A stretch of 64,000 nucleotides of DNA from Candidatus Magasanikbacteria bacterium CG11_big_fil_rev_8_21_14_0_20_39_34 (GTDB lineage Bacteria; Patescibacteriota; Patescibacteriia; Magasanikbacterales; UBA922), in NCBI GenBank assembly GCA_002787355.1, contig PCWN01000007.1, forward strand, positions 315,552 to 379,551. The letters are read 5' to 3'. The position numbers and the translations under genes were made by a program. Positions 1 through 64,000 of the stretch are shown in pieces. The notes under the pieces were generated by a model, which saw nothing but the letters and a program-made list of their open reading frames with translations, did no database searches and was not told where the DNA came from. How positions within the stretch are numbered: the stretch's first letter is position 1; every line of letters starts with the position of its first letter.

Positions 1-93
1 TTTCGCACTTTCTTCCCTCTTTTCATGTTTCCAAAGCAGCCGCAAAATACCACAAAAACGCCCTTTTGTCAAGATGTGTACCTAATAAAAAAT

Positions 94-936
94 ATGCAAA
101 ATGAAAATAATGTAAAGAAGTCAGAACACCCTTCCCTTTTGGCAAAAGAAATCATTCCTATTGCACAACAAGCGGGAGAAATTTTGAGACACTTTTTTAA
201 AAAAGATTTTTCTTTAGAATTAAAAAACAATGATACTTTTGATCCAGTTACTTCTGCAGACAAGCAATCCGACGCCTTGATGAGAAAGTTACTTCATGAA
301 AAATTTCCTGATGATCTGATTCTGTCTGAAGAAAATGAAAATATTCCCACAGACTACACCAAACGAATCTGGATGGTAGATCCCCTGGACGGCACAAAGG
401 ATTTTATAAAAGGAAAAGATGGATTTGCCATCCATATTGGTCTTTTTTCCAATAATGAAATTCTTTTTGGGCTTGTCTATGCACCAATACAAAATAAGCT
501 TTTTTGGGCAGAAAAAGGAAAAGGCGCTTATATGCAACAAGAAGATGACTTCCAAAAAATACAGGTAAGTCCTATAACTTCCCTCTTGGAATCAAGAGTA
601 ATTACCAGAAGTCCGGGATCAGATGCAAGAGCGCTTGACGAAGTGGTTTTACAACTTAAATGTCGTGAGTATATTCATGATAGTGCTCTCAAAGTACCTA
701 AAATTGCCTGTGGTCAAGCAGAAGCACACATCAACACAAACTTTCGTGCAAGCAAGTGGGACACTTTGGCACCACAAATTATTCTTGAAGAGGCAGGAGG
801 AATAATGACCGACCTCGATGGCAATCTACTTGACTATACTCAAAAGGAACTTCGCTGGGAACGTTCCTATATTGCTACAAGCAATAAAGAAATACATAAT
901 GAAGTTTTACAAGCAATAAAAAAACACCTTCCTTAG
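94..936 (+). CDS. cysQ: Inositol monophosphatase family / CysQ-like 3'(2'),5'-bisphosphate nucleotidase
   Basis: Motifs PVTSAD, ILSEE, WMVDPLDGTKDF, WDTLAPQIILEEAGG; start moved to ATG 94. Confidence 0.85.
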   Translation: MQNENNVKKSEHPSLLAKEIIPIAQQAGEILRHFFKKDFSLELKNNDTFDPVTSADKQSDALMRKLLHEKFPDDLILSEENENIPTDYTKRIWMVDPLDGTKDFIKGKDGFAIHIGLFSNNEILFGLVYAPIQNKLFWAEKGKGAYMQQEDDFQKIQVSPITSLLESRVITRSPGSDARALDEVVLQLKCREYIHDSALKVPKIACGQAEAHINTNFRASKWDTLAPQIILEEAGGIMTDLDGNLLDYTQKELRWERSYIATSNKEIHNEVLQAIKKHLP

Positions 937-1013
937 GTGTGTTGTTTGGTCGCCCATGTTTGGTGGGTATACAATGGGAAAAGCACAGGCGACGCCTGGG
1001 TAATAGAGGTGAG

Positions 1014-1310
1014 TTAGACCAACAGAGCCCAGTCTACTACTGCAAAGAGCTGCCTTGGGTCAGAGCGATCCCCACACAAGGCAGAAAAGACTGGGAAGAG
1101 ATGTAGGAGGATACCTGGCCGATTGCGCAGGGCACCTTGGAAAAGTTGCTCCACGAGTGCAACCCGCAAGGCGGCGGCAGACCCTTCAGTGTCCAGCTCA
1201 CTCCCCAATGCGGCCCTTTGCAGCTCAACTTGAATTTGTGCGCGCCTTTGGGCGGTACACTCCAAGTCCCTTGCCTCTTGAAGGAGTCCCCAAATAGTCC
1301 GTTGCTGCAC
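1014..1310 (-). CDS. Hypothetical helical protein in GC-rich islet
   Basis: About 60% GC in a sampled line; AAGGAG (1316-1321) lies 5 nt before the GTG at 1310; no family recognised. Confidence 0.6.
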   Translation of the reverse strand: MQQRTIWGLLQEARDLECTAQRRAQIQVELQRAALGSELDTEGSAAALRVALVEQLFQGALRNRPGILLHLFPVFSALCGDRSDPRQLFAVVDWALLV

Positions 1311-1478
1311 AACCACTCCTTACCGGAAGTCCAGATCTCACTGGTTCTATATTCTACACGAAAGCCCCTCTATTGAAAAGCCCCCTTGTTTACAAAGTTT
1401 TTATTAAAAACTATAATGAAATAATAACAATTTTTTTACGCATAAAATAACTTCATAATTTAACTACTCCAAAATATC

Positions 1479-2270
1479 ATGTCAGAACAGCCTTTCTTTC
1501 AAGGAGAACAGCTTCTACAGGAAATGAATAAAACCCCCGGTGAGTGGAAGGTTTTTCTTAACCCCATTGCAGACGGACAAGAAACAAAAACAAGAGTTTA
1601 TATTACACACAAAACCCCAATTGCAGGAGGTGAGAATGAAAGTCGTGGAGCGTATGGCATTGTCTATTCAGTTGATGTTCAACTCGAAGGAAGTGAAAAA
1701 ACGTATCCTTTTGCACTTAAAGAATTTCATGATTACAAAAAAGATGAAACAAAAAATGCACTTGAAAACCATAGACGTGCTAAACATGCTGGTCTAAAAG
1801 TTTGGAATACCTATAGAATAAGTGAGGATGGAAGCAGCATACTCATGTCTACCGGAGATGTAAAAGGTTGGGAAATATTAGGTCAAAAAACAATACTTTC
1901 CAAAGAAAAACGTGAAACAACTCTCCCATTTGAAAATTTTCAAAACTTTCTTTCTGAATACTACTCCCAGGCGCAAAAAGCTGCAGAACATAATATTGCA
2001 ATTGCAGGTGACGTCCCTTTTTTAAAAATACGAGAACATGAACTGGACTTTGTATTAGGAGATATGGATTTACTGGAACCATCTTCACAGACAAACCAAC
2101 TTACAATCCAAAGACAGAATGTTCAGAACCTGCACTCAACACTGGTATATTTTCTTGAAAAGAATTTTGGAGAACAAGCCCAAATATATATTGACCAGTC
2201 CGAACAATATATCTCTCAAACTTTTTCTGGCCAAACCGTAAAAAAATATGGGGGCGAAGTTGAAAAATAA
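1479..2270 (+). CDS. Protein kinase-like fold protein
   Basis: RGAYGIVY Gly-loop, FALKEF beta3 Lys, IAGD catalytic-loop-like and LGDMD DFG-like motifs in the expected order. Confidence 0.55.
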   Translation: MSEQPFFQGEQLLQEMNKTPGEWKVFLNPIADGQETKTRVYITHKTPIAGGENESRGAYGIVYSVDVQLEGSEKTYPFALKEFHDYKKDETKNALENHRRAKHAGLKVWNTYRISEDGSSILMSTGDVKGWEILGQKTILSKEKRETTLPFENFQNFLSEYYSQAQKAAEHNIAIAGDVPFLKIREHELDFVLGDMDLLEPSSQTNQLTIQRQNVQNLHSTLVYFLEKNFGEQAQIYIDQSEQYISQTFSGQTVKKYGGEVEK

Positions 2271-2289
2271 TGTATAACATCACATCCTT

Positions 2290-2706
2290 ATGAACATGCA
2301 GGTCTCCCCTATTACGCAAGAAGACAAAAATTTTATTGAAGTTGGAATGGAAATGGCAAATGAGATTGTATATCATTACATACCAAGTTGGAGCGGCGGT
2401 GAAATAACGCACTTGCTTCTCGATCAGGTTTTTGCAGCATGGCTCAAAGAACAGACAGCCTATGAACCAAATATGATTGTCAATTCTCTGGGCATAGCAC
2501 TTGGTGAATACATGGTTGCTCAGCTTGGTATGAACTGGGTCATCGTGAACGACCAGTATGGCACTGCTATGGCTGTACGACATGAAAATCCTGAATGGAC
2601 AACTTTTCCTTTTGATGCTATACAAAAACGTATACAATCAAAGGAAGTTCCTTTTTTTGCTTTCCTTTTTGGGGATGCAGAAAAATGTATTCACAATAAT
2701 AACTAA
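2290..2706 (+). CDS. DUF3806-like protein
   Basis: LGIALGE..QLGMNWVIVNDQYGTAMAV pattern. Confidence 0.7.
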   Translation: MNMQVSPITQEDKNFIEVGMEMANEIVYHYIPSWSGGEITHLLLDQVFAAWLKEQTAYEPNMIVNSLGIALGEYMVAQLGMNWVIVNDQYGTAMAVRHENPEWTTFPFDAIQKRIQSKEVPFFAFLFGDAEKCIHNNN

Positions 2707-2710
2707 CCTT

Positions 2711-3166
2711 ATGAATGATCTCTTCGTTTTTTTAGAATCACAAAAACTGATCACACTCTCACCAAAAAGTAGTGAACCTTGGATTGCAAACGCATTTTAT
2801 GGAGTTACTCCGGATTGTACATTCTATTTTGTCTCCAGTACAGAAACAAAACACAGCCAACAAATCCTTCAAGATGGTACTGTTGCATTTAACATAGCCT
2901 GGTATAATCCAAACAACCATACCGACCGAAAAGCAGTACAAGGTGTTGGAACCTGTATGATAGCAAGCACACAAGAAGAAATTGAACTTGGGGTATCACT
3001 CCATAACTCACGTTTTCCAGAATTTGCAAAACGCATTACAAAGGAATGGATAGAAGATGACGCAAATTCCGGAAAAATATGGATTCTTAAACCAAGTTTC
3101 ATAAAATTTTGGAATGACGAGTTGTACAAGGATGATGAAAGTAAAGAATTTACCTTTGAAAAATAA
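2711..3166 (+). CDS. Pyridoxamine 5'-phosphate oxidase-like FMN-binding split-barrel protein
   Basis: PWIANAFY, YFVSSTETKHSQQI, AVQGVG; ATG 2711 follows the upstream stop. Confidence 0.8.
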   Translation: MNDLFVFLESQKLITLSPKSSEPWIANAFYGVTPDCTFYFVSSTETKHSQQILQDGTVAFNIAWYNPNNHTDRKAVQGVGTCMIASTQEEIELGVSLHNSRFPEFAKRITKEWIEDDANSGKIWILKPSFIKFWNDELYKDDESKEFTFEK

Positions 3167-3189
3167 AATGCCTTTCTCAGGCATTTTTT
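3165..3189. terminator. Bidirectional intrinsic terminator
   Basis: AAAATGCCT-ttctc-AGGCATTTT between convergent genes. Confidence 0.7.
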
Positions 3190-3257
3190 ATTGATGTGAT
3201 TTTCCCTCCGTGAACGCGGTCGGGTAGACATGCACGGAGGATGGGGGGGTGAGTGGT

Positions 3258-3503
3258 TTACACGGTGGTGCGAGTGCGTACTTCCTCGCGGATGCGGATC
3301 ACCTCCGTGATGAACGCATCCACCTGCGCCGGCGTCATCTCATGAAGGGTTTCCCAGAAGCGTACGATCACACCAATCTGGTTGTCGGTCCAGTTGGTGT
3401 TCATCTCGCAGGTTTTGAGGACCACACCATCCGGACCAATCAGCCGCACCTGGAATGCGACCGGTTGGTGGATGAAGTAGGTTACCCCCAGCTTCTCATC
3501 CAT
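3258..3503 (-). CDS. Hypothetical 81-aa protein in GC-rich islet
   Basis: About 58% GC in a sampled line, GC-ending codons, GGGAG 7 nt before ATG. Confidence 0.65.
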   Translation of the reverse strand: MDEKLGVTYFIHQPVAFQVRLIGPDGVVLKTCEMNTNWTDNQIGVIVRFWETLHEMTPAQVDAFITEVIRIREEVRTRTTV

Positions 3504-3532
3504 TATCGTTCTCCCGAGGCTAGACTTTCACT

Positions 3533-3562
3533 AGCCTATCACGCGGTATTTTATATTGTCAA
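3533..3562 (-). promoter_or_regulatory. sigma70-like promoter of the islet gene
   Basis: TTGACA-18-TAGGCT with extended -10 TG; AGGCTAG/CTAGCCT inverted repeat overlaps the -10. Confidence 0.55.
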
Positions 3563-3567
3563 ATAAA

Positions 3568-3601
3568 AAAGGTGCTTATAAGTTTACTTATAAGCACCTT
3601 T
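3568..3601. repeat. Perfect 16-bp inverted repeat
   Basis: AAAGGTGCTTATAAGT-tt-ACTTATAAGCACCTTT. Confidence 0.9.
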
Positions 3602-3709
3602 CAAAAATTTTATTTTTTGTCAATCTTTCTTTCCTCTTCCCTTGAGTATATAGAGATAGGGTGTTACAATACAGATAGGTCCTGGTACCCTTTCTTTTGT
3701 GTGAGCATT

Positions 3710-4669
3710 ATGAACAAAATTGTAGAATCCTGCTCCTATGTAGCAGAACACTCTTCCTTTATACAGATAGACTTACAAAAAATTGATGCGTTTTGTGATT
3801 CCTTTGCCCAAATACCGGCAAAACACTGGATTGATGCATCACCTATTGATCTAAAAGCCCTTTCCCCAAGGAACTGTGTTCATTTCCTTTTGGTTTTTAA
3901 CTCCATAAGTTTTTCCTACTGGGGTAATCCAAAATGGAAAATTGATTATCAAGGAAATGAGGTAGATGGTGCCTTTGGGATGCTTTCTGCTCTCAAAAAA
4001 GCCCATGAGAATGGGTTCCCTATTTTGGATCCTCATTATCTTGCTCAAATCTCAGAAAAAGACTTTGAAAAAATTTTGGAAGGAAATGTAGATATCCCCC
4101 TCTTTGAAGAAAGAAGACAAATCCTTCATGAAATTGGAAAAACATTAATTGAAAAATTTGATGGGAACTTTTTCAATGTACTTTCACAGGCAAATCAGAA
4201 TGCCCTTGAACTTCTTGATCTTATTGTAAAGAATTTTCCATCTTTTCATGACTCTTCAGAATACAAAGGAAAAACCATTTATTTTTATAAAAGAGCACAA
4301 CTTCTCGTGGCAGACATTTTTCAAGCCCTCCAAAATGAAGAACCTGGTAAACTTAAAAATATTTCTGAACTTACCGCCTGTGCAGATTATAAACTTCCCA
4401 TGGTATTACGAAGACTTGGTATCTTTTCCTACGAAAAAACACTTGCAGAAAAAATTGATAAAAAAATTGAGCTACAAAAAGATAGTGAAGAAGAAGTAGA
4501 AATTCGTGCCAATACTATATATGCAGTTGAAAAGATAAAAGAAAAGCTTCAAGAAAAAATACCTGGAAAATATTTATCTCTTCTTATCAATGATCATCTC
4601 TGGCTTTTGGGTCAAGAAAAGCACAAAGATGATAAACCCTATCATCTCACCCGGACAACTGCGTACTAA
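3710..4669 (+). CDS. Queuosine salvage N-glycosylase/hydrolase (QNG1/DUF2419 family)
   Basis: FYKRAQLLVAD, LTACADYKLP, EEVEIRA, NDHLW and C-terminal HLTRTTAY. Confidence 0.9.
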   Translation: MNKIVESCSYVAEHSSFIQIDLQKIDAFCDSFAQIPAKHWIDASPIDLKALSPRNCVHFLLVFNSISFSYWGNPKWKIDYQGNEVDGAFGMLSALKKAHENGFPILDPHYLAQISEKDFEKILEGNVDIPLFEERRQILHEIGKTLIEKFDGNFFNVLSQANQNALELLDLIVKNFPSFHDSSEYKGKTIYFYKRAQLLVADIFQALQNEEPGKLKNISELTACADYKLPMVLRRLGIFSYEKTLAEKIDKKIELQKDSEEEVEIRANTIYAVEKIKEKLQEKIPGKYLSLLINDHLWLLGQEKHKDDKPYHLTRTTAY

Positions 4670-4680
4670 AGGTCTCCTTT

Positions 4681-6066
4681 ATGAATCACGGAAAATCCAT
4701 ACAATTAAAACGAAATTCCAAAAAATTATTTTTCCTGATTCATGGATACACCGGAAGTCCAACAGATTTCAATGAACTTCCTGATTACCTCTCCACACAC
4801 CATGATGCAGATATTGAAATTATGCTTTTGCACGGTCATGGGACTAGGATTGAAGACCTAGATGCTTTACGGTTTCAAAACTTTTTGGATCAGGTAGAAG
4901 GAGGGCTACAAAAAAAACTGCAAGAATACGATCAAATTATCCTTGGGGGTGTTTCTTTTGGAGCGCAACTCGCCCTTATACTTGCATCTCGATACCCAGT
5001 ACAAGGTGTGTTTCATGTCTGTATTCCCTATCAACTTCGGTTCCCCTTTAACCTTTCCTTGCTGAGTTTAGTTGGATATTTTAAAAAATATTGGCCAAAA
5101 TCTATACCAAAAGATGAGAAAAAGCTTCGAGAAAAGGCATTTCACTACAAAGCAATGCATATCAATGGACTCCGTATTGTTCATGAGGCAAACCAAGAAA
5201 TAGAAAAATCTCTTGAAAATATCCGTTGCCCCGTTATTACGGTCCACTCCAGTAATGATCCCCTAAGCGACTATAAGGCTATTCACTCTCTTGAAGATCG
5301 CCTTCGTGTTCCCTATCAAAAAGAAATTCTTCACGACAAAAACCATAATATCTTTTTCTCGGAAAGCCGTTTTGAAGTCTATAAAATTATTCTCAATTTT
5401 TTTCAAAAAAACATTCAGACAAGAGAAAAAGATACTGTAGCCGCGATTGTCCCCGCCTACAACGAAGCCAAGCGTATTTCTTCTGTACTTACGGCACTTT
5501 CACAAACAAAAATTCTTGATGAAATCATTGTGGTAGACGATGGATCACATGACAATACTGAAGAAGTAGTATCCCATTTTCCATCCGTAAAATTTTTGAA
5601 AAATCAAAAGAACATAGGAAAAGCAGAATCTCTTCAGAGAGGCGTCGACTCCACTCAAGCGAATGTTCTCTTTTTTTGTGATGCCGACCTTCAAAACATT
5701 ACTCCGGAAATTATTACAGAGATTATCTCTCCCGTTCTGACACATGCATATGATATGTTTATAGGAATCCGAGACAATATTATGCAAAAAAGTGTTCCTC
5801 TTTTTGCAATAAATTCTGGCGAACGAGCACTTAGGCGTGAACTTTGGGAAAAACTTCCAAAATCTTTCAAACACCGGTACCGCATAGAAGCCGGCCTTAA
5901 CTTCATAGCAAAACATAAGGGAAAGGGATTTGGATATAAAAAATTTCCCTACTACCAAACGCTCAAAGAAAAAAAATATGGCTTTTTTAAGGGAACTATG
6001 TTACGATGGTGGATGAATTTTGACGTTGCTACTGCATATTTTTTGGCCCTACTTTTTAAAAAATAG
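4681..6066 (+). CDS. Fusion of alpha/beta-hydrolase (carboxylesterase-like) and GT2 glycosyltransferase
   Basis: N-half HGYTG, GVSFG, NDP, KNHN; C-half IVPAYNE, VVDDGS, FCDAD; one continuous ORF. Confidence 0.85.
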   Translation: MNHGKSIQLKRNSKKLFFLIHGYTGSPTDFNELPDYLSTHHDADIEIMLLHGHGTRIEDLDALRFQNFLDQVEGGLQKKLQEYDQIILGGVSFGAQLALILASRYPVQGVFHVCIPYQLRFPFNLSLLSLVGYFKKYWPKSIPKDEKKLREKAFHYKAMHINGLRIVHEANQEIEKSLENIRCPVITVHSSNDPLSDYKAIHSLEDRLRVPYQKEILHDKNHNIFFSESRFEVYKIILNFFQKNIQTREKDTVAAIVPAYNEAKRISSVLTALSQTKILDEIIVVDDGSHDNTEEVVSHFPSVKFLKNQKNIGKAESLQRGVDSTQANVLFFCDADLQNITPEIITEIISPVLTHAYDMFIGIRDNIMQKSVPLFAINSGERALRRELWEKLPKSFKHRYRIEAGLNFIAKHKGKGFGYKKFPYYQTLKEKKYGFFKGTMLRWWMNFDVATAYFLALLFKK

Positions 6067-6084
6067 TAGCAAGTCTTTTTTATT

Positions 6085-6702
6085 ATGAATTACTTTAACC
6101 ATATTTTGGCTCTTATCCAAAGTTTTTCAATTTTTGGGTATCTTATCATTTTTTTTCTTGCCTTCTTTGAATCATTTGCTTTCATAGGACTCATCATCCC
6201 CGGAAGTGTTGCGGTGATTGTAGGAGGTTTTTTGGTTGCTCAAGGAACACTTGACATTGGAGACCTTTTTTTCTTTGCCACTGCTGGAGCCATTTTGGGC
6301 GATAGTTTTAGTTTTTATATGGGAAAAAAGGGGCTTATTACTTTCAAGGAAGAAAATAAAATATTCAAACCAAGCCTCCTATATAAAGGAGAATTTTTTT
6401 TTAAGAAATATGGTGATAAAAGTGTCTTCATTGGTCGGTTTATTGGTTGGGTCCGCCCCATAGTTCCCTTTATTGCTGGTGTTTTTAATTTGGATAGAAA
6501 AACTTTCCTCCTATGGAATATTTTAAGTGGAATTTTTTGGTCTGCATCTCATATTGCCCTTGGATATTTCTTTGGTCAAGCGTTTCAAACACTTTTCAAG
6601 TGGTCATCACGAATTGGCATCTATACAGGAATTATTGTCGTTGTTTTTTTTCTTCTGTATCTTTTTAAGCTTTTTGTTGTAAAAAAAAGAAAACTTATCT
6701 AA
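6085..6702 (+). CDS. DedA family membrane protein
   Basis: FES..GLIIPG, GAILGD, GRFIGWVRPIVPFIAG. Confidence 0.92.
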   Translation: MNYFNHILALIQSFSIFGYLIIFFLAFFESFAFIGLIIPGSVAVIVGGFLVAQGTLDIGDLFFFATAGAILGDSFSFYMGKKGLITFKEENKIFKPSLLYKGEFFFKKYGDKSVFIGRFIGWVRPIVPFIAGVFNLDRKTFLLWNILSGIFWSASHIALGYFFGQAFQTLFKWSSRIGIYTGIIVVVFFLLYLFKLFVVKKRKLI

Positions 6703-6708
6703 CAAAAT

Positions 6709-6930
6709 ATGAAAAAAACTTGGTTTGAAAAAAGTGGCTGGATATACCCTCCTATATCTTTTGAAGGTACGCTCATGTTTTCTCTCTGTATTCTTTTTTG
6801 CTTTCATATCTTTTTCTTTTTTGACCAAAAGTCTCAGTCTATTTCAGATACACTTTATGCAGTGTTCCCCTACGTTCCCTCAATATTTCTTTTCTATACA
6901 TGGATAACATCAGAAAAAGAAAAAAAATAA
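6709..6930 (+). CDS. Small membrane protein
   Basis: Two hydrophobic segments; 6 nt after dedA. Confidence 0.6.
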   Translation: MKKTWFEKSGWIYPPISFEGTLMFSLCILFCFHIFFFFDQKSQSISDTLYAVFPYVPSIFLFYTWITSEKEKK

Positions 6931-6971
6931 CCTTACTTATTTATTCATTTTTATTTATTTAAAAATATAAT

Positions 6972-7334
6972 ATGGAACTATATTTGCAACCATTTAAAAA
7001 ATATGCCGTTTTTGAAGGACGTGCCAGTCGAGCCGAATACTGGGGCTTTATATTGATAATTTTTATTCTTGCCATAATTATTTTACTGCCAATTTCCCTT
7101 ATGACCGGGGCAGCATATGAAACGGTTGTGAATATCTTTGCAGTATTTCTTTTTCTTCCTTCTCTTGCAGTAACCGTACGAAGACTTCACGATATCAACA
7201 AGAGTGGCTGGTATGTTCTTTTAAACCTTATCCCTTTTATTGGAGGTCTTATTTTGTTTATCTTTGCAGTAAAATCTGGGGATCAAGGTGATAATAAGTA
7301 TGGCCCCTCACCAAAACAAATGACATCAACCTAA
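6972..7334 (+). CDS. DUF805 family membrane protein
   Basis: FEGRASRAEYW, VRRLHDINKSGW, NKYGPSP. Confidence 0.93.
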   Translation: MELYLQPFKKYAVFEGRASRAEYWGFILIIFILAIIILLPISLMTGAAYETVVNIFAVFLFLPSLAVTVRRLHDINKSGWYVLLNLIPFIGGLILFIFAVKSGDQGDNKYGPSPKQMTST

Positions 7335-7347
7335 AAAACACAACCTT

Positions 7348-7371
7348 AACCGCCCTAACGGGCGGTTTTTT
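7348..7371 (+). terminator. Intrinsic terminator
   Basis: AACCGCCC-taac-GGGCGGTT followed by a T-run. Confidence 0.85.
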
Positions 7372-7594
7372 ATTTGCAAGAAAATCCTTTATGGAATTCA
7401 AAGCAAAAATATGTTACGATAGACAAAAATGTATTTTTTATACGCATATTTTATATTGCAACAGAAACATGAAAAATACTCTTTTTATTGAAAAACTCAA
7501 ATGTAAAGACATCATTTTTTTATTTGGTATTAGTTTTCTTTTTTACGATTTTCTTCTCAAAGGCTTAGGAGTTGCAATCCCCGTATAAAAATAT

Positions 7595-8515
7595 ATGAAA
7601 TCAAAAAATATCATTGAAATTACGGATTTCACACAAAAGGAGCTCTCTCATCTTCTCCAACGTACTCTCTATTTTAAGAAACACGAGAAAAAAATATTTT
7701 CCTTTCTCAAGAATAAACGCGTAGGTTTGCTCTTTGACTCTGCTTCTCTGAGAACAAAGCTTACTTTTGAAATTGCTACTCACAAACTTGGTGGGTTCCC
7801 CTACTTTGTCGATATAAATGCCATTACCCATGAAGACGGTATAGCCCGAGAAAGTTATGAAGATATTGTAGATACATTAGATAAATTTGTAGATGTATAT
7901 GTTGTACGAGACTATTCCCAAAATATTCTTAATGTTCTCAAAAGAAAAACCTCCCCACCAATAATAAATGGCTTTTCGATCACCGGGCATCCCAGTCAAG
8001 CTCTTGCAGACCTATCAACTATACTCTACAAGAAAAAGACGCTTGAAACACTTCAAATATGTACTGTATGCCCTTCCAATGGAAGTGGTGTGATGGAATC
8101 TTTCATTTATGGAGTATTAATGCTTGGTGGAAATATTACCATGATAACTCCAACCGGAAAATTTTTGGGAAAAAATAAAAATTTTTTTGATGTCATTAAA
8201 AACCTTTCCGGACAATTGCACATAACAAATAAAGTTGACCCTACCATTTCCACTATGGATGTTCTCTATGTAGATGAATGGTGGTTTCATAGTCCAAAGT
8301 TCCTTCAAAAGAAACCACCCCAAAAATATAGAGTTGATTCAACGTTTTTAAAGAATGCAAAAGAAGACATTATGATCCTTCACTGCCTCCCCGCACATCA
8401 TGATCGTGAAATAAGTCATGAGGTTTTCAATTCTCCCAATTCCGCTGTTTTTGAAGAAGCGGAATTTCGGGTCTACTCCGCCATGGCACTCCTTGAATAC
8501 CTTTCTAAAGGATAA
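7595..8515 (+). CDS. Ornithine carbamoyltransferase-family transcarbamylase (divergent)
   Basis: SLRTKLTFE, HPSQALAD, LHCLPAH. Confidence 0.85.
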   Translation: MKSKNIIEITDFTQKELSHLLQRTLYFKKHEKKIFSFLKNKRVGLLFDSASLRTKLTFEIATHKLGGFPYFVDINAITHEDGIARESYEDIVDTLDKFVDVYVVRDYSQNILNVLKRKTSPPIINGFSITGHPSQALADLSTILYKKKTLETLQICTVCPSNGSGVMESFIYGVLMLGGNITMITPTGKFLGKNKNFFDVIKNLSGQLHITNKVDPTISTMDVLYVDEWWFHSPKFLQKKPPQKYRVDSTFLKNAKEDIMILHCLPAHHDREISHEVFNSPNSAVFEEAEFRVYSAMALLEYLSKG

Positions 8516-8596
8516 ATTGGCAGTATTCCTCTTTTCTGGTATCATAAAAATACCTCTAGCATTAAAGGTACCTTATTCACTTCTTGATATTCCCAT

Positions 8597-9286
8597 ATGA
8601 AAAACATGATCCTTGTCGTGGTACTCATAATACTTGCCATAATTGCTGTGGCCATGGTCCTGCCCCGACAGAAGCAAAAAAAAAATAATCCCCCTTCTCA
8701 ACCTCATTCAAATGAAGAAACTCTTATGCTCGAACCTGTTCCCTCAACAACCCTCAAAGCGACCTTCTCTGGTGGCTGCTTCTGGTGCATGGAACCTGCC
8801 TTTGAAAAAATTGATGGTACGTATAATGTGTTATCTGGATATACTGGAGATAGTAAAGAAACAGCAGAATATTACAAAGTGGGAAGCGGAAAGACACAAC
8901 ATCGTGAATCTATAGAAATGGATTATGATCCTGCCAAAGTTACCTATGACCATCTGGTTGAAGTTTATTTTTGGCAAATTGATCCAACCGATGGCGATGG
9001 ACAGTTTGCAGACCGCGGATATCAGTATTCTCCTGCAATATACTATCATACTGAAGAACAAAGAAAGATTGCGGAAGACTATATTAGAATGCTTGAAGAT
9101 TCTCACAAATTTGATAAACCCATAGCCGTTGAAGTACTTCCAGCGATGCCATTTTACTCTGCAGAAATTTACCATCAGGATTTTTACAAAAAAAATCCAA
9201 CAGAATACAACCGATATAAGAAAGGTTCTGGAAGAGTTGACTATATTGAAAAAACTTGGCCAGAAGGACATCCAGACGGCATGTAA
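8597..9286 (+). CDS. msrA: Peptide-methionine (S)-S-oxide reductase with N-terminal membrane anchor
   Basis: GGCFWCME, SGYTG, AEIYHQDFY. Confidence 0.95.
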   Translation: MKNMILVVVLIILAIIAVAMVLPRQKQKKNNPPSQPHSNEETLMLEPVPSTTLKATFSGGCFWCMEPAFEKIDGTYNVLSGYTGDSKETAEYYKVGSGKTQHRESIEMDYDPAKVTYDHLVEVYFWQIDPTDGDGQFADRGYQYSPAIYYHTEEQRKIAEDYIRMLEDSHKFDKPIAVEVLPAMPFYSAEIYHQDFYKKNPTEYNRYKKGSGRVDYIEKTWPEGHPDGM

Positions 9287-9319
9287 TTTCTCTTACTCCA
9301 TGCGTTTATCCACCAACAT

Positions 9320-9904
9320 ATGAAAAGATGTAGCTGGGTGTCTTTGGATCCACTCTATATTCAATATCACGATAAAGAATGGGGCGTTCCCATTTTTCAG
9401 GACAGAAAACTCTTTGAACTTCTTATCCTAGAAGGAGCTCAAGCAGGTCTCTCTTGGTTTACCGTACTCAAAAAGAGAAAAAATTATCAAAAAGCCTTTG
9501 ATAATTTTAACTACAAAAAAATAGCCCTCTACTCTAAAAAACAGGAGCAAGCACTCCTAAAAAATGAAGGGATAATCCGTAACAAGTTAAAGATTTCATC
9601 CACCATTAAAAATGCTCAAGTTTTTCTGGATATTCAGAAGGAATTTGGAAGTTTTCATAATTATCTTTGGGGTTATGTCCAGGGGAAACCTCTTCAAAAC
9701 AAAAGAAAAAGTACACGTGAAATTCCAGCATCCACTCCTCTTTCCGATACCATATCACGTGATCTCAAAAAGAGAGGTATGAACTTTGTGGGATCTACCA
9801 TCATCTATGCTTATCTACAAGCAATAGGTATTGTGAATGACCACGAAGTAAGCTGCTTTCGATATAAACAATTAAAAAATAGCAAAACAGAAATTATTAG
9901 ATAA
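9320..9904 (+). CDS. tag: DNA-3-methyladenine glycosylase I
   Basis: RCSW, YHDKEWG, LEGAQAGLSW, IIRNKLKI, NDHEVSCF. Confidence 0.96.
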   Translation: MKRCSWVSLDPLYIQYHDKEWGVPIFQDRKLFELLILEGAQAGLSWFTVLKKRKNYQKAFDNFNYKKIALYSKKQEQALLKNEGIIRNKLKISSTIKNAQVFLDIQKEFGSFHNYLWGYVQGKPLQNKRKSTREIPASTPLSDTISRDLKKRGMNFVGSTIIYAYLQAIGIVNDHEVSCFRYKQLKNSKTEIIR

Positions 9905-9966
9905 TTTTTTCTTTTTCTGCTATAATATACCCATAAATTAGACCTTACTGAACTTTTGCATTCTTT

Positions 9967-10518
9967 ATGCAATATAAAGACAACGATCCAAATCCTCAAA
10001 AGGCATACCCATCTGCTGAAACACAACCATCCGCACCAGAACGGCAGGAATTTACAGAAAAAGCTCCTAACACAGCAAAACAAGAATTTGCTGATTTTGC
10101 TGTAGAACAAAAAGAATCCAAAGAAAACTCAGAAAAAGAAAACAATTTTTTAGGTGATGCACTTCGAGAAATCCGAAATAAACTTTCCAGAAACCAAAAG
10201 AAAAAAACTGTTGTTTTTCCAAAACATAAAGACCAACTTACTGAAGAAATAGAAAAAATTATGTCAGAAGGCCTTGGTGATACCTTCAAACAACTGGATC
10301 GTGTACAACAGATGGAATTTAAACTTAAGGGTGAAGAAACTGCCTATAAAATCCGTCAAATTCTTCAATCTTCCCATGTCCGAATGAAAAACATTTTTCG
10401 ACTTCTCCTCGAATGGCTCAAAATGCTTCCTGGAATAAACCGTTTTTTCCTGGAACAAGAAGCAAAAATTAAAGCAGAACACCTCCTTCATTTGCGCGAA
10501 AAGCATAAAAAGCACTGA
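9967..10518 (+). CDS. Conserved hypothetical protein (CPR-type, upstream of VirD4-like ATPase)
   Basis: C-terminal WLKMLPGINRFFLEQEAKIK; 2-nt gap to next gene. Confidence 0.7.
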   Translation: MQYKDNDPNPQKAYPSAETQPSAPERQEFTEKAPNTAKQEFADFAVEQKESKENSEKENNFLGDALREIRNKLSRNQKKKTVVFPKHKDQLTEEIEKIMSEGLGDTFKQLDRVQQMEFKLKGEETAYKIRQILQSSHVRMKNIFRLLLEWLKMLPGINRFFLEQEAKIKAEHLLHLREKHKKH

Positions 10519-10520
10519 GT

Positions 10521-13106
10521 ATGTCCTTTTTTCTTGTTAATTTCACCCTTTCTTCATCTAACCTTGCAAACGCGCAAACAGTTCTTCGTGATCCACTCAC
10601 TTTGAACCTCATTATCTTAGCAGGAATAGTTATTCTCTTTTTGACTCTTCTCTTTTTGCTTAGATCAATCCTCCATGCTTCAGCACGACAAAAAAGAATT
10701 TTTGATCGTGTTATACTGCAGGTTTTAGTACCAAAGGAAAGAAAATCTGAAGGACAAGGTGGTCAAGTTGGTCAAGAAGACCGGCTTGAGCATATCAAAG
10801 AAGAAGTTGGAATTACTGAAACCTTTCTTTCTACCATTGCAGGAATTAAATCCCAACGAGGCTTTATCCGTTGGCTTACCGGATCCAATGATTACTTTTC
10901 TTTTGAGATTGTAGCTAAAAATGGTCTTATCTATTTTTATATTGATACACCAAAAAAGAAAAAGAATCTCATTGAACAACAAGTACATGCCCAATTCCCC
11001 TATGCGCAAATTGATCAAATGATAGACTATAACCTTTTTGAAAAAGACAGTACCGTGGTAGGAGGATATCTCACCACAACAAACAAAGAATTTCTTCCTA
11101 TAAAAACCTACAAGGATCTTGATTCTGATCCCATGGCATCCATCCTGAACTCTCTTGCAAAAATTACTGGGAATGCACAAGGTTCTGCCGCGGTTCAATA
11201 CGTCGTGCGAAGTGCGTCAAAGAGTTGGAGAAGAAAAGGAGCATCAGTAGTTCGTGAAGTAAAAAAAGGAGAAAAATTTGAAAATGTCCTAAACGCATCT
11301 TCTTTTGGAAAAATTTTTAGTACTCTTTTTAAAGAACTCGGAGAATTGGCAAGCCCCAAAAAGAATGACCCAACGGATAAAGAAGAAAAATATCAGCTTT
11401 CTTCCATGGAAGAAGAAATGCTCAAAAAGATTGAAGAAAAACTTACCAAAGGTGGATTAAGCATCACCGTTCGCATCCTCAGTGTATCCAATAATACAGA
11501 AACTGCACAGATCAACCTCGATAACCTTATTAACTCTTTTTCGCAGCTTAATCTATACCGGTTTGGAAATAGTTTTCAAGCCGTTATCCCACGAAACCAA
11601 ACAAAACTCATTCGTGATTTTATTTACAGAACTTTTGACGAAAAACGAAAAATTCTCCTCAATACTGAAGAGTTTTCTTCTATATGGCATCTTCCACTCC
11701 ACTCTACCGAAACACCAAATATCAAATGGCTTGGTGGTCGCAAATCCCCTCCTCCCCCAAACCTTCCCAAAGAAGGCCTCCTTATGGGTCATATTCCATA
11801 CCGTAGTACCGATACCCAAGTGTTCATGAAAGAGGCAGATAGAAGACGCCATCTCTATATCATTGGAAAGTCTGGTTCCGGAAAATCCGTCCTGATTTCA
11901 AACCTTGCTATACAAGACATTCAAAATAATAAGGGTGTCTGTGTTGTAGACCCTCATGGAGATCTGGTAGAAGATATCCTTGGACATATTCCCAAACACA
12001 GAGTTGATGATGTTATCGTATTTAACCCTTCTGATCTTGAACGACCTATTGGGCTCAATATGCTTGAAGCAAGGAGTGATGACCAAAAAGACTTTGCTGT
12101 TCAAGAAATGATTGGAATTTTTTATAAGCTCTTTCCACCAGAAATGATTGGTCCAATGTTTGAGCACCAAATGAGAAATGTGATGCTTACCCTTATGGCA
12201 GATTTGGAGAATCCTGGAACAGTTATTGATATTCCCCGTATGTTTACCGATGACTCGTATGTAAAACAATATCTCGTAAAATTAAAAGATCCGGTGGTCC
12301 GTGCCTTCTGGGAAAAAGAAATGGCCAAAACCAGTGATTTTCATAAATCAGAAATGCTTGGATATCTGGTTTCAAAAGTAGGACGTTTTGTTGGAAATGA
12401 AATGATGAGAAACATCATGGGACAACAAAGATCCGGATTTAGTTTCCGGGATGCTATGGACCAACAAAAGATTCTTCTGGTAAATTTGGCAAAAGGGACA
12501 ACCGGAGAAGTAAATTCCAAGCTTATTGGTCTTATTGTAGTGGCAAAATTACAAATGGCAGCTATGGGTCGTGCAGACATGGATGAAAGTATGCGTAAAG
12601 ATTTTTATCTCTATATAGATGAGTTCCAAAACTTTACCACCGACTCTATTTCCACTATTCTTTCTGAGGCTCGTAAATATCGCCTTGATCTTATTATTGC
12701 CCATCAATATATGGGCCAGCTTATAGATGACAAAGGAAAATCAGATATCAAAGATGCCGTTCTTGGAAACGTTGGTACCATGTGTGTAGGACGTATTGGT
12801 CCAGAAGATGCAGATATTCTTGCAAAGGAGTTTGCTCCCACTTTTGGTGCCTATGACCTCCTCAATCCACCGCAGTACTCCTACTATGCAAAAGTACTCA
12901 TAGATAATGAAACGACCCGTCCTTTTAATATGCTCGCCTATCCGCCCAAGGAAGGAAACCGAGAACTCGCCAAGGCTATAAAAGAGCTCTCACGCTTGAA
13001 ATATGGGCGTGATAGACGTATAGTAGAGGCAGAGATACTTGAACGAACAAAATTGGGACAATCTGAAGGCGCCGCAAAGACAGATATGATAGAAGCTTCA
13101 CTCTAA
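10521..13106 (+). CDS. TraG/VirD4-HerA-like ATPase with N-terminal TM
   Basis: RRHLYIIGKSGSGKS Walker A, VVDPHGDL, LYIDEFQNF, SEARKYRL, AHQY. Confidence 0.88.
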   Translation: MSFFLVNFTLSSSNLANAQTVLRDPLTLNLIILAGIVILFLTLLFLLRSILHASARQKRIFDRVILQVLVPKERKSEGQGGQVGQEDRLEHIKEEVGITETFLSTIAGIKSQRGFIRWLTGSNDYFSFEIVAKNGLIYFYIDTPKKKKNLIEQQVHAQFPYAQIDQMIDYNLFEKDSTVVGGYLTTTNKEFLPIKTYKDLDSDPMASILNSLAKITGNAQGSAAVQYVVRSASKSWRRKGASVVREVKKGEKFENVLNASSFGKIFSTLFKELGELASPKKNDPTDKEEKYQLSSMEEEMLKKIEEKLTKGGLSITVRILSVSNNTETAQINLDNLINSFSQLNLYRFGNSFQAVIPRNQTKLIRDFIYRTFDEKRKILLNTEEFSSIWHLPLHSTETPNIKWLGGRKSPPPPNLPKEGLLMGHIPYRSTDTQVFMKEADRRRHLYIIGKSGSGKSVLISNLAIQDIQNNKGVCVVDPHGDLVEDILGHIPKHRVDDVIVFNPSDLERPIGLNMLEARSDDQKDFAVQEMIGIFYKLFPPEMIGPMFEHQMRNVMLTLMADLENPGTVIDIPRMFTDDSYVKQYLVKLKDPVVRAFWEKEMAKTSDFHKSEMLGYLVSKVGRFVGNEMMRNIMGQQRSGFSFRDAMDQQKILLVNLAKGTTGEVNSKLIGLIVVAKLQMAAMGRADMDESMRKDFYLYIDEFQNFTTDSISTILSEARKYRLDLIIAHQYMGQLIDDKGKSDIKDAVLGNVGTMCVGRIGPEDADILAKEFAPTFGAYDLLNPPQYSYYAKVLIDNETTRPFNMLAYPPKEGNRELAKAIKELSRLKYGRDRRIVEAEILERTKLGQSEGAAKTDMIEASL

Positions 13107-13136
13107 TATTAAAAATGTTTTAAAATAAAAACAAAT

Positions 13137-13844
13137 ATGCAAAACACAAACCCAAATAACGATTTTTTTTCTGACGACTCATCCTCTTTTCTCTCAACTC
13201 CTCCACAGACACTTCCCCCAGATGACCAAATAATGGAATCATCTTCAATGCCGGTAATGCAAAATTTTATATCCCCCGAACCTGCCTCTGTTATTTCGGC
13301 AGAACCTTCAGAAAATAATCAGAACGAAGTGGTGGACACCCATGAGTTTGTCTCCATGATTCACGGAATGCAGGATCAACTTGATGCCATGTTGAAGATG
13401 ATTTCCGGTCGCTCCATTCCACGAATAAAGAATTCCAAACAAAAAATACACGCTGAAGACTTTTCATCCAACGAACGCATAGTAGAAGGAGTATTTAATG
13501 GTGAAAAGATGGTTGGTCCAGATGGAGAAGAATTTTCTATTCCACCAAACTACGCCAGTAAATCAAAACTGGTTGAAGGGGATCTCATGAAACTTACCAT
13601 TTCTCAAAATGGAAGCTTTATTTATAAACAAACCAGTCCTGTTCCACGAAAAAGATTAGTTGGAGAACTGGTATCCAATAGCGATAACGGTCACTGGAAT
13701 GCTATCGCCTCCGGACGAACGTATCAACTCCTTACCGCATCCGTGACTTTCTTCAAAGGCAAGCCCGGAGATGAAGTTATCCTTTTGGTGCCAGAAGATG
13801 GTCAAAGTTCCTGGGCGGCAGTAGAAAATATAATCAATAAGTAG
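13137..13844 (+). CDS. Conserved hypothetical protein
   Basis: Low-complexity N-terminus, then EGVFNG..PPNYASKSKLVEGD beta-rich domain seen in CPR. Confidence 0.7.
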   Translation: MQNTNPNNDFFSDDSSSFLSTPPQTLPPDDQIMESSSMPVMQNFISPEPASVISAEPSENNQNEVVDTHEFVSMIHGMQDQLDAMLKMISGRSIPRIKNSKQKIHAEDFSSNERIVEGVFNGEKMVGPDGEEFSIPPNYASKSKLVEGDLMKLTISQNGSFIYKQTSPVPRKRLVGELVSNSDNGHWNAIASGRTYQLLTASVTFFKGKPGDEVILLVPEDGQSSWAAVENIINK

Positions 13845-13847
13845 TCC

Positions 13848-14672
13848 ATGAAAGAATCAAGAGAGATTCAAAAAAAACTCCAAACATTGCTTACCCCACA
13901 CAATGTCCTCCTCGGAGGAAGTCTGATACGCGGGGAATCAACACCCCACTCGGATGTTGATTTTTTTGTCGTGCCCAAAAATCTTTGGTCACTTTTTTTT
14001 ATTATCAGAAAAAAGCAAAGCATTCAAAAGCTTGCAGAACTTCATGTATGCTTTCCCAAATGGATTCAAAAGCACTTTTACTATGTGTATGGAAAGAATG
14101 TAGATGGCATGCTCACAAAGATTACTCCCCTGCCCCATGTTGCAGCATATAACTGTGCCATGATGTGCACTATTTTGCTCATGGAAGCCTCTATTGCCCT
14201 TGTGGATAACCACCTTACTGAAGCCAATCATATTTCTCAAAAACTCAAAAAAAATGTTCTGCTCTTAAAATATTTTCTTCAGATGAAAGAAGACAAAAAA
14301 TTGGAAAAAGGAGGACCTCTTTTTAACTTTGAACAAGATGATATTTTTTCTTTGTCTACACTCTCAAATCTCACGACAAAAGAAATTGATGTACTATTTT
14401 CTGAAATAAACTCAAAAAAAATAAAGGAAGTTTCTACCTATGTAACTCGTATTTTAGAGACTTATTTTTTGCACAAAAAGTCTCCTCTTCTTTTGGAATC
14501 ATTTTCAACTTTGGACCTCCTCCGCAAAGGAGACTTTCACACTCCCAAACGCTACTTTAATAAAAAGTGGGTTGAAAAAATAAATACAGCAATACAAAAT
14601 GAACAACACAATGAAATAAAAACATACCTAAGCCTAGCACAAAAAAAGCTCATCCACTGGATTACAATATAA
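13848..14672 (+). CDS. Pol-beta-type nucleotidyltransferase domain protein
   Basis: GGSLIRGESTPHSDVDFF (GS..DxD). Confidence 0.7.
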   Translation: MKESREIQKKLQTLLTPHNVLLGGSLIRGESTPHSDVDFFVVPKNLWSLFFIIRKKQSIQKLAELHVCFPKWIQKHFYYVYGKNVDGMLTKITPLPHVAAYNCAMMCTILLMEASIALVDNHLTEANHISQKLKKNVLLLKYFLQMKEDKKLEKGGPLFNFEQDDIFSLSTLSNLTTKEIDVLFSEINSKKIKEVSTYVTRILETYFLHKKSPLLLESFSTLDLLRKGDFHTPKRYFNKKWVEKINTAIQNEQHNEIKTYLSLAQKKLIHWITI

Positions 14673-14695
14673 AAAAGCCCCAAATGGGGCTTTTT
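14672..14695. terminator. Bidirectional terminator
   Basis: AAAAAGCCCCA-aa-TGGGGCTTTTT between convergent genes. Confidence 0.8.
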
Positions 14696-14709
14696 CTATG
14701 GATTCAATC

Positions 14710-14979
14710 TTATTTTTTGTCTGGATCAGTAATGTGTGGAGTAACCAGTTTGGTCATTTCAAACATGGTAACTTCTTTCTTTCCAAAAAGAGGCATCAAA
14801 AGATCATCTGCAAAAATGTTTCTTTTGTTCTTTGGGTTCTGAAGATCATGCTTCTTAATGTATTCCCAAAGTTTCTTTACAACTTGAGAACGTGGCATTG
14901 GACCTTTTCCAACAACTGCCTCAAGCTCTGGTGATAGATTAAGTGGCTTGAGCAAAGCAGGGTTTGCTTTTCTTGGCAT
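14710..14979 (-). CDS. Stand-alone SWIB/MDM2 domain protein
   Basis: LSPELEAVVG..RSQVVKKLWEYIKKHDLQNPKNKRNI. Confidence 0.93.
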   Translation of the reverse strand: MPRKANPALLKPLNLSPELEAVVGKGPMPRSQVVKKLWEYIKKHDLQNPKNKRNIFADDLLMPLFGKKEVTMFEMTKLVTPHITDPDKK

Positions 14980-15018
14980 AAAAAAGACATTAAAAATGAA
15001 TTACACTATTTCGCATAG

Positions 15019-15047
15019 AGTATAGCATGGGAAAGAAATCCTGACAA
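15019..15047 (-). promoter_or_regulatory. sigma70 promoter of the SWIB gene
   Basis: TTGTCA-17-TATACT with extended -10 TG. Confidence 0.6.
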
Positions 15048-15161
15048 GTGACCCTGTATATTCCCCTGCTTTACGAACCATTTCTTTTCCTATATACTTT
15101 GAAGAGTAACAACCAAAAATGAAGGAGACTCAAGCCTGATTTTTACCTGATTTTGAACCCT

Positions 15162-16730
15162 ATGGCCCTCTACCACAAGCACAGACCACAATCTTTTCAT
15201 GATATTGCAGGACAACTTCACATTGTTCAGACCATTACAAACCAAATCAAATCAAATAAGATTTCCCATGCCTATCTTTTTTCAGGTCCTCGTGGAGTTG
15301 GAAAAACAACACTGGCACGTGTATTTGCAAAATCCATCAACTGCAAAAAAATGGATGGCTCAGAATTTGAACCGGATAATACCACCCAAGATGCCATAGA
15401 AATTACCTCAGGCAGATCCATTGATGTGATTGAGATAGATGCTGCCAGTAACACGGGTGTAGATAATGTCCGTGAGAATATCATTGAGAATGTTCAATTT
15501 CGCCCTACAAAGCTTCCCTACAAGGTTTTCATCATAGATGAGGTCCACATGCTCTCAACTAGTGCATTTAATGCCCTTCTCAAAACATTGGAGGAACCCC
15601 CCAAGCATGCCATATTTATTTTGGCGACGACAGAAATTCATAAACTTCCCAAAACGATTGTTTCTCGTTGTCAGGTCTTTCAATTTGAAAAACTCTCTTT
15701 CCCGGTCCTCAAAGAGTATCTTCTCAAAATTGCAAAGGAAGAAGATATCACCCTTGAGGATGCACTCCTGGACGCTATTATTTACAAAAGTGATGGATGT
15801 GCAAGAGACGCCATAAATCTATTGGATCAAATGATGTCTACTGGTGAAAAAAATATCACTTTTGATATTGCTTCCGCACTTTTGCCAAGTGCATCTAAAA
15901 ACGATATTCTAAAACTTCTTTTTTCACTTTCTCAAAAAGATCTTCGTGAATCCGTTGAAGCCATACACGCGCTCCAAGCACAAAATATTCATGTAAATTT
16001 TGCTTTTGAAGAATCCATCACCATTTTGCGACATGCACTCTTACTCAGTATTAATCAAAATGATTCAGAATACATAAAACTTGAGTACGAACAAACCGCT
16101 CTTTCTCTTCTCACACAGATTGTAGATCATCTTTCCCGTCAAGATATGATTTGCCTTCTTGATCTTCTCCTCAAACGAAAAACAGAAACCAAAACGGCAC
16201 CTATCCCCTATCTCCCGCTGGAAATTCTTGCCGTGGAATGGTGTGAACCCGTAACCACGAAGACCAAACCTCCCGAAATACAAACTCCTGTACCCAAGAA
16301 AACGGAATCCAAAATAGAAAAGCTGGTCCACAAGGTAGAAGAAAAAGTGGAAGAAATAGTTGCTTCACCTCCCCCCGACAAAATAGAACCACTTTCTTCT
16401 CAACCTTCCTCTGTCTTACTTTCTGATGTTCAAAAAAAATGGCCTGAGTTTTTGAAACTGGTAGAAAAAGAAGCACCCTCACTGTGTTTTATCCTCCAAA
16501 ATTCAGAGATTCTCTCTCTTGAAAATAATACCATACAGGTTTCTGTAGAATATGCTTTTCACAGAGACAAGATAGAACAGGTTCAAACCAAACAAAAACT
16601 TGAAAAGGCGCTTGCGGAGGCCATAGGAGCTACATTGTATATTGAGCCACAAGTTCTTATGAAAGATGCAGAAAAACAAAAAAAAGAACTTGATGGACTT
16701 GCCAACCTTATTGGTGGTGAAGTCCTTTAG
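15162..16730 (+). CDS. dnaX: DNA polymerase III subunit gamma/tau
   Basis: GPRGVGKTT, EIDAASN, IIDEVHMLS, SRC. Confidence 0.97.
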   Translation: MALYHKHRPQSFHDIAGQLHIVQTITNQIKSNKISHAYLFSGPRGVGKTTLARVFAKSINCKKMDGSEFEPDNTTQDAIEITSGRSIDVIEIDAASNTGVDNVRENIIENVQFRPTKLPYKVFIIDEVHMLSTSAFNALLKTLEEPPKHAIFILATTEIHKLPKTIVSRCQVFQFEKLSFPVLKEYLLKIAKEEDITLEDALLDAIIYKSDGCARDAINLLDQMMSTGEKNITFDIASALLPSASKNDILKLLFSLSQKDLRESVEAIHALQAQNIHVNFAFEESITILRHALLLSINQNDSEYIKLEYEQTALSLLTQIVDHLSRQDMICLLDLLLKRKTETKTAPIPYLPLEILAVEWCEPVTTKTKPPEIQTPVPKKTESKIEKLVHKVEEKVEEIVASPPPDKIEPLSSQPSSVLLSDVQKKWPEFLKLVEKEAPSLCFILQNSEILSLENNTIQVSVEYAFHRDKIEQVQTKQKLEKALAEAIGATLYIEPQVLMKDAEKQKKELDGLANLIGGEVL

Positions 16731-16738
16731 AGAAAAAC

Positions 16739-17725
16739 ATGAAATCCTCCATTCTTACTTTATGTATAATTTTCTGTGCCCTCTTTGGAGGTATTTCTTT
16801 TGTGTCTGCAACAAATTTACCCGTACCCTTTACCATACAAGCCCCCGATGAACACTGGAGAGAGCCTTGGGAAAATGCCTGTGAAGAAGCCACACTCACG
16901 ATGGTAAACCTCTATTACCAAATGGCAATACCACAAAGAACTATACCTGTAGATCAGGCCATTGCAGAGATTCTTCGTGTTTTTCGTATAAAAAATGCTA
17001 CTCTTGGCACCAGTTTTGATGAGAATGCAGAAAAAATAACTTTTCTTATAAATAACTATTTCCCTTTTGAAGCCTACACGGTAGAAAACCCAACCCTGGA
17101 ACAGATAAAGGCAGAAATAGATGCTCAAAGACCGGTTATAGGACTCTTCTATGGACGAGATCTTCACAACCAATATTTTCGTGATGGTGGACCTGCGTAC
17201 CATACCTTCCCCATAAGTGGTTATGATGATGAAAAACAGGAGTTTATTGTTCAAGAGACGGGTACACGCCATGGTCTTGACTTTCGCTATTCTTATGCTA
17301 CAATAATGCGTGCTATCCACGATTTTGTGCCCCACAATGTACAAAATAGTCCCAAAAGGATCATCTTTACCCGCACCATGACCGCGGAAACTCGTAATCT
17401 GGATGCAGATAAAGATGGACTTTCAAAAAGTGAAGAAATACTGTCAGGAACGGATATGTTTCTTCCCGATACGGACTTTGACGGATTTTCGGATGGTATT
17501 GAGGTAAAATATGACTACTCTCCAAAAATTGCAGAGTTGAAACTTCCCACAGGAACCCTCATAAAAAGCAAACATGCTCCAAGTGTGTATCTCCTTGACG
17601 GAAGGAGCAAAAGATTGATTCTCTCTGAAAAAGCTTTTTTAGAGAGAGGATATAAATGGGAAAATATTTTAGATGTCAGTGATGGATTTTTGCGTAGGCT
17701 CAGTGATGGAGCCAATATAGAATAA
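16739..17725 (+). CDS. Secreted C39-like cysteine peptidase with Ca-binding DxDxDG repeats
   Basis: Signal peptide; QAP..NACEEA Cys, YHT His; DADKDGLS, DTDFDGFSD. Confidence 0.75.
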   Translation: MKSSILTLCIIFCALFGGISFVSATNLPVPFTIQAPDEHWREPWENACEEATLTMVNLYYQMAIPQRTIPVDQAIAEILRVFRIKNATLGTSFDENAEKITFLINNYFPFEAYTVENPTLEQIKAEIDAQRPVIGLFYGRDLHNQYFRDGGPAYHTFPISGYDDEKQEFIVQETGTRHGLDFRYSYATIMRAIHDFVPHNVQNSPKRIIFTRTMTAETRNLDADKDGLSKSEEILSGTDMFLPDTDFDGFSDGIEVKYDYSPKIAELKLPTGTLIKSKHAPSVYLLDGRSKRLILSEKAFLERGYKWENILDVSDGFLRRLSDGANIE

Positions 17726-17734
17726 CAACATTAT

Positions 17735-17805
17735 TCGGGGATCGTCTAATGGTAGGACTCCAGGTTCTGGTCCTGGCTATCGGGGTTCGAGTCCCTGTCC
17801 CCGAG
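17735..17805 (+). tRNA. tRNA-Gln(CTG)
   Basis: Acceptor TCGGGGA/TCCCCGA, D-loop TAATGGTA, anticodon arm CCAGG-TTCTGGT-CCTGG, T-arm GGTTCGAGTCC; CCA not encoded. Confidence 0.96.
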
Positions 17806-18299
17806 CAAGCAAGGGTGAGCAGGCACGAGAGTGCCTGTTTTCTTGTATTCTGAGCCATTTTTTAGAAGTTCGGAAGTTGCGTTTAGCTTGGGCATCCATT
17901 CAGCCAAAAACTGATATGCTGGTGTCGCTGTTACGTGTACTTCGCGTTCAAGCGTGAGTTCCATATGAGAGAAAAAACGGGACAATAAGAGACGTTTTTC
18001 TTCGGGTGAGGTTTGTCTTCTCGTGCGTTAAATGCGAGCCTGTGAATCTCTAGCCCTACTTCGTAGTAGTTATCGACCCGATCTTCGAGATTTTCAAGCT
18101 GTTTCAAAATAGAGCGTTTCTCACGTTTGTAATCATCCGCTTTTCTCTTGTAATACTCGTCGGTTATCACGCCGTCCAGCCTGTCCTCGTACATTTTGTC
18201 GAGACGACCCTCGAGCCTCTCTATAGCCTCGTTGAGCTGTTTGCGTGATGTCATGGAATAATCCGTCTTGTCTTGGTTCTTTTCCTTGAGAGCCTCGTT
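17746..18299 (-). pseudogene. C-terminal remnant of a large serine recombinase
   Basis: RLDKMYEDRLDGVITDEYY coiled-coil, then frameshift to PEEKRLLLSRFFS..PAYQFL..ATSEL; no catalytic N-terminal domain. Confidence 0.7.
17866..17879 (+). repeat. 14-bp direct repeat, left copy
   Basis: AAGTTCGGAAGTTG identical to 24920-24933. Confidence 0.85.
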
Positions 18300-18343
18300 A
18301 TGTGATTGTTTATACAGACACCAGCGAGAAGAGAGGTCAAGCG

Positions 18344-18517
18344 TTATCGTTTATGCTTGGTCTTGTCGACCAATGTAAACTTCTTCGCTTCACCTGCATA
18401 CGGCGGAGCTGTTTCACCTTTGGTCAACGTGATTTCACGTCTAGTTCCTGACGGTCGATATTGACCCGAAACAGGTGCTTTGTGCCCCGTCGATGTTGTT
18501 ACCTTTTTGTTAGGCAT
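18344..18517 (-). CDS. YjzC-like small protein (57 aa, not in ORF track)
   Basis: Hand translation MPNKKVTTSTGHKAPVSGQYRPSGTRREITLTKGETAPPYAGEAKKFTLVDKTKHKR. Confidence 0.75.
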   Translation of the reverse strand: MPNKKVTTSTGHKAPVSGQYRPSGTRREITLTKGETAPPYAGEAKKFTLVDKTKHKR

Positions 18518-18559
18518 ACATTTTCGGTTAGCCGATGAATAAAACGGGTAGCGTCCGAC

Positions 18560-18584
18560 TTTTACTCCGCCCCGCGGAGTAAAA
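18560..18584. terminator. GC-rich hairpin between lexA and the YjzC-like gene
   Basis: TTTTACTCCGC-ccc-GCGGAGTAAAA. Confidence 0.55.
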
Positions 18585-18697
18585 ACCTCAATAGATTTGC
18601 ACTCCGGAGGGGGTAAAGTGAGCTGATCCGAGAGTATTCAAAGGGGGCTGAAATTATCTCGCTGGCATCTATATAAACAACTGATTGGAATGAACGC

Positions 18698-19297
18698 TTA
18701 CAAATTTCTGATGACCTTTACGACCACACCCTGCACGTCTACCTGTCTATGATACGTTGGCTCGTATTTCCCATTGGCCGGCTGTAGCCGTATCCTGTTC
18801 TGCTCTTGGTATATCCGCTTTAATGTCGCCTCGCTGTCTTCGAGAAGTGCAACGACCGTATCGCCATTGTCCGCACTCTTTTGCTGTTTTGCGATGATAA
18901 TATCTCCGTCGAGGATACCGTCTTCAATCATGGAATCGCCTTTGGCTCTTAGAGCGAATAGCCTACCTCGCAGAGCGTACTCCCTGGCGACTTTGACTGT
19001 TGTATCGTCGTATTCCTCAAGAGCTTCAATGGGTGAACCGCATGAAATAGTCCCTTTTATGGGAACCTCGATATAATCCGTGCGTTTTTTGGGCAGTGAG
19101 AGGCCTCTTTCTCGACGGTCGTACCGTTTGAGGAAGCCTTTATCCACCAAAGCCGAAACACGGTCGTGTACGGTTGATATGGCGGATAATTCAAAATGAT
19201 CTCGGATGTCATCGAAAGAGGGGGCGTACCCGTTCTGGTCGATGTACGAGGTGATGTAGTCGAGCGTTTCTCGTTGTCTTTTCGTCAGCGTGTTCAT
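18698..19297 (-). CDS. lexA: LexA repressor
   Basis: LTKRQ..GYAPS wHTH, Cys-Gly cleavage site (SCGSP), GDSM Ser, ATLKR Lys. Confidence 0.95.
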   Translation of the reverse strand: MNTLTKRQRETLDYITSYIDQNGYAPSFDDIRDHFELSAISTVHDRVSALVDKGFLKRYDRRERGLSLPKKRTDYIEVPIKGTISCGSPIEALEEYDDTTVKVAREYALRGRLFALRAKGDSMIEDGILDGDIIIAKQQKSADNGDTVVALLEDSEATLKRIYQEQNRIRLQPANGKYEPTYHRQVDVQGVVVKVIRNL

Positions 19298-19304
19298 GTG
19301 GTAT

Positions 19305-19375
19305 ATTATAACCGAAGAAAATCCGAATAGCAAATCCGAAAAAGTGTGGACAAGTGCTCAAAAAAGGAGTATCAT
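19305..19375. promoter_or_regulatory. Divergent lexA/mod promoters with three TTCGG repeats (candidate SOS boxes)
   Basis: Minus strand TTGCTA-17-TATAAT with TTCGG at 19340, 19327, 19316; plus strand TGGACA-17-TATCAT (19347-19375). Confidence 0.65.
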
Positions 19376-19405
19376 ATAAATCGTTAGACAAAACCCGTAC
19401 TAATT

Positions 19406-20953
19406 ATGCCTACACTCAACTGGATCGGTAAAGAGGCAGTAGTCAATCATGACAAAGAAGTCCCTTTCAAGCTCCTCAAAAAAGTAAAATCTCAATCAGT
19501 AGGTGAAAATTCACACAATCTGATTATCCATGGCGATAACCTAGAGGCATTAAAAGCATTAATGCCTTATTATGTTGGAAAAATAAAATGTATCTACATT
19601 GATCCCCCTTACAACACTGGAAACGAGGGGTGGGTTTATAACGATAAGGTTAATTCGCCAAAAATAAAAAAGTGGCTTGGAAAGGTTGTAGGTAATGAAC
19701 CTACAGACCTCTGTAGACATGATAAGTGGTTGTGCATGATGTATCCACGCTTAAAACTTTTGCGTGATCTTTTGCGTGATGATGGTGCTATTTTTATATC
19801 TATTGATGACAACGAACATTGTCATTTGAAAATGATTTTAGATGAAATGTTTGGCATTGAAAATTTTGTTACAAACATCATTTGGCAAAAAAAATATACA
19901 CAAAGTAATGATGCAAAATATTTTTCATCTACGCATGATTTTATAGTGTGCTATGCAAAAAATATTAAGAATGCGGATTTCAAAATAAATCTTTTAGAAA
20001 GAACGGAGAAACAGAACGCACGTTACAAAAATTTGGATAATGACCCACGGGGGCCATGGATGACACAGCCCCTACATGCAAAAAGTGGAAATGACAAAAC
20101 CTATACGTTTACATTTCAAAATGGTGTTAAATGGAAGCCCCCAGCAGGTACTTTTCCGAGATATAGTTTAGACACTTTGCGGAAGGCTGAGATGAACGGT
20201 GAAATATGGTTTGGAGCAAAAGGGACTGCCGTGCCACGTCTTAAAAAATACTTGAATGAAATGAAAGACGGCGTTATACCTAAAACAATTTGGCTTTATG
20301 ATGAGGTTGGTAGTAATGACGATGCAAAAAAAGAATTAAAGAATGTTTTTGACGACAATCCCTTTGCGACACCAAAGCCAACAAAACTATTGAAAACAAT
20401 TTTTAAAATTTCATCAGGGAAAGACGATATTGTATTAGATTCATTTGCTGGATCAGGCACTGCTGGACATTCAATTTTGGATCTCAATAAAGAAGACGGC
20501 GGAAAAAGAAAATTTATTCTTGTAGAAATGGAAGATGATATTGCTAAAAATATCACCGCCGAAAGAATAAGACGAGTGTGCAAAACAAATGAATATTCAG
20601 ATGGTTTTGAATATTGTGAGCTTACAAAACCACTTTTTGATGAAAATGGTCAAATAGAGAAAGAGTGTGACTTCAATCAGTTTGCCACATATATCTATTT
20701 TACCGAAACGCAGACAAACATCGACAAGGCAAAAATCAATAAGAATTTTATCGGTGAATACAGCGACACACATTTTTATCTTATCTACAAAGAGAAAGGC
20801 AAAAATGTTCTTACCAAAACTTTTTTACGACAGCTCAAAAAAGACGGTGCGAGAAAAATCGTTTATGCTGATCGCTGTATGGTTGACGATGATATTCTTG
20901 AAGAATACAACATTGTATTTAAGCAAATCCCTTACGAGGTAAAAGTTTACTAA
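19406..20953 (+). CDS. mod: Type III restriction-modification methyltransferase (Mod)
   Basis: IHGDNLEAL, IYIDPPYNTG, TPKP, VLDSFAGSGT. Confidence 0.93.
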   Translation: MPTLNWIGKEAVVNHDKEVPFKLLKKVKSQSVGENSHNLIIHGDNLEALKALMPYYVGKIKCIYIDPPYNTGNEGWVYNDKVNSPKIKKWLGKVVGNEPTDLCRHDKWLCMMYPRLKLLRDLLRDDGAIFISIDDNEHCHLKMILDEMFGIENFVTNIIWQKKYTQSNDAKYFSSTHDFIVCYAKNIKNADFKINLLERTEKQNARYKNLDNDPRGPWMTQPLHAKSGNDKTYTFTFQNGVKWKPPAGTFPRYSLDTLRKAEMNGEIWFGAKGTAVPRLKKYLNEMKDGVIPKTIWLYDEVGSNDDAKKELKNVFDDNPFATPKPTKLLKTIFKISSGKDDIVLDSFAGSGTAGHSILDLNKEDGGKRKFILVEMEDDIAKNITAERIRRVCKTNEYSDGFEYCELTKPLFDENGQIEKECDFNQFATYIYFTETQTNIDKAKINKNFIGEYSDTHFYLIYKEKGKNVLTKTFLRQLKKDGARKIVYADRCMVDDDILEEYNIVFKQIPYEVKVY

Positions 20954-20957
20954 TCCT

Positions 20958-23222
20958 ATGCAACTAAAAACCTATCAGCAACAAGCCCTTGAGACGTTGC
21001 AAAACTACCTCGAGGAAATGAAGAAAGTCGGCTCAAAATATGCGTTCATGGGCACGACTGATACGCCGTACAATAGTGAGTATTTTGGTGAAACACCTTT
21101 TGTCTGTATCAAGATTCCGACCGGTGGTGGAAAGACAATGGTCGGTTGTCATGCAACGGTTGAAATCATGCGTAAAGCCCTTGCTTATAAAATGGAGCGC
21201 GGTATTGTAATGTGGTTTGTACCGTCAGAAGCAATCAAGACACAGACATTGCGTAAATTCAAAGACCGAAATGACTGGCACAGACGTATCCTTGATGAGA
21301 GTTTTGAAAATGGCGTGCGTATTTTTTCAAATGAAGAAGCACTCCGTATTCGCAAAGAAGATGTTGACGACAACCTCTGTATTATCATTTCAAGCCTTGA
21401 GGCGTTCCGAAAAGAAAAGAAGCTCCAAAACAAATACAAGGTTTATCAGGAGAACGGTGCACTTCTTAGCTTTTTTGAACATATCAAGAGTGAAGACGGG
21501 TTAGAAAAAGATGAAGAAGGAACGGTTATCAATTCACTTGCAAACGTCATCCGCATGGATAATCCACTTATCGTTATTGATGAGGGGCATAAAACACAAA
21601 CAAAACTCTCTATCGACTTTTTGAGCGACCTCAATCCGTCCTTTATTGTGGAATATACCGCTACTCCTCGCAAGGGTAGTAATATACTCGTGGATATTTC
21701 TGCGTCTGCTCTCAAGGAAGAAAACATGGTGAAAATCCCTATTGTCCTTGAAAGTAGTAACCAATGGGGCAATGCCATTGTACGAGGTATGGAGCAGCGG
21801 GATGAGCTGGAAAAAGAGGCAAAGAAATTAAAATCCGAGTATATTCGACCGATTGCTCTTATTCAAGCACAGCCACATAGCAAGACACAAAAGAACGTTA
21901 CGGTAGAAGAAGTCAAAGACTTTCTTCTCAGGGCGAAAATCCCCGAGGATCAAATCGCAACTAAAACATCCAATACAAATGAACTCGAGGGCGTAGACTT
22001 GTTTAGTAAAAAGTGTAAAATTCGTTATATCATCACCGTAAGCGCGCTTGCTGAGGGTTGGGATTGTTCCTTTGCGTATGCGCTTATCTCTGTTGCGAAC
22101 GTGGGATCAAAAATTGCTGTTGAGCAGATTATCGGACGTATCTTACGTATGCCATACGCCGAGAAAAAAACTATCGAAAGCCTCAATCGTTCATATATTT
22201 TTGCGTCGGCAAAAAACTTTAACGAGGCGGCAACTCAGATTATCTCCGGCTTAGAAGCTAACGGATACAGTAAACACGACTTGGTAAGTAGATCAAATAA
22301 AGACGAGAAATACGAACTTGAAGTAGAGCGAACAGTAGACGAAGACTTTGCTATACCAATGATGAGCCTAGACGGTGACAAACTCTCGTTTGAAGATCTT
22401 GTAGGAGAAAAATTTGAACTTGCAAAACAAAACCCTGACTTTGACTTTGATATTCACTGGGATAGCGACGGTCGCGCGATTATTGATATTGAAGGTGACA
22501 AATGGACGAAAGGACGACAACTAATGCTACACCTCACATACAGGGATAAAAACTTCTCTCGAGAAGAATTGACCCAATGGCTCGACAAAAAGCTCCGTTT
22601 TACACTCCTTGATAAGCAGGACAAAGTGGCATTTATTAAAAAAGTTATTGACGGACAGCTCAAGCAGAAATCTCTTGCCGACTTATCAGTCAATCGTTAT
22701 CTATTCCGTGATCGTCTTGATAAAGCAATCAACGATATTTTAGAGGAATACGCAAAGAAACAATTTGACGCACAAATGAAAAAAGGAGAGGTGAAACTTA
22801 AGAAGTTTGAAGCGTTCCCTGCCTCTATCATACTCGGGCAAGAAATACCGCAGTCGTTCAACAAAAGCTACTACGAAAAAGTAGACAAACTCAATAAAGA
22901 AGAATTGAACTTTATCGAACGCCTTGACCTAGATACGTTGCCAAACATAGAATTTTGGATTAGAAACCGAGAAAAAAGAGATCCATTCTATATTCAAGGC
23001 TGGCGTAAAGGAAAATTCTATCCCGACTTTATCGTAAAAACAAAAAAAGGAAATATTGTTGCGCTTGAATGGAAAGGTGAAGACCGTATATCAAATGACG
23101 ATACAGAATACAAAGTTGCTATTGGTGAAACGTGGCAGGATTTGAGCAAGGGTAAATTACACTTCTTTCTTGTTCATAATGGGAATGTGGAGGAGGTTTT
23201 GAATGAACTAAAACAAAAATAA
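20958..23222 (+). CDS. res: Type III restriction endonuclease (Res; SF2 helicase + PD-(D/E)xK)
   Basis: PTGGGKT, DEGH, TATP, EGWD, QIIGRILR, FYPDF..ALEWKG. Confidence 0.9.
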   Translation: MQLKTYQQQALETLQNYLEEMKKVGSKYAFMGTTDTPYNSEYFGETPFVCIKIPTGGGKTMVGCHATVEIMRKALAYKMERGIVMWFVPSEAIKTQTLRKFKDRNDWHRRILDESFENGVRIFSNEEALRIRKEDVDDNLCIIISSLEAFRKEKKLQNKYKVYQENGALLSFFEHIKSEDGLEKDEEGTVINSLANVIRMDNPLIVIDEGHKTQTKLSIDFLSDLNPSFIVEYTATPRKGSNILVDISASALKEENMVKIPIVLESSNQWGNAIVRGMEQRDELEKEAKKLKSEYIRPIALIQAQPHSKTQKNVTVEEVKDFLLRAKIPEDQIATKTSNTNELEGVDLFSKKCKIRYIITVSALAEGWDCSFAYALISVANVGSKIAVEQIIGRILRMPYAEKKTIESLNRSYIFASAKNFNEAATQIISGLEANGYSKHDLVSRSNKDEKYELEVERTVDEDFAIPMMSLDGDKLSFEDLVGEKFELAKQNPDFDFDIHWDSDGRAIIDIEGDKWTKGRQLMLHLTYRDKNFSREELTQWLDKKLRFTLLDKQDKVAFIKKVIDGQLKQKSLADLSVNRYLFRDRLDKAINDILEEYAKKQFDAQMKKGEVKLKKFEAFPASIILGQEIPQSFNKSYYEKVDKLNKEELNFIERLDLDTLPNIEFWIRNREKRDPFYIQGWRKGKFYPDFIVKTKKGNIVALEWKGEDRISNDDTEYKVAIGETWQDLSKGKLHFFLVHNGNVEEVLNELKQK

Positions 23223-23235
23223 CAGACAAAATTGT

Positions 23236-24132
23236 ATGTCATGGGAAGATACATTTAAATCGTGGGGGGCTGCCCCAGGTACAACAGAACAGCAAAAAAT
23301 GGAAAATGCTGAGAATGCTGTTCGTAAGGCAATTAACGCTGAAACTGTGCTTAAAAACATGGATATTTCGATTATCCCGCAGGGCTCATACAAGTCTCGA
23401 ACGAATGTAAGGCAAGATAGTGATGTGGATATTTGTATTTGTCTGAACTCTACTTTTTTTCCAAGATATCCGATTGGTAAGACAAAAGAAGATTATGGCA
23501 ATATCGATGGCAGTATAAACTTTGATGAGTATAGAAATCTGGTGCAAAGAGCCTTGCAGAATTATTTTGGAACAGAATATGTTACACCTGGCAATAAAGC
23601 ATTTGATATACACTCAAATACATCTAGAGTTGATGCTGATGTTGTACCTGCATTTGCCTACCGGTATTATCATGGAGAGGGTGAAAACGATTATCAACAA
23701 CCACTCGGCATCGCTTTTCTGACAAATAACGAGAAAAAAAAGATAATAAATTGGCCTCATCATACTTATGATAACGGCAAAGAAAAACAGCAACGTACAG
23801 GACAACGCTATAAAAAAGTGGTTAGAATCATCAAAAAATTGAGAAATAAAATGCAAGAAGAAAGTATTTCAGAATCACAGGATATAGCATCTTTTTTGAT
23901 AGAAAGTATGGTTTGGAATGCACCAGATAGTCATTTCAATCGTGATACTTATACTGCAGACGTGCGTGCTGTTCTGGCATATTGTTTTAATGAAACTTTA
24001 CCCAATGGGAGTCATGGAAAGCTTGGGGAGGTAAATGATTTTAAGTATTTATTTGGGGATCACCAGCCATGGTCAAGAGAACGAGCTCATAAATTTTTTT
24101 CTTCAGCCTGGGATTATTTAGGATTTGAATAA
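23236..24132 (+). CDS. cdnE: CBASS cGAS/DncV-like nucleotidyltransferase, CdnE-like
   Basis: QGSYKSRTNVRQDSDVDI, GNKAF, DADVVPAF, INWP, SFLIES, EVNDFKYLF. Confidence 0.9.
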   Translation: MSWEDTFKSWGAAPGTTEQQKMENAENAVRKAINAETVLKNMDISIIPQGSYKSRTNVRQDSDVDICICLNSTFFPRYPIGKTKEDYGNIDGSINFDEYRNLVQRALQNYFGTEYVTPGNKAFDIHSNTSRVDADVVPAFAYRYYHGEGENDYQQPLGIAFLTNNEKKKIINWPHHTYDNGKEKQQRTGQRYKKVVRIIKKLRNKMQEESISESQDIASFLIESMVWNAPDSHFNRDTYTADVRAVLAYCFNETLPNGSHGKLGEVNDFKYLFGDHQPWSRERAHKFFSSAWDYLGFE

Positions 24133-24134
24133 AT

Positions 24135-24752
24135 ATGGAAAAAGTTGATAGGAAAATAAGAGCATATTCTCAGGTGATTACTTTTTTAGTAGTATGGTTT
24201 GTTGTTGTTATTCTGACTAACTCATACTCTACGACTGACTTGCTCCCCGCCATTAAAAGAATCCCTTTAGCTATATCAATTTATGTAATTCTTGCAAGTA
24301 TTTTTGTAAAGTGGATATGGCGTTGGAAAATTTTTCAAGGTTGGTTAATAAAAGTGCCTGATCTACAAGGCACATGGGAAGGTGAATTAAAAAGTGATTG
24401 GATAAATCCCGAAACAGGAAAAGGTATTGATCCAATTCCTATGCTATTAGTGATAAAACAAACCTTTACTTCCATAAATTGTACATTGATGACAAAAGAA
24501 TCTACCAGCTATAGTACGACTGCGGACTTTGAATATGTTCATGGAGGTGACGCTGTTTATCTAACATATAATTATACAAACCGGCCTAAAGCAACTATAA
24601 GAGATAGAAGTGCTATACACGACGGTGCTGCAATTTTGAAAGTAATTAAGGATCCTGAACGCAGACTTGAGGGTGAATATTGGACAAGTAGAAAAACACG
24701 GGGCGATATTAGTATACATTTTGGTTCAAAGGATTTGGCTGAAAGATTTTAA
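24135..24752 (+). CDS. cap15: CBASS effector Cap15 (2TM + beta-barrel)
   Basis: Two N-terminal TMs, WIWRW, PDLQGTWEGELKS, IKQTF, YTNRP, HDG, LEGEYWTSRKTRG; 2 nt after cdnE. Confidence 0.88.
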   Translation: MEKVDRKIRAYSQVITFLVVWFVVVILTNSYSTTDLLPAIKRIPLAISIYVILASIFVKWIWRWKIFQGWLIKVPDLQGTWEGELKSDWINPETGKGIDPIPMLLVIKQTFTSINCTLMTKESTSYSTTADFEYVHGGDAVYLTYNYTNRPKATIRDRSAIHDGAAILKVIKDPERRLEGEYWTSRKTRGDISIHFGSKDLAERF

Positions 24753-24919
24753 GAGTTATGTACGATAAAATTTGGTATTTTTACCCCCTCAAATTCTCAA
24801 AAAAAATATATAGTAGCGAGAGTAAAATTCTTTGCTAATACGCAAACACCTGAATATGCCGTTGTGCTCGGCTCTTTAGATGAAAGACTCACCCCATTTC
24901 AATCGACTCTCTAAAAGAA

Positions 24920-24933
24920 AAGTTCGGAAGTTG
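24920..24933 (+). repeat. 14-bp direct repeat, right copy
   Basis: AAGTTCGGAAGTTG. Confidence 0.85.
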
Positions 24934-24949
24934 TCCAAGTAGCAGAGCA

Positions 24950-24983
24950 AAAAAACTCAAACTCGTAATGGTTTGAGTTTTTT
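24950..24983 (+). terminator. Intrinsic terminator at the island's right edge
   Basis: AAAAAACTCAAAC-8nt-GTTTGAGTTTTTT. Confidence 0.7.
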
Positions 24984-25022
24984 GATATAATAAATGCATT
25001 ATTATTATTCTAAATAGAATAT

Positions 25023-25640
25023 ATGAAAAAGTATTTCTTTATTATGGCATTTGCACTTATTGGATTTGCCTATGCAGGAACTGCTTCTGCACAAATGGGT
25101 ATGATGAATACCAATGGCTCTGTGCATAATGAAGCCATAGACGCAATGATTTTACAAATAACAGAAAGCCAAAATATTACTGATCCAACACAGATAGACT
25201 GTAGTAAAGTTTCCAATGAACAATTTGAAAGTCTGGGAGATGCGTTCATGCAAACCATGGCAAGCAATGACAAGCAACATGAAGCAATGGACTCAATGAT
25301 GGGTGGGGAAGGTTCTGAAAGCCTCACACAAGCACACAGAAATATGGGGCAATCCTACCTTGGCTGTAGCACAGGACGAACTGCAGTAGCCATGCCTATG
25401 ATGGCAAATAATGGAATGATGCAAGGTATGCAATTCCAAGGAATTGAACAACGATTCCCACATCAAAATACAAATATGAACTGGGACAATATGAACCGGG
25501 GAAATATGAAATGGCATGGACAGGGAACATACGCTTTTTCAGCCTTACATATTATTTGTGCAGTGATTACCACGCTTCTTGTCTGGACACTCCTTGTAGT
25601 ATGGATTCTTACTCTTCTTAAGGGACTCAGGAAAAAATAG
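25023..25640 (+). CDS. Met/His-rich exported membrane-anchored hypothetical protein
   Basis: Signal peptide, HEAMDSMMGGEGSESL, C-terminal TM. Confidence 0.75.
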   Translation: MKKYFFIMAFALIGFAYAGTASAQMGMMNTNGSVHNEAIDAMILQITESQNITDPTQIDCSKVSNEQFESLGDAFMQTMASNDKQHEAMDSMMGGEGSESLTQAHRNMGQSYLGCSTGRTAVAMPMMANNGMMQGMQFQGIEQRFPHQNTNMNWDNMNRGNMKWHGQGTYAFSALHIICAVITTLLVWTLLVVWILTLLKGLRKK

Positions 25641-25658
25641 GGAAATATATTCTACAAA

Positions 25659-25685
25659 AAAATAGCGCCTTTGTGGCGCTATTTT
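25659..25685 (+). terminator. Intrinsic terminator
   Basis: AAAATAGCGCC-tttgt-GGCGCTATTTT. Confidence 0.8.
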
Positions 25686-25744
25686 AGCTTTACATGTACC
25701 GTTTGAAAATGATAAAATATTTGCGTTATTCATCATATTTTTTT

Positions 25745-26116
25745 ATGAAAAAAACAAAAATTCTTTTTTGGGTCACTACCACCATTATCTTTCTTTTTGA
25801 AGGAGTACTTACCGCATTTACCTCTCAAAGTGATATGGCAAGAGAAAGCATACAACACCTTGGATACCCGATCTACTTTGGTACCATGCTTGCCGTGTTT
25901 AAAGTTTTGGGTGCATTGGTTCTTATCATTCCAGCCATTCCAAAACGTTTCAAAGAGTGGGCCTATGTAGGTTTTGGAATTGATTTTATTGCTGCACTCG
26001 TTAGTCTTTGGGCGGTAGATGGTTTCAACGCATCCCTTGTACTCCCCGTAGTCTTCATGGCACTCCTTGCCATTTCCTACACCTCTTATCATAAGATGAT
26101 GCCAGAAAAAGCATAA
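25745..26116 (+). CDS. DoxX-like membrane protein
   Basis: HLGYP.YF, KVLG, KEWAYVG. Confidence 0.88.
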   Translation: MKKTKILFWVTTTIIFLFEGVLTAFTSQSDMARESIQHLGYPIYFGTMLAVFKVLGALVLIIPAIPKRFKEWAYVGFGIDFIAALVSLWAVDGFNASLVLPVVFMALLAISYTSYHKMMPEKA

Positions 26117-26128
26117 AATCTTTTTCCC

Positions 26129-26161
26129 AAAAACCATCCGCTCAGAAACGGGTGGTTTTTT
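26129..26161 (+). terminator. Intrinsic terminator
   Basis: AAAACCATCCG..CGGGTGGTTTT. Confidence 0.75.
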
Positions 26162-26216
26162 ATTTCTTTCAAAGTTGGAAAAAAATTGTTATACTATATC
26201 CATTCACATAAAAAAT

Positions 26217-26702
26217 ATGAAAAGATTAAAACACCCACTCAAACTTATCCTTTTTATTATCCTTTGTCACCTTGCAGGAATTTTTGGATCTATCTTTACC
26301 GCCATGAATGTTCAGACCTGGTATACAGAGTTGTATAAACCATGGTTTACACCTCCTGCGTGGGTTTTTGCACCCGTTTGGTTTATTCTCTATACCCTCA
26401 TGGGAATAGCTATTTTCCTCATTTATGAAAAGCGCGTTCTTCTCAAAAGAAAATATAAACACCTTGCTATAGCTTTTTTTTGGGCACAGCTTTTACTCAA
26501 TACTATTTGGTCCCCTATTTTCTTTGGTCTTCAGGACCCAATGCTTGCTTTTTTTGAAATTATACTCCTCCTCATTGTGCTTATAATTACCATCTTCTTC
26601 TTTACCAAAGTAGAGAGAAAAGCTGCATTTTTGCTCTTCCCCTACCTTATCTGGGCATGTTTTGCTGCCGCACTCAATGCAGGAATTTGGCTTCTCAACT
26701 AA
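26217..26702 (+). CDS. tspO: TspO/MBR family protein
   Basis: WYTELYKPWFTPPAWVFAPVW, LNTIWSPIFFG, PYLIW..FA..LN. Confidence 0.93.
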   Translation: MKRLKHPLKLILFIILCHLAGIFGSIFTAMNVQTWYTELYKPWFTPPAWVFAPVWFILYTLMGIAIFLIYEKRVLLKRKYKHLAIAFFWAQLLLNTIWSPIFFGLQDPMLAFFEIILLLIVLIITIFFFTKVERKAAFLLFPYLIWACFAAALNAGIWLLN

Positions 26703-26759
26703 AAGGATTGATTTTTTTCCTTTTTTGCTCTATACTAAGGGTGTTTTTAAGTTTTTTCC

Positions 26760-27620
26760 ATGGCAAAAATAATAGATGGGAAGGCAATTGCAGCGCAAAT
26801 ACACTCCCAATCTCAAAAACGTATTGCAAAAATGAAAAGCAGCCCCAAACTTGCGGTTGTTTTGGTAGGCAACAATAAAGCATCAGAGCGGTATGTAAAA
26901 CATAAGGAAATTGCAGCAAAAGAAATTGGAATGGAATCTACTGTTTTTCCCTTTAAAAGCACTATTACCGCAAAAGAACTTCGAGTTGAAATAGAAAAAA
27001 TTCAAAAAAAATATAAACCCAGTGGAATTATTGTACAGCTCCCTCTTCCACAGAAACTCCGTTCAAAAACTCAAGAAATACTCAATGCCGTGAATCCTGT
27101 TTCAGATGTGGACTGTTTGACGCAAAACAATATTGGAAGACTTGTTACCAATGACTCCCCTTTTGTTCCACCAACTGTTGCAGCTATCATGCATATTTTG
27201 GAAAAAGAGGAAAAGGTTGATCTTAAAGAAAAATATGTAGTCATTGTAGGAGCTGGGATATTGGTAGGAAAACCACTTACTATGCTCATGCTTCACCATG
27301 AAGCAACCGTAACCGTTTGCAATAAATATACAAAAAATCTCAAAAAATTAACGAAGCATGCAGATATTTTAATTACCGCTGTTGGACAAAAACATATTAT
27401 CCGTGCAAACATGATAAAAAAAGGTGCTATTGTTATTGATGTTGGAGTCAGCATAGAAGGGACAAAAATTTATGGGGATGCAAAGTTTGAAGATGTCAAA
27501 AAAAGAGCAAAATCCATTACACCTACTCCTGGAGGTATTGGACCTATCACGGTTGCATACCTTCTCTCCAATACCATAGATGCACAAGAAAATAGGCTCT
27601 CTCAAAAGAGGAAAAAATAA
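26760..27620 (+). CDS. folD: Methylene-THF dehydrogenase/cyclohydrolase
   Basis: IIDGK, YVKHK, IVQLPLP, VGKP, TPTPGGIGPIT. Confidence 0.95.
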   Translation: MAKIIDGKAIAAQIHSQSQKRIAKMKSSPKLAVVLVGNNKASERYVKHKEIAAKEIGMESTVFPFKSTITAKELRVEIEKIQKKYKPSGIIVQLPLPQKLRSKTQEILNAVNPVSDVDCLTQNNIGRLVTNDSPFVPPTVAAIMHILEKEEKVDLKEKYVVIVGAGILVGKPLTMLMLHHEATVTVCNKYTKNLKKLTKHADILITAVGQKHIIRANMIKKGAIVIDVGVSIEGTKIYGDAKFEDVKKRAKSITPTPGGIGPITVAYLLSNTIDAQENRLSQKRKK

Positions 27621-27641
27621 CTTGGCACCAAAAATTGTTCC

Positions 27642-28358
27642 ATGAAAACCGTTATAGTAATTCCCACATACAATGAAGCAAAGAATATCGGTCCACTTCT
27701 TGAGGCAATTTTTCACTTCAATAAAGAAAATCTTTCCGTCCTGGTGGTAGATGATAACTCTCCTGATGGGACGGCAAAAAAAGTGGAAGCACTTCAGGAT
27801 ACCTATCCTGTTACTCTTATCAAAAGAGAAGGAAAATTTGGCCTTGGTTCTGCCTATAGAAAAGGCTTTGAGGAAGCTCTCAAAATGAATGCAGAACTTA
27901 TTTTTGAAATGGATGCTGATTTTTCTCATGCACCGGAAGATATTCCAAAAATGATACTGGCGGCCCAAAATGGAGCTGATCTTGTTGTTGGTTCTCGAAA
28001 AGTTGAGGGAGGAAAAATTCTTGGTTGGGGACCACTTCGTCTTCTTATGAGCAACGGTGCCATGCATTTTTCTCGTATTATCTTAGACCTCAAAACAAAA
28101 GATGTTACAGCAGGATTCCGCTGCTTCAAGGCAAATACACTCCAAAGTATTCCATTGCAAAAAATAAAAAGTAATGGATATGCTTTTCAAGAAGAAATAC
28201 TTTTTTTAGTAGAAAAGAAAAATTTTCAAGTTACTGAGGTCCCCGTTACCTTCAATGATAGAACGCAAGGAAAATCAAAACTCTCCAAAAAAGATATTGT
28301 TGAATTTTTTCTTGTAATGTTTAAACTCAAATTTACAAAAAGAAAAGATTTACTTTAA
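27642..28358 (+). CDS. Polyprenol monophosphomannose synthase-like GT2
   Basis: IPTYNE, VDDNSPDGT, MDADFSH, GYAFQEE. Confidence 0.92.
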   Translation: MKTVIVIPTYNEAKNIGPLLEAIFHFNKENLSVLVVDDNSPDGTAKKVEALQDTYPVTLIKREGKFGLGSAYRKGFEEALKMNAELIFEMDADFSHAPEDIPKMILAAQNGADLVVGSRKVEGGKILGWGPLRLLMSNGAMHFSRIILDLKTKDVTAGFRCFKANTLQSIPLQKIKSNGYAFQEEILFLVEKKNFQVTEVPVTFNDRTQGKSKLSKKDIVEFFLVMFKLKFTKRKDLL

Positions 28359-28362
28359 TCTA

Positions 28363-28758
28363 CTACTCTACATCAAAGGGAAAAACATCATCTGCGCTTC
28401 TTAGGGGGTGATTGCTCAAAAAAACAATTACCGCTTCTTCTTCACCAACATTTTTGGTGGAAAATGCCACATATTCTGGAACATGTACTGCCTTCTTTCC
28501 AGGTTGAAAAAGAATCTGTTTCCGTTCACCTGTGTTTACCTGAACAAAAGTGGCTAAAACTGGATTATTTCCTACATAAAACATTATTCGTGTTTTTTTG
28601 TGATAATAATTTCCGCTTGTAACTCCTGGATCCAAAACAAGTCGAGACATATACGTGTCCCCTATTCTTGCAGTAGAAAGAACTCTTCCTTCTTTACTAG
28701 TATCTTGTTGAAAATGAAAGATCTTTATAAAATCTTCTCCCCCTCCGGAATTTCCCAT
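28363..28758 (-). CDS. Cupin-fold sugar isomerase/epimerase-like protein
   Basis: PGVTSGNYYHK, VHVPEYVAFSTKNVG. Confidence 0.65.
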   Translation of the reverse strand: MGNSGGGEDFIKIFHFQQDTSKEGRVLSTARIGDTYMSRLVLDPGVTSGNYYHKKTRIMFYVGNNPVLATFVQVNTGERKQILFQPGKKAVHVPEYVAFSTKNVGEEEAVIVFLSNHPLRSADDVFPFDVE

Positions 28759-28774
28759 ATATTTTCTTTAAAAA

Positions 28775-29311
28775 TTAATCTTTCGTTTTTTGACTATAGA
28801 TTACCCATGCCGCAAGTGCAAAACCATCAAGGAGCTCACCATTTTTTATACTTTCCTCAACTTTTTGTTTGCTCATTTTTACGGTAGTGAGTTTTTCTGT
28901 TTCGTCAAAATGCACTGCCCCCTCATGGAGACCGTGAGCAAGGAAGAGAAAACATTTTTCACGTATAATACCATTATTTGGTTCAAAACTTCCAAGTGGT
29001 GTTAAATTATCACAAGTCATTCCAGTTTCTTCTTGTAATTCTCGTGCCGCAGCATCAAGGGGTTCTTCTCCCAACTTCATTCCACCAACAGGAAAAGTCA
29101 ATCTTTCACCGTTTACAAGATATTTATATTCATTTACCAAAACATACTCTCCAGAATCCATTCGTGGAATTATCATGACAGAACCAGGTGTATCTCCATA
29201 GTAATAGTTCCCTATTCCAATACCATCCGGAAGCACATAGGTATCATGTTTATATGTCCACCATGGATTCTCATGAATTGTTTCTTCCGAAAGTTTTTCA
29301 AATGGATTCAT
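28775..29311 (-). CDS. NUDIX hydrolase
   Basis: GGMKLGEEPLDAAARELQEETG. Confidence 0.93.
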   Translation of the reverse strand: MNPFEKLSEETIHENPWWTYKHDTYVLPDGIGIGNYYYGDTPGSVMIIPRMDSGEYVLVNEYKYLVNGERLTFPVGGMKLGEEPLDAAARELQEETGMTCDNLTPLGSFEPNNGIIREKCFLFLAHGLHEGAVHFDETEKLTTVKMSKQKVEESIKNGELLDGFALAAWVIYSQKTKD

Positions 29312-29317
29312 AGGTAA

Positions 29318-29722
29318 TCATTTAAAAAGTAGTGCTAAATCCTCCAATGGAACATCTGACGGGTTCTTGACAATGGAATGAAGACTCCCCCCTCCATCAT
29401 TTTCCCAACGTGGAATAATATGAACATGTAAATACGGTACGCTTTGACCTGCAACGGGACCATCATTAATTCCAATATTGAATCCATCCGGTTGAAGAAC
29501 TGCTTTTATTTTTGCCATAGCCTGTTTTACGCCAGGAAGAAGCCCCATCAAATCTTCATCAGAATAATCTAAAAGTGAAGTTGATCCTTTTTTGGGAATC
29601 ACCACAGTGTGCCCCTTTGAAAGAGGAAATATGTCCAAAAATGCTAAAACATTTTCATCCTCGTAAACAGTATAGTTTGGAATTTCTCCAGAAAGAATTT
29701 TGTCAAAAATAGTATCTGTCAT
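29318..29722 (-). CDS. HIT family protein
   Basis: IFDKI, AFLDIFP..GHT, GQSVPYLHVHIIPR. Confidence 0.93.
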   Translation of the reverse strand: MTDTIFDKILSGEIPNYTVYEDENVLAFLDIFPLSKGHTVVIPKKGSTSLLDYSDEDLMGLLPGVKQAMAKIKAVLQPDGFNIGINDGPVAGQSVPYLHVHIIPRWENDGGGSLHSIVKNPSDVPLEDLALLFK

Positions 29723-29792
29723 AAAAAAAGTTTAAACTCACTATTTACTATACAAGAGAGAAAAAATACGTCAAGCGTGTATATAACTCCTT

Positions 29793-31412
29793 TTATATTT
29801 TTTCAACCTTATACAAAATATGAGGAGGATTTTTGTATGTTTCTATGAGTTGTAAGCCATAATTTTTAAATCTCTCTTCCAACTCAGCTTGATCATTTTC
29901 AGCTAACTCAATGGTAAAATAATATATCGGAAAATTATTTTCTGTAAGGTATGCAAGCGAGTTCATGATATCTGGATCGGAAACATTCTTCATCACTTGA
30001 AACTGGGGCCAAAAAAATTTGTCCTCGTGTTCACTGGCTATAATGGAAAGTTTAGGGATTTTTTTCATTACCTCATTGTGTACCGTTTGAACATGAAACA
30101 AATTATCTCTTGTTTGCAGGAAACCATCCGGATTGAACCATACCGCCTCAAAAGAAAATATGACAAACAAGAATATACAAGAAGCAGAAAACCAATAAGA
30201 AAATATTTTTCCATCAAATCGTTCTACCATTTTTGTATAGACATATGCTGCATAAATACTAAAAAAAAGGAAAATAGGAAGAAAATATCTATGATAGGAA
30301 ATACCAATGGTATGAAGTTGTCGTGAAACATCATCAAAGCTTCCATAAAAAAGGAGTATATACAGAGAGATCACTAAAGATACTGAAAAGAAACAGATTA
30401 ACCTTTTTGAAAGAGTTTTTTTCGCGATTTGATAGATAAACGCTATTCCTCCAATAAACGCAGGAAAGGCAATCCACCAATATGACGTTATAATATAATC
30501 CCAAAAAATACTTATTATGAGCCGTGGATGAACTCCAAATGGAAAGAACAGTTGATACCATTTTCCGGCGGTATGAGAAGTAGATTGAATATAGGCTACA
30601 GAGGCACCTCCGTACAAAGAAGTATTAATCGTGTAGTAAAGGAAGCCAACAAAAATCCCAGGAATCAACCAAACCAAAATTTTATACCAGTCAAAAACCT
30701 TTCGATAAAAAAGAATGACAACCAAAAACCCAACCGCAATCCACCAAAACTCACTCGGACGGATGAGTAATGCCAATCCAATACAAAAACTTCCTAAAAA
30801 GTCATCCACATAGCGAGTAACACGACCACTTATTTTTGATGCTGATAAAAGCCATTTTGATACAGGCTGTGTCAAAATGAACATGAATCCTAAAATGAGA
30901 AAACTTAAAAAGGGAACATTTGGAAAAAGCCCTCTTGCACTATAGTACCACCAAGCAGGATGAAGTGAAAAAAGAAGAGCAGAAACAAGTGCTATTCTTC
31001 TTGAAAATATATCATTTTTTTCATCCTTTTCTAAAAAAATAAACTTTACCAGCCTATAAAAAGCAAATACAGCAAAAACTGCCAAAAGAGGTGTAAAAAA
31101 TTTTACCAAACTCTCCCCTAACAATTTCGTCACACCTCCATACATCCATGAAAGCCCCCAAAAACCGACAGGAAGAATAACTTCTCCATCACTGTAGGTA
31201 CTTCGAGGAAATACAAATTTTTGAACCAATCCATAGTTATAATCATATTCATACCAAAGTCTGCTTTGGTGTGAATATTCTTGAAGAAAAACAAAATTGG
31301 CCGTTTCATCCGGAGAATTAAAAACTTGTACAGGAACAAAAGCAAAAAAAGAATACAAAACAATAAGCGTTGCAAAAAGGAAAAGTTGTATACATTTTTT
31401 CTGTATATTCAT
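29793..31412 (-). CDS. GT-C/PMT-like multi-pass glycosyltransferase
   Basis: SPDE after TM1, many TMs, RYFLP. Confidence 0.7.
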   Translation of the reverse strand: MNIQKKCIQLFLFATLIVLYSFFAFVPVQVFNSPDETANFVFLQEYSHQSRLWYEYDYNYGLVQKFVFPRSTYSDGEVILPVGFWGLSWMYGGVTKLLGESLVKFFTPLLAVFAVFAFYRLVKFIFLEKDEKNDIFSRRIALVSALLFSLHPAWWYYSARGLFPNVPFLSFLILGFMFILTQPVSKWLLSASKISGRVTRYVDDFLGSFCIGLALLIRPSEFWWIAVGFLVVILFYRKVFDWYKILVWLIPGIFVGFLYYTINTSLYGGASVAYIQSTSHTAGKWYQLFFPFGVHPRLIISIFWDYIITSYWWIAFPAFIGGIAFIYQIAKKTLSKRLICFFSVSLVISLYILLFYGSFDDVSRQLHTIGISYHRYFLPIFLFFSIYAAYVYTKMVERFDGKIFSYWFSASCIFLFVIFSFEAVWFNPDGFLQTRDNLFHVQTVHNEVMKKIPKLSIIASEHEDKFFWPQFQVMKNVSDPDIMNSLAYLTENNFPIYYFTIELAENDQAELEERFKNYGLQLIETYKNPPHILYKVEKI

Positions 31413-31435
31413 ACTTTATCTTTATCTAAAAAATT

Positions 31436-32062
31436 CTATACTCCCTGAGCAAACAAACTGAGTATAGCAAACCCAATGGCAAAACCAAATATCCATCCGG
31501 CAATATGAAGTAAAAGAGGAAAATCCAATAAAAGTGCCATAAGTGTGAGAAAAACAGCTAAAACCTGGAGAATCATCTTGAGCTTCCCCCACAAATTGGC
31601 CATTCTCACTGTTCTAAACTTTGCTTTTGCAACAAGCGCGCTCAAAATAAAAGCTATCTCCAAAAAAAGAATGGAAAATCCAATCCAGAAATCAAAGTAC
31701 CGAAATACCAAGAGTAAAACCATAGATCCTATAAGAAGTTTATCTGCCAAAGGGTCAAAAAGCATCCCAAATTTGGTTACCTGATTTCTTGTTCTTGCCA
31801 TAGCACCATCTATGGCATCCGTAAAGGCCACTCCCAAAAAAATCAAAACCCCCATTTTATAATGGGCAAACCCAACCAAAAGTAAGATAACCGGTGTCAT
31901 AAGGATCCGAAACATGGTGACACGATTGGGAGTTACCGGATATGGCAGGAACCACAAAAAGAGCTTCTCTATGAAACGGTCATGCAAATGAATATGTTCT
32001 GCTTTTTGGTAGTAAAAAAGCTCTGGATCCTTTTTTTTAAGGATATTGATTATTTTCTCCAT
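31436..32062 (-). CDS. CDP-alcohol phosphatidyltransferase (PgsA-like)
   Basis: TPN..T..R, DAIDGAMAR..TKFG..FDPLADK. Confidence 0.93.
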   Translation of the reverse strand: MEKIINILKKKDPELFYYQKAEHIHLHDRFIEKLFLWFLPYPVTPNRVTMFRILMTPVILLLVGFAHYKMGVLIFLGVAFTDAIDGAMARTRNQVTKFGMLFDPLADKLLIGSMVLLLVFRYFDFWIGFSILFLEIAFILSALVAKAKFRTVRMANLWGKLKMILQVLAVFLTLMALLLDFPLLLHIAGWIFGFAIGFAILSLFAQGV

Positions 32063-32113
32063 TTTCTATATTATAACACTATAATTGTACCTAATTTTTG
32101 CCTAAATTTCAAT

Positions 32114-34243
32114 ATGAAAGGAATGCCACGGTATATCCAAATTTCTTTTGCCAGTGTCCTGCTTTTGGTGGTCAATTTTTTTGTTTTTCAAAATTCATTT
32201 TTTGGAGGTGTTGTTTTCTTCCTCTCTATTTTTGGGCTCATTATACATCTTGCAAAACTTTTTTATCCCAATAAAACTTCTGGAGAAAGATACCTCTTTT
32301 CTGCCCTCTTTCTTTTTTCAATGCTTACCATTGTAAACTCTGTTCTCTACTATCTTTATAAAATTACTCCTACCACTTCCCTTTTGGTATTTATAAGTTT
32401 TTCCCTACTCTTTTTTATTCCTCTCAAAAAAACAGAACTGGTTATTTCTCGAGTCATGAGAAGATTTCACCGCCTGAGTAAATATGTAAAGCCATTTCAA
32501 AAAAAGTACTTTGACTACCAAGTATTTACTTTTCTTGCTTTGGAAATTTTTCTCTTTTTTCTTGTATTTCACTATTCTACTACAGAAATTCTTGTTTCTC
32601 CTTGGAATAAAACAACCCCCCTCTTCTTTATTCTCTACGCTTTGACCACTTTTTTTCTGTTTTCTCTTATTCTTTTTTCCAAAATAGAACTGAAAACAAA
32701 ACTCGTCTGTACAATATCTCATCTCTTTTTTACTTTTTCCATTGCCGCTATCATGTACAAACTGGGCTACGGATATGATGGTTTTATTCATAGAGCCACA
32801 GAAGAATGGATCCAACAGAATGGCTTTATTACCCCAAAAAATCCATACTACATCGGGCAGTACAGTATGATTGTTTGGATTTCCAATCTCTCATTTATTC
32901 CTATTTTTTTTATTGATGTATACTTTGTACCCTTTCTTGCGGCCCTTTCGTTGCCCTTTGCCACCATGTATGCCCTCAAAAATATCTGGGATATACCCAA
33001 AAACATTGCACTTGCTCTAACCTTTGTATTTCCTTTTCTTTTTTTCCTTTCACTTCAACTCACCACCCCGCATAACCTTCTTATCCTTCTTTTCCTGATC
33101 ACTATTCTCCTGAGCCTTTTTGCCACAAAAGAAAAAAAAGGAATTGTTCTCCTCTTTCTCCTCTGCGTTACAGGTATGTTTACCCATCCTCTTTTGGGAG
33201 CCCCTCTCCTTATCTTCATTTTTACCAAACTACTCTTAAAAAAGATTCCTTCCATCAAACTTCAAATTTCCGTTATTATCCTCTTTTTTCTTGTGATTAC
33301 CTTTCTTTTCACTTTTTTGTTTGCACTCAATAATTACCTTGGAGGCTATGGGCTCCCACACATTGGCAACCCCATCACAAATTTTCCACTTTTTCTCAAA
33401 TTATTCCAGAGACCCTTCTGGTATATAAAAAACGTTTCATTTATTTTTGATACTCTTTATTTTTTTCAAGCACTTATCGCCCCACTCGTCTTTCTTCTGG
33501 CAATATATGGCCTCATCAAAACAAAAAAATTTCTACAACACCATTTACTCTACCTTATAGGTTTTGTTGCATTCTTGTGTGCAGCTTGGTTTCTTCATAG
33601 TTCTATTCACTTTGAGGGTCTTGGCGCTTTTGAGCAGGGAGAATATCCTATGCGACTTGTAAAATCCAGTATACTCTTTCTCCTTCCCTTTTCTATGTTT
33701 GGAGTATATCAACTTGGAATGTATTTAAAAAAATGGAAAAAAGCATCTCCAATTTTTCTTCTCTTTGCCTCTTTTCTTGTAATGCTTGCTCTGTACTTTG
33801 CCTACCCCCAAAATAATCCAAAAGTGCGCTTTCCAGGCTTCAATGTCACGGCACATGATTTTCATGCGGTAGAAATGATCCAAAAACAGGCTCACGGCGT
33901 TCCCTATATTACCCTCTCCAATTCTCTTGTTTGTGCCGCAACACTTACAAAGTATGGCTTTATCCATTACTATGATGTAGATGGCTTTTCACAATTTTAT
34001 TGTTCCATGCCATCCGGAAGTCCTTTATACATCCTGTACCAAAAAATGGTCTATGAGGGCACCAAGCGTGAGTATATGGAAAAAGCCATGCAGGATACAG
34101 GAGTTGACAAAGCATTTTTTGTTATAAATAAATACTGGTCCAACTTCCCAAAAATCGTAGAAAATGCTAAAATGAACAGTGATGCATGGTTCTCAGTAGA
34201 TAATGAAGAACTTTTCGTTTTTGAATATGATAGAAGAAAATAA
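32114..34243 (+). CDS. Large multi-pass membrane protein, possibly GT-C-like
   Basis: Very many TMs, GYDGFIH loop, soluble C-terminal domain. Confidence 0.6.
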   Translation: MKGMPRYIQISFASVLLLVVNFFVFQNSFFGGVVFFLSIFGLIIHLAKLFYPNKTSGERYLFSALFLFSMLTIVNSVLYYLYKITPTTSLLVFISFSLLFFIPLKKTELVISRVMRRFHRLSKYVKPFQKKYFDYQVFTFLALEIFLFFLVFHYSTTEILVSPWNKTTPLFFILYALTTFFLFSLILFSKIELKTKLVCTISHLFFTFSIAAIMYKLGYGYDGFIHRATEEWIQQNGFITPKNPYYIGQYSMIVWISNLSFIPIFFIDVYFVPFLAALSLPFATMYALKNIWDIPKNIALALTFVFPFLFFLSLQLTTPHNLLILLFLITILLSLFATKEKKGIVLLFLLCVTGMFTHPLLGAPLLIFIFTKLLLKKIPSIKLQISVIILFFLVITFLFTFLFALNNYLGGYGLPHIGNPITNFPLFLKLFQRPFWYIKNVSFIFDTLYFFQALIAPLVFLLAIYGLIKTKKFLQHHLLYLIGFVAFLCAAWFLHSSIHFEGLGAFEQGEYPMRLVKSSILFLLPFSMFGVYQLGMYLKKWKKASPIFLLFASFLVMLALYFAYPQNNPKVRFPGFNVTAHDFHAVEMIQKQAHGVPYITLSNSLVCAATLTKYGFIHYYDVDGFSQFYCSMPSGSPLYILYQKMVYEGTKREYMEKAMQDTGVDKAFFVINKYWSNFPKIVENAKMNSDAWFSVDNEELFVFEYDRRK

Positions 34244-35432
34244 TAAAAGTACAAAAATTTTTATATTTGTCTACCTCTTTTTATCCATCCTCGCCGCGAT
34301 CCTTGCTTTCTCACTGGTTTTTTTTCATACAGGCAATAATAAAAATGCCCAAGCCAAACAACCTACATTAATTGTCGAAAAAGAAATCCAAATTGGAGTT
34401 ATCCTGCCTATGTCTGGATCTCTCTCAAACTGGGGAAGAACCATAAAAGACGGCATTGACCTTGCACTTGAGAAGACACAAAAACCTTTTAAAATTCATC
34501 TCCAAGACAGTGGTTGTGATCCTCAAAAAGCCAAACTTGCCGCAAAGCAACTCCTTGAACAGGAACACGTAAAAATTATTATTGGCCCTGCCTGTGTTAC
34601 GGAAGTTGCAGCAATAGCAGACATAGTAAATCAGCAACATGCCATAATGTTTTCTACCGGGCTGTTGGACAACTCAGTATTTGGGCTTACTTCCAATATC
34701 ATTAATCTTTCTACAGAAATATCAACAGAAGTGGATTTCATACTCAAGCACCTGACTCTCAATGAAAAGTCACACATTGCTGTGGTGTCTTCTGCAAACT
34801 ATTTTGGAAAAGAATATACGAGAAGTATAAAGGAACTTGCACCAAAGTATGGCATAGATGTTGTGCTCGTAGATGAAACTCCCATTGATGCGATTGATTT
34901 TTCTTCTGAAATAAAAGACATCCGAGGAAAAAAAATTGATGCACTTTTCATTCAGCAATCAGAAGTTGGCACCATCGAGTTTCTAAAACAGTTGAAAAAG
35001 AGTCCTTATCACTTTGATATCTATACCAGCTCGGGAATAGAAAATCAGTCTATGTTGGAGGGATACCAAGATTTGTTGGAAGGTGTCCTCTTTACTGCCC
35101 CATATAATGTGAATGAAGGAAGCGAAGAAAAGATTGCACTCGAGAAAAGTTACAACCGTCTTACTGATGCAAAACGTGTCCCATCGGCGACAACTTTTGC
35201 AGTCTATGATGGCATCCTTCTTCTGGATAGTGCTTTAAAAAAATGTTCTGAAATGGATGTCCCATGTATTAAACAGGAATTTGTAAACCTTGGAAAACAT
35301 GCTGGAATGTCTGGCGAAATGCTCTTTCACCCAGATGGAAGCAATACTCGTCCGTTTGGAATAAAGCAAATACACAACGGCTTTTTTGAATGGAAGGTTC
35401 AAGATATTACAAACCAAAATATAACGCCGTAA
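34227..35432 (+). CDS. Branched-chain amino acid-type (LivJ-like) substrate-binding protein
   Basis: IGVILPMSG, DSGCDP, IIGP, YDG; N-terminal TM; start uncertain. Confidence 0.85.
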   Translation: MIEENNKSTKIFIFVYLFLSILAAILAFSLVFFHTGNNKNAQAKQPTLIVEKEIQIGVILPMSGSLSNWGRTIKDGIDLALEKTQKPFKIHLQDSGCDPQKAKLAAKQLLEQEHVKIIIGPACVTEVAAIADIVNQQHAIMFSTGLLDNSVFGLTSNIINLSTEISTEVDFILKHLTLNEKSHIAVVSSANYFGKEYTRSIKELAPKYGIDVVLVDETPIDAIDFSSEIKDIRGKKIDALFIQQSEVGTIEFLKQLKKSPYHFDIYTSSGIENQSMLEGYQDLLEGVLFTAPYNVNEGSEEKIALEKSYNRLTDAKRVPSATTFAVYDGILLLDSALKKCSEMDVPCIKQEFVNLGKHAGMSGEMLFHPDGSNTRPFGIKQIHNGFFEWKVQDITNQNITP

Positions 35433-36591
35433 TCCGCTGTATATAATCTTCCTTTATAAGGTCTTTCAAGACCTTTTTTGTTTTTTCTTGCATGGCCTCA
35501 ATGGAGTGAAAATGCTCTACGCACCACAGTAACTTTTCAGATAGAGATTCAACATCTCCCGCACAAAAAGTAAAACCATTTTCATTGGAACGGATAAGCT
35601 CTGCAATCCCCTCAATATCACTTGCCAAGACAGGTACTCCAAAAGAAAGACTTTCAAAGATTACCGTCGGTGAATTTTCGTAACAGAGTGATGGTACCAC
35701 GGTAAGATGAACTCCAGAAATAAGCTCTGGTAATTTTTCACGTGTCATATAACCATGAACCAAAATTCTTGGATCATTCTGAGACATCTCCTGTACCCTC
35801 TCCAGTAAAGACCCCGTACCTACAATATGCAACTCAACCGGAATAAAAAAAGTAAGTTTTATAAATGCATCCAAAAGCAAAAGAATCCCCTTATGATTTT
35901 CAATTTGTCCAAGGTAAAGAATTCTACACACATGATCACTTCTCTCTTTTCTTTCCTGTGTGAAAAAAGTCATAGGGTTTCTCACAACTTCCATTTGTGA
36001 GTGAGGAAAAAATCCTCGTGAAGTATAAAAATCCAAAAGAAATTGTGATGGAGAAATAATCACATCAGGAGATCCCATAAGACGTTTCATAAGTGCTGTG
36101 TACATCCTTGTAGGAAGGCCATTATAACGCCAAGAATGCTCTTTCTGCTTGAGTATAAGTCCACTTGGCTCTACCAGTTGAACATCATGTACGGTGTGAA
36201 TATGCCGCAGTGAAAGCTTCTGAATCACTCTTGGAATAAGAAAACTCAATCCCATAAGATTATGGGTATGCACAACCTGTGGTTTTTCTTGTTCCAAAAT
36301 ATTTTTTACCCACGATGCCACACCAAAATTAAAAGTATCCAAAATATGCCATAAGAGTCGAGAAAGAAAGAAATGTTTGTGTGCCTGCGTATAAAAAAAG
36401 AGATTGAAGGGCTTTTTTCTATAAATGGTCAAATTTTTCATAGATTCCTTTTCATCCCCTTTTGGGCTACTGGTTAACAAAACCACCTCATGCCCTGCTT
36501 TAATAAGGCCTTCCACAGTTTTGCGAACCACTTGCTCGGCACCTCCCCTTTCGTAGGGAGGGTAGATATTGTTGATAATACAGATCTTCAT
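35407..36591 (-). CDS. GT4 glycosyltransferase
   Basis: GGAE, HTHN, HKG, PSLCYENSPTVIFES. Confidence 0.92.
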   Translation of the reverse strand: MKICIINNIYPPYERGGAEQVVRKTVEGLIKAGHEVVLLTSSPKGDEKESMKNLTIYRKKPFNLFFYTQAHKHFFLSRLLWHILDTFNFGVASWVKNILEQEKPQVVHTHNLMGLSFLIPRVIQKLSLRHIHTVHDVQLVEPSGLILKQKEHSWRYNGLPTRMYTALMKRLMGSPDVIISPSQFLLDFYTSRGFFPHSQMEVVRNPMTFFTQERKERSDHVCRILYLGQIENHKGILLLLDAFIKLTFFIPVELHIVGTGSLLERVQEMSQNDPRILVHGYMTREKLPELISGVHLTVVPSLCYENSPTVIFESLSFGVPVLASDIEGIAELIRSNENGFTFCAGDVESLSEKLLWCVEHFHSIEAMQEKTKKVLKDLIKEDYIQRITALYFGL

Positions 36592-36762
36592 AGGATCAAA
36601 AAGCTCATTTCTTTTCAGTTCACATATTATACTAAAATAAGCGAAAAATCAAATCCACAGGACATTCACAGCTTATACAGATATCATTTGATGTATATGG
36701 TAATTTAAGGTAATATAGGAATACCCTCTTTTTAGGGCAAAAAACCTCATTTGGAAAGATAT

Positions 36763-38166
36763 ATGGAAAGACTGCCTCCACAAAGCGTAGATGCAGAAAT
36801 GTCCCTTCTTGGGTCAATTCTTATTGATAAGGAAGCAATGCTGAAAATTGCGGATTCTATTGACCCAACGGACTTCTACAAGCCTTCACACAAAATGATC
36901 TATGAGTCTATGCTTGAGCTTGCTCAAAAAAGCGAGCCTATAGACGTTCTCACTCTGAGCAATCGCTTGGAGGAAAAGGATACCTTGGAAAAGATTGGTG
37001 GACGAACGTATCTTGCCAAACTTTCCAATGCCGTCCCGACTTCTACCAATATAGAACACTATGCCAATATTGTACGAAAAAAGGCTATTTTACGAAAACT
37101 TATTGTTGCTGCAGGGAGCATTGACCAGTTGGGATATTCCGAAGAAGAAGATGTAGATCAAATACTCGATGAAGCACAACAAATGATGTATCAGGTTACC
37201 CAAAAACACCTCAAACAAAGCTTTACGTCCATTCGCCATGTACTTTCCGATGCATTTGAACGTATAGATACGCTTCACAAAGATAAAGGCAAGCTCCGTG
37301 GAGTTCCTACCGGATTTAAAGAACTTGATAATTTGCTTGCAGGATTCCAAAAATCTGACCTTATTATCCTTGCAGCACGACCCTCTGTAGGAAAAACTTC
37401 ACTTGCACTGGATTTTGCCAGACATGCCGCAGTAAATGCAAATGTTCCAGTTGGAGTCTTTTCTCTTGAAATGAGTAAAGAGCAGCTCGTGGATCGTCTT
37501 TTGTGTGCTCAAGCGGGAGTAAACCTCTGGAAGATGCGTACCGGAAACCTTTCTGACTCTCCCAATAGCCAGGATTTTCCTCGCATTGGTCAGGCAATGG
37601 GTATTCTCTCTGAAGCACCCATATACATAGATGATACTGCTTCAAGCAATGTAATGCAGATAAAAACCAAAGCACGCCGACTCCAAATAGAATATGGTCT
37701 TGGTCTTATTATTGTAGACTATCTTCAGCTCATGGATCCACCTGGAAAACGCAATGATAACCGTGTTCAGGAGGTTTCTGAAATGAGTCGTCAACTGAAA
37801 CTTATTGCAAAAGAGCTAAACATACCAATTATTTGTCTTTCTCAGCTTTCCCGTGCCGTTGAACAAACCAAACCGGCCATTCCAAAGTTGTCACATTTGC
37901 GTGAATCTGGTAGTATCGAGCAAGATGCGGACGTGGTAATGTTTATCTATAGAAAAGCAGCCGATAGAAATTACCGTCTGGAAGACATTCCTCCAGATGA
38001 ACGCAATATGGGAGAAATTCATATCGCCAAACACAGAAATGGGCCAACGGGAACTGTAAAAATCTTTTTTGATGCAGATACGGCAAGTTATAAGGATATT
38101 GATCTCAGACATGCAGGGACAACTCCCCCACCGTTACAAGGATCTGAGGCAATACCACAAATGTAA
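36763..38166 (+). CDS. dnaB: Replicative DNA helicase
   Basis: AARPSVGKT, FSLEM, VDYLQLM, LRESGSIEQDAD, KHRNG. Confidence 0.98.
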   Translation: MERLPPQSVDAEMSLLGSILIDKEAMLKIADSIDPTDFYKPSHKMIYESMLELAQKSEPIDVLTLSNRLEEKDTLEKIGGRTYLAKLSNAVPTSTNIEHYANIVRKKAILRKLIVAAGSIDQLGYSEEEDVDQILDEAQQMMYQVTQKHLKQSFTSIRHVLSDAFERIDTLHKDKGKLRGVPTGFKELDNLLAGFQKSDLIILAARPSVGKTSLALDFARHAAVNANVPVGVFSLEMSKEQLVDRLLCAQAGVNLWKMRTGNLSDSPNSQDFPRIGQAMGILSEAPIYIDDTASSNVMQIKTKARRLQIEYGLGLIIVDYLQLMDPPGKRNDNRVQEVSEMSRQLKLIAKELNIPIICLSQLSRAVEQTKPAIPKLSHLRESGSIEQDADVVMFIYRKAADRNYRLEDIPPDERNMGEIHIAKHRNGPTGTVKIFFDADTASYKDIDLRHAGTTPPPLQGSEAIPQM

Positions 38167-38201
38167 TAGGTTTACTACTTTTATTCTTAATAGACACATA
38201 T

Positions 38202-38504
38202 ATGTTGAATAAACTCAAACAGTTTAAAGACTTAAGACAACAGGCCAAACAACTTCAAGATGCTCTTGGAGAGGAAAGTGTAACCGTAACCGCAGCGGGA
38301 AATAATGTTACTATGACCATGAACGGGAATCTTCAGCTTACTGGACTTTCCATTGATGAGTCTCTCCTCAGTCCTTCTCAGAAAGATAAACTTCAAGAAG
38401 CCATAAAAGATGCTCATAAAGAAGCCCTCAAAAAAATGCAAAGAACTATGGCCATGAAAATGAAAGAAATGGGTGGTATGCCAAATATTCCAGGGCTCTC
38501 ATAA
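38202..38504 (+). CDS. ybaB: YbaB/EbfC nucleoid-associated protein
   Basis: Size and pattern; immediately upstream of recR. Confidence 0.88.
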   Translation: MLNKLKQFKDLRQQAKQLQDALGEESVTVTAAGNNVTMTMNGNLQLTGLSIDESLLSPSQKDKLQEAIKDAHKEALKKMQRTMAMKMKEMGGMPNIPGLS

Positions 38505-38508
38505 TCTC

Positions 38509-39102
38509 ATGTACTCCCCATCGATTGAAAACTTGATTAAGGCTTTTTCTAAGCTTCCCACAGTAGGAAAAAGAACCGCGGAAAGATTTGTGTTCTATCT
38601 TTTGCAGTCCGGAAAAAAAGATGTTGCAGAACTCACCATAGCTCTCAAACAACTTATCGAAAATGTAAAAAGTTGTGAGATGTGTTGGAACTTTACCGAG
38701 ACTTCTCCCTGCAAAATTTGCTCCGACCAAAAAAGAAATCCTTCACTTTTATGTGTGACCACAACTCCACAGGATCTTGAAGTATTGGAATCTACCCGTC
38801 AATTCAATGGACGGTATCATCTTCTGCGTGGAGTGGTGAAATCAGAGTCACAAGAAAGCTTAGAAAGAACAAAGATCCCTCAACTTCTTGCTCGTATACA
38901 AAAAGAACCTATCACCGAAATACTCTTGGCTCTCAACCATAATCTTGATGGAGAAATCACCATGATGTATTTGGAAAAGAAGATTCAATCTATAAACAGT
39001 GAAATAAAAATTACCCGTTTAGCACGAGGACTCCCCATGGGTTCAGACCTCCAGTATGCAGATGAGATAACGCTCAAAAGTGCTATAGAAAATAGAAGGT
39101 AA
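38509..39102 (+). CDS. recR: Recombination mediator RecR
   Basis: LPTVGKRTAER HhH, C4 zinc finger, RLARGLPMGSDLQYAD. Confidence 0.96.
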   Translation: MYSPSIENLIKAFSKLPTVGKRTAERFVFYLLQSGKKDVAELTIALKQLIENVKSCEMCWNFTETSPCKICSDQKRNPSLLCVTTTPQDLEVLESTRQFNGRYHLLRGVVKSESQESLERTKIPQLLARIQKEPITEILLALNHNLDGEITMMYLEKKIQSINSEIKITRLARGLPMGSDLQYADEITLKSAIENRR

Positions 39103-39132
39103 AAAAAATCGACCGTATCGGTCGATTTTTTT
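39101..39132. terminator. Bidirectional terminator recR/rplU
   Basis: AAAAAAATCGACCG-tat-CGGTCGATTTTTTT. Confidence 0.85.
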
Positions 39133-39446
39133 TATTTTACTTCTGAAATTTTTACTTTACTGAAGTGTTGTCTGTGTCCGTTTGCTCGTTTGTAACGAAC
39201 CTTTCTCTTATACTTTACAACGCGAACTTTTCTTGATCTTCCTTGTTGTTCAAGAAGTGCTTCTACGGTAACACCTTCCAAGTATGGTGTACCAATCTTT
39301 ACTTCTTTTCCTTCGGAATCTGCAAGAAGAAGAACTTTATCGAAGGTAACTTTGTCACCCTCTACTCCTTCAAGTTTTTCAACTTTCAGTGAGGATCCAT
39401 CAGTAACAATGTACTGCTTTCCTCCTGTTTCAATAACTGCTAACAT
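39132..39446 (-). CDS. rplU: 50S ribosomal protein L21
   Basis: MLAVIETGGKQY, GHRQ. Confidence 0.97.
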   Translation of the reverse strand: MLAVIETGGKQYIVTDGSSLKVEKLEGVEGDKVTFDKVLLLADSEGKEVKIGTPYLEGVTVEALLEQQGRSRKVRVVKYKRKVRYKRANGHRQHFSKVKISEVK

Positions 39447-39544
39447 AGAGTTGTTTGGTTTAGGAAAATATATACGGTAGTGACCACATATCACTTTGAA
39501 ACCCTATATACTACCTCTCCCAAAGGGAGATAATATGTGGCATG

Positions 39545-39573
39545 ATTATAGTCGTTTTTGCAAAAAAAGTCAA
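39545..39573 (-). promoter_or_regulatory. rplU sigma70 promoter
   Basis: TTGACT-17-TATAAT. Confidence 0.75.
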
Positions 39574-40652
39574 GTACCCCCCTGGATATCATTTTTTTGC
39601 CTTTCTTTAGCGGAAAACCATACCCCTACCAAAAGCATGAGGATAAAGAGAAGGATTAAGGCAACCAACTTTTGATGTGACTGTAAAAACAAGGCACTCA
39701 TCCCAAAAAGGAGTGATATTCCATATAAAAGATATACCGTCTGCCTGTGTCCCAACCCCATATCAACCAACAGAAAATGGAGGTGTTCCCTGTCTCCGAC
39801 AAAAATAGATTTCCTTTTTTGCATTCTTCGAATGATAACACGAAAAACATCCAATGCAGGAATCCCCATTACCAGAAGCGTAGTCGCAATTTTTCCCCCT
39901 GAAATAATAGCCATGCATCCCAAAAGGAATCCCAAAAAAAGACTTCCACCTTCTCCCAAAAATATTTTTGCCGGGTGAAAATTCCAAAAAAGGAACCCCA
40001 AAATAGCCCCCACAAAAATAATAGAAATCATAGACATCTCCGGCTGAAACCAGGCAGCCTGCCTACTTAAAAAGAAAAGGACAAGTGCGCCAATACAAAC
40101 CATTCCTGCGGCCAACCCATCCAAGCCATCCAAAAATTTTGTGGTAAACATCATTCCCATGAGCCAAAAGAATACTAAAAAATCTGCAAAAAGCACGAGA
40201 TTGCCAATATTTCCCACAGATATTTCTACTGCTGAGAGATCTATCATTCCACCAAATGGATTGGTCACCCTATGCGGTCCAATACCAAAAGCAAGAATGG
40301 TAATGGCAGCAAGAACTGGGAAAATAAACTGATACTGAGGTGATAGACTATATTTGTCGTCTATAACACCACCCAACATCAAAAATGCCCCTCCCAATCC
40401 CATGCCAATCAAACTTCTTCCAGATATAAGCGCTCCAACTTCACCATCATAATAGGTAAGCAGGAGAACCAAAAAAAATGACAAAAAAATTGCCATTCCC
40501 CCTCCAAGCGGTATAACTTTTTTATGCTTTTTTCTTTGCTCAGTTCGAGGCCTATCTACAATATCCAAACGTCTCATCAAAAGCATGAGAAGAAAGGTAA
40601 TGATAAAACTCAGAACAAAGCTTAGAATGAAAAAACCAATATATGTGCTCAT
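39570..40652 (-). CDS. MraY/WecA-family undecaprenyl-phosphate sugar-1-phosphate transferase
   Basis: PLGGG, GVIDD, FLDGLDGL, NFHPAKIFLG, DREHLH. Confidence 0.92.
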   Translation of the reverse strand: MSTYIGFFILSFVLSFIITFLLMLLMRRLDIVDRPRTEQRKKHKKVIPLGGGMAIFLSFFLVLLLTYYDGEVGALISGRSLIGMGLGGAFLMLGGVIDDKYSLSPQYQFIFPVLAAITILAFGIGPHRVTNPFGGMIDLSAVEISVGNIGNLVLFADFLVFFWLMGMMFTTKFLDGLDGLAAGMVCIGALVLFFLSRQAAWFQPEMSMISIIFVGAILGFLFWNFHPAKIFLGEGGSLFLGFLLGCMAIISGGKIATTLLVMGIPALDVFRVIIRRMQKRKSIFVGDREHLHFLLVDMGLGHRQTVYLLYGISLLFGMSALFLQSHQKLVALILLFILMLLVGVWFSAKERQKNDIQGGT

Positions 40653-40715
40653 AAAAAGTCTTCCTTTATACAGGAAGACTAACAAATTTGAGAGAAAATA
40701 TCAACCAAGTAAAAA

Positions 40716-43475
40716 TTAAGAACTTTTTACAAAGATTTTGTCTTTTCCTTCAAAAACAATCGTATCTCTCCTTTGAAGTTTCCCGGAAAGAAGAAGCTCG
40801 GCAAGTTTGTTTTCTACCAGATCTTGAACCGCACGTCGCATGGGTCTTGCACCAAATTCCGGATTGTATCCTATCTCTAAAAGATCCTCAATCGCCTGAT
40901 CTGTAACCTCAAAAGTCATCCCCTTATTCTCAAGGTCTTTTTCAACTCGTTTCAACATAAGTCGTGCAATCTTTGCTACATCTTCCCGAGCAAGGGGTTT
41001 AAAAAGAACAATTCCATCAAAACGATTTAAAAATTCAGGACGGTAAAATTTTTGAAGCTCACCATGAATAATGTCCTGACGAATATTTTCCAAAGACTCC
41101 CCTTTTCCAATCTCTGCCTGCACATAGGAAGTTCCAGCATTTGATGTGGCAATTATAATACTATTGGTAAAATCAATTTTTCTTCCAACGCTATCTGTCA
41201 GATGTCCTTCATCAAATACTTGCAAAAAGAGATTCAGAATATCCGGATCGGCCTTTTCTAGCTCATCTAAAAGGATAAGAGAAAATGGCTGCTGACGTAC
41301 AGCCTCTGTAAGAATTCCAGTCCCTTGATTGCCTGGGGTCCCAATAAGCCTATACAGTGATGACTTATCCTGATATTCACTCATGTCAATTCGTATCATA
41401 CGATCTTCTGCCCCAAAATAAACATCTGCAATGGTTTTGGCCAACTCGGTTTTTCCTACTCCCGTAGGGCCCAAAAAGAGAAAGTTCGCAATTGGTTTCT
41501 TCGTAGAACGAATTTCTGCCCGTGCCCTCCGAAGCGCATTGGCAACCAACACTACCGCTTCATCTTGACCTATCACTCGTTTATGAAGTTCTTGTTCAAG
41601 TTGAAGAAGTTTTTCTGATTCCTTCTGAGTTATACTGGTTACCGGAATTCCCGTTTTTTGACTGACTACTGAGCCCACATCTTCTGGCAGTACCAAAGAT
41701 TCAACTCCTCTTTTGGTACGAGCAAAACTCCCAGACTCTGTTAAAAGTTCAACGGCACTTTCTGGAAGATTTTTGTCATGAAAAAACCTTTTTGCAAACT
41801 TCACAGCAGACTCAAGTGAAGTGTATGAAAAGAAAACCTTTAATTTGTATTCCATGTACGGAACTTTTGATTCAAGTACTTGTATTGCCTGATTTACATC
41901 CACTTCTTCTATATCTATTCGTGTAAATACTGAACCCACTTCTGAATTGATAATATGCTTATTGTATCCTTGGGTGGTTGTCGTCGCAAAAACCAAGAAG
42001 TTTCCTCCTTGAAGATATTCTGCCAAGGTTCCCGACACATCCAAGCCCTCCTGCCCTCCTGAAGCGCCAATAAGGTCCTGAAGGTTATTAATAAACAAAA
42101 TAATGTTCTTTGCTCGAGATACTTCATGCATGATACGGATAAGACGTTCCTGAGCTCCTGAAATAGTTGTACCTGCCAAAAGCGCAGAAATAGATAGCTG
42201 TACAAATCTTTTATCTGCCAAACGACTTGGGACATGTTCCTGAACCATTTTCTGTGCTACTCCCTCGATTATACTCATTTTTCCAACACCTGGTTCTCCC
42301 ACAAGGAGGATATTGCTAGACCCTGCCTCCACAACGCGAAAAATTTCCTCTAATTCTTTCTCACGTGCTACACATGGGCTCAAATTCCCATACTGTGCCG
42401 CCAGCGTTAGGTCCTGGCTAAAGTTATTTAAGTAGGGAGTTGCAATTGCGGTCATTGCCCTATCCAAACCATATTTGTTCCGCGTCTGAGCCATATGACG
42501 AAGTCGTTTTTGTTCATTACGAATATACTCTTGAATACGCAACCATTCCACAACATTGTAGAGCTTTGCTTGATCAATCCCTAAGTCATACAAAAACTCT
42601 TGTATTTGAGGAGAACGCCCCACAGTCGCCACCAAGAGTTCCGTAACATGAATATAGGTTTGCTGCGCCTTATATGCCAAAATGTATGAATGAATAAGGA
42701 TTTGCGCAGCATCATCCCCAATCCCCGGAGCACATTCTCTATCTCCCGGGGTTAATCCATCCGATATAACTTTTTTTATATCTTCAATTGGAAACCCAAG
42801 CCGAACAAAGATAGTTCGAATCTTTTGTGAGTCCAAAAGTGCATAAAAAAAGTGTAAAGGAGTAATCGTGGTATGATTTTTTTGATCCGCAAAAAAGTAT
42901 GCTTCTTCTATAACCTTTTTTACATCATCCGTAAACGCCTCTGAAAAATCGAATAGCTTTTTCTTACTCATACTCAATACCTCAGACCAGTCTGCCTGTA
43001 GCGGAGCCCCAGCAAGCTGTTCAAGAGAAATTTCCTCTTGTGCATAATCTTTAGGAAACTCTATACCTTTAAACTCCCTATGATCAAGGATAACCCTATA
43101 AATTAAGTAAGACCAAAAAAAGATCCCCAAAACAAAGGATAGTTTTGAAATAAATGGCATGGAAAGCCACGTTGTACTGGAAAAAAGAAGTGACAATGAA
43201 TGTGTTAGAAAAAGTTCCCAAACAAAAATTCCTAAAAAGATACATCCAAACAAAAGTGAAAAAAGAATTCGAATATGATTAAGCCGTCTACGTGCACGTT
43301 TGAGATTAATCTGAAAACGAGTAAGTGGCTGACCAAAATATACAAACTTACCATTAAAGACAATCCCCATACTTTTTGTATGACAAGTAGGACATGGCCT
43401 TCGATGCATGTAACCCGTACCATGACATGTCTGACAAAAGAGTATATTGAGTGATGGACTGGAATCAAACATCAT
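40716..43475 (-). CDS. ClpA/B-family AAA+ ATPase with N-terminal Zn-finger and two TMs
   Basis: CQTCHGTG..CPTC, TM pair, GEPGVGK, GPTGVGKTELAK, RIDMSEY, LLDELEKA, GARPMRR. Confidence 0.92.
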   Translation of the reverse strand: MMFDSSPSLNILFCQTCHGTGYMHRRPCPTCHTKSMGIVFNGKFVYFGQPLTRFQINLKRARRRLNHIRILFSLLFGCIFLGIFVWELFLTHSLSLLFSSTTWLSMPFISKLSFVLGIFFWSYLIYRVILDHREFKGIEFPKDYAQEEISLEQLAGAPLQADWSEVLSMSKKKLFDFSEAFTDDVKKVIEEAYFFADQKNHTTITPLHFFYALLDSQKIRTIFVRLGFPIEDIKKVISDGLTPGDRECAPGIGDDAAQILIHSYILAYKAQQTYIHVTELLVATVGRSPQIQEFLYDLGIDQAKLYNVVEWLRIQEYIRNEQKRLRHMAQTRNKYGLDRAMTAIATPYLNNFSQDLTLAAQYGNLSPCVAREKELEEIFRVVEAGSSNILLVGEPGVGKMSIIEGVAQKMVQEHVPSRLADKRFVQLSISALLAGTTISGAQERLIRIMHEVSRAKNIILFINNLQDLIGASGGQEGLDVSGTLAEYLQGGNFLVFATTTTQGYNKHIINSEVGSVFTRIDIEEVDVNQAIQVLESKVPYMEYKLKVFFSYTSLESAVKFAKRFFHDKNLPESAVELLTESGSFARTKRGVESLVLPEDVGSVVSQKTGIPVTSITQKESEKLLQLEQELHKRVIGQDEAVVLVANALRRARAEIRSTKKPIANFLFLGPTGVGKTELAKTIADVYFGAEDRMIRIDMSEYQDKSSLYRLIGTPGNQGTGILTEAVRQQPFSLILLDELEKADPDILNLFLQVFDEGHLTDSVGRKIDFTNSIIIATSNAGTSYVQAEIGKGESLENIRQDIIHGELQKFYRPEFLNRFDGIVLFKPLAREDVAKIARLMLKRVEKDLENKGMTFEVTDQAIEDLLEIGYNPEFGARPMRRAVQDLVENKLAELLLSGKLQRRDTIVFEGKDKIFVKSS

Positions 43476-43484
43476 AATAACTCA

Positions 43485-43832
43485 TTAGGAGAGGAAAAGA
43501 AATAAAATCAGAAGAATTGGTAATAAAAACCAAAAAATAACTACCATGGCAAGAAACAGAACCGCAAATACCAGAGCAAAAAAACGTCCAAATACATTTA
43601 TCATGCGAATAAAAATACTTACCAATCTCCCCTGCAAATCAGTCTGACCATACATGGGTACAAATATATTTTTCAGCCACAAAAAAGGAGCAAACCGATA
43701 ATTTGCCTCCGAAACACTATGAAGAAACCATCTTCCAACAAACAAAATTCCGCCTGTATACCACCAAAGAGGAAAATACAAAAAATCAAGGAGAAACTCC
43801 CAAGCCATTCTTTGAAATATAAGCATCCACAT
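43485..43832 (-). CDS. Conserved membrane hypothetical protein
   Basis: YFPLWWY, KNIFVPMYGQ; directly upstream of the Clp ATPase. Confidence 0.75.
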   Translation of the reverse strand: MWMLIFQRMAWEFLLDFLYFPLWWYTGGILFVGRWFLHSVSEANYRFAPFLWLKNIFVPMYGQTDLQGRLVSIFIRMINVFGRFFALVFAVLFLAMVVIFWFLLPILLILFLFLS

Positions 43833-43921
43833 AATTGAGCATTAAAAAAACAATCACTCCTCTCTCATTTTACCATAAAACAAAAAAACCCCAAAGGGGA
43901 ATTTTTTTATTGAATGATTTT

Positions 43922-44266
43922 TTAATTGCGAACAGCGACGCTTCCACCTGCAAATGGTAAATATTCTGGGGAGTCCATACTGACAAAATTCATACCAATT
44001 AATCTCTCTTGAACATTTGAAAGCGAACGATATTCGGCAACTTCTGACTGAAGCCGTTCATAATCGTTCTCAAGCCCAGAGAGCTCTTTTTGAAGATCTG
44101 ACATCTTGTAACCCTGTGTTGAAGAGGCACTCATCTGCATGGTGTATAAAAGGCCAAAAACACCTATACAAGCCAAAAGCCCTACTCGGAAACTACAACT
44201 AAAAATAAACTCCTTTGCACGCAGTTTCTTTTCTCTCATGGTTTTTTTTGTTCCAAAATTTTTCAT
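43922..44266 (-). CDS. ftsL: FtsL-like cell division protein
   Basis: TM plus coiled coil; overlaps the rsmH stop. Confidence 0.65.
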   Translation of the reverse strand: MKNFGTKKTMREKKLRAKEFIFSCSFRVGLLACIGVFGLLYTMQMSASSTQGYKMSDLQKELSGLENDYERLQSEVAEYRSLSNVQERLIGMNFVSMDSPEYLPFAGGSVAVRN

Positions 44267-45177
44267 AACTTCTTTGCAACACGTAATTTTGCACTGCGAG
44301 AACGAGGGTTTTCTTCCTGTTCTTTGGTATTTGGGATAATAGGCTTCTTCGTTAGAATTTCTATTTGTTTTTTGCTTTCTGATTTGAAGAAGTGTTTGAC
44401 AATTCTATCTTCCAGTGAATGAAAGCTGATAATTGCTATAATTCCTCCTGGATCCAATATATCCACGGCAGTTTTTAAAAAAGATTCTAACCTATGAAGT
44501 TCATCGTTCACAGCTATCCGCAATGCTTGAAAAACCTTTGTTGCTGGATGCAGTCCCCCAATCCAAGGAACTTCTTTATCTGTTTTGAGTTTCTTTCGAT
44601 AAACCGTAAGGACCACTTCTACAAGATCCTGAACTTTTTCAAAGGACTTTTCTTTCCTCTGCATTACAACCGCCTCTGCAATTTCTTTACTCAATTTTTC
44701 CTCTCCATAAACATGAAATATTCGTGCAAGTTCTATTTCTTCCATTTCGTTCAATATTTCTGATGCAGAATGTTGTCCTTGTGAGGATGAACCAGAAAAT
44801 CTCATATCCAAACGCTCATCCATCTTTTGAAAACTAAATCCTCTTCCTCTTTGCTCAAACTGTGGGCTTGACCATCCTAAGTCTGCAAGTATTCCTCCAA
44901 CATTCTGAAAATGTGTACTTTCAACAATTTCCTTTAATTCATCAAAATACCCACGAAAAAATACACAACGCTTTTCATCCTTTTGTAAATAATGTTTTGC
45001 ACGCAAGATTGCCTCTGGATCGGCATCAATCCCCAACAATTTTCCCTGTGGAGCAATCTTTTCCAGTATTCTTTCTGAATGACCACCATCACCAAGTGTG
45101 GCATCAATTATGTTTTTATTGGGTGATAACTCAAGTGATTGAACCACTTCTTCCAAAAGTACCGGAACATGACGCAT
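44263..45177 (-). CDS. rsmH: 16S rRNA m4C1402 methyltransferase
   Basis: HVPVLL, DATLGDGGHS, FQALRIAVN, SFHSLEDR, NPRSRSAKLR. Confidence 0.98.
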   Translation of the reverse strand: MRHVPVLLEEVVQSLELSPNKNIIDATLGDGGHSERILEKIAPQGKLLGIDADPEAILRAKHYLQKDEKRCVFFRGYFDELKEIVESTHFQNVGGILADLGWSSPQFEQRGRGFSFQKMDERLDMRFSGSSSQGQHSASEILNEMEEIELARIFHVYGEEKLSKEIAEAVVMQRKEKSFEKVQDLVEVVLTVYRKKLKTDKEVPWIGGLHPATKVFQALRIAVNDELHRLESFLKTAVDILDPGGIIAIISFHSLEDRIVKHFFKSESKKQIEILTKKPIIPNTKEQEENPRSRSAKLRVAKKL

Positions 45178-45231
45178 ATCGTAGATATCCTAAATCATAA
45201 ATCTTAAACGCTAATCTTTAGCATGTAAGAT

Positions 45232-45663
45232 TTATATTCCAAGATCTGCCATCTGTTCTGCAATATCATTACTCTTTGACTCGGTACGTTTCTTGTATAC
45301 TTCCCAAGAAGCGCTGTCCCAAAGTTCGAGGCGGTTGTAAAGACCAGCCACGACCACAGCTTTCCCAAGGGACGCAAATTTTCTCAAATATTCAGGTAAA
45401 ATGATTCTTCCTTGTTTATCTAATTTCACATCCATTGCACCCGCAAGCATGAGACGAGCAAATGCTCGGGTATTCGCTTGTGAAAAAGGTAAGCTTGAAA
45501 GTTTTTCTGCCAGCTTCTCCCATTCTTTTTTTGTGTAAAAGAACAAACAATTATCCAGGCCTCGAGTGACTACTCCTCCAACCTTAAATGAGGCATGAAA
45601 TTTCTTGGGAATTGCCAAACGTCCTTTATCATCAAGATTGTGGAAATATTCCCCTATGAACAT
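45232..45663 (-). CDS. mraZ: Division/cell-wall cluster repressor MraZ
   Basis: MFIGEY, DDKGRLAIP, DKQGRIILP. Confidence 0.97.
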   Translation of the reverse strand: MFIGEYFHNLDDKGRLAIPKKFHASFKVGGVVTRGLDNCLFFYTKKEWEKLAEKLSSLPFSQANTRAFARLMLAGAMDVKLDKQGRIILPEYLRKFASLGKAVVVAGLYNRLELWDSASWEVYKKRTESKSNDIAEQMADLGI

Positions 45664-45780
45664 AGGATTCAAGAGTAAAGCCTGTTTTATAATGCAAAGT
45701 GACTGGGATATAAAACAAGCTTTTCATTAATAGATAGACAAGCATTGTAACTATTAATGTCCTCCCAGTTGAAGAAAAAT

Positions 45781-45830
45781 TCCCCACTTTTCCCCACTTG
45801 CTTCCATTATATACCACTTGTAGACACGAA
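45781..45830 (-). promoter_or_regulatory. MraZ operator repeats
   Basis: GTGG-like units at exact 10-bp period upstream of mraZ. Confidence 0.8.
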
Positions 45831-45840
45831 TCAACCATAA

Positions 45841-45849
45841 TTATCCACA
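45841..45849 (+). promoter_or_regulatory. Consensus DnaA box
   Basis: TTATCCACA in the mraZ upstream region. Confidence 0.6.
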
Positions 45850-45938
45850 AGGGAAGCTTTTCACCCTGAAAGAGCAATACCACGGAAAAACAAAAAAGAA
45901 GCCTTCCTTGGCTTCTTTTTTCCTTCTCTTTGTTTATC

Positions 45939-47234
45939 TTATGTTTCAAGCCACTTTTGTCCCTGACGAACCAAAAGAGTCTTAGCAGCAAGTGGTTCTG
46001 CCATAATTTCTTTCACAATGCGCTCCATCCGAACACCTTGAGAACCTTTTATCAAAATGGTGTCACCAGATTTTATAAAGTCTTGCAAAAAACGGCCAGC
46101 ATCTAGTGAATTTGCAAAACTTACTACGGACTCATCTTTCATTCCACCTTTTTTTGCAGCAAGAGCAGCTGCTTTCATAGCCTCTCCAACAGTAATAAAG
46201 TAGTCAACTCTTTTTTCTGCTACACACAACCCAATTTGACGATGTTCTCTTTGTGTTTGTGCACCCAACTCAAGCATATCACCCAATACAGCAATACGTC
46301 TTCCCTTATGTTTTTGGTTACAACATAATACCAGTGCATCCAACGCCTTGAGTGTTGCCTTTGGAGATGCATTATACGTATCATCAATAATCATAGTCTC
46401 CTTTACTCCGGGTAGGATACGCATTCTTCCCGGCATCATCTCAACCGTTTGTAGAGCTTGACTGATTTCAACCAAATGCATCCCCAACATGAGTCCGATG
46501 CTCGTTCCTACTAGAACGGAATAGACAAAATGATCACCAATAACTCCTTTGAGAAAAATAGGAACGACACTTCCTTTGTAATCCACTTTAAAAATTAATC
46601 CTTCTGGCCAACCGGTTTGTGAAGAAAATCGTACTTGCACGTCTGTTGCTCGTACATGTGCTTGTTCATGAAATCCGTACGTAATAACTTCCGCATCAGT
46701 TTTTGTACGCATGCCATACACATTTTCATCATCACGATTAAGCACCGCTACTCCACTTTTATCCAAACAACCAACAACTTTTTGTTTTTCACGAATAAGT
46801 TTTTTTATAGTTTTAAAAAATTCCATGTGTGCTGGGGCAATCGCGGTAACCACTCCCACAGATGGTGGTGCTATCCCCGTAAGATAACTGATATCTCCCG
46901 GATGATCGGCTCCCATTTCCAATACAAGAATTTCTGGATAATTTGGGTCTTTTCGCAAAAGGAGGGCCGTGGCATGTAAAAAAACAGAACACCAACCCAA
47001 AAGAGATTTCCCTGGATTCTCTTTCCCAATAATGGTAAGAGGGAGTCCGATTTCATTATTGTAGTTCCCAACGCTACCACGCACGACAAACTTGGAAGCC
47101 AAAATCCGAGTCGTCATTTCCTTGGCACTCGTTTTCCCAACCGATCCGGTAATACCTACCACTTCAGGTTGATATTTTTTGATTATTCTCTTAGAGAAAA
47201 AGCGTAATTTTTTTTCAAGTATTATTTTAATCAT
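45939..47234 (-). CDS. murF: UDP-MurNAc-tripeptide--D-Ala-D-Ala ligase
   Basis: GITGSVGKTS, NNEIGLP, LEMG, DDTYNASP, LGDMLELG, IKGS. Confidence 0.94.
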   Translation of the reverse strand: MIKIILEKKLRFFSKRIIKKYQPEVVGITGSVGKTSAKEMTTRILASKFVVRGSVGNYNNEIGLPLTIIGKENPGKSLLGWCSVFLHATALLLRKDPNYPEILVLEMGADHPGDISYLTGIAPPSVGVVTAIAPAHMEFFKTIKKLIREKQKVVGCLDKSGVAVLNRDDENVYGMRTKTDAEVITYGFHEQAHVRATDVQVRFSSQTGWPEGLIFKVDYKGSVVPIFLKGVIGDHFVYSVLVGTSIGLMLGMHLVEISQALQTVEMMPGRMRILPGVKETMIIDDTYNASPKATLKALDALVLCCNQKHKGRRIAVLGDMLELGAQTQREHRQIGLCVAEKRVDYFITVGEAMKAAALAAKKGGMKDESVVSFANSLDAGRFLQDFIKSGDTILIKGSQGVRMERIVKEIMAEPLAAKTLLVRQGQKWLET

Positions 47235-47240
47235 AGAATT

Positions 47241-49025
47241 TTATTCTCGTGTAGGAGGAATCCTATAGTATTTAAGCATAAAATCGGCTAATTTGCTAAA
47301 AACCGGTGCAGAGGTATTGGAGGAGTACGCTCTTTCCGGTTTTTCAAATTTTACTAAAATCACAAACTTTGGATTATCAACCGGACCAAATCCTAAAAAG
47401 GTGTGGTTCGTCTCATCCGTATATCCACCGGGACCAGCAATCTGTGCCGTACCGGTTTTACCAGCAACATAATATCCATGCACTTGTGCTGCTGTCGCAT
47501 GTCCTTTGTCTACCACACTCACCAACATTCCACTTATAAGAGAAGCCGTTCTTCTATCTAATATTCTTTCTATAACTTCACGTTTGGTTTTTTCTCGTTT
47601 TCCATTTGGGTAGCGAACCTCCTGTACAATATATGGTCGTAATAACTCTCCACCATTTGCCAAGACGGAAAAAGCAGATACCATCTGTAATGGAGTGACC
47701 GTTATACCCTGTCCAAAAGATGCCGTTGCCGTATAACAATCAATTTTGTCACCGGAATTTTTATATAGGGAATCAATAGTACCGGCGCTTTCCGTATCGA
47801 GACGAATTCCTGTTTTTAAACCGAAACCATATTTTTCAACATATTGAGTAAATTTCATCTTTCCCAACTTTGTTGCCACATACACCATACCGGTATTGAT
47901 AGAATTATCTAAAATACCCGTCATGTCAGTATCCTCGTATTTTTTTCCGTCTGCATTTTGAATTTTTTTCTGACAACTTGCATCTACACTCCCACTATCA
48001 AAAAAATAAGAATTTGGTTCAACCAAACCTTCATTTATGGCTGCTGCCATAATAAGCGGCTTAAATACCGAACCCGGTTCATAGGGAGTAAATATCGCAG
48101 AGTTATTAAAAACTGAAGAGTCTTCAACACGGTTATATTCATTGGGATCAAACTCTGGAAGCGAGCACATACTCAAAATTGCTCCAGTACCTGGATCCAT
48201 AGCAATGAGAGTAGCACTTTTGGCATTATATTCCTTCATCGCATCCGTAAGTCTACTGCATAAGCCATATTGGAGCGCTCTATCAATGGTCAGTAAAAGA
48301 TCCGCACCATCTTCTGCAGGTTGCAATGAAAGATGTGCAAAAGCAATTAAACCTCCAGAACCACTTCGTGTTCCTTCCAAAAATCCACCGGAACCAGCTA
48401 ATATCTTTTGCCAATATCCCTCCAAACCATAACGCCCAACATCTAAACCTTCACTATTTTTTCCAAGAAATCCTACAACTGAAGATGCGAGTTGCTTTTC
48501 GGGGTAATACCTATAGGGAAGACGTGTATAATATATCCCTTCTAAATTTTCTGCCTTTATCAAATCTATCAAAGATTCATCTACTTTTGATTCTATGGGT
48601 TCATAGGGATCATTTCTTTTATTGAGTTTTAAAAAAAGCGCTAATTTTTTTTCATCATCATAATGCAGTATTTCAGAAAGTTTTTCTGCATCTGTATTTG
48701 CCTGATCATCAGTCAAAATTTCCCTTGTATTTGCGTACAACGTAAAATAATTCTTATTCATGGCCAAAGGAAATTCCTCACCAGTACGCGTATCCTGTAT
48801 AAATATATTTCCTCTTTTAGGAAAAAGTTGAGAATATATTTCATGGGAACCAATGGCTAACTGATTATAAAAATCATGCTCCAAAATCATAAGCACAAAC
48901 AGACGCACACAGACCACAAAAAAAGCACCCGCAACAGCAATCGCAACAACACGAAGACGAAGGTCGTTGCGACGACCTTCGTTGAGTTTCATTTTTTCCT
49001 TCCGTATTGTCTGTGTAAGGAGCAT
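47241..49025 (-). CDS. ftsI: Class B penicillin-binding protein (FtsI-like)
   Basis: EPGSVFK, SIN, KTGTAQ; exact start uncertain. Confidence 0.9.
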   Translation of the reverse strand: MLLTQTIRKEKMKLNEGRRNDLRLRVVAIAVAGAFFVVCVRLFVLMILEHDFYNQLAIGSHEIYSQLFPKRGNIFIQDTRTGEEFPLAMNKNYFTLYANTREILTDDQANTDAEKLSEILHYDDEKKLALFLKLNKRNDPYEPIESKVDESLIDLIKAENLEGIYYTRLPYRYYPEKQLASSVVGFLGKNSEGLDVGRYGLEGYWQKILAGSGGFLEGTRSGSGGLIAFAHLSLQPAEDGADLLLTIDRALQYGLCSRLTDAMKEYNAKSATLIAMDPGTGAILSMCSLPEFDPNEYNRVEDSSVFNNSAIFTPYEPGSVFKPLIMAAAINEGLVEPNSYFFDSGSVDASCQKKIQNADGKKYEDTDMTGILDNSINTGMVYVATKLGKMKFTQYVEKYGFGLKTGIRLDTESAGTIDSLYKNSGDKIDCYTATASFGQGITVTPLQMVSAFSVLANGGELLRPYIVQEVRYPNGKREKTKREVIERILDRRTASLISGMLVSVVDKGHATAAQVHGYYVAGKTGTAQIAGPGGYTDETNHTFLGFGPVDNPKFVILVKFEKPERAYSSNTSAPVFSKLADFMLKYYRIPPTRE

Positions 49026-49048
49026 AAAAAAACTTGAAAATGATGCTT

Positions 49049-50083
49049 CTATATTTTTCGTTGTCTTCCCACACGCTTCTCTGCTACATCTTCTTCTATC
49101 AAATCACTCTTTAATAAAGCTTTAACCGCATTTTCCATGGTGACCATTCCCTCTTTCATACCAGTCTGCATGGCACTTTCAATTTGTGCAATATTATTTT
49201 CACGAATAAGATTAGAAACTGCAGGAGTATTTACTAAAATTTCTCGAGCTGCCACACGTTTTCCATCTTTTCCTGGTAAAAGTTGTTGCGCAATTACTCC
49301 TCGCAATACTGCACCCAACTGAATAAGCACCTGCTTTTGTTTGGCACCATCAAAGACATCTACAATACGCTCAACCGCCTCAGCTGCAGATGATGTATGC
49401 AAAGTTGAAAATACAAGGTGTCCGGTTTCCGCTGCAGTGAGTACAGTTGCAATGGTCTCTGGATCTCGCATTTCTCCAACCAAAATAACATTGGGATCCT
49501 GACGTAAAACATGCTTAAGTGCGGCAGAAAAAGATTTGGTGTCCTCACCAATTTCTCTTTGTTCAATAAGTGACTCTTTATTTTCAAAGACAAACTCAAT
49601 TGGATCTTCTACCGTAATAATATGCGCCTTTCTTTTTTGATTAATTTGCTCAATCATACATGCCAATGTCGTTGATTTTCCATTTCCCGTTGGACCAACG
49701 ACAAGTACTAAGCCATCTAAAAGTTCTGTAAAATGATAAAGTGGTTCCTCAAAACCCAATTCCTCTGGAGTGGGAATATTCTCAGGAATAAGACGCGCTG
49801 CCATACCCAACACCCCTTTTTGTTTATGCAAGTTTACACGAAAACGAACATTTTCTTGTTCATAGGAAAAATCTAATTCAAAGCTTTCCTGAAAACGTTT
49901 TTTTTGATCAGCATTCAGAAGAGACATAATAGCAACCTCTAAATCCTTCGCTGAGAGAGCACCACCTTCTAACTCTACCAGATTTCCATCAATTCGGAGC
50001 ATGGGAACTTCTTCGGCAACAAGATGCAAATCAGATGCACCATTTTCAATTGCAGACTTAAAATATGCTTTTATTTGTTTCAT
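49049..50083 (-). CDS. pilT: Type IV pilus retraction ATPase
   Basis: ASDLHL, GPTGNGKSTT, EDPIE, LRQDP, AAETGH, NLIRE. Confidence 0.93.
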   Translation of the reverse strand: MKQIKAYFKSAIENGASDLHLVAEEVPMLRIDGNLVELEGGALSAKDLEVAIMSLLNADQKKRFQESFELDFSYEQENVRFRVNLHKQKGVLGMAARLIPENIPTPEELGFEEPLYHFTELLDGLVLVVGPTGNGKSTTLACMIEQINQKRKAHIITVEDPIEFVFENKESLIEQREIGEDTKSFSAALKHVLRQDPNVILVGEMRDPETIATVLTAAETGHLVFSTLHTSSAAEAVERIVDVFDGAKQKQVLIQLGAVLRGVIAQQLLPGKDGKRVAAREILVNTPAVSNLIRENNIAQIESAMQTGMKEGMVTMENAVKALLKSDLIEEDVAEKRVGRQRKI

Positions 50084-50095
50084 AAAATTTTTTTC

Positions 50096-50425
50096 CTATT
50101 GCTTTTTTAACTTTTGAATTTCCTTTTGGAATGTTCCCCATTGTGAACTGACTAACTTCACAATCATGTTTTTTACCGAAACAGCCCACTTGTGTTCTTT
50201 CGCAAATTTTTCTACTACCTCACGAACTTCACATACAAATTCTTGTTTACCCATTTTTTTCCATGCATCGGATTTCAAAATTTTTGATTGCACCTCTTCA
50301 TAAATGTCACTTGAAAAATCAAGCATTTGATCTCTTGTCTCACGTCCCTTTTTGGTGGTACTCATCCAAGTCATGGACGCACCCAAAAGAGCTCCTAAAA
50401 ACAGTCCTTTTTTAAATTTTCCCAT
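50096..50425 (-). CDS. YtxH-like protein
   Basis: GLFLGALLGA..KKGRETRD. Confidence 0.65.
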   Translation of the reverse strand: MGKFKKGLFLGALLGASMTWMSTTKKGRETRDQMLDFSSDIYEEVQSKILKSDAWKKMGKQEFVCEVREVVEKFAKEHKWAVSVKNMIVKLVSSQWGTFQKEIQKLKKQ

Positions 50426-50487
50426 ATTTTTTTGGCTAATGATAAATGTTTTTTTATTTTTTCTACTTCTCTCTAGTATAACAAAAT

Positions 50488-51639
50488 TTATACCTTCCTC
50501 ACAAGTTTTTCATACTCTTGCTGAAACCTGCCGGCTATATGCTCCCAACTAAACTTGTCCTCTGCAAGTTCCCGTACACGTCTTGCCCACAAGCCTTTTG
50601 TGGTAATATTTTCCTGGAAGTAATCCGCTATTGCACTTGCCAACTCCAGCTCATGAGCAGCAGGAACAACCACTCCCCCCTGATTGGCAATACTCCGTAC
50701 TCCCGGGAGGTCACTGGCTACAACAGGAACTCCTGATGCAAAACTCTCCAAAAGAACCATTCCAAAAGCCTCTGAGATGTCAATTGATGGGAGAACAAAG
50801 AGGTCTGCCAGCCTATAATAGGATGGAAGCTGCTCTGCAGAAACTTTTCCCACAAAACGCACCCATGTTTTTAAAAACAATGCACCACACACCCTTTCAT
50901 ACTCACCCTTCATATCTCCATCTCCCACAAATATGGCTTGAAAAGGAACTCTTTTTTTTTTCAAAAGAGACAATGCCCGTAAAAGGACTGGTATTCCCTT
51001 GAAATAATGTGCCCTATCCATTCCCCCAACAAAAAGAACCGTTGGGATATCTCTTTGAAGCCCAAGTTCATCCAATAAAGCACTTTCTTTTTCTCCTGGA
51101 AAAAATCTGTGTATATCCACACCAAAGGGAATTTCAATCCATTTTTCCTTATTTTCTTTATAAATTTTTTCTGCACCACTTTGGAGAAGGTAGTCAAATG
51201 AAGCAGATACTAAAAGATCCGCACTTCTGAGAACCCGCGGCATGTAATACTTTGCATACATCTGAAAAAGAAGCCCCTTCCAACCCGAACCACGTGGATC
51301 CATGTGATAGGTAATCACCAAAGGAATCTTTGGGTTGTCTTTCTTGAAACGATAAACCATGCCTGCAGTACCAAAAAAAGGATAGTGCAAGTGCACCAAA
51401 TCATACCCGGAGAGGATACTTTTCACCTGAGGCAAAACAGCTGCATTTCCATAGGAAAATCGAGGATCAAGACGCCTCACATATTCCATTTTCTCTGAAT
51501 CGGTATCTTTTTGATACTGTGGGGTAATCACTTCTACATCATGTCCCAAATCAATCAATCCTTTTGAAAGTTCATAGACAGAATTCCCCATGCCTCCATA
51601 ATAGGGTGGAAAAGTACAAACAATCTGTGCTATCTTCAT
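50488..51639 (-). CDS. GT4 glycosyltransferase
   Basis: GGMG, HLHYP, FKG, EAFGMVLLE. Confidence 0.93.
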   Translation of the reverse strand: MKIAQIVCTFPPYYGGMGNSVYELSKGLIDLGHDVEVITPQYQKDTDSEKMEYVRRLDPRFSYGNAAVLPQVKSILSGYDLVHLHYPFFGTAGMVYRFKKDNPKIPLVITYHMDPRGSGWKGLLFQMYAKYYMPRVLRSADLLVSASFDYLLQSGAEKIYKENKEKWIEIPFGVDIHRFFPGEKESALLDELGLQRDIPTVLFVGGMDRAHYFKGIPVLLRALSLLKKKRVPFQAIFVGDGDMKGEYERVCGALFLKTWVRFVGKVSAEQLPSYYRLADLFVLPSIDISEAFGMVLLESFASGVPVVASDLPGVRSIANQGGVVVPAAHELELASAIADYFQENITTKGLWARRVRELAEDKFSWEHIAGRFQQEYEKLVRKV

Positions 51640-51652
51640 AATTTTTTGTTTT

Positions 51653-51982
51653 TCAGGATTTTTCTTGCAGGGAGTCGCGTCGAACAATCTTTGTAATATT
51701 TTTATTCATGTTTTCAATTTTTATATGCAAACGAAAAAGGAGAAAAAATAAAAGCGCAACAGAAATATACAATACAAAATCACTTCCACGACCAATCCCA
51801 AAAGTATCTGCCAACATCTGTACCGTCGTAGGCCATAATACTACCACAATAACGGCGCACCAAAAAAAGGACCAAAACAAAGCTCCGAGAAGACCCAAGC
51901 TTCCCCCCTTTTTTCTTTGAAAGATCCCAAAGATGTTATAAAGGGAAAAAACGATAAAAAGCAATTTAAAGACGATAAGCAT
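51653..51982 (-). CDS. DUF2304 family membrane protein
   Basis: FGIGRGSDFVLY, ITKIVR; follows a GT2. Confidence 0.85.
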   Translation of the reverse strand: MLIVFKLLFIVFSLYNIFGIFQRKKGGSLGLLGALFWSFFWCAVIVVVLWPTTVQMLADTFGIGRGSDFVLYISVALLFFLLFRLHIKIENMNKNITKIVRRDSLQEKS

Positions 51983-51997
51983 AAAGAGATATTAGAA

Positions 51998-52660
51998 CTA
52001 TTTATGAAGAAAGAAGCCTAAAATAAGGTCTTTTACCACATTTATCCCCCCAAAAAGATTTTGTCCATATTCATGATACGTCACTTTTACCGGAAATTCA
52101 ATGTATGTCAACTTATTTTTCTTCACTAATCGGGGAATCTCCGTAGCATGTGCCATTCCCTCATGTGTGATGACAATTGAACGAAGAGCTCGCTTGGAAA
52201 GAATACGAAACCCATTATGTGCGTCCGTGAGCTTTAACCCACCAAATAAAAAATCCACCACTCGAGATATGGGGGATAATATATATCTTTTCGTAAACGG
52301 AATATTAGAACGATTGTCTAGATAACGTGAACCCACCAAAATATCTGCCTTTGATTCTTGAAGTGCGTGAAAGGCAGGAACAATATCTTGAATATCAAAC
52401 TGAAGATCTGCATCAAAATGCAATACATAGTCTGCACCTATTTTTCTGGCATATTCGTGACCGGTTTCTAGCGCCGCTCCCTGTCCCCTATTAATTTTGT
52501 GGGATAAAACCACAGCTCCTGCCTGTTTTGCTTTTTGTGCCGTAGCATCAGTTGATCCATCATCTACCACAATCACTGAATCAACGCATGATAAAAGTTC
52601 TTTTACAACACGCTCTATGGTACGCCCTTCATTGTATGCCGGCACAATAGCTACAAACAT
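51998..52660 (-). CDS. GT2 glycosyltransferase (DPM-like)
   Basis: VPAYNE, VDDGSTD, NRGQGAAL, FDADLQ. Confidence 0.93.
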   Translation of the reverse strand: MFVAIVPAYNEGRTIERVVKELLSCVDSVIVVDDGSTDATAQKAKQAGAVVLSHKINRGQGAALETGHEYARKIGADYVLHFDADLQFDIQDIVPAFHALQESKADILVGSRYLDNRSNIPFTKRYILSPISRVVDFLFGGLKLTDAHNGFRILSKRALRSIVITHEGMAHATEIPRLVKKNKLTYIEFPVKVTYHEYGQNLFGGINVVKDLILGFFLHK

Positions 52661-52680
52661 ATCTCCCTTTTTTATTTTCT

Positions 52681-53712
52681 TCAGGAATAATTTCCACCAA
52701 ATCGTAACATTTCTTTACTCGCGATAGTGTAATCAATGGTCTGTTGCAAACCATCTGAAAGTCGTATGAGTGGAAGCCAACCCAATATTTCCTTTGCTCT
52801 TTGCAAATCAGGCATACCTTTCTTTGTAAGGAAGGCAAGTGGTTGTTCAAAACGGACCTGAGATAGAGAACCTGTCATTTCAATAATTTTATGGGCAACA
52901 TCCACCATTTTTACTTTTTCATCTGATCCTATATTTACCAATGATACATTTGGACCACTACGCATAAGCCGAATAAGTCCATCAATCATATCACTTACAT
53001 AACACAAGGATTGTTCCAAGTCCTCATCTCCATATATCACAACATCCTTCCCATCTATGGCACTGATGATAAAATCAGGAATAAGAAGTCCATCATCCAG
53101 TCTCATACGCGGCCCATAGGTAGAAAAAATTCGCGCAATCTTTGCGTCTACATTATATACTTGCCTATAGGTATCTACACACGTTTCAGCAAAACGTTTC
53201 CCTTCATCATAACAAGATCGTGGGGCAAGATGATTTACTTTTCCTTCATCATCTTCTTTAAAGAAAACATGATCCTCAGATACAGACCCATATACAACAG
53301 AACTGGAAGCAAAGACATATTTTGCACGATATTTTACCGAAAGATCCAAAGTATTCAACATTGCTTTTGAATTGGCCCACAAAGAATGAATTTTGAGATG
53401 CTCAAAATTTTTCGGACTCGTAGGACAGGCAAGATGATAAATTTCTTGCACCCCCTGGAACTGTACTTTAAACTTATCCAGCTCCTCAAAAGAAGAAAGA
53501 TCTATAGGACTGGTGACATCATAACGAATAAACTCAAAATTTGGGTACTGCAAAAGATGATCAATATTTTGTATGCTTGAATTGGAAAAATCATCCATAC
53601 AAATAACGTTGGCATCAGCAAGAAGCTTCTCACACAGATGCGAGCCTAAAAACCCCGCTCCTCCGGTTACCAACACGTTCTTTTTTTCAAAAATGGGTGT
53701 TTCGTACATCAT
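52681..53712 (-). CDS. Extended SDR, UDP-glucuronate decarboxylase-like
   Basis: TGGAGFLGSHL, HLACPTSP, RSCYDEGKR, TYGPRM. Confidence 0.88.
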   Translation of the reverse strand: MMYETPIFEKKNVLVTGGAGFLGSHLCEKLLADANVICMDDFSNSSIQNIDHLLQYPNFEFIRYDVTSPIDLSSFEELDKFKVQFQGVQEIYHLACPTSPKNFEHLKIHSLWANSKAMLNTLDLSVKYRAKYVFASSSVVYGSVSEDHVFFKEDDEGKVNHLAPRSCYDEGKRFAETCVDTYRQVYNVDAKIARIFSTYGPRMRLDDGLLIPDFIISAIDGKDVVIYGDEDLEQSLCYVSDMIDGLIRLMRSGPNVSLVNIGSDEKVKMVDVAHKIIEMTGSLSQVRFEQPLAFLTKKGMPDLQRAKEILGWLPLIRLSDGLQQTIDYTIASKEMLRFGGNYS

Positions 53713-53776
53713 ATGTATTCAAAATCTTTCTAAAAAGGGATCCCCCTTCATAAATAATAGCAAAAAAATGCTTTTT

Positions 53777-55783
53777 TTACAACGCGTAAATTCGGATGAA
53801 ATGATCTTGATTATCAAAGAAAGAAAATTCATCGGTCTTTTTTCCATCAAGTGTATATACTCTTCCGGGAAATTGTGCCGAATCAAAATAGGTAAGAAGC
53901 TTTATATCATTTCCTGATTGGGATAAATCTATTTCCAACCTTAATTCCCCTTCTCCAAGATGTGAAAAAGGGAAAAATCCACCACTTTTATTTCCAGTGG
54001 CATCATAACTGGCAATATAGGGAAGATTTCCAATTGTGCCCGAGACAAAAAACTTTTTCTGAAAATCATCAGTGACTACAAAATCTGAAACGGAAGAAAG
54101 TGAAGAAAGCAAGATTGTATTCTTTAACGTAAATTCATCTGAAAAAGTTTGGATGGAAAAGTCTCCATTTTTTTTCTCTTCCAGAATAGCGATTAAACCT
54201 TTTTGTTCATATAACGAGATGCCCTTGACCTGTGAATTAAGTGTGAAAGATCCTTCTAAAATGCCGTTAAGCTTGTACTTTCTCACTTCAAAACTTCCAT
54301 CTTCTAACTCTACCAAAAGAATGAGGTCTTGTGGATCAGAAATCACCAGTGTATCGACTACTCGACGTGCACGTACAGAAAATCTACGTATTCTTTCTCC
54401 TTTTTGATTATATTCAAAAATTCTATGGTAACCATCTGTTCCCTCAGATGTCCCAATAAAATTCACTCCATCCAAAGTCTTATATGGGAGAACATTACTC
54501 ATTCCCTTCCAAAAAGATTGAAGTTCGGAAAAACTATCCTTTTGAACCGGATTTTTGTAGCGAGCGGTAAAAAGTCCTCCCTCAAGTCCAAAGGCAACAT
54601 AACCAAGATCTTGTTCATATAAATGAGCTGATGCCTTTAATGCATAGTTCACCGCAGCACGCACTTGTAATAACCCAGCACCATAGAGCTGTCTATAGGC
54701 ATCTTCATCTTTGGGAGGAGTCTTGGAAACCGATTCAAGTAAAGCTCTATTAATCTCACGAGCACCCCAAGAAGGTTGGATAGATTTTATAAGCGCTGCT
54801 GCCCCGCTTACATGTGGAGCAGCAAAAGAAGTCCCTGAAAAAGATCCGCCATAATGTTTTTCGAGTTGTAGCTCTGGAGCATAAAAAAGAAGACCATTAA
54901 TATCTACTCCAGGCGCTGCAATATCTATACAATCATCTCCAGCATTAGAAAAACTTGCAAAATATCGTGAGGGTTCAATAGCACTTACTCCAATTACCTT
55001 TACTTCAGATTCTCCTTCATCACTACACACAGGATACCTCGGTGATTCATTCAGATTCACACGATCATTTCCAGCAGCCGCTACAATAACGACCCCACGG
55101 GAATATGCATAGTCTATAGCTACTTTCAGTTCAGGGATAGATTCAAAACCTACCAAGGAAATGTTAATAACATCAGCACCATTGTCTGTCGCATAATAAA
55201 TAGCACGCACAAGTGGCTCCATTTCCCCTTCTCCATGAGAGTCAACTGCACGTATATTCATAAGGCGTACCTTCCAGTTCATTCCTGCCATATCCAGTCC
55301 ATTGTTCCCTACCGCTCCAATGATACTCGCGACAACGGTAGCATGATGAACCGTTCCTTGTTCTCTTTCTAAATCCGTAATATTGGAAGGGTCCGGTCGA
55401 GGGTTGTTATTTCCAAAATTTTCCTGTTCATCAACAGTACCATCATCATTAAAATCCGTTGGAACAAAATTCCACCCCCATACGTCATCTATATAGCCAT
55501 TGTGGTCATCATCTATTCCATTATCCGGGATTTCCCCTTCATTTTTCCAAACATTATCACGAAGATCCCGATGAAGCATGTCAAAACCATTATCAATTAT
55601 GGCAACCACCACGTCACGAGATCCAGTTGCCTCATCCCAAGCATCGTAAACGTGAACCATATTATAGTTCCATTGTCTTGCATAGGAATCATTGCTTGAT
55701 GCAGCCAAAATAGGTTGAGCGCATGAAATACCCAAAATCACAAGGGAATAAAATAATTTTTGAAATAATGATTTTTTTCGCAT
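53777..55783 (-). CDS. Secreted S8 subtilisin-like peptidase
   Basis: IIDNG, HATVVAS, AAAGN, GTSFAAPHVSG. Confidence 0.93.
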   Translation of the reverse strand: MRKKSLFQKLFYSLVILGISCAQPILAASSNDSYARQWNYNMVHVYDAWDEATGSRDVVVAIIDNGFDMLHRDLRDNVWKNEGEIPDNGIDDDHNGYIDDVWGWNFVPTDFNDDGTVDEQENFGNNNPRPDPSNITDLEREQGTVHHATVVASIIGAVGNNGLDMAGMNWKVRLMNIRAVDSHGEGEMEPLVRAIYYATDNGADVINISLVGFESIPELKVAIDYAYSRGVVIVAAAGNDRVNLNESPRYPVCSDEGESEVKVIGVSAIEPSRYFASFSNAGDDCIDIAAPGVDINGLLFYAPELQLEKHYGGSFSGTSFAAPHVSGAAALIKSIQPSWGAREINRALLESVSKTPPKDEDAYRQLYGAGLLQVRAAVNYALKASAHLYEQDLGYVAFGLEGGLFTARYKNPVQKDSFSELQSFWKGMSNVLPYKTLDGVNFIGTSEGTDGYHRIFEYNQKGERIRRFSVRARRVVDTLVISDPQDLILLVELEDGSFEVRKYKLNGILEGSFTLNSQVKGISLYEQKGLIAILEEKKNGDFSIQTFSDEFTLKNTILLSSLSSVSDFVVTDDFQKKFFVSGTIGNLPYIASYDATGNKSGGFFPFSHLGEGELRLEIDLSQSGNDIKLLTYFDSAQFPGRVYTLDGKKTDEFSFFDNQDHFIRIYAL

Positions 55784-55786
55784 ATA

Positions 55787-57541
55787 TCAAAGTGGGATGA
55801 TAGTGCCACCAACACGCCTTGTTGGAAAGCTACTATCTTTGGATGATGCCGTCTTCTTAACACTTTGTGGAAGGGTATATGCAGGGTGAATGATAAAATA
55901 TTTTTGAGCCCCCTTTGCCACTGATGAATTTACCTTGTCCACCAAAGCACCCTTAGGAAATTCAAACGCTTCATCTGGAAGAGTTGTAATGCTTTGAGAG
56001 CCCACGGGTGAACGTCCTTGAAGAATTTCCTTGGCGTCATCAACACCATCAAAGTCTGTGTCTTTTGAAATTGGATTACTCAGCCAAACAAAAATTTCCT
56101 CGTAGTCACTGAGGGTGTCCCCGTCTGAATCAGCATTACTATCCAGTGATCCATACTCTTGCTCTACTGATAATTCCACTCCATCGTGATCTCGATCCAC
56201 AATATTTTCATCATTGTTTTGAATGCTTTGGCTTTCCATAACATAAAATGCTTTCAATTCATTGGGCAAACGAAGAATCCGCTCATTCCAGAGATCCCCA
56301 TATACAAGACGCGCTTCAACGGCAGAGCGGATTTGACGTAGGACACATCCAGGCTCTACAGCATACACGTTTGTATCCCCTGAAAATTGAATCAGAAATG
56401 TTCCCGGACGAACACAGACGGGATCACCAACCGGATACTGAGACAGTTTTATATCACTCACAAAGTTTACACTAGAAAAATCTGCATACCAAGAATGATA
56501 AATTGACATTTGTGAAAATGGATGAATTTTATCATCAAAACCCAAATAGTAAATTCCAGAACCAGGACTCTTTAGGAGTGTTCCCCCCTTAAGACCTCCT
56601 TCCTTTGGTATATAATTGATAGTATCCACAACATTACCTTCTCTCCCCTGTGAATCAAGATAGTAAACATAAACTGTCTTTCTTCCCTTCCCATCTGAAA
56701 GAATCCACGGAATTTCCTTTTGGACTGGGACAAAATCAATAGCATCAAGCACACTCTTTGAATTACTGTTGCTTACTTTTATTCCTTCTACTCCGTCTGT
56801 ATTACTCAATTGGAGTAATACAGACCGACTGGAAGTATCACCCGTTCCAGAATTAATATTCATTTTCATATCTACCAATGAAACCGGTTCAAATTTTATG
56901 ATATCACTATACACTTTTCCTTCTTGCAAAAGCTCATCACGAAACTGGACATACACGGTTTTCTCAATACCTTCATCAAAACCAAGATTCCATTTCAAAC
57001 TGGATTTATATGGACGCCACCCAACTCTTTCTAAACCATTCAAAGAATTTGCAATACGCATATCCTTCATCCCCTTTGGCTTGGTAATGTAGAGGGTTAC
57101 TTGGCGGTATTTTGTACTCGCTTGTGAGCCATTAATACGAATATAGGTTTTATTTTTTTCTGCTTCGGTCTCTTCCCGTAAAATAATGCTATCACTATAA
57201 ATAAGACTATTTACATTTTCCTTATCGCGAAACTGAACATAAACGGTTTTTTCTTCATAACTAAATGGGAGTGTCCAATTTACACGAGAAGTATAACTTC
57301 TCCATGTGGCATGCAAGAGATCATCCAAGTCATTTCCAATACGCATTTGTACCGCTCCGGTAGGTCTACTTATACTCAAAACTACATGTTTACTCGTGGT
57401 GTATGTAGCACCTCCATCAATAGAGAGGTATTTACTTCGCAGATATTCTGAAAAAGCCTTTCCCGGAGAAAGAATCAGCAAAAGAAACAAAATGGTAGTG
57501 CTCCAAAGAAAAGCACGCCGTGAAACTTGAAATTTGGCCAT
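55787..57541 (-). CDS. Secreted surface protein with three beta-rich repeats and Ca-binding DxDxD motifs
   Basis: Three repeats ending W.L..KTVYV; DRDHDG, DSDGDTLSD, DTDFDGVDD. Confidence 0.75.
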   Translation of the reverse strand: MAKFQVSRRAFLWSTTILFLLLILSPGKAFSEYLRSKYLSIDGGATYTTSKHVVLSISRPTGAVQMRIGNDLDDLLHATWRSYTSRVNWTLPFSYEEKTVYVQFRDKENVNSLIYSDSIILREETEAEKNKTYIRINGSQASTKYRQVTLYITKPKGMKDMRIANSLNGLERVGWRPYKSSLKWNLGFDEGIEKTVYVQFRDELLQEGKVYSDIIKFEPVSLVDMKMNINSGTGDTSSRSVLLQLSNTDGVEGIKVSNSNSKSVLDAIDFVPVQKEIPWILSDGKGRKTVYVYYLDSQGREGNVVDTINYIPKEGGLKGGTLLKSPGSGIYYLGFDDKIHPFSQMSIYHSWYADFSSVNFVSDIKLSQYPVGDPVCVRPGTFLIQFSGDTNVYAVEPGCVLRQIRSAVEARLVYGDLWNERILRLPNELKAFYVMESQSIQNNDENIVDRDHDGVELSVEQEYGSLDSNADSDGDTLSDYEEIFVWLSNPISKDTDFDGVDDAKEILQGRSPVGSQSITTLPDEAFEFPKGALVDKVNSSVAKGAQKYFIIHPAYTLPQSVKKTASSKDSSFPTRRVGGTIIPL

Positions 57542-57616
57542 AATTATGATTAAATAAAGCAAGAATTTCATCTCTAGTATACCACACACTGCTAAAGAAC
57601 AAAATGGACCTTTTTT

Positions 57617-59002
57617 ATGAACCTCATGTATCGTAGTAAACAGATTCTTTTAATATTGGGAGACCTTCTTATTTTTGTGTTTTCTCTCTGGTTGAGTATT
57701 TCCGTACGACATTTTTCCGTACCCAGTTCTGATACATTTTTTCTCCATTTGCATTACTTTTTTTTCATTCTTTTGACAAGTGTTGTCATCAACTACATAA
57801 ATGGACTCTATGACTTAGATGATGACCTCCGTGGAAAACGACTCTTACGCAGAATATTGGAGACATCCAGTGTATCCCTGGTTGCAACCATTGCATACTT
57901 CTATGTAATAGATACTTCAGAGATTACCCCAAAGACGCTTCTCCTCCTCAATATTTTCTTTGCATACTCTCTCATCTTTTTTTGGAGAAATTTATTCCGA
58001 CATATTGCTCGCTTTGAAAGGCTTACCAATAATATTGTTTTTGTAGGTCTTCCCAAAGAAACAGAAGAATTGATACAACATATTGAAACAAAAGAAGGAA
58101 AAGGATACAAAGTTGTTGCTATCATCAACGAAATAAAAGAAAAAGATAAGTCATATCCTTGTGAAGTATACACAGATATTACAAAAATTCGCGCTATCAT
58201 CACTACAAAAAAAGCACATACTATTGTAGTGGCACCGCATCTCAAAAATACTCTTGATATCAATCGAGAGCTCTATGAACTTCTGTTTTGGGATGTTCGA
58301 GTAGTAGACCTTTCTTCATTTTATGAAAATATGATGGGGCGCGTTCCACCATTTACCTTTTCTGAAAGTTGGTTTTTGCAAAATTTGGGACACAAGGATA
58401 ATCCTATTTATTTGCGTATTCGTAAGGCATTGGATTATATTACCGGTATTCTTCTTTTTGGTATATTTCTCTTATTGCTTCCTGTTGTTGCTGTTCTCAT
58501 CAAGCTTGACTCAAAGGGGCCGGTTTTCTTTTCACAAAACCGAATAGGAAAATTTGGAAATACCTTTAGAATTTTCAAGTTTCGATCCATGTTTGCACTT
58601 TCCGAAGATGGAAGTGCAGAAGTTGATGGAGCACAATTTGCCATAAAAAATGACAAACGGGTGACCCGCATTGGGAGATTCCTCAGAAAAACACGCATAG
58701 ATGAACTTCCTCAATGTATTAATATTCTCAAAGGTGAACTCACACTTGTAGGTCCTCGTCCGGAACGTCCCCAAATTGTAGAAAAGTTGGAACTCCAAAT
58801 GCCATACTATTCCCTGCGTCACATAGTGAAACCTGGAATCACCGGTTGGGCCGTTATTCATCAAAATTATACGGATAATTTGGAAACATCCTTACAGAAA
58901 CTTCAATATGATCTCTATTACATAAAAAACAGATCCATTCTTTTGGACCTGTCTATTCTTCTACGGACGGTAAATGTTATCATGCGCTTTCGGGGGCAAT
59001 AA
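57617..59002 (+). CDS. Polyprenyl glycosylphosphotransferase (WcaJ/WbaP-like initiating transferase)
   Basis: FKFRSM, DKRVT, RIDELPQ, VGPRPE, KPGITGWA, DLYYI. Confidence 0.95.
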   Translation: MNLMYRSKQILLILGDLLIFVFSLWLSISVRHFSVPSSDTFFLHLHYFFFILLTSVVINYINGLYDLDDDLRGKRLLRRILETSSVSLVATIAYFYVIDTSEITPKTLLLLNIFFAYSLIFFWRNLFRHIARFERLTNNIVFVGLPKETEELIQHIETKEGKGYKVVAIINEIKEKDKSYPCEVYTDITKIRAIITTKKAHTIVVAPHLKNTLDINRELYELLFWDVRVVDLSSFYENMMGRVPPFTFSESWFLQNLGHKDNPIYLRIRKALDYITGILLFGIFLLLLPVVAVLIKLDSKGPVFFSQNRIGKFGNTFRIFKFRSMFALSEDGSAEVDGAQFAIKNDKRVTRIGRFLRKTRIDELPQCINILKGELTLVGPRPERPQIVEKLELQMPYYSLRHIVKPGITGWAVIHQNYTDNLETSLQKLQYDLYYIKNRSILLDLSILLRTVNVIMRFRGQ

Positions 59003-59009
59003 AACTATT

Positions 59010-59924
59010 TTACGCAATCCCCCATTCTTCTTTTAACTTTGCAATACCCTCCTCGAGCGCTATGGTAGGCTCCCAACCAAGCAATTCTTTTGCTTTTGTA
59101 ATGTCTGCTTCCATAAAACGAACATCTCCCGGGCGTGGATCAATGTTTACCGATTCTCCACCAATAAGTTTTACAATGTCATTTACGGAATGTGGATTAT
59201 GATTTCCAATATTTATGATTTCACCATTTCCAACATTTTCTTTTGTCATAGCAAGAATATTGGCACGGACCACGTCATTTACATGAGTGTAGTCTCGATA
59301 GTACTCTCCATCTCCACAAACGGTCATTGGTTCTGCATCTTTTACTTGTTTCAAAAATTTTCCAATAACCAATGCATACGCACCATTTGGATCACAATAT
59401 GGTCCATAAATATTAAAGTAAACAAGGCTTACGGTTTGGAGTCCATAGAGCCCTGCAAAAAGTCTACAATAATGTTCACCAATAAATTTGTGCAATGCAT
59501 ATGGGGCAATAGGAAGTTTTTCTAAGCCATCCTCTTTTACCGGGTAAACTTCTTGGTTTCCATAAGAAGAAGATGAGGAAGAAAATACCACACGTTTGAC
59601 TCCGTTGTCTCGAGCTGCCAAGAGAACTTGAAGCGTTCCATTTACATTGACATCATGAGTTTCTTCAGGATTTTCCACCGAAAAAGTCACACGAGGAAGC
59701 GCCGCCATATGAAAAACTCCGTCCACCCCTTGCATAGCCTTATCCAGATCTTCACGTTTACGAATATCCCCATCTATATAGGTAATATTTTCTTGGATAC
59801 GACTCTCCATCTTTCCACCCGCATAGTTATCCAATACAACCACTTCATGGCCTTGTTTTTTAAGTTCAATTGCAAGATTTGTTCCTATAAAACCAGCACC
59901 ACCGGTAATAAGATATTTTGACAT
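59010..59924 (-). CDS. UDP-sugar 4-epimerase-like SDR
   Basis: TGGAGFIG, SSSSSYG, PYALHK, YFNIYGP. Confidence 0.9.
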   Translation of the reverse strand: MSKYLITGGAGFIGTNLAIELKKQGHEVVVLDNYAGGKMESRIQENITYIDGDIRKREDLDKAMQGVDGVFHMAALPRVTFSVENPEETHDVNVNGTLQVLLAARDNGVKRVVFSSSSSSYGNQEVYPVKEDGLEKLPIAPYALHKFIGEHYCRLFAGLYGLQTVSLVYFNIYGPYCDPNGAYALVIGKFLKQVKDAEPMTVCGDGEYYRDYTHVNDVVRANILAMTKENVGNGEIINIGNHNPHSVNDIVKLIGGESVNIDPRPGDVRFMEADITKAKELLGWEPTIALEEGIAKLKEEWGIA

Positions 59925-59967
59925 ACATTCTTAAATTAAAGCTAAGTCGTATAAATGTAAGAGTTGA

Positions 59968-61272
59968 CTACATGGACCAATACCGCATGCCCTCATCTTC
60001 AATGTCCTGCTTTGAATACAGTCTTTTGATATCTACCAAAAGAAGATTTTCATGATTCATAAGAGCACGCAGATCCTTTGGGGTCATGTCTTTATATTCA
60101 TCATGTGCCACGGCTACAATGAGAGTATCTGCATTCACAAGATCTTCTTTTTTGGCAAGATGAATTCCATATTCGTGAAAAACCTCTTGCTCATCTGCAA
60201 TAGGATCATAAACAATAGGTTCAACACCAAAATCTTTGAGTTCCAAAATAAGTTCCGCAACCTTAGAGTTTCGAATATCTTTTACATTTTCTTTGAAGGT
60301 AATTCCCAGCACAGCAAATTTGGATTTACTGACATCTTTGCCCACTCGTACCATTTCTTTGATAATAGACTGTGCTATAAACTTATGCATGGAATCATTA
60401 ATTCCACGACCAGCTAAAATCATCTCCGGACGATGTCCAACTTCTTGTGCCTTAAAAGTAAGATAATACGGATCCACACCAATACAATGTCCTCCTACAA
60501 GACCTGGCAAAAATTTTAAAAAGTTCCATTTGGTTCCTGCTGCATCAAGCACATCATAAACAGAAATATCCATCTTAGAAAAGAGCATAGCAAGCTCATT
60601 CATGAGTGCAATGTTGATGTCACGCTGAGTGTTTTCAATTACCTTTGCGGCTTCTGCTACCCGAATGGATGCTGCTAAAAAGGTATTGGTAATGGCACCA
60701 TATACCTGTGCAATGACGTGTGAACTTTCTGCATCGGAGCCTGAAACCACTTTGGTAATTTTATCAATGGTATGTTCTTTGTCACCTGGATTTACACGCT
60801 CAGGTGAATATCCTACCCAAAAATTTTTCTTATGTGTTAAACCAGAAGTCTTCTCAAGAAGTGGTACACAAATATCTTCCGTAACACCCGGATACACCGT
60901 TGACTCAAACACAACAATGCTCCCCGCAGCCATGTTTGCTCCCACCATTTCACTGGCTCTTTTTACAATACCAAGGTCTGGAATATTATTTTTGTCTACC
61001 GGGGTTGGAACCGCCACAATAATGTAGCGCGCCTCTGAGATTCTCTTTTGATCACAGGTATAGTCCAACTGTACGGCTTTCAACTCATCTGAGGTAAGTT
61101 CATTCATCCTATCATACCCGGTTTTGAGTTGTTCTATCTTTTCTTGATCAATATCAAAACCTATCACATCAAAATGTTTTGCCAAAAGAACCGCCAGAGG
61201 AAGCCCAACATACCCAAGGCCTACCACACAAAGTTTCTCTTGTTTTGATTGTAATTGTTCAAAAGTTACCAT
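59968..61272 (-). CDS. UDP-N-acetylhexosamine dehydrogenase (TviB/WbpO-like)
   Basis: GLGYVGLPLA, ESTVYPG, SPER, KVIENTQRD, GLVGGHCIGVDPYY. Confidence 0.93.
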   Translation of the reverse strand: MVTFEQLQSKQEKLCVVGLGYVGLPLAVLLAKHFDVIGFDIDQEKIEQLKTGYDRMNELTSDELKAVQLDYTCDQKRISEARYIIVAVPTPVDKNNIPDLGIVKRASEMVGANMAAGSIVVFESTVYPGVTEDICVPLLEKTSGLTHKKNFWVGYSPERVNPGDKEHTIDKITKVVSGSDAESSHVIAQVYGAITNTFLAASIRVAEAAKVIENTQRDINIALMNELAMLFSKMDISVYDVLDAAGTKWNFLKFLPGLVGGHCIGVDPYYLTFKAQEVGHRPEMILAGRGINDSMHKFIAQSIIKEMVRVGKDVSKSKFAVLGITFKENVKDIRNSKVAELILELKDFGVEPIVYDPIADEQEVFHEYGIHLAKKEDLVNADTLIVAVAHDEYKDMTPKDLRALMNHENLLLVDIKRLYSKQDIEDEGMRYWSM

Positions 61273-61406
61273 AATTTTTTTCTAATATGGAGATATTATA
61301 CATAGAATGATAAACCATTTCAAGCCCCCTCCATCAAATAGAGCTTTCCCAGACAAAGTACGATCCCTCTTCACAAAAGTGCCTAAATTGAGTACCATAG
61401 GGACAT

Positions 61407-62540
61407 ATGAAAATACTTTTTCTCATTACCAAAGCAGAAGTGGGGGGTGCACAAAAAATGACCCTCACCCTCTCCAAAGAGCTCAAACGTCGTGGCCATG
61501 AGGTCATGCTTGGTTTGGGAAAAAATACCGGAACTTTTTTGATTGATGAGCTTCAAAAAGAAGATATTCCCTTTCATACCTTTTCATACCTCTCAAGAAG
61601 CCTGAATCCCCTTTTGATTTTTCAATTTAAAAAAGAATTTTCTCAGTTTCTCAGTAAGAATTCTTTTGATGTTATTCATCTCAATAGCTCCAATACACTT
61701 CCCGCTGCAGAAGTTACGAAGAAAAAAAGTCCCAAAACAAAAACGGTGTTCACCTTTCGAGGGCTTTCCTATCTTGACCCGGGTTCAAAAAAATATCTTC
61801 TCAAATTCTTTTTTCAAAAATTTTATCTTCACTACCTCCCATTTATTGACCATCCCGTTTTCGTAAGTCAGACCAATCGTGAATATGCAAACAAAATTAA
61901 CCTCTGCAAAAGCCAAGAGGTTGTTTACAATGCTCCCGAAGTAGAATATCTCTCAAAACAGGAATCCGAGGAAGAACTTGAACGGCTTATCCATAAAGAA
62001 AAAGGATTTCTCAGAGAAAAACAAATTTTGGGATCCATAGGAAGGCTAGCATACCCAAAAAACTATGAACTTATATTCAAAGCCCTTCCAAAGCTTTTAC
62101 AGACAAATCCAAATATTCTGTTTTTTCTTTTTGGAAGTGGACCGGAATTTCAAAATTATCAGTCCATCATTCAAAAAGAAAATCTTTCTGAAAACGTTTT
62201 TATCCTCCAGGCGGAAAACGCTGCACAATACCTCAAGGGATTTCATATTTTTGTCCTCCCATCCCTCTATGAAGGGCTCTCGATTACACTCATTGAAGCG
62301 CTCCAAGCGCATATTCCCATAGTTGCCTCAGACGTAGGAGGAAGCCATGAAGTTCTCCATGATGATACAAATCAGCTCTTTGAAAGTGGTCATGAGACTG
62401 CTTTGTGTGAAAAAATAAAAGCATTTTTGGATAATAGAATGCTTTTTGAAGAAACTATAGAAAAAAACAAGGTTTTTTCAAAAGATTTTGGTGTCAAAAC
62501 CATGGTTGAGGATTATCTGAAAATATACACAAAAAAATAG
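61407..62540 (+). CDS. GT4 glycosyltransferase
   Basis: GGAQ, IGRLAYPKN, PSLYEGLSITLIEA. Confidence 0.92.
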   Translation: MKILFLITKAEVGGAQKMTLTLSKELKRRGHEVMLGLGKNTGTFLIDELQKEDIPFHTFSYLSRSLNPLLIFQFKKEFSQFLSKNSFDVIHLNSSNTLPAAEVTKKKSPKTKTVFTFRGLSYLDPGSKKYLLKFFFQKFYLHYLPFIDHPVFVSQTNREYANKINLCKSQEVVYNAPEVEYLSKQESEEELERLIHKEKGFLREKQILGSIGRLAYPKNYELIFKALPKLLQTNPNILFFLFGSGPEFQNYQSIIQKENLSENVFILQAENAAQYLKGFHIFVLPSLYEGLSITLIEALQAHIPIVASDVGGSHEVLHDDTNQLFESGHETALCEKIKAFLDNRMLFEETIEKNKVFSKDFGVKTMVEDYLKIYTKK

Positions 62541-62571
62541 CTAAAATAAGATAAAAAATAAATTACATCGC

Positions 62572-62595
62572 AAGGCCTTGAAAAAGGCCTTTTTT
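62572..62595 (+). terminator. Intrinsic terminator
   Basis: AAGGCCTT-gaaa-AAGGCCTT followed by a T-run. Confidence 0.75.
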
Positions 62596-62598
62596 ATA

Positions 62599-62627
62599 TT
62601 GACAAAAGGGTCTTTTTTTGCTACAAT
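62599..62627 (+). promoter_or_regulatory. Near-consensus sigma70 promoter
   Basis: TTGACA-17-TACAAT with extended -10 TG. Confidence 0.85.
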
Positions 62628-62633
62628 AGCCAG

Positions 62634-62913
62634 TTATTGTATATAGTGTACAATAGAGTGTTCTTTACAAAATCTCAGGCTCTACAGGTAGGAAAAAATT
62701 GATATGCTGTCAATTTTTTCCTGCCTAGCTCTCTCCGCTGTTGCGCGAAGGGCGGAAGTAGGGCTTGGGTCCCACAGCATGGGTCCTTCTCCGGTAATTT
62801 CTCCGGAGTGACGTTACCTTCCATGCACGGTAGTAATACTGGTGGGAAAAAGATGCAATGTGCGCTCTATCGGGAAAGGTGCCCGAGAAAGCGTAGGATA
62901 CAGGAGTCTTGTC
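62634..62913 (+). ncRNA. Candidate structured 5' leader RNA with boxA-like motif
   Basis: Serial hairpins with G-U pairs valid on the + strand; TGTTCTTTACAA at 62659-62670. Confidence 0.5.
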
Positions 62914-64000
62914 ATGAACCGGTTTTTCACCCTGGTGGCGGCCTGCCTTTTTTCGTTCCTCCTGGGCGGCTGCTTGCCGTCCTTGGAGGACGAGTGCAAC
63001 TCGGACCGGGACTGCCCCCGGTTCGCCGAGGGGGCGACCTGCCGAGTGGGCATCTGCCTGCTCGGCACGGACGCCGCCCCGACCGACGCGGCGATGAATG
63101 ATGATGGTGCGGACGGGACGAACGTCCCGACCGACGCCGCCACCGACGCCGCCACCGACGCCACCCCCGACGCGGCGATGCCCGATGCCGAGGTGCCCGA
63201 TGCCGAGGTGCCCGATGCCGAGGTGCCCGATGCCGAGGTGCCCGACGCCACCCCCGACGCGGCGATGCCCGACGCCGCACTGACCGATGCCGACATTCCC
63301 GATTCCTCGCCACCGTGCGAGGACAGTCCGTCCTTCGGGGCGGACTGTGAGACGGGGATGCCCGGCGCCTGCGCCATCGGCACCATGGAGTGTGAGCTCG
63401 GTGAGCTGGCCTGCGTGCCCGCCACCGAGCCCACCGACGAGGTGTGCGACGGCCTGGACAACGACTGCGACGAGCAGATCGACGAGGGCTTCGACCTGCA
63501 GGCCGACCCCAGCCACTGCGGCGCCTGTGGCCGCACCTGCTCCTTCGAGCACGCCACCCCGGCCTGCGTGGCCGGGGTGTGTCAGATCGAGCAGTGTGAC
63601 CAGGGGCAAGTCGATCTCGACGAGCGGCCCGACAACGGCTGCGAGTACCACTGCACGCCCACCCAGGAGGGTGAGGCGTGCGGCGATGAGATCGACAACG
63701 ACTGCGATGGCTCGGTCGACGAGGAGTGCGCCTGCGATCCTCACACCTTCCAGCCGGCCCCCTGCAACGCGCAGGGTGAGGTCGGCGCCTGCCGCAACGG
63801 CACCTCACGGTGCCAGAACGGCAACGGCTCGCGTGTCGTCTGCGAGCCGTCGCAGCCCCAAGACGAGGCCTGCGACGGTATCGACAACGACTGCGATGGA
63901 AGCATCGACGAGGGCCTGCGCAACGCCTGCGGTGAGTGTGGCGAGGTGCCCGCGGAGACCTGCAACGGTCGCGATGACAACTGCGACGGGCAGATCGACG
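62914..64000 (+). CDS. Myxobacterial-type Cys/Asp-rich lipoprotein with MopE-like repeats (partial, runs off window)
   Basis: AGGAG 7 nt upstream; MNRFFTLVAACLFSFLLGGC lipobox; four E.C.G.DN.CD..(I/V)D repeats; DPSHCGACGRTC; no stop in 362 codons; about 73-75% GC in sampled lines. Confidence 0.88.
   Translation, partial: MNRFFTLVAACLFSFLLGGCLPSLEDECNSDRDCPRFAEGATCRVGICLLGTDAAPTDAAMNDDGADGTNVPTDAATDAATDATPDAAMPDAEVPDAEVPDAEVPDAEVPDATPDAAMPDAALTDADIPDSSPPCEDSPSFGADCETGMPGACAIGTMECELGELACVPATEPTDEVCDGLDNDCDEQIDEGFDLQADPSHCGACGRTCSFEHATPACVAGVCQIEQCDQGQVDLDERPDNGCEYHCTPTQEGEACGDEIDNDCDGSVDEECACDPHTFQPAPCNAQGEVGACRNGTSRCQNGNGSRVVCEPSQPQDEACDGIDNDCDGSIDEGLRNACGECGEVPAETCNGRDDNCDGQID
63131..63272 (+). 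repeat. Coding tandem repeats
   Basis: CCCGATGCCGAGGTG x4 (63181-63240, PDAEV); CCGACGCCGCCA x2 plus a variant; duplicated 29-nt flank. Confidence 0.93.

Follow-up and report, generated by a model that had tools for sequence, protein, structure and literature searches.

Genomic islets gained by horizontal transfer and the morons of phages are self-contained promoter-ORF-terminator units of deviant composition, and the base composition of foreign genes is expected to drift toward that of the genome that received them. Integron cassettes are single-gene units, most of them ORFans, which have an imperfect palindrome (attC) at the 3′ end, show high turnover and are arrayed beside an integrase. 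According to the available parts of three reports, the core genes of Bacteroidia lack a Shine-Dalgarno (SD) sequence and the anti-SD is retained, hidden by the proteins bS21, bS18 and bS6, the few special SD genes being rpsU and prfB (PMC7797042, PMC9976891, PMC13000453). In the accessible part of Tsurumaki et al. 2022 (PMC9297842), bS21 is described as often missing and the anti-SD motif as lost in a Parcubacteria subgroup; a GC-rich class of SD genes is not described in that part. No description of a class of GC-rich SD-bearing cassettes was found in the literature.

The window analysed here, a stretch of 64,000 nucleotides from a Candidatus Magasanikbacteria genome, contains three GC-rich islets. 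They resemble islets and morons in that each is a single gene whose GC deviates from the genome, equipped with a promoter-like site, a SD and a terminator of its own, placed among core genes and patchy in relatives. Unlike morons, they lie outside prophages (neither a prophage location nor a mobility-gene neighbourhood was found at the three islets), number dozens per genome and carry a class-specific 3′ motif; and whereas ordinary islets ameliorate, the shared cassettes have remained GC-rich through near-saturating silent divergence. They share with integron cassettes the mostly ORFan single genes, the 3′ hairpin and the high turnover. The integrase, attI and common promoter that define an integron array do not fit them, however, as the units are dispersed over all large contigs, each with its own promoter-like site, and no attC core was recognised in the sequences; what the units have in common is a C-rich motif of 6 nt that is kept single-stranded. 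As in Bacteroidia, the core genes are without SD, the 16S anti-SD is kept and a minority of genes has a SD, but bS21 was not found here, and the SD is carried by some 60 accessory genes that are rich in GC.

Three GC-rich islets and their parts

In 200-bp windows the GC content was 0.555–0.58 at 1001–1300 (islet 1) and 0.56–0.59 at 3201–3500 (islet 2), against 0.29–0.45 on either side, and in 100-bp windows it was 0.65–0.77 from 62950 up to the end of the stretch (islet 3). The 1-kb bin 63001–64000 had a GC of 0.707 and the remaining 63 bins 0.32–0.48. With 55–77% GC in a genome of about 38%, the islets have the deviant composition of genomic islets, and the GC jump claimed for them in the preliminary description was reproduced. 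Islet 3 has a total length of 2.8 kb and reaches C4:381175, followed by AT-rich DNA (GC 0.20–0.39). No N run is present at either islet 3 junction, the AT-rich flanks and the islet forming one gap-free stretch, and 62700–62914 is crossed with 0 differences by contigs X2, X3 and X4 from three other groundwater samples, which provides the proposed check of junction support for islet 3 only. It is confirmed that the islets as observed are real, neither chance nor chimera, the independent junction support being that of islet 3. An assembly chimera or high-GC contamination, which could be suspected in a genome assembled from a metagenome and containing N runs at other places, has a negligible probability in view of this bridged and gap-free junction, of an islet 3 orthologue in the same slot of a second genome (G001), and of a contamination estimate of 0.21% (completeness 99.17%).

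Islet 1, on the minus strand, has a promoter-like site TTTTCA-17-TAGAAT at 1351..1379, a consensus match only (9/12) in AT-rich DNA. The SD AAGGAG (1316..1321) was read from the sequence 5 nt ahead of GTG 1310, from which the ORF (1014..1310) encodes 98 amino acids, or 100 if GTG 1316 is used. In the C-rich 3′ tail (945..1013), CCCACC at 967–962 lies within a hairpin with arms 996–988 and 955–948, and the predicted bidirectional intrinsic terminator of islet 1 (924..940) is also that of the convergent gene for inositol monophosphatase. The sole match of the protein among 5.8 billion protein clusters was itself, and the islet was found in 0/60 relatives by DNA search. The AF2 model had a pLDDT of 60, and the ORF falls under the GC-class codon-model cut-off. 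Islet 1 is an ORFan, and its status as a coding sequence is the weakest among the three islets.

Islet 2, also on the minus strand, has a promoter-like site at 3533..3562 (TTGACA 3562–3557, 18 nt, TAGGCT, with TG upstream), whose −10 box is weak and which was read from the sequence, the promoter scan not listing it. The SD GGGAG (3511..3515), likewise read from the sequence, stands 7 nt ahead of ATG 3503. The ORF (3258..3503; 81 amino acids, GC3 0.76) is followed by a C-rich tail ACCACTCACCCCCCCATCCTCC with a hairpin CCTCCGTG/CACGGAGG (3205..3257), without exact CCCACC, and by a predicted bidirectional intrinsic terminator (3165..3187) in common with the convergent native gene at 2711–3166. 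A confident model (pLDDT 82.5, pTM 0.72) predicted a beta-beta-beta-alpha-alpha fold. The protein found only itself among the 5.8 billion clusters and occurred in 0/40 relatives by protein search, and exhaustive HMMER gave 12 non-self matches, all of them repetitive proteins from unrelated families and none a credible relative. By these searches, islets 1 and 2 are ORFans confined to the species, and no donor was detectable.

Islet 3, on the plus strand, has a promoter TTGACA-17-TACAAT with TG (62599..62627; 11/12 consensus matches) that is nearly identical in G001, a genome of the same genus. A structured 5′ leader of about 54% GC follows (62634..62901), the hairpin 62686–62726 included. In the alignment of promoter and leader the mean column identity to G001 was 75%, and 10/64 predicted leader pairs were changed on both sides yet still paired, a count from two sequences only; no Rfam family was found for the leader. 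The SD AGGAG (62902..62906), read from the sequence, stands 7 nt ahead of ATG 62914, and its counterpart in G001, GGGGGAGG, 6 nt ahead of ATG. The CDS occupies 62914..64000 with the first 1087 of its 2658 nt and ends beyond the window at C4:381122; a CCCTCCCACCAATC tail, a hairpin and a predicted terminator follow at L001:3624-3778. The predicted product is an 885-amino-acid lipoprotein with an LGGC lipobox, 9 Cys-rich repeats of the MopE type and, at the C-terminus, an FGE-sulfatase domain. Nine PF11617 stretches (E = 1.5e-45), PF03781 (E = 4.7e-9) and a lipoprotein signal, all present, place it among the MopE-repeat/FGE-sulfatase lipoproteins. Its relatives outside its own lineage, 74 loci with 29–43% identity, are nearly all from Myxococcota, in agreement with the myxobacterial affinity suggested earlier. 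Islet 3 has the same repeats ('putative metal-binding motif'), domain and lipobox as these lipoproteins, but it belongs to a glycan-synthesis locus in a genome of 38% GC and is preceded by a structured leader. A 170-nt contig from an RNA library (n = 1) fell within the CDS, which cannot show transcription.

At all three islets, promoter-like sites and hairpin-plus-T-run terminators, recognised as patterns only, surround a single ORF. The well-spaced SDs and the AT-rich promoters of the preliminary description were found again, including its two perfect TTGACA boxes at 3562–3557 (minus strand) and 62599–62604 (plus strand). The flanking ORFs encode inositol monophosphatase, DUF3806, a queuosine-salvage protein and a GT4 glycosyltransferase; among these housekeeping or uncharacterised neighbours no integrase or transposase was present, as claimed, nor a recombinase, and direct repeats flanking the three islets were not seen.

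Shine-Dalgarno sequences and 3′ tails genome-wide

The 1.18-Mb genome has 80 islands with a GC of 55% or more, spread across all large contigs. A set of 63 GC-rich ORFs (65 entries in the SD and tail counts) was compared with 967 AT-rich core ORFs. The GC-rich ORFs showed a SD peak at −12 to −8 and the core ORFs none. A SD of at least 4 nt was found upstream of 47.7% of the GC-rich entries (control 20.6%) and of 11.5% of the core ORFs, fewer than the 21.8% recorded for internal control sites (GC-rich versus core, Fisher p = 6e-12), and in G000 as well as in G001 the SD frequency climbed step by step as GC3 increased. The lack of SD at native starts, described earlier from inspected genes, thus holds genome-wide, SD is not equally common among native genes, and the plot of GC3 against SD that had been proposed separates a distinct class in two genomes. 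The units extend from the SD to about 30–40 nt beyond the stop codon, with sharp boundaries. The mean folding energy from −30 to +30 was −12.0 kcal/mol in 42 GC-class genes versus −6.0 in 298 core genes. The GC shift extends to the amino-acid composition, which looks like long mutation pressure more than codon selection.

The 3′ end of the genome's own 16S rRNA, GGATCACCTCCTTTCT, carries the canonical anti-SD, which is also present in 29/30 16S 3′ ends of the order and in G001, and the 41 tRNAs include G34 and C34 anticodons reading all GC-ending codons. The earlier view that translation signals and codons were fitted to a different, high-GC machinery is not supported, the genome having this sufficient set of its own. 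Nor is it supported by the orthologous pairs of G000 and G001, in which the SD position is kept while flanking bases diverge; this points to use within the resident cell. bS21 (PF01165) was not found in the genome, at its rated completeness.

The sequence CCCACC occurs within 40 nt past the stop codon in 29/65 GC-rich entries and 0/967 core ORFs, and in G001 in 19/31 GC-rich versus 2/560 core ORFs. The occurrences in tail zones were 40 sense and 0 antisense, and in minimum-energy folds 227/240 motif bases were unpaired, against 52% of all tail bases. The tails mostly consist of a single-stranded CCCACC-type motif and a GC hairpin, followed by a normal terminator; sharing among most units is limited to the 6-nt motif, but the clusters at C4:162 kb and 176-181 kb contain a few tails that are paralogous modules. 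In pairs of G000 and G001 orthologues, the SD and the tail motif have both been conserved. Five homologous loci at a greater distance showed no CCCACC tail, and it was found in 0/73 in the genome of another family, which makes it younger than the GC/SD trait.

An exposed C-rich motif in the 3′ UTR of an mRNA with strong SD recalls, from the available parts of the respective reports, icaR of Staphylococcus aureus, where a C-rich 3′-UTR element pairs with the SD of its own mRNA (PMC3868564), and hbs of Bacillus subtilis, with a 5′/3′-UTR contact (PMC5737220). An anti-SD tail of the icaR type was rejected, since GGAGG and CCCACC are not complementary (mid-pairing mismatch); the own tail and 5′ region paired with −16.6 kcal/mol versus −17.1 for crossed combinations (rank 23 of 45). 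A Rho rut site was likewise rejected: the tract is C-rich and G-poor, but the Rho RNA-binding domain was not found in the genome.

Persistence and turnover in G001

G001, with proteins about 60% identical, has the same class with GC-richness, SD and tail. Islet 3 is syntenic there, in the slot between glycosyltransferase and flippase, and its protein is 51% identical to the orthologue, compared with 53% for the flanking transferase; divergence as far as that of the flanks suggests vertical descent. At conserved residues, 100/209 four-fold sites differ, 57 of them by G↔C swaps, which corresponds to an estimated one substitution or so per silent site, and GC3 is nevertheless 0.85 and 0.92. This is the case sought in the preliminary description, an orthologue keeping high GC3 despite divergence. 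When nine GC-class pairs were pooled, 52% of their 529 four-fold sites were changed and 58% had G or C in both genomes; in 432 core pairs the shares were 63% and 13%. Islet 3 and 8 other shared cassettes therefore do not show the amelioration of genomic islets, having kept high GC3 with 48–52% of four-fold sites changed. All 13/13 GC-class matches in G001 lie within DNA of GC 0.49–0.69 (core median 0.43). Retention, assessed in 60% of G001, was 13/63 for the GC-class versus 572/1087 for core genes. Turnover is faster for the units than for core genes, and the shared units remain GC-rich.

Origin and expression of the cassettes

It is probable that the islets belong to a GC-rich class of about 60–80 units, imported long ago, which the bacterium transcribes from AT-rich promoters and translates with its own SD/anti-SD pairing. 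The ordinary AT-rich promoters would likely be used by the bacterium itself, and its ribosomes would likely reach the cassettes by a route unused by the AT-rich core genes. GC-rich mRNAs, whose start-codon region has about double the structure of that in core mRNAs, would need a SD. The cassettes would be old foreign acquisitions, islet 3 coming from a myxobacterial-type family, and the GC of their silent sites would be owed not to recent arrival but to selection or biased fixation, acting most plausibly on the mRNA. The C-rich tail may be a class-wide 3′-UTR recognition signal for a putative RNA-binding partner. A two-tier expression is tentatively proposed, with a SD-less AT-rich core and a persistent, fast-turnover set of about 5% of the genes, which selection would keep GC-rich and which would be the sole clients of the conserved anti-SD. 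A dedicated RNA-binding factor would recognise their single-stranded CCCACC signal in the 3′ UTR, and the set would form a post-transcriptional regulon insulated by its composition, possibly of stored or stage-specific mRNAs.

Repeated recent capture of single genes from a present high-GC host or neighbour, leaving islets that have not yet ameliorated, would agree with the confinement of islets 1 and 2 to the species (0/40 relatives by protein, 0/60 by DNA), the low retention of the class, the myxobacterial family of islet 3 and the seemingly GC-driven amino-acid composition. It is unlikely, as no donor was found, each ORFan matching only itself and the HMMER matches of islet 2 being to unrelated families, while islet 3 and the 8 other shared cassettes have stayed rich in GC despite some one substitution per silent site, as estimated for the islet 3 pair, and islet 3 is syntenic and diverged like its neighbours; moreover, a mix of donors would not provide unrelated cassettes with a common tail motif kept in orthologues. 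High turnover, sharp boundaries, a strand-specific motif and hairpin 3′ of unrelated genes, and the paralogous tail modules of the two clusters could instead indicate mobile cassettes exchanged within the lineage, with CCCACC/hairpin as an attC-like DNA recombination or uptake site and GC from a GC-rich reservoir or GC-biased conversion. Such exchange has a low probability, given units that are single and not arrayed, the absence of direct repeats and recombinase at the three islets, tails mostly alike only in the 6-nt motif, and the vertical descent suggested for islet 3.

That the units are made for the translation machinery of a high-GC host, as exported mRNA or DNA, is very improbable. SD and GC-rich codons are indeed restricted to these genes, and about 24/63 products have hydrophobic N-termini. 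The genome's own anti-SD and tRNAs suffice, however, the units are chromosome-wide, neither grouped nor bordered like transferred DNA, they stand between native-type promoters and native terminators, no transfer signal was found, and the islet 3 lipoprotein, judged from its signal peptide and lipobox, would be made for export from the producing cell. The earlier overall reading is supported in part, for the distinct GC-rich SD class and the myxobacterial family of islet 3; the fit to foreign machinery is not supported, and repeated capture from a present host agrees poorly with the data.

Dozens of genes keep 55–70% GC in a background of 38–43% GC after about one substitution per silent site, and the cassettes would be the only genes using a classic ribosome-binding site in this very small, AT-rich bacterium from groundwater. 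If this holds, genome-wide mutation bias can be overridden by gene-specific forces, the class offers a natural system to ask what conserves the anti-SD in SD-poor lineages, and SD plus CCCACC tail would mark the accessory genes likeliest to shape the lifestyle of ultra-small uncultivated bacteria. Annotators should not throw out such islets as contamination. MopE homologues from other CPR were no closer in score to islet 3 than those of Myxococcota, and several independent acquisitions may have taken place within the order.

GC-rich islets of the window

The source genome (G000, a Candidatus Magasanikbacteria assembly of 1.18 Mb in 11 contigs, 38–41% GC) was rated at 99.17% completeness and 0.21% contamination, and its population was found repeatedly across many groundwater and aquifer metagenomes. 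The three jumps in GC content noted in the preliminary description were recovered in the window (C4:315552–379551 in contig coordinates): 200-bp windows gave 0.555–0.59 for islet 1 (1014–1310, minus strand) and islet 2 (3258–3503, minus strand) against 0.29–0.45 nearby, and islet 3 (plus strand, from 62914) showed 0.65–0.77 up to the window end, beyond which it continues to a total extent of 2.8 kb and is bounded by AT-rich DNA. The Shine-Dalgarno (SD) sequences named there are present at normal spacing, with AAGGAG 5 nt from the GTG at 1310 (islet 1), GGGAG 7 nt from the ATG at 3503 (islet 2) and AGGAG 7 nt from the ATG at 62914 (islet 3), and perfect TTGACA boxes lie upstream of islets 2 and 3. 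In agreement with the reported lack of an adjoining integrase or transposase, none of the flanking genes is a mobility gene: they encode an inositol monophosphatase, a DUF3806 protein, a queuosine-salvage protein and a GT4 transferase. No convincing direct repeats or target duplications flank the three islets, and no known RNA family was detected within or beside them at gathering or E ≤ 1 thresholds.

Both junctions of islet 3 are free of N runs, and contigs from independent assemblies of three further samples crossed its AT-to-GC junction with 0 differences; islet 3 is therefore not a chimera of the assembly.

As judged from sequence searches, islets 1 and 2 are ORFans confined to this species. 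Each matched itself alone among 5.8 billion clusters, and both were absent from the relatives searched (40 by protein, 60 by DNA). An exhaustive HMMER search with islet 2 gave 12 non-self matches, all long repeat proteins; the six scanned belong to unrelated families (HAMP arrays, BNR propellers), and the matches were judged spurious. The islet 2 protein was predicted without an alignment to adopt a confident fold (pLDDT 82.5); it has no Pfam family and no PDB fold match at E ≤ 0.001, and in a structure atlas the predicted model reached TM-scores of at most 0.54, to half-domains of ROK-type kinases. Of the three islets, islet 1 makes the weakest case for a gene: its SD, start, tail with CCCACC and terminator are present, and codon-model and fold support are poor. 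In an empty-site comparison the neighbourhood of islets 1 and 2 was rearranged in G001, a relative of the same genus; the slot after the orthologue of 2711–3166 is AT-rich in G001 and in another relative, G004.

A further GC-rich ORF of 94 aa (minus strand; contig positions C4:315320–315604, window 1–53), with the SD AAAGG and a tail containing CCACCCACCCCAC, spans the window start, so that part of a fourth islet lies inside the window. The segment at 17735–20953, possibly an element inserted at a tRNA gene, carries tRNA-Gln (CTG) and, after it, an ORF of 107 aa without a Pfam family, the gene of a LexA-type repressor (S24 peptidase, 48% GC) and that of an N6/N4 DNA methylase.

A genome-wide class of GC-rich genes

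Islands of at least 55% GC, 80 in number and including a few rRNA genes, are scattered across the G000 contigs. A codon model built from eight GC-rich genes that have Pfam hits yielded 63 distinct GC-rich ORFs (65 entries in the counts, two having been entered twice). A Pfam family was found in 11 of 71 GC-rich ORFs scanned, a set in which some frames are wrong. The GC-rich segments begin about 50 nt ahead of the start and end 30–40 nt past the stop, and a normal AT-rich terminator follows the tail.

The preliminary description noted that the native starts inspected there lack an SD, and proposed a genome-wide comparison of SD score with GC3. A match of at least 4 nt lies upstream of 11.5% of the 967 AT-rich core ORFs, less than the 21.8% counted for internal control sites, and hence no SD signal was detected in this set. 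In the GC-rich set the matches peaked sharply at −12 to −8 (47.7% versus 20.6% in the control; 86% versus 54% with start choice allowed). As a function of GC3, SD frequency was flat at 0.10–0.11 up to 0.5 and then rose to 0.31, 0.32 and 0.56, marking a distinct class. A consensus promoter was discarded as a mark of the class, since it occurs in 3/63 GC-rich and 27/967 core ORFs and is thus not specific. No paper describing such a gene class was found in the literature searched.

The class recurred in a 653-kb sample of G001 (43% GC), whose core proteins have a median identity of 60% to those of G000. The sample contained 31 GC-rich ORFs, to which the SD peak was confined, and CCCACC tails followed 19 of these as compared with 2/560 core ORFs. 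In nine shared gene units (cassettes) pooled, the two genomes differ at 52% of the 529 four-fold sites, and both have G or C at 58%; the corresponding values for 432 core pairs are 63% and 13%. The cassette pairs also retain their SDs and C-rich tails despite differing surrounding bases. We infer that cassette GC content is actively held. Turnover is high: 13/63 GC-class proteins were matched in the sampled part of G001, compared with 572/1087 core proteins, and all 13 matches sit in GC-elevated DNA. In a genome from another family of the order (G060:C1:115000–185000), GC-rich genes form one unscattered block of about 70 kb without the CCCACC tail; G060 is therefore not a replicate of the class, and the block is probably a large integrated element.

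The 3′ tail is C-rich and G-poor in the first 10 nt past the stop (C 0.45, G 0.17). CCCACC occurs within 40 nt of the stop in 29/65 GC-rich entries versus 0/967 core ORFs, with 40 sense occurrences in tails and none antisense. In minimum-energy folds of 32 tails (mean z-score −3.6), 227/240 CCCACC bases were unpaired, the motif either preceding a stable GC hairpin or occupying its loop. Our best guess is that the tail serves a class-wide RNA-binding factor. A Rho loading (rut) site was rejected, as no Rho RNA-binding domain was found in G000; so was pairing with the 5′ region of the same cassette, where own pairs had no advantage. Motif clusters, searched on both strands for a separate complementary G-rich RNA, all lay within cassette tails or coding DNA, and a test for a repeated mobile module was negative. 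Local clusters of GC-class genes at C4:162010–162810 and C4:176599–181748 share near-identical 3′ modules of 70–90 nt (85–93% identity), and one small cassette protein shares 84% identity with its G001 counterpart, well over the core median.

Translation signals and the host-directed proposal

The cassettes had been proposed to be directed at a host, their translation signals and codons suiting a foreign, high-GC machinery. The bacterium's own machinery fits them. The 16S rRNA 3′ end of G000 is GGATCACCTCCTTTCT, a canonical anti-SD shared with G001 and with 29/30 of the 16S 3′ termini sampled from the order. Among 41 tRNAs, the G34 anticodons are exact matches to NNC codons, while C34 species serve CAG, GAG, AAG, CUG, UUG, ACG and AGG. 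Folding around the start codon is twice as strong in GC-class as in core mRNAs (−12.0 versus −6.0 kcal/mol), a plain reason why the former alone would need an SD. In Bacteroidia the anti-SD is reported to be hidden (PMC7797042, PMC9976891); bS21 was not found in G000, so that its anti-SD is probably not hidden in that manner. According to Tsurumaki et al. 2022 (PMC9297842), bS21 is frequently absent and the anti-SD motif is missing in a Parcubacteria subgroup; a GC-rich SD-bearing class is not described in the relevant passages of that paper.

Host-directed expression gained no positive support and has several features against it; it is formally still conceivable. We favor the reading that the cassettes would be resident, self-contained accessory units, likely expressed by the bacterium itself, in which the SD would be functional and pair with the resident anti-SD.

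Islet 3 and its leader

Islet 3 encodes a lipoprotein of 885 aa that combines nine MopE-type repeats with an FGE-sulfatase domain. The relatives of this protein outside the lineage (74 loci, 29–43% identity) are nearly all from Myxococcota, which makes an origin of myxobacterial type plausible. In 14 of the 40 relatives searched, MopE homologues likewise form GC-rich islands. By bit score, the measure used since the repeats make alignment unsafe, other CPR homologues do not come nearer to islet 3 than those of Myxococcota, and several acquisitions in the order are thus possible.

A sister-genome orthologue keeping high GC3 despite divergence, as the preliminary description had suggested looking for, was found in G001, where it occupies the corresponding slot and is flanked by the same glycosyltransferase and flippase. 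The proteins are 51% identical (53% for the adjoining transferase), with GC3 values of 0.85 (G000) and 0.92 (G001). Under conserved residues 100/209 four-fold sites differ, 57 by G↔C swaps; silent divergence estimated from these counts is about 1 substitution per site, equal to that of the AT-rich neighbor. On this comparative evidence islet 3 is old. The RNA library run X16 gave a single 170-nt contig inside the coding sequence, which cannot show transcription.

The 5′ leader (62634–62901, about 280 nt) includes a hairpin at 62686–62726. Promoter and leader align with G001 at a mean column identity of 75%, far above the silent sites of the gene, and 10/64 predicted pairs are changed on both sides yet still paired, as counted from the two sequences of G000 and G001. 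The leader matched no Rfam family; a DNA search of 60 relatives matched the promoter part alone, and among 80 fetched of at least 119 matches in a metagenome pattern scan, none was leader-like beyond the seed. The leader is a candidate new cis-regulatory RNA. The promoter (62599–62627) has the extended sequence TTGACAAAAGGGTCTTTTTTTGCTACAAT, and sites of 85–93% identity in many genomes of the family suggest a strongly conserved promoter shape, a T-run spacer with a TGn −10 box.

Within the coding sequence, 15-nt tandem repeats at 63140–63270 encode a (P-D-A-E/T-V/A) run, and the independent contigs of the three samples all break there, so that repeat copy number may vary in the population.

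Follow-up and report, generated by a model that had tools for sequence, protein, structure and literature searches.

The GC-rich gene and its structured leader

The window, a stretch of 64,000 nucleotides (G000:C4:315552-379551), belongs to a 1.18 Mb genome of approximately 38% GC that was detected in groundwater runs; we refer to this source genome as G000 and to that of a sister species as G001. The features of the locus described here lie on the plus strand. Its context upstream is a GT4 glycosyltransferase gene of a glycan locus (61407..62540), which is low in GC with a GC3 of 0.33. A terminator-like hairpin with a T run (62572..62596, −11.4 kcal/mol) would shield the downstream cassette from this gene. 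It is followed by a sigma-70-type promoter, TTGACA-17-TG-TACAAT (62599..62627), which is conserved in G001, and transcription is predicted to start near position 62633. The original prediction had called this promoter perfect; it is present and has a TG extension, but with 11 of 12 consensus bases it is near-perfect.

The leader begins with a weak hairpin at the boxB position (62635..62655, −4.9 kcal/mol). All eight of its pairs are kept in G001, two of them via a one-sided change, and a hairpin recurs at the same place across several orthologous leaders. The boxA (62659..62672) has the spelling of the lineage with a TTACAA core, reaches a matrix score of 13.8 and is a predicted NusB–S10 site; it begins 31 nt past the −10 element and is mostly unpaired in the folding ensemble. 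Folding places a multi-stem domain at 62673..62770, with a hairpin of 18 pairs, two of them G-U, at 62687-62725 (−22.1 kcal/mol) and another at 62734-62756 (−10.5 kcal/mol). Further hairpins are located at 62789..62808 (−9.6 kcal/mol) and, immediately 5′ of the ribosome-binding site, at 62861..62895 (−15.2 kcal/mol). All five hairpins, including the one of 18 bp with two G-U pairs, had been proposed at these positions, and each of them folds there. The GC content is indeed higher toward the Shine-Dalgarno sequence; the supposed gradual rise, however, is a step from 0.32 to 0.50–0.65 at approximately position 62720. The whole leader folds much better than shuffled sequences (z = −7.05; 0 of 200 shuffles were equal). 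As anticipated, it has no riboswitch or other Rfam match at gathering score, and 20 sub-threshold matches all fell below the family cut-offs. The sole Rfam match in the window is a tRNA at 17735-17805, which adjoins recombinase-like and LexA-like genes.

For the G001 leader, 40 pairs were tested and 79 of 80 cells are paired with five two-sided changes (33–46% paired in slid controls), a covariation that comes from two sequences from which the structure was itself partly derived and whose level is reached by 12 of 500 shuffles. The hairpin at 62687-62725 shows three two-sided and two one-sided changes in G001 with one of 16 pairs broken, and that at 62789..62808 one change of each kind; the inner five pairs of the hairpin at 62861..62895 are kept. 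The order of promoter, hairpin, boxA and long hairpin recurs among orthologous leaders. Homology with the G001 leader became apparent only once the ortholog had been located via its protein, and a BLAST search with the leader in 40 relatives returned promoter-sized pieces only.

The Shine-Dalgarno sequence AGGAG (62902..62906) is located 7 nt 5′ of the ATG of an 885-aa gene, and the base at −1 is C, in contrast to the native T. The gene occupies 62914..64000 and extends past the window to G000:C4:381122. It has a GC3 of 0.85 and encodes a Cys-rich predicted lipoprotein with a lipobox-like N terminus, nine MopE-type repeats and a C-terminal FGE-sulfatase-like domain. A CCCACC tail (G000:C4:381123-381135) and a hairpin lie 3′ of it. 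Contigs from two other DNA runs, covering window positions 60472-63184 and 61283-63184, run at flat depth from the low-GC gene through the leader into the start of the 885-aa gene; the junction is therefore real and no chimera. One 170-nt contig of RNA run X13 falls on 16 kb, inside the 885-aa gene (window positions approximately 63212-63381), and was left uncounted because the run was found using this gene and contigs can neither rank genes nor give the strand.

The boxA motif and its distribution

The 12-mer TGTTCTTTACAA at 62659-62670 is the single exact copy genome-wide. The 16S leader of the source genome carries TGTTCATTACAATT, one base different from the leader motif, which bears out the expectation that the motif would be common to the rRNA leaders. 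The 14-mer TGTTCATTACAATT also precedes two other top-GC genes on contig C11. The E. coli and B. subtilis boxA consensus sequences were taken from the accessible text of PMC13753749; the leader matches the E. coli boxA given there, UGCUCUUUAACA, at 9 of 12 bases, compared with 11 of 12 for the 16S site of its own genome.

To avoid circularity, a boxA matrix was trained on the 16S leaders of 29 relatives with G000 excluded; it was seeded with an E. coli-type sequence, and 5 of the 29 training sites look off register. The 16S leader site of G000 scores 20.1 with this matrix, and the leader site, at 13.8, ranks 22nd in the genome. Among 2,356,486 positions, eight sites score at least 16; four of them belong to GC-rich gene leaders and three to rRNA leaders, and one lies within a gene. 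A score of at least 13 is reached by 31 sites genome-wide, and those near 13.8 are mostly genic chance matches. In G000, the 23S leader contains boxA twice. In most 16S leaders of the family (L009, L020-L048), the full boxA comes third, after a short TACAA-like element close to the start and a conserved, terminator-like A-rich/U-rich stem.

The distribution of the motif was analysed with gene calls from a simple caller of our own, using leaders of at least 80 nt and defining genes as GC-rich (GC3 at least 0.55) or ordinary (GC3 below 0.45), with those at 0.45–0.55 omitted. In G000, 5 of the 43 GC-rich leaders had a site of at least 12, compared with 1 of the 416 ordinary leaders (p = 3 × 10−5), so that the predicted enrichment upstream of GC-rich genes is observed. 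With 300 column-shuffled matrices, the mean was 0.17 and the maximum two GC-rich leaders, and none of the matrices reached five. Eight relatives, represented by partial sequence of approximately 1.4 Mb picked around known islets or large contigs, had such a site in 12 of the 67 GC-raised leaders and in 10 of the 567 at baseline (p = 2 × 10−7; since kin are not independent, the enrichment p values are overstated). On the antisense strand of the same set, boxA occurs in 0 of 67 GC-raised and 9 of 567 baseline leaders.

An exact 12-mer in two spellings was searched in 106 family genomes, and 92 of the 96 sites outside G000 among the matches listed were classified. These comprise 47 leaders, 27 genic, 13 other intergenic and 5 rRNA sites, 65 being non-genic; for the 47 leader sites among the matches listed, the downstream gene has a GC3 of at least 0.45 in 32 cases and a Shine-Dalgarno sequence in 35. 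An exact boxA also precedes low-GC genes in L167 (G105:C10) and L132 (G002:C3), which we take to be mraZ and infC. MopE-type repeats were found in 53 of 107 family genomes. For 14 long repeat-rich homologs of the 885-aa protein, the leader contains a site of at least 12 in seven and of at least 8 in ten cases, and the four leaders without boxA include one at a contig end and one within an operon.

Genes behind a boxA are longer and more GC-raised than other members of the GC-rich class (median length 280 versus 192 aa, p = 0.004); a hydrophobic N terminus is present in 11 of 17 of them versus 36 of 93 other members. As boxA was found in only 5 of 43 GC-rich leaders, the class can do without it. 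Members without boxA include a PBP1a operon (G000:C8:40439-44355) and a lone response-regulator receiver (C11:128850-129221). A structured leader of 500 nt at G000:C11:64684-64188 (L050) has a second boxA-like site approximately 66 nt past the first, and the two cassettes on C11 have a duplicated segment in common, upstream of boxA.

A single site with the modest score of 13.8, in a genome with 31 sites of at least 13, might resemble boxA by chance within a structured 5′ UTR of the ordinary kind, or the leader might be the UTR of a donor that arrived by recent import. The enrichment, the strand bias and the conservation of the element argue against both. Outside relatives of the 885-aa protein are distant, the closest being mostly Myxococcota with best segments of 29–43% identity, and their leaders are of a different kind: none of the 44 leaders from myxobacterial-like homologs reached a boxA score of at least 12, and BLAST of the leader against 73 such loci gave no match. 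Among 16S leaders of myxobacterial-like genomes, 13 of 18 contain a TGAAA core, and none scores at least 12. There was also no match of the leader among 50,697 phage records. The donor's own UTR, named beforehand as a source that would speak against the proposal, was accordingly not found in these searches. Furthermore, the orthologs of G000 and G001 share 50% identity and have almost saturated four-fold sites (0.55 versus an expected 0.44; 0.35 versus 0.28 for 55 ordinary genes), yet their GC3 values are 0.85 and 0.92. A recently imported islet with a donor UTR was rejected on the grounds that no close donor and no donor-type signals were found and that synonymous sites are near saturation. 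We consider chance resemblance or a donor UTR very improbable and already largely refuted. Judged by its sequence, the 12-mer is the rRNA boxA of this lineage in the cell's own spelling rather than the myxobacterial one. On the same grounds, the leader signal belongs to the cell itself and the high GC of the gene is maintained, so that the gene, initially described as foreign-looking, is not a recent import.

Nus factors and synthesis of the message

The nusB gene, a search for which had been proposed, is present in the genome, and NusB was found in 38 of 41 genomes, NusA and NusG in five of five each, and a SuhB-like IMPase family member, whose SuhB role is putative, in four of five. A putative gene for S10 (rpsJ) was identified by its place after tuf and by its sequence. 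Rho was detected in none of 41 relatives and in none of 301 genomes of the class in a search whose control was positive in 9 of 14 cases. As no Rho turned up in these 301 genomes, the element does not serve Rho antitermination. Terminator-like sites 3′ of boxA, even weak ones, occur in 3 of 17 leaders and not in the leader under study. A leader–trailer helix of the rRNA type showed no preference for the cognate partner (residual +2.0, SD 5.0, n = 17), and the boxC candidate AATGTG at 62858 is not conserved in G001. Given the absence of Rho in the searches, terminators in 3 of 17 leaders and no leader–trailer helix, neither Rho escape nor rRNA-type processing fits. Of the rRNA-style antitermination signal first proposed, the boxA stands, but antitermination in the Rho sense does not.

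Protection of a long untranslated leader against premature termination, with the cell's own ribosomes translating cotranscriptionally, would be the classical role of boxA. The available part of PMC13753749 reports that the rrn-type complex moves NusA and hinders intrinsic termination, and the greater length and GC of the boxA genes would also agree with such protection. The failure to find Rho in 301 genomes and the scarcity of terminator-like sites, none of which lies in this leader, speak against it, and we regard classical antitermination as improbable here.

Other functions of the Nus complex are known from E. coli. As far as the accessible texts go, it chiefly helps rRNA to fold via a boxA–polymerase loop (PMC4807359), it suppresses pausing and doubles speed (10.64898/2026.03.17.712431), and it represses translation in cis up to 100 nt away, or approximately 200 nt at lambda N (PMC5725501). 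By analogy, the boxA of the leader would load NusB–S10, NusA and NusG onto RNA polymerase, which would then elongate faster and unpaused. The complex may help the GC-rich message to fold and may silence translation in cis, so that ribosomes would be kept away during synthesis. The stable untranslated mRNA would be released and read later via its own Shine-Dalgarno site, by default in a subsequent round by ribosomes of the same cell. GC-rich coding regions do fold better than synonymous shuffles in their first 600 nt, with a mean z of −2.6 for 22 genes versus −0.5 for 25 random ordinary genes; the values are −1.7 for the 885-aa gene and +0.7 for the gene with a perfect boxA at C11:65295. Taken together, the E. 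coli precedents, the folding of GC-rich coding regions and the traits of boxA genes suggest a folded message whose synthesis is uncoupled from translation. With moderate confidence, we propose that the boxA of the leader likely loads Nus factors, by which a GC-rich message would be made fast, folded and ribosome-free in a cell without detected Rho. Given the E. coli work, as far as described in the available text of PMC5725501, it was reasonable to suppose, as had been done earlier, that transcription proceeds here without coupled translation.

The arrangement of a hairpin and a boxA behind a strong promoter, with a long structured RNA 3′, resembles the rrn boxB-boxA-boxC leader with its complex of NusA, NusG, NusB, S10, S4 and SuhB. 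Unlike the rrn leader, it heads an mRNA in a lineage without detected Rho and has no conserved boxC or leader–trailer processing helix. A boxA within the 5′ UTR is also known from E. coli suhB, C. koseri CKO_00699 and lambda nutL-N, where, in the accessible part of PMC5725501, either repression is followed by Rho termination or phage N is required. Approximately 200 nt of structured RNA separate the site from the Shine-Dalgarno sequence at lambda N, according to the same partial text, compared with 255 nt in the present leader. In contrast to these mRNAs, no Rho was found here, the promoter is near-consensus and boxA serves a class of GC-rich, envelope-type genes that spans the family. The boxA leaders of CRISPR arrays, as cited in the available text of PMC13753749, likewise place a non-rRNA boxA on a long untranslated stretch, but there it serves Rho escape and the transcript is noncoding.

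Start signals and the reader of the message

Native and GC-rich genes differ in their start signals. In G000, a Shine-Dalgarno sequence precedes 78 of 932 native genes, which equals background (49, 73 and 71 in control windows), versus 24 of 31 GC-rich genes. Native genes start at U-AUG, with T at −1 in 83% of 754 genes in G000 and 81% of 1103 in the eight relatives and a Shine-Dalgarno sequence in 7%. GC-rich genes have T at −1 in 9% of 35 (G000) and 13% of 67 (relatives) and a Shine-Dalgarno sequence in 83–84%. In G000, 28 of the 40 GC-rich genes have a CCCACC tail within 50 nt past the stop, compared with 1 of the 979 other genes; the tail was also seen in G001 and G015 and is rare in six of the eight relatives. 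Bacteroidota initiate independently of Shine-Dalgarno sequences and keep the anti-Shine-Dalgarno while their native genes ignore such sites. The present lineage differs in that a second gene class uses Shine-Dalgarno sequences and native genes use U-AUG; bS21, a short gene that is easily missed, was not found in the G000 genome.

The two start dialects raise the question of who translates the GC-rich messages. In one tentative reading, which we consider possible but doubtful, a Nus-made, folded and untranslated mRNA would enter a diderm host, plausibly a myxobacterium, and be translated there, so that parasite lipoproteins and outer-membrane proteins would be placed in the host envelope. Several observations are consistent with export: the start dialects, the CCCACC tail of GC-rich genes, the closest protein relatives being mostly Myxococcota, GC3 values held at 0.85 and 0.92 in orthologs near four-fold saturation, and a VirB4-like ATPase in five of five genomes. 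The VirB4-like ATPase gene of G000 (C1:13237-15117) lies approximately 6 kb from a GC-rich boxA gene (C1:21119-23548) whose 809-aa protein belongs to no known family.

Export is also favoured by a predicted outer-membrane barrel. The gene at G000:C11:65295-67112 (L050:3499-5313, minus strand), preceded by a boxA with the same sequence as the 16S site, encodes a signal peptide, TSP3 repeats and a predicted C-terminal barrel; its G001 ortholog (L329:543-2333, 31% identical) also ends in a predicted barrel. Omp85/BamA was found in 0 of 107 family genomes. Against this weighs that the barrel comes from low-confidence Atlas models (TM 0.6–0.69, pLDDT 0.55–0.56) and that the gene was seen in 2 of 240 genomes. 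A PF13505 search gave one weak match in 107 genomes and none in G000, leaving the barrel undetected, and a homolog search with the C-terminal part of the protein returned only the query itself.

Other data argue that the cell can read these messages itself. The anti-Shine-Dalgarno sequence is intact in all 13 16S ends seen (no end was obtained for 17 of 30 loci), which excludes a degenerate one. In these 13 ends (L009 and relatives), the sequence after the anti-Shine-Dalgarno can fold back onto it; that it would stay folded back for want of YbeY was ruled out, YbeY being present in five of five genomes. Lgt was found in 38 of 41 genomes and LspA in five of five, and 41 tRNAs cover all codon boxes, so that the cell is able to make and lipidate these proteins and neither absent lipoprotein machinery nor missing tRNAs can serve as a case for host translation. 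The GC3 of the islets tracks the baseline of each genome (0.27–0.38 at a baseline of 0.14, 0.5–0.95 at 0.30), and codon use is mixed, with Gly, Val and Leu toward myxobacterial and Pro and Ser native-like. The scarcity of the CCCACC tail in six of eight relatives and the lack of a precedent in the literature likewise count against export. RNA folding alone could account for both the high GC and the Shine-Dalgarno requirement. The proposal that the mRNA is not translated by its own ribosomes has circumstantial support, from start dialects, folding and a barrel without Omp85, and faces the real counter-evidence of an intact anti-Shine-Dalgarno, Lgt, LspA, tRNAs and GC3 tracking the baseline.

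In the main texts of the mostly open-access papers that were searched, we found no report on boxA-led mRNAs, on loss of Rho with NusB kept or on GC-rich Shine-Dalgarno-led genes in Patescibacteria. Gene transfer in this group is covered by PMC12455944, whose accessible part does not describe the boxA/Shine-Dalgarno pattern, and PMC12641178 contains no Nus or Rho terms. The boxA/Nus element as such is known; its occurrence in a conserved leader of the rRNA type that heads mRNAs, in a lineage with no Rho detected, is new.

A tiny, host-dependent groundwater bacterium has placed the start signal of its rRNA genes ahead of a few GC-rich protein genes. Such reuse of the rRNA Nus signal on an mRNA class, in a lineage without Rho, offers a natural setting that isolates the non-antitermination roles of Nus factors that have long been argued, namely folding, pause suppression and translational silencing. 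The boxA leader also provides a sequence marker for genes likely acting at the parasite–host interface. It is conceivable, though we would not expect it, that the family writes two kinds of mRNA, U-AUG messages for its own ribosomes and boxA-launched, GC-rich and tightly folded Shine-Dalgarno messages, synthesized in the manner of rRNA, that would be passed to a diderm host. The ribosomes, Sec and BAM of this host would then build parasite lipoproteins and outer-membrane barrels from bacterium-to-bacterium mRNA effectors. If true, mRNA would be handed from one bacterium to another for translation, and the leader gives a concrete way to ask whether this occurs.
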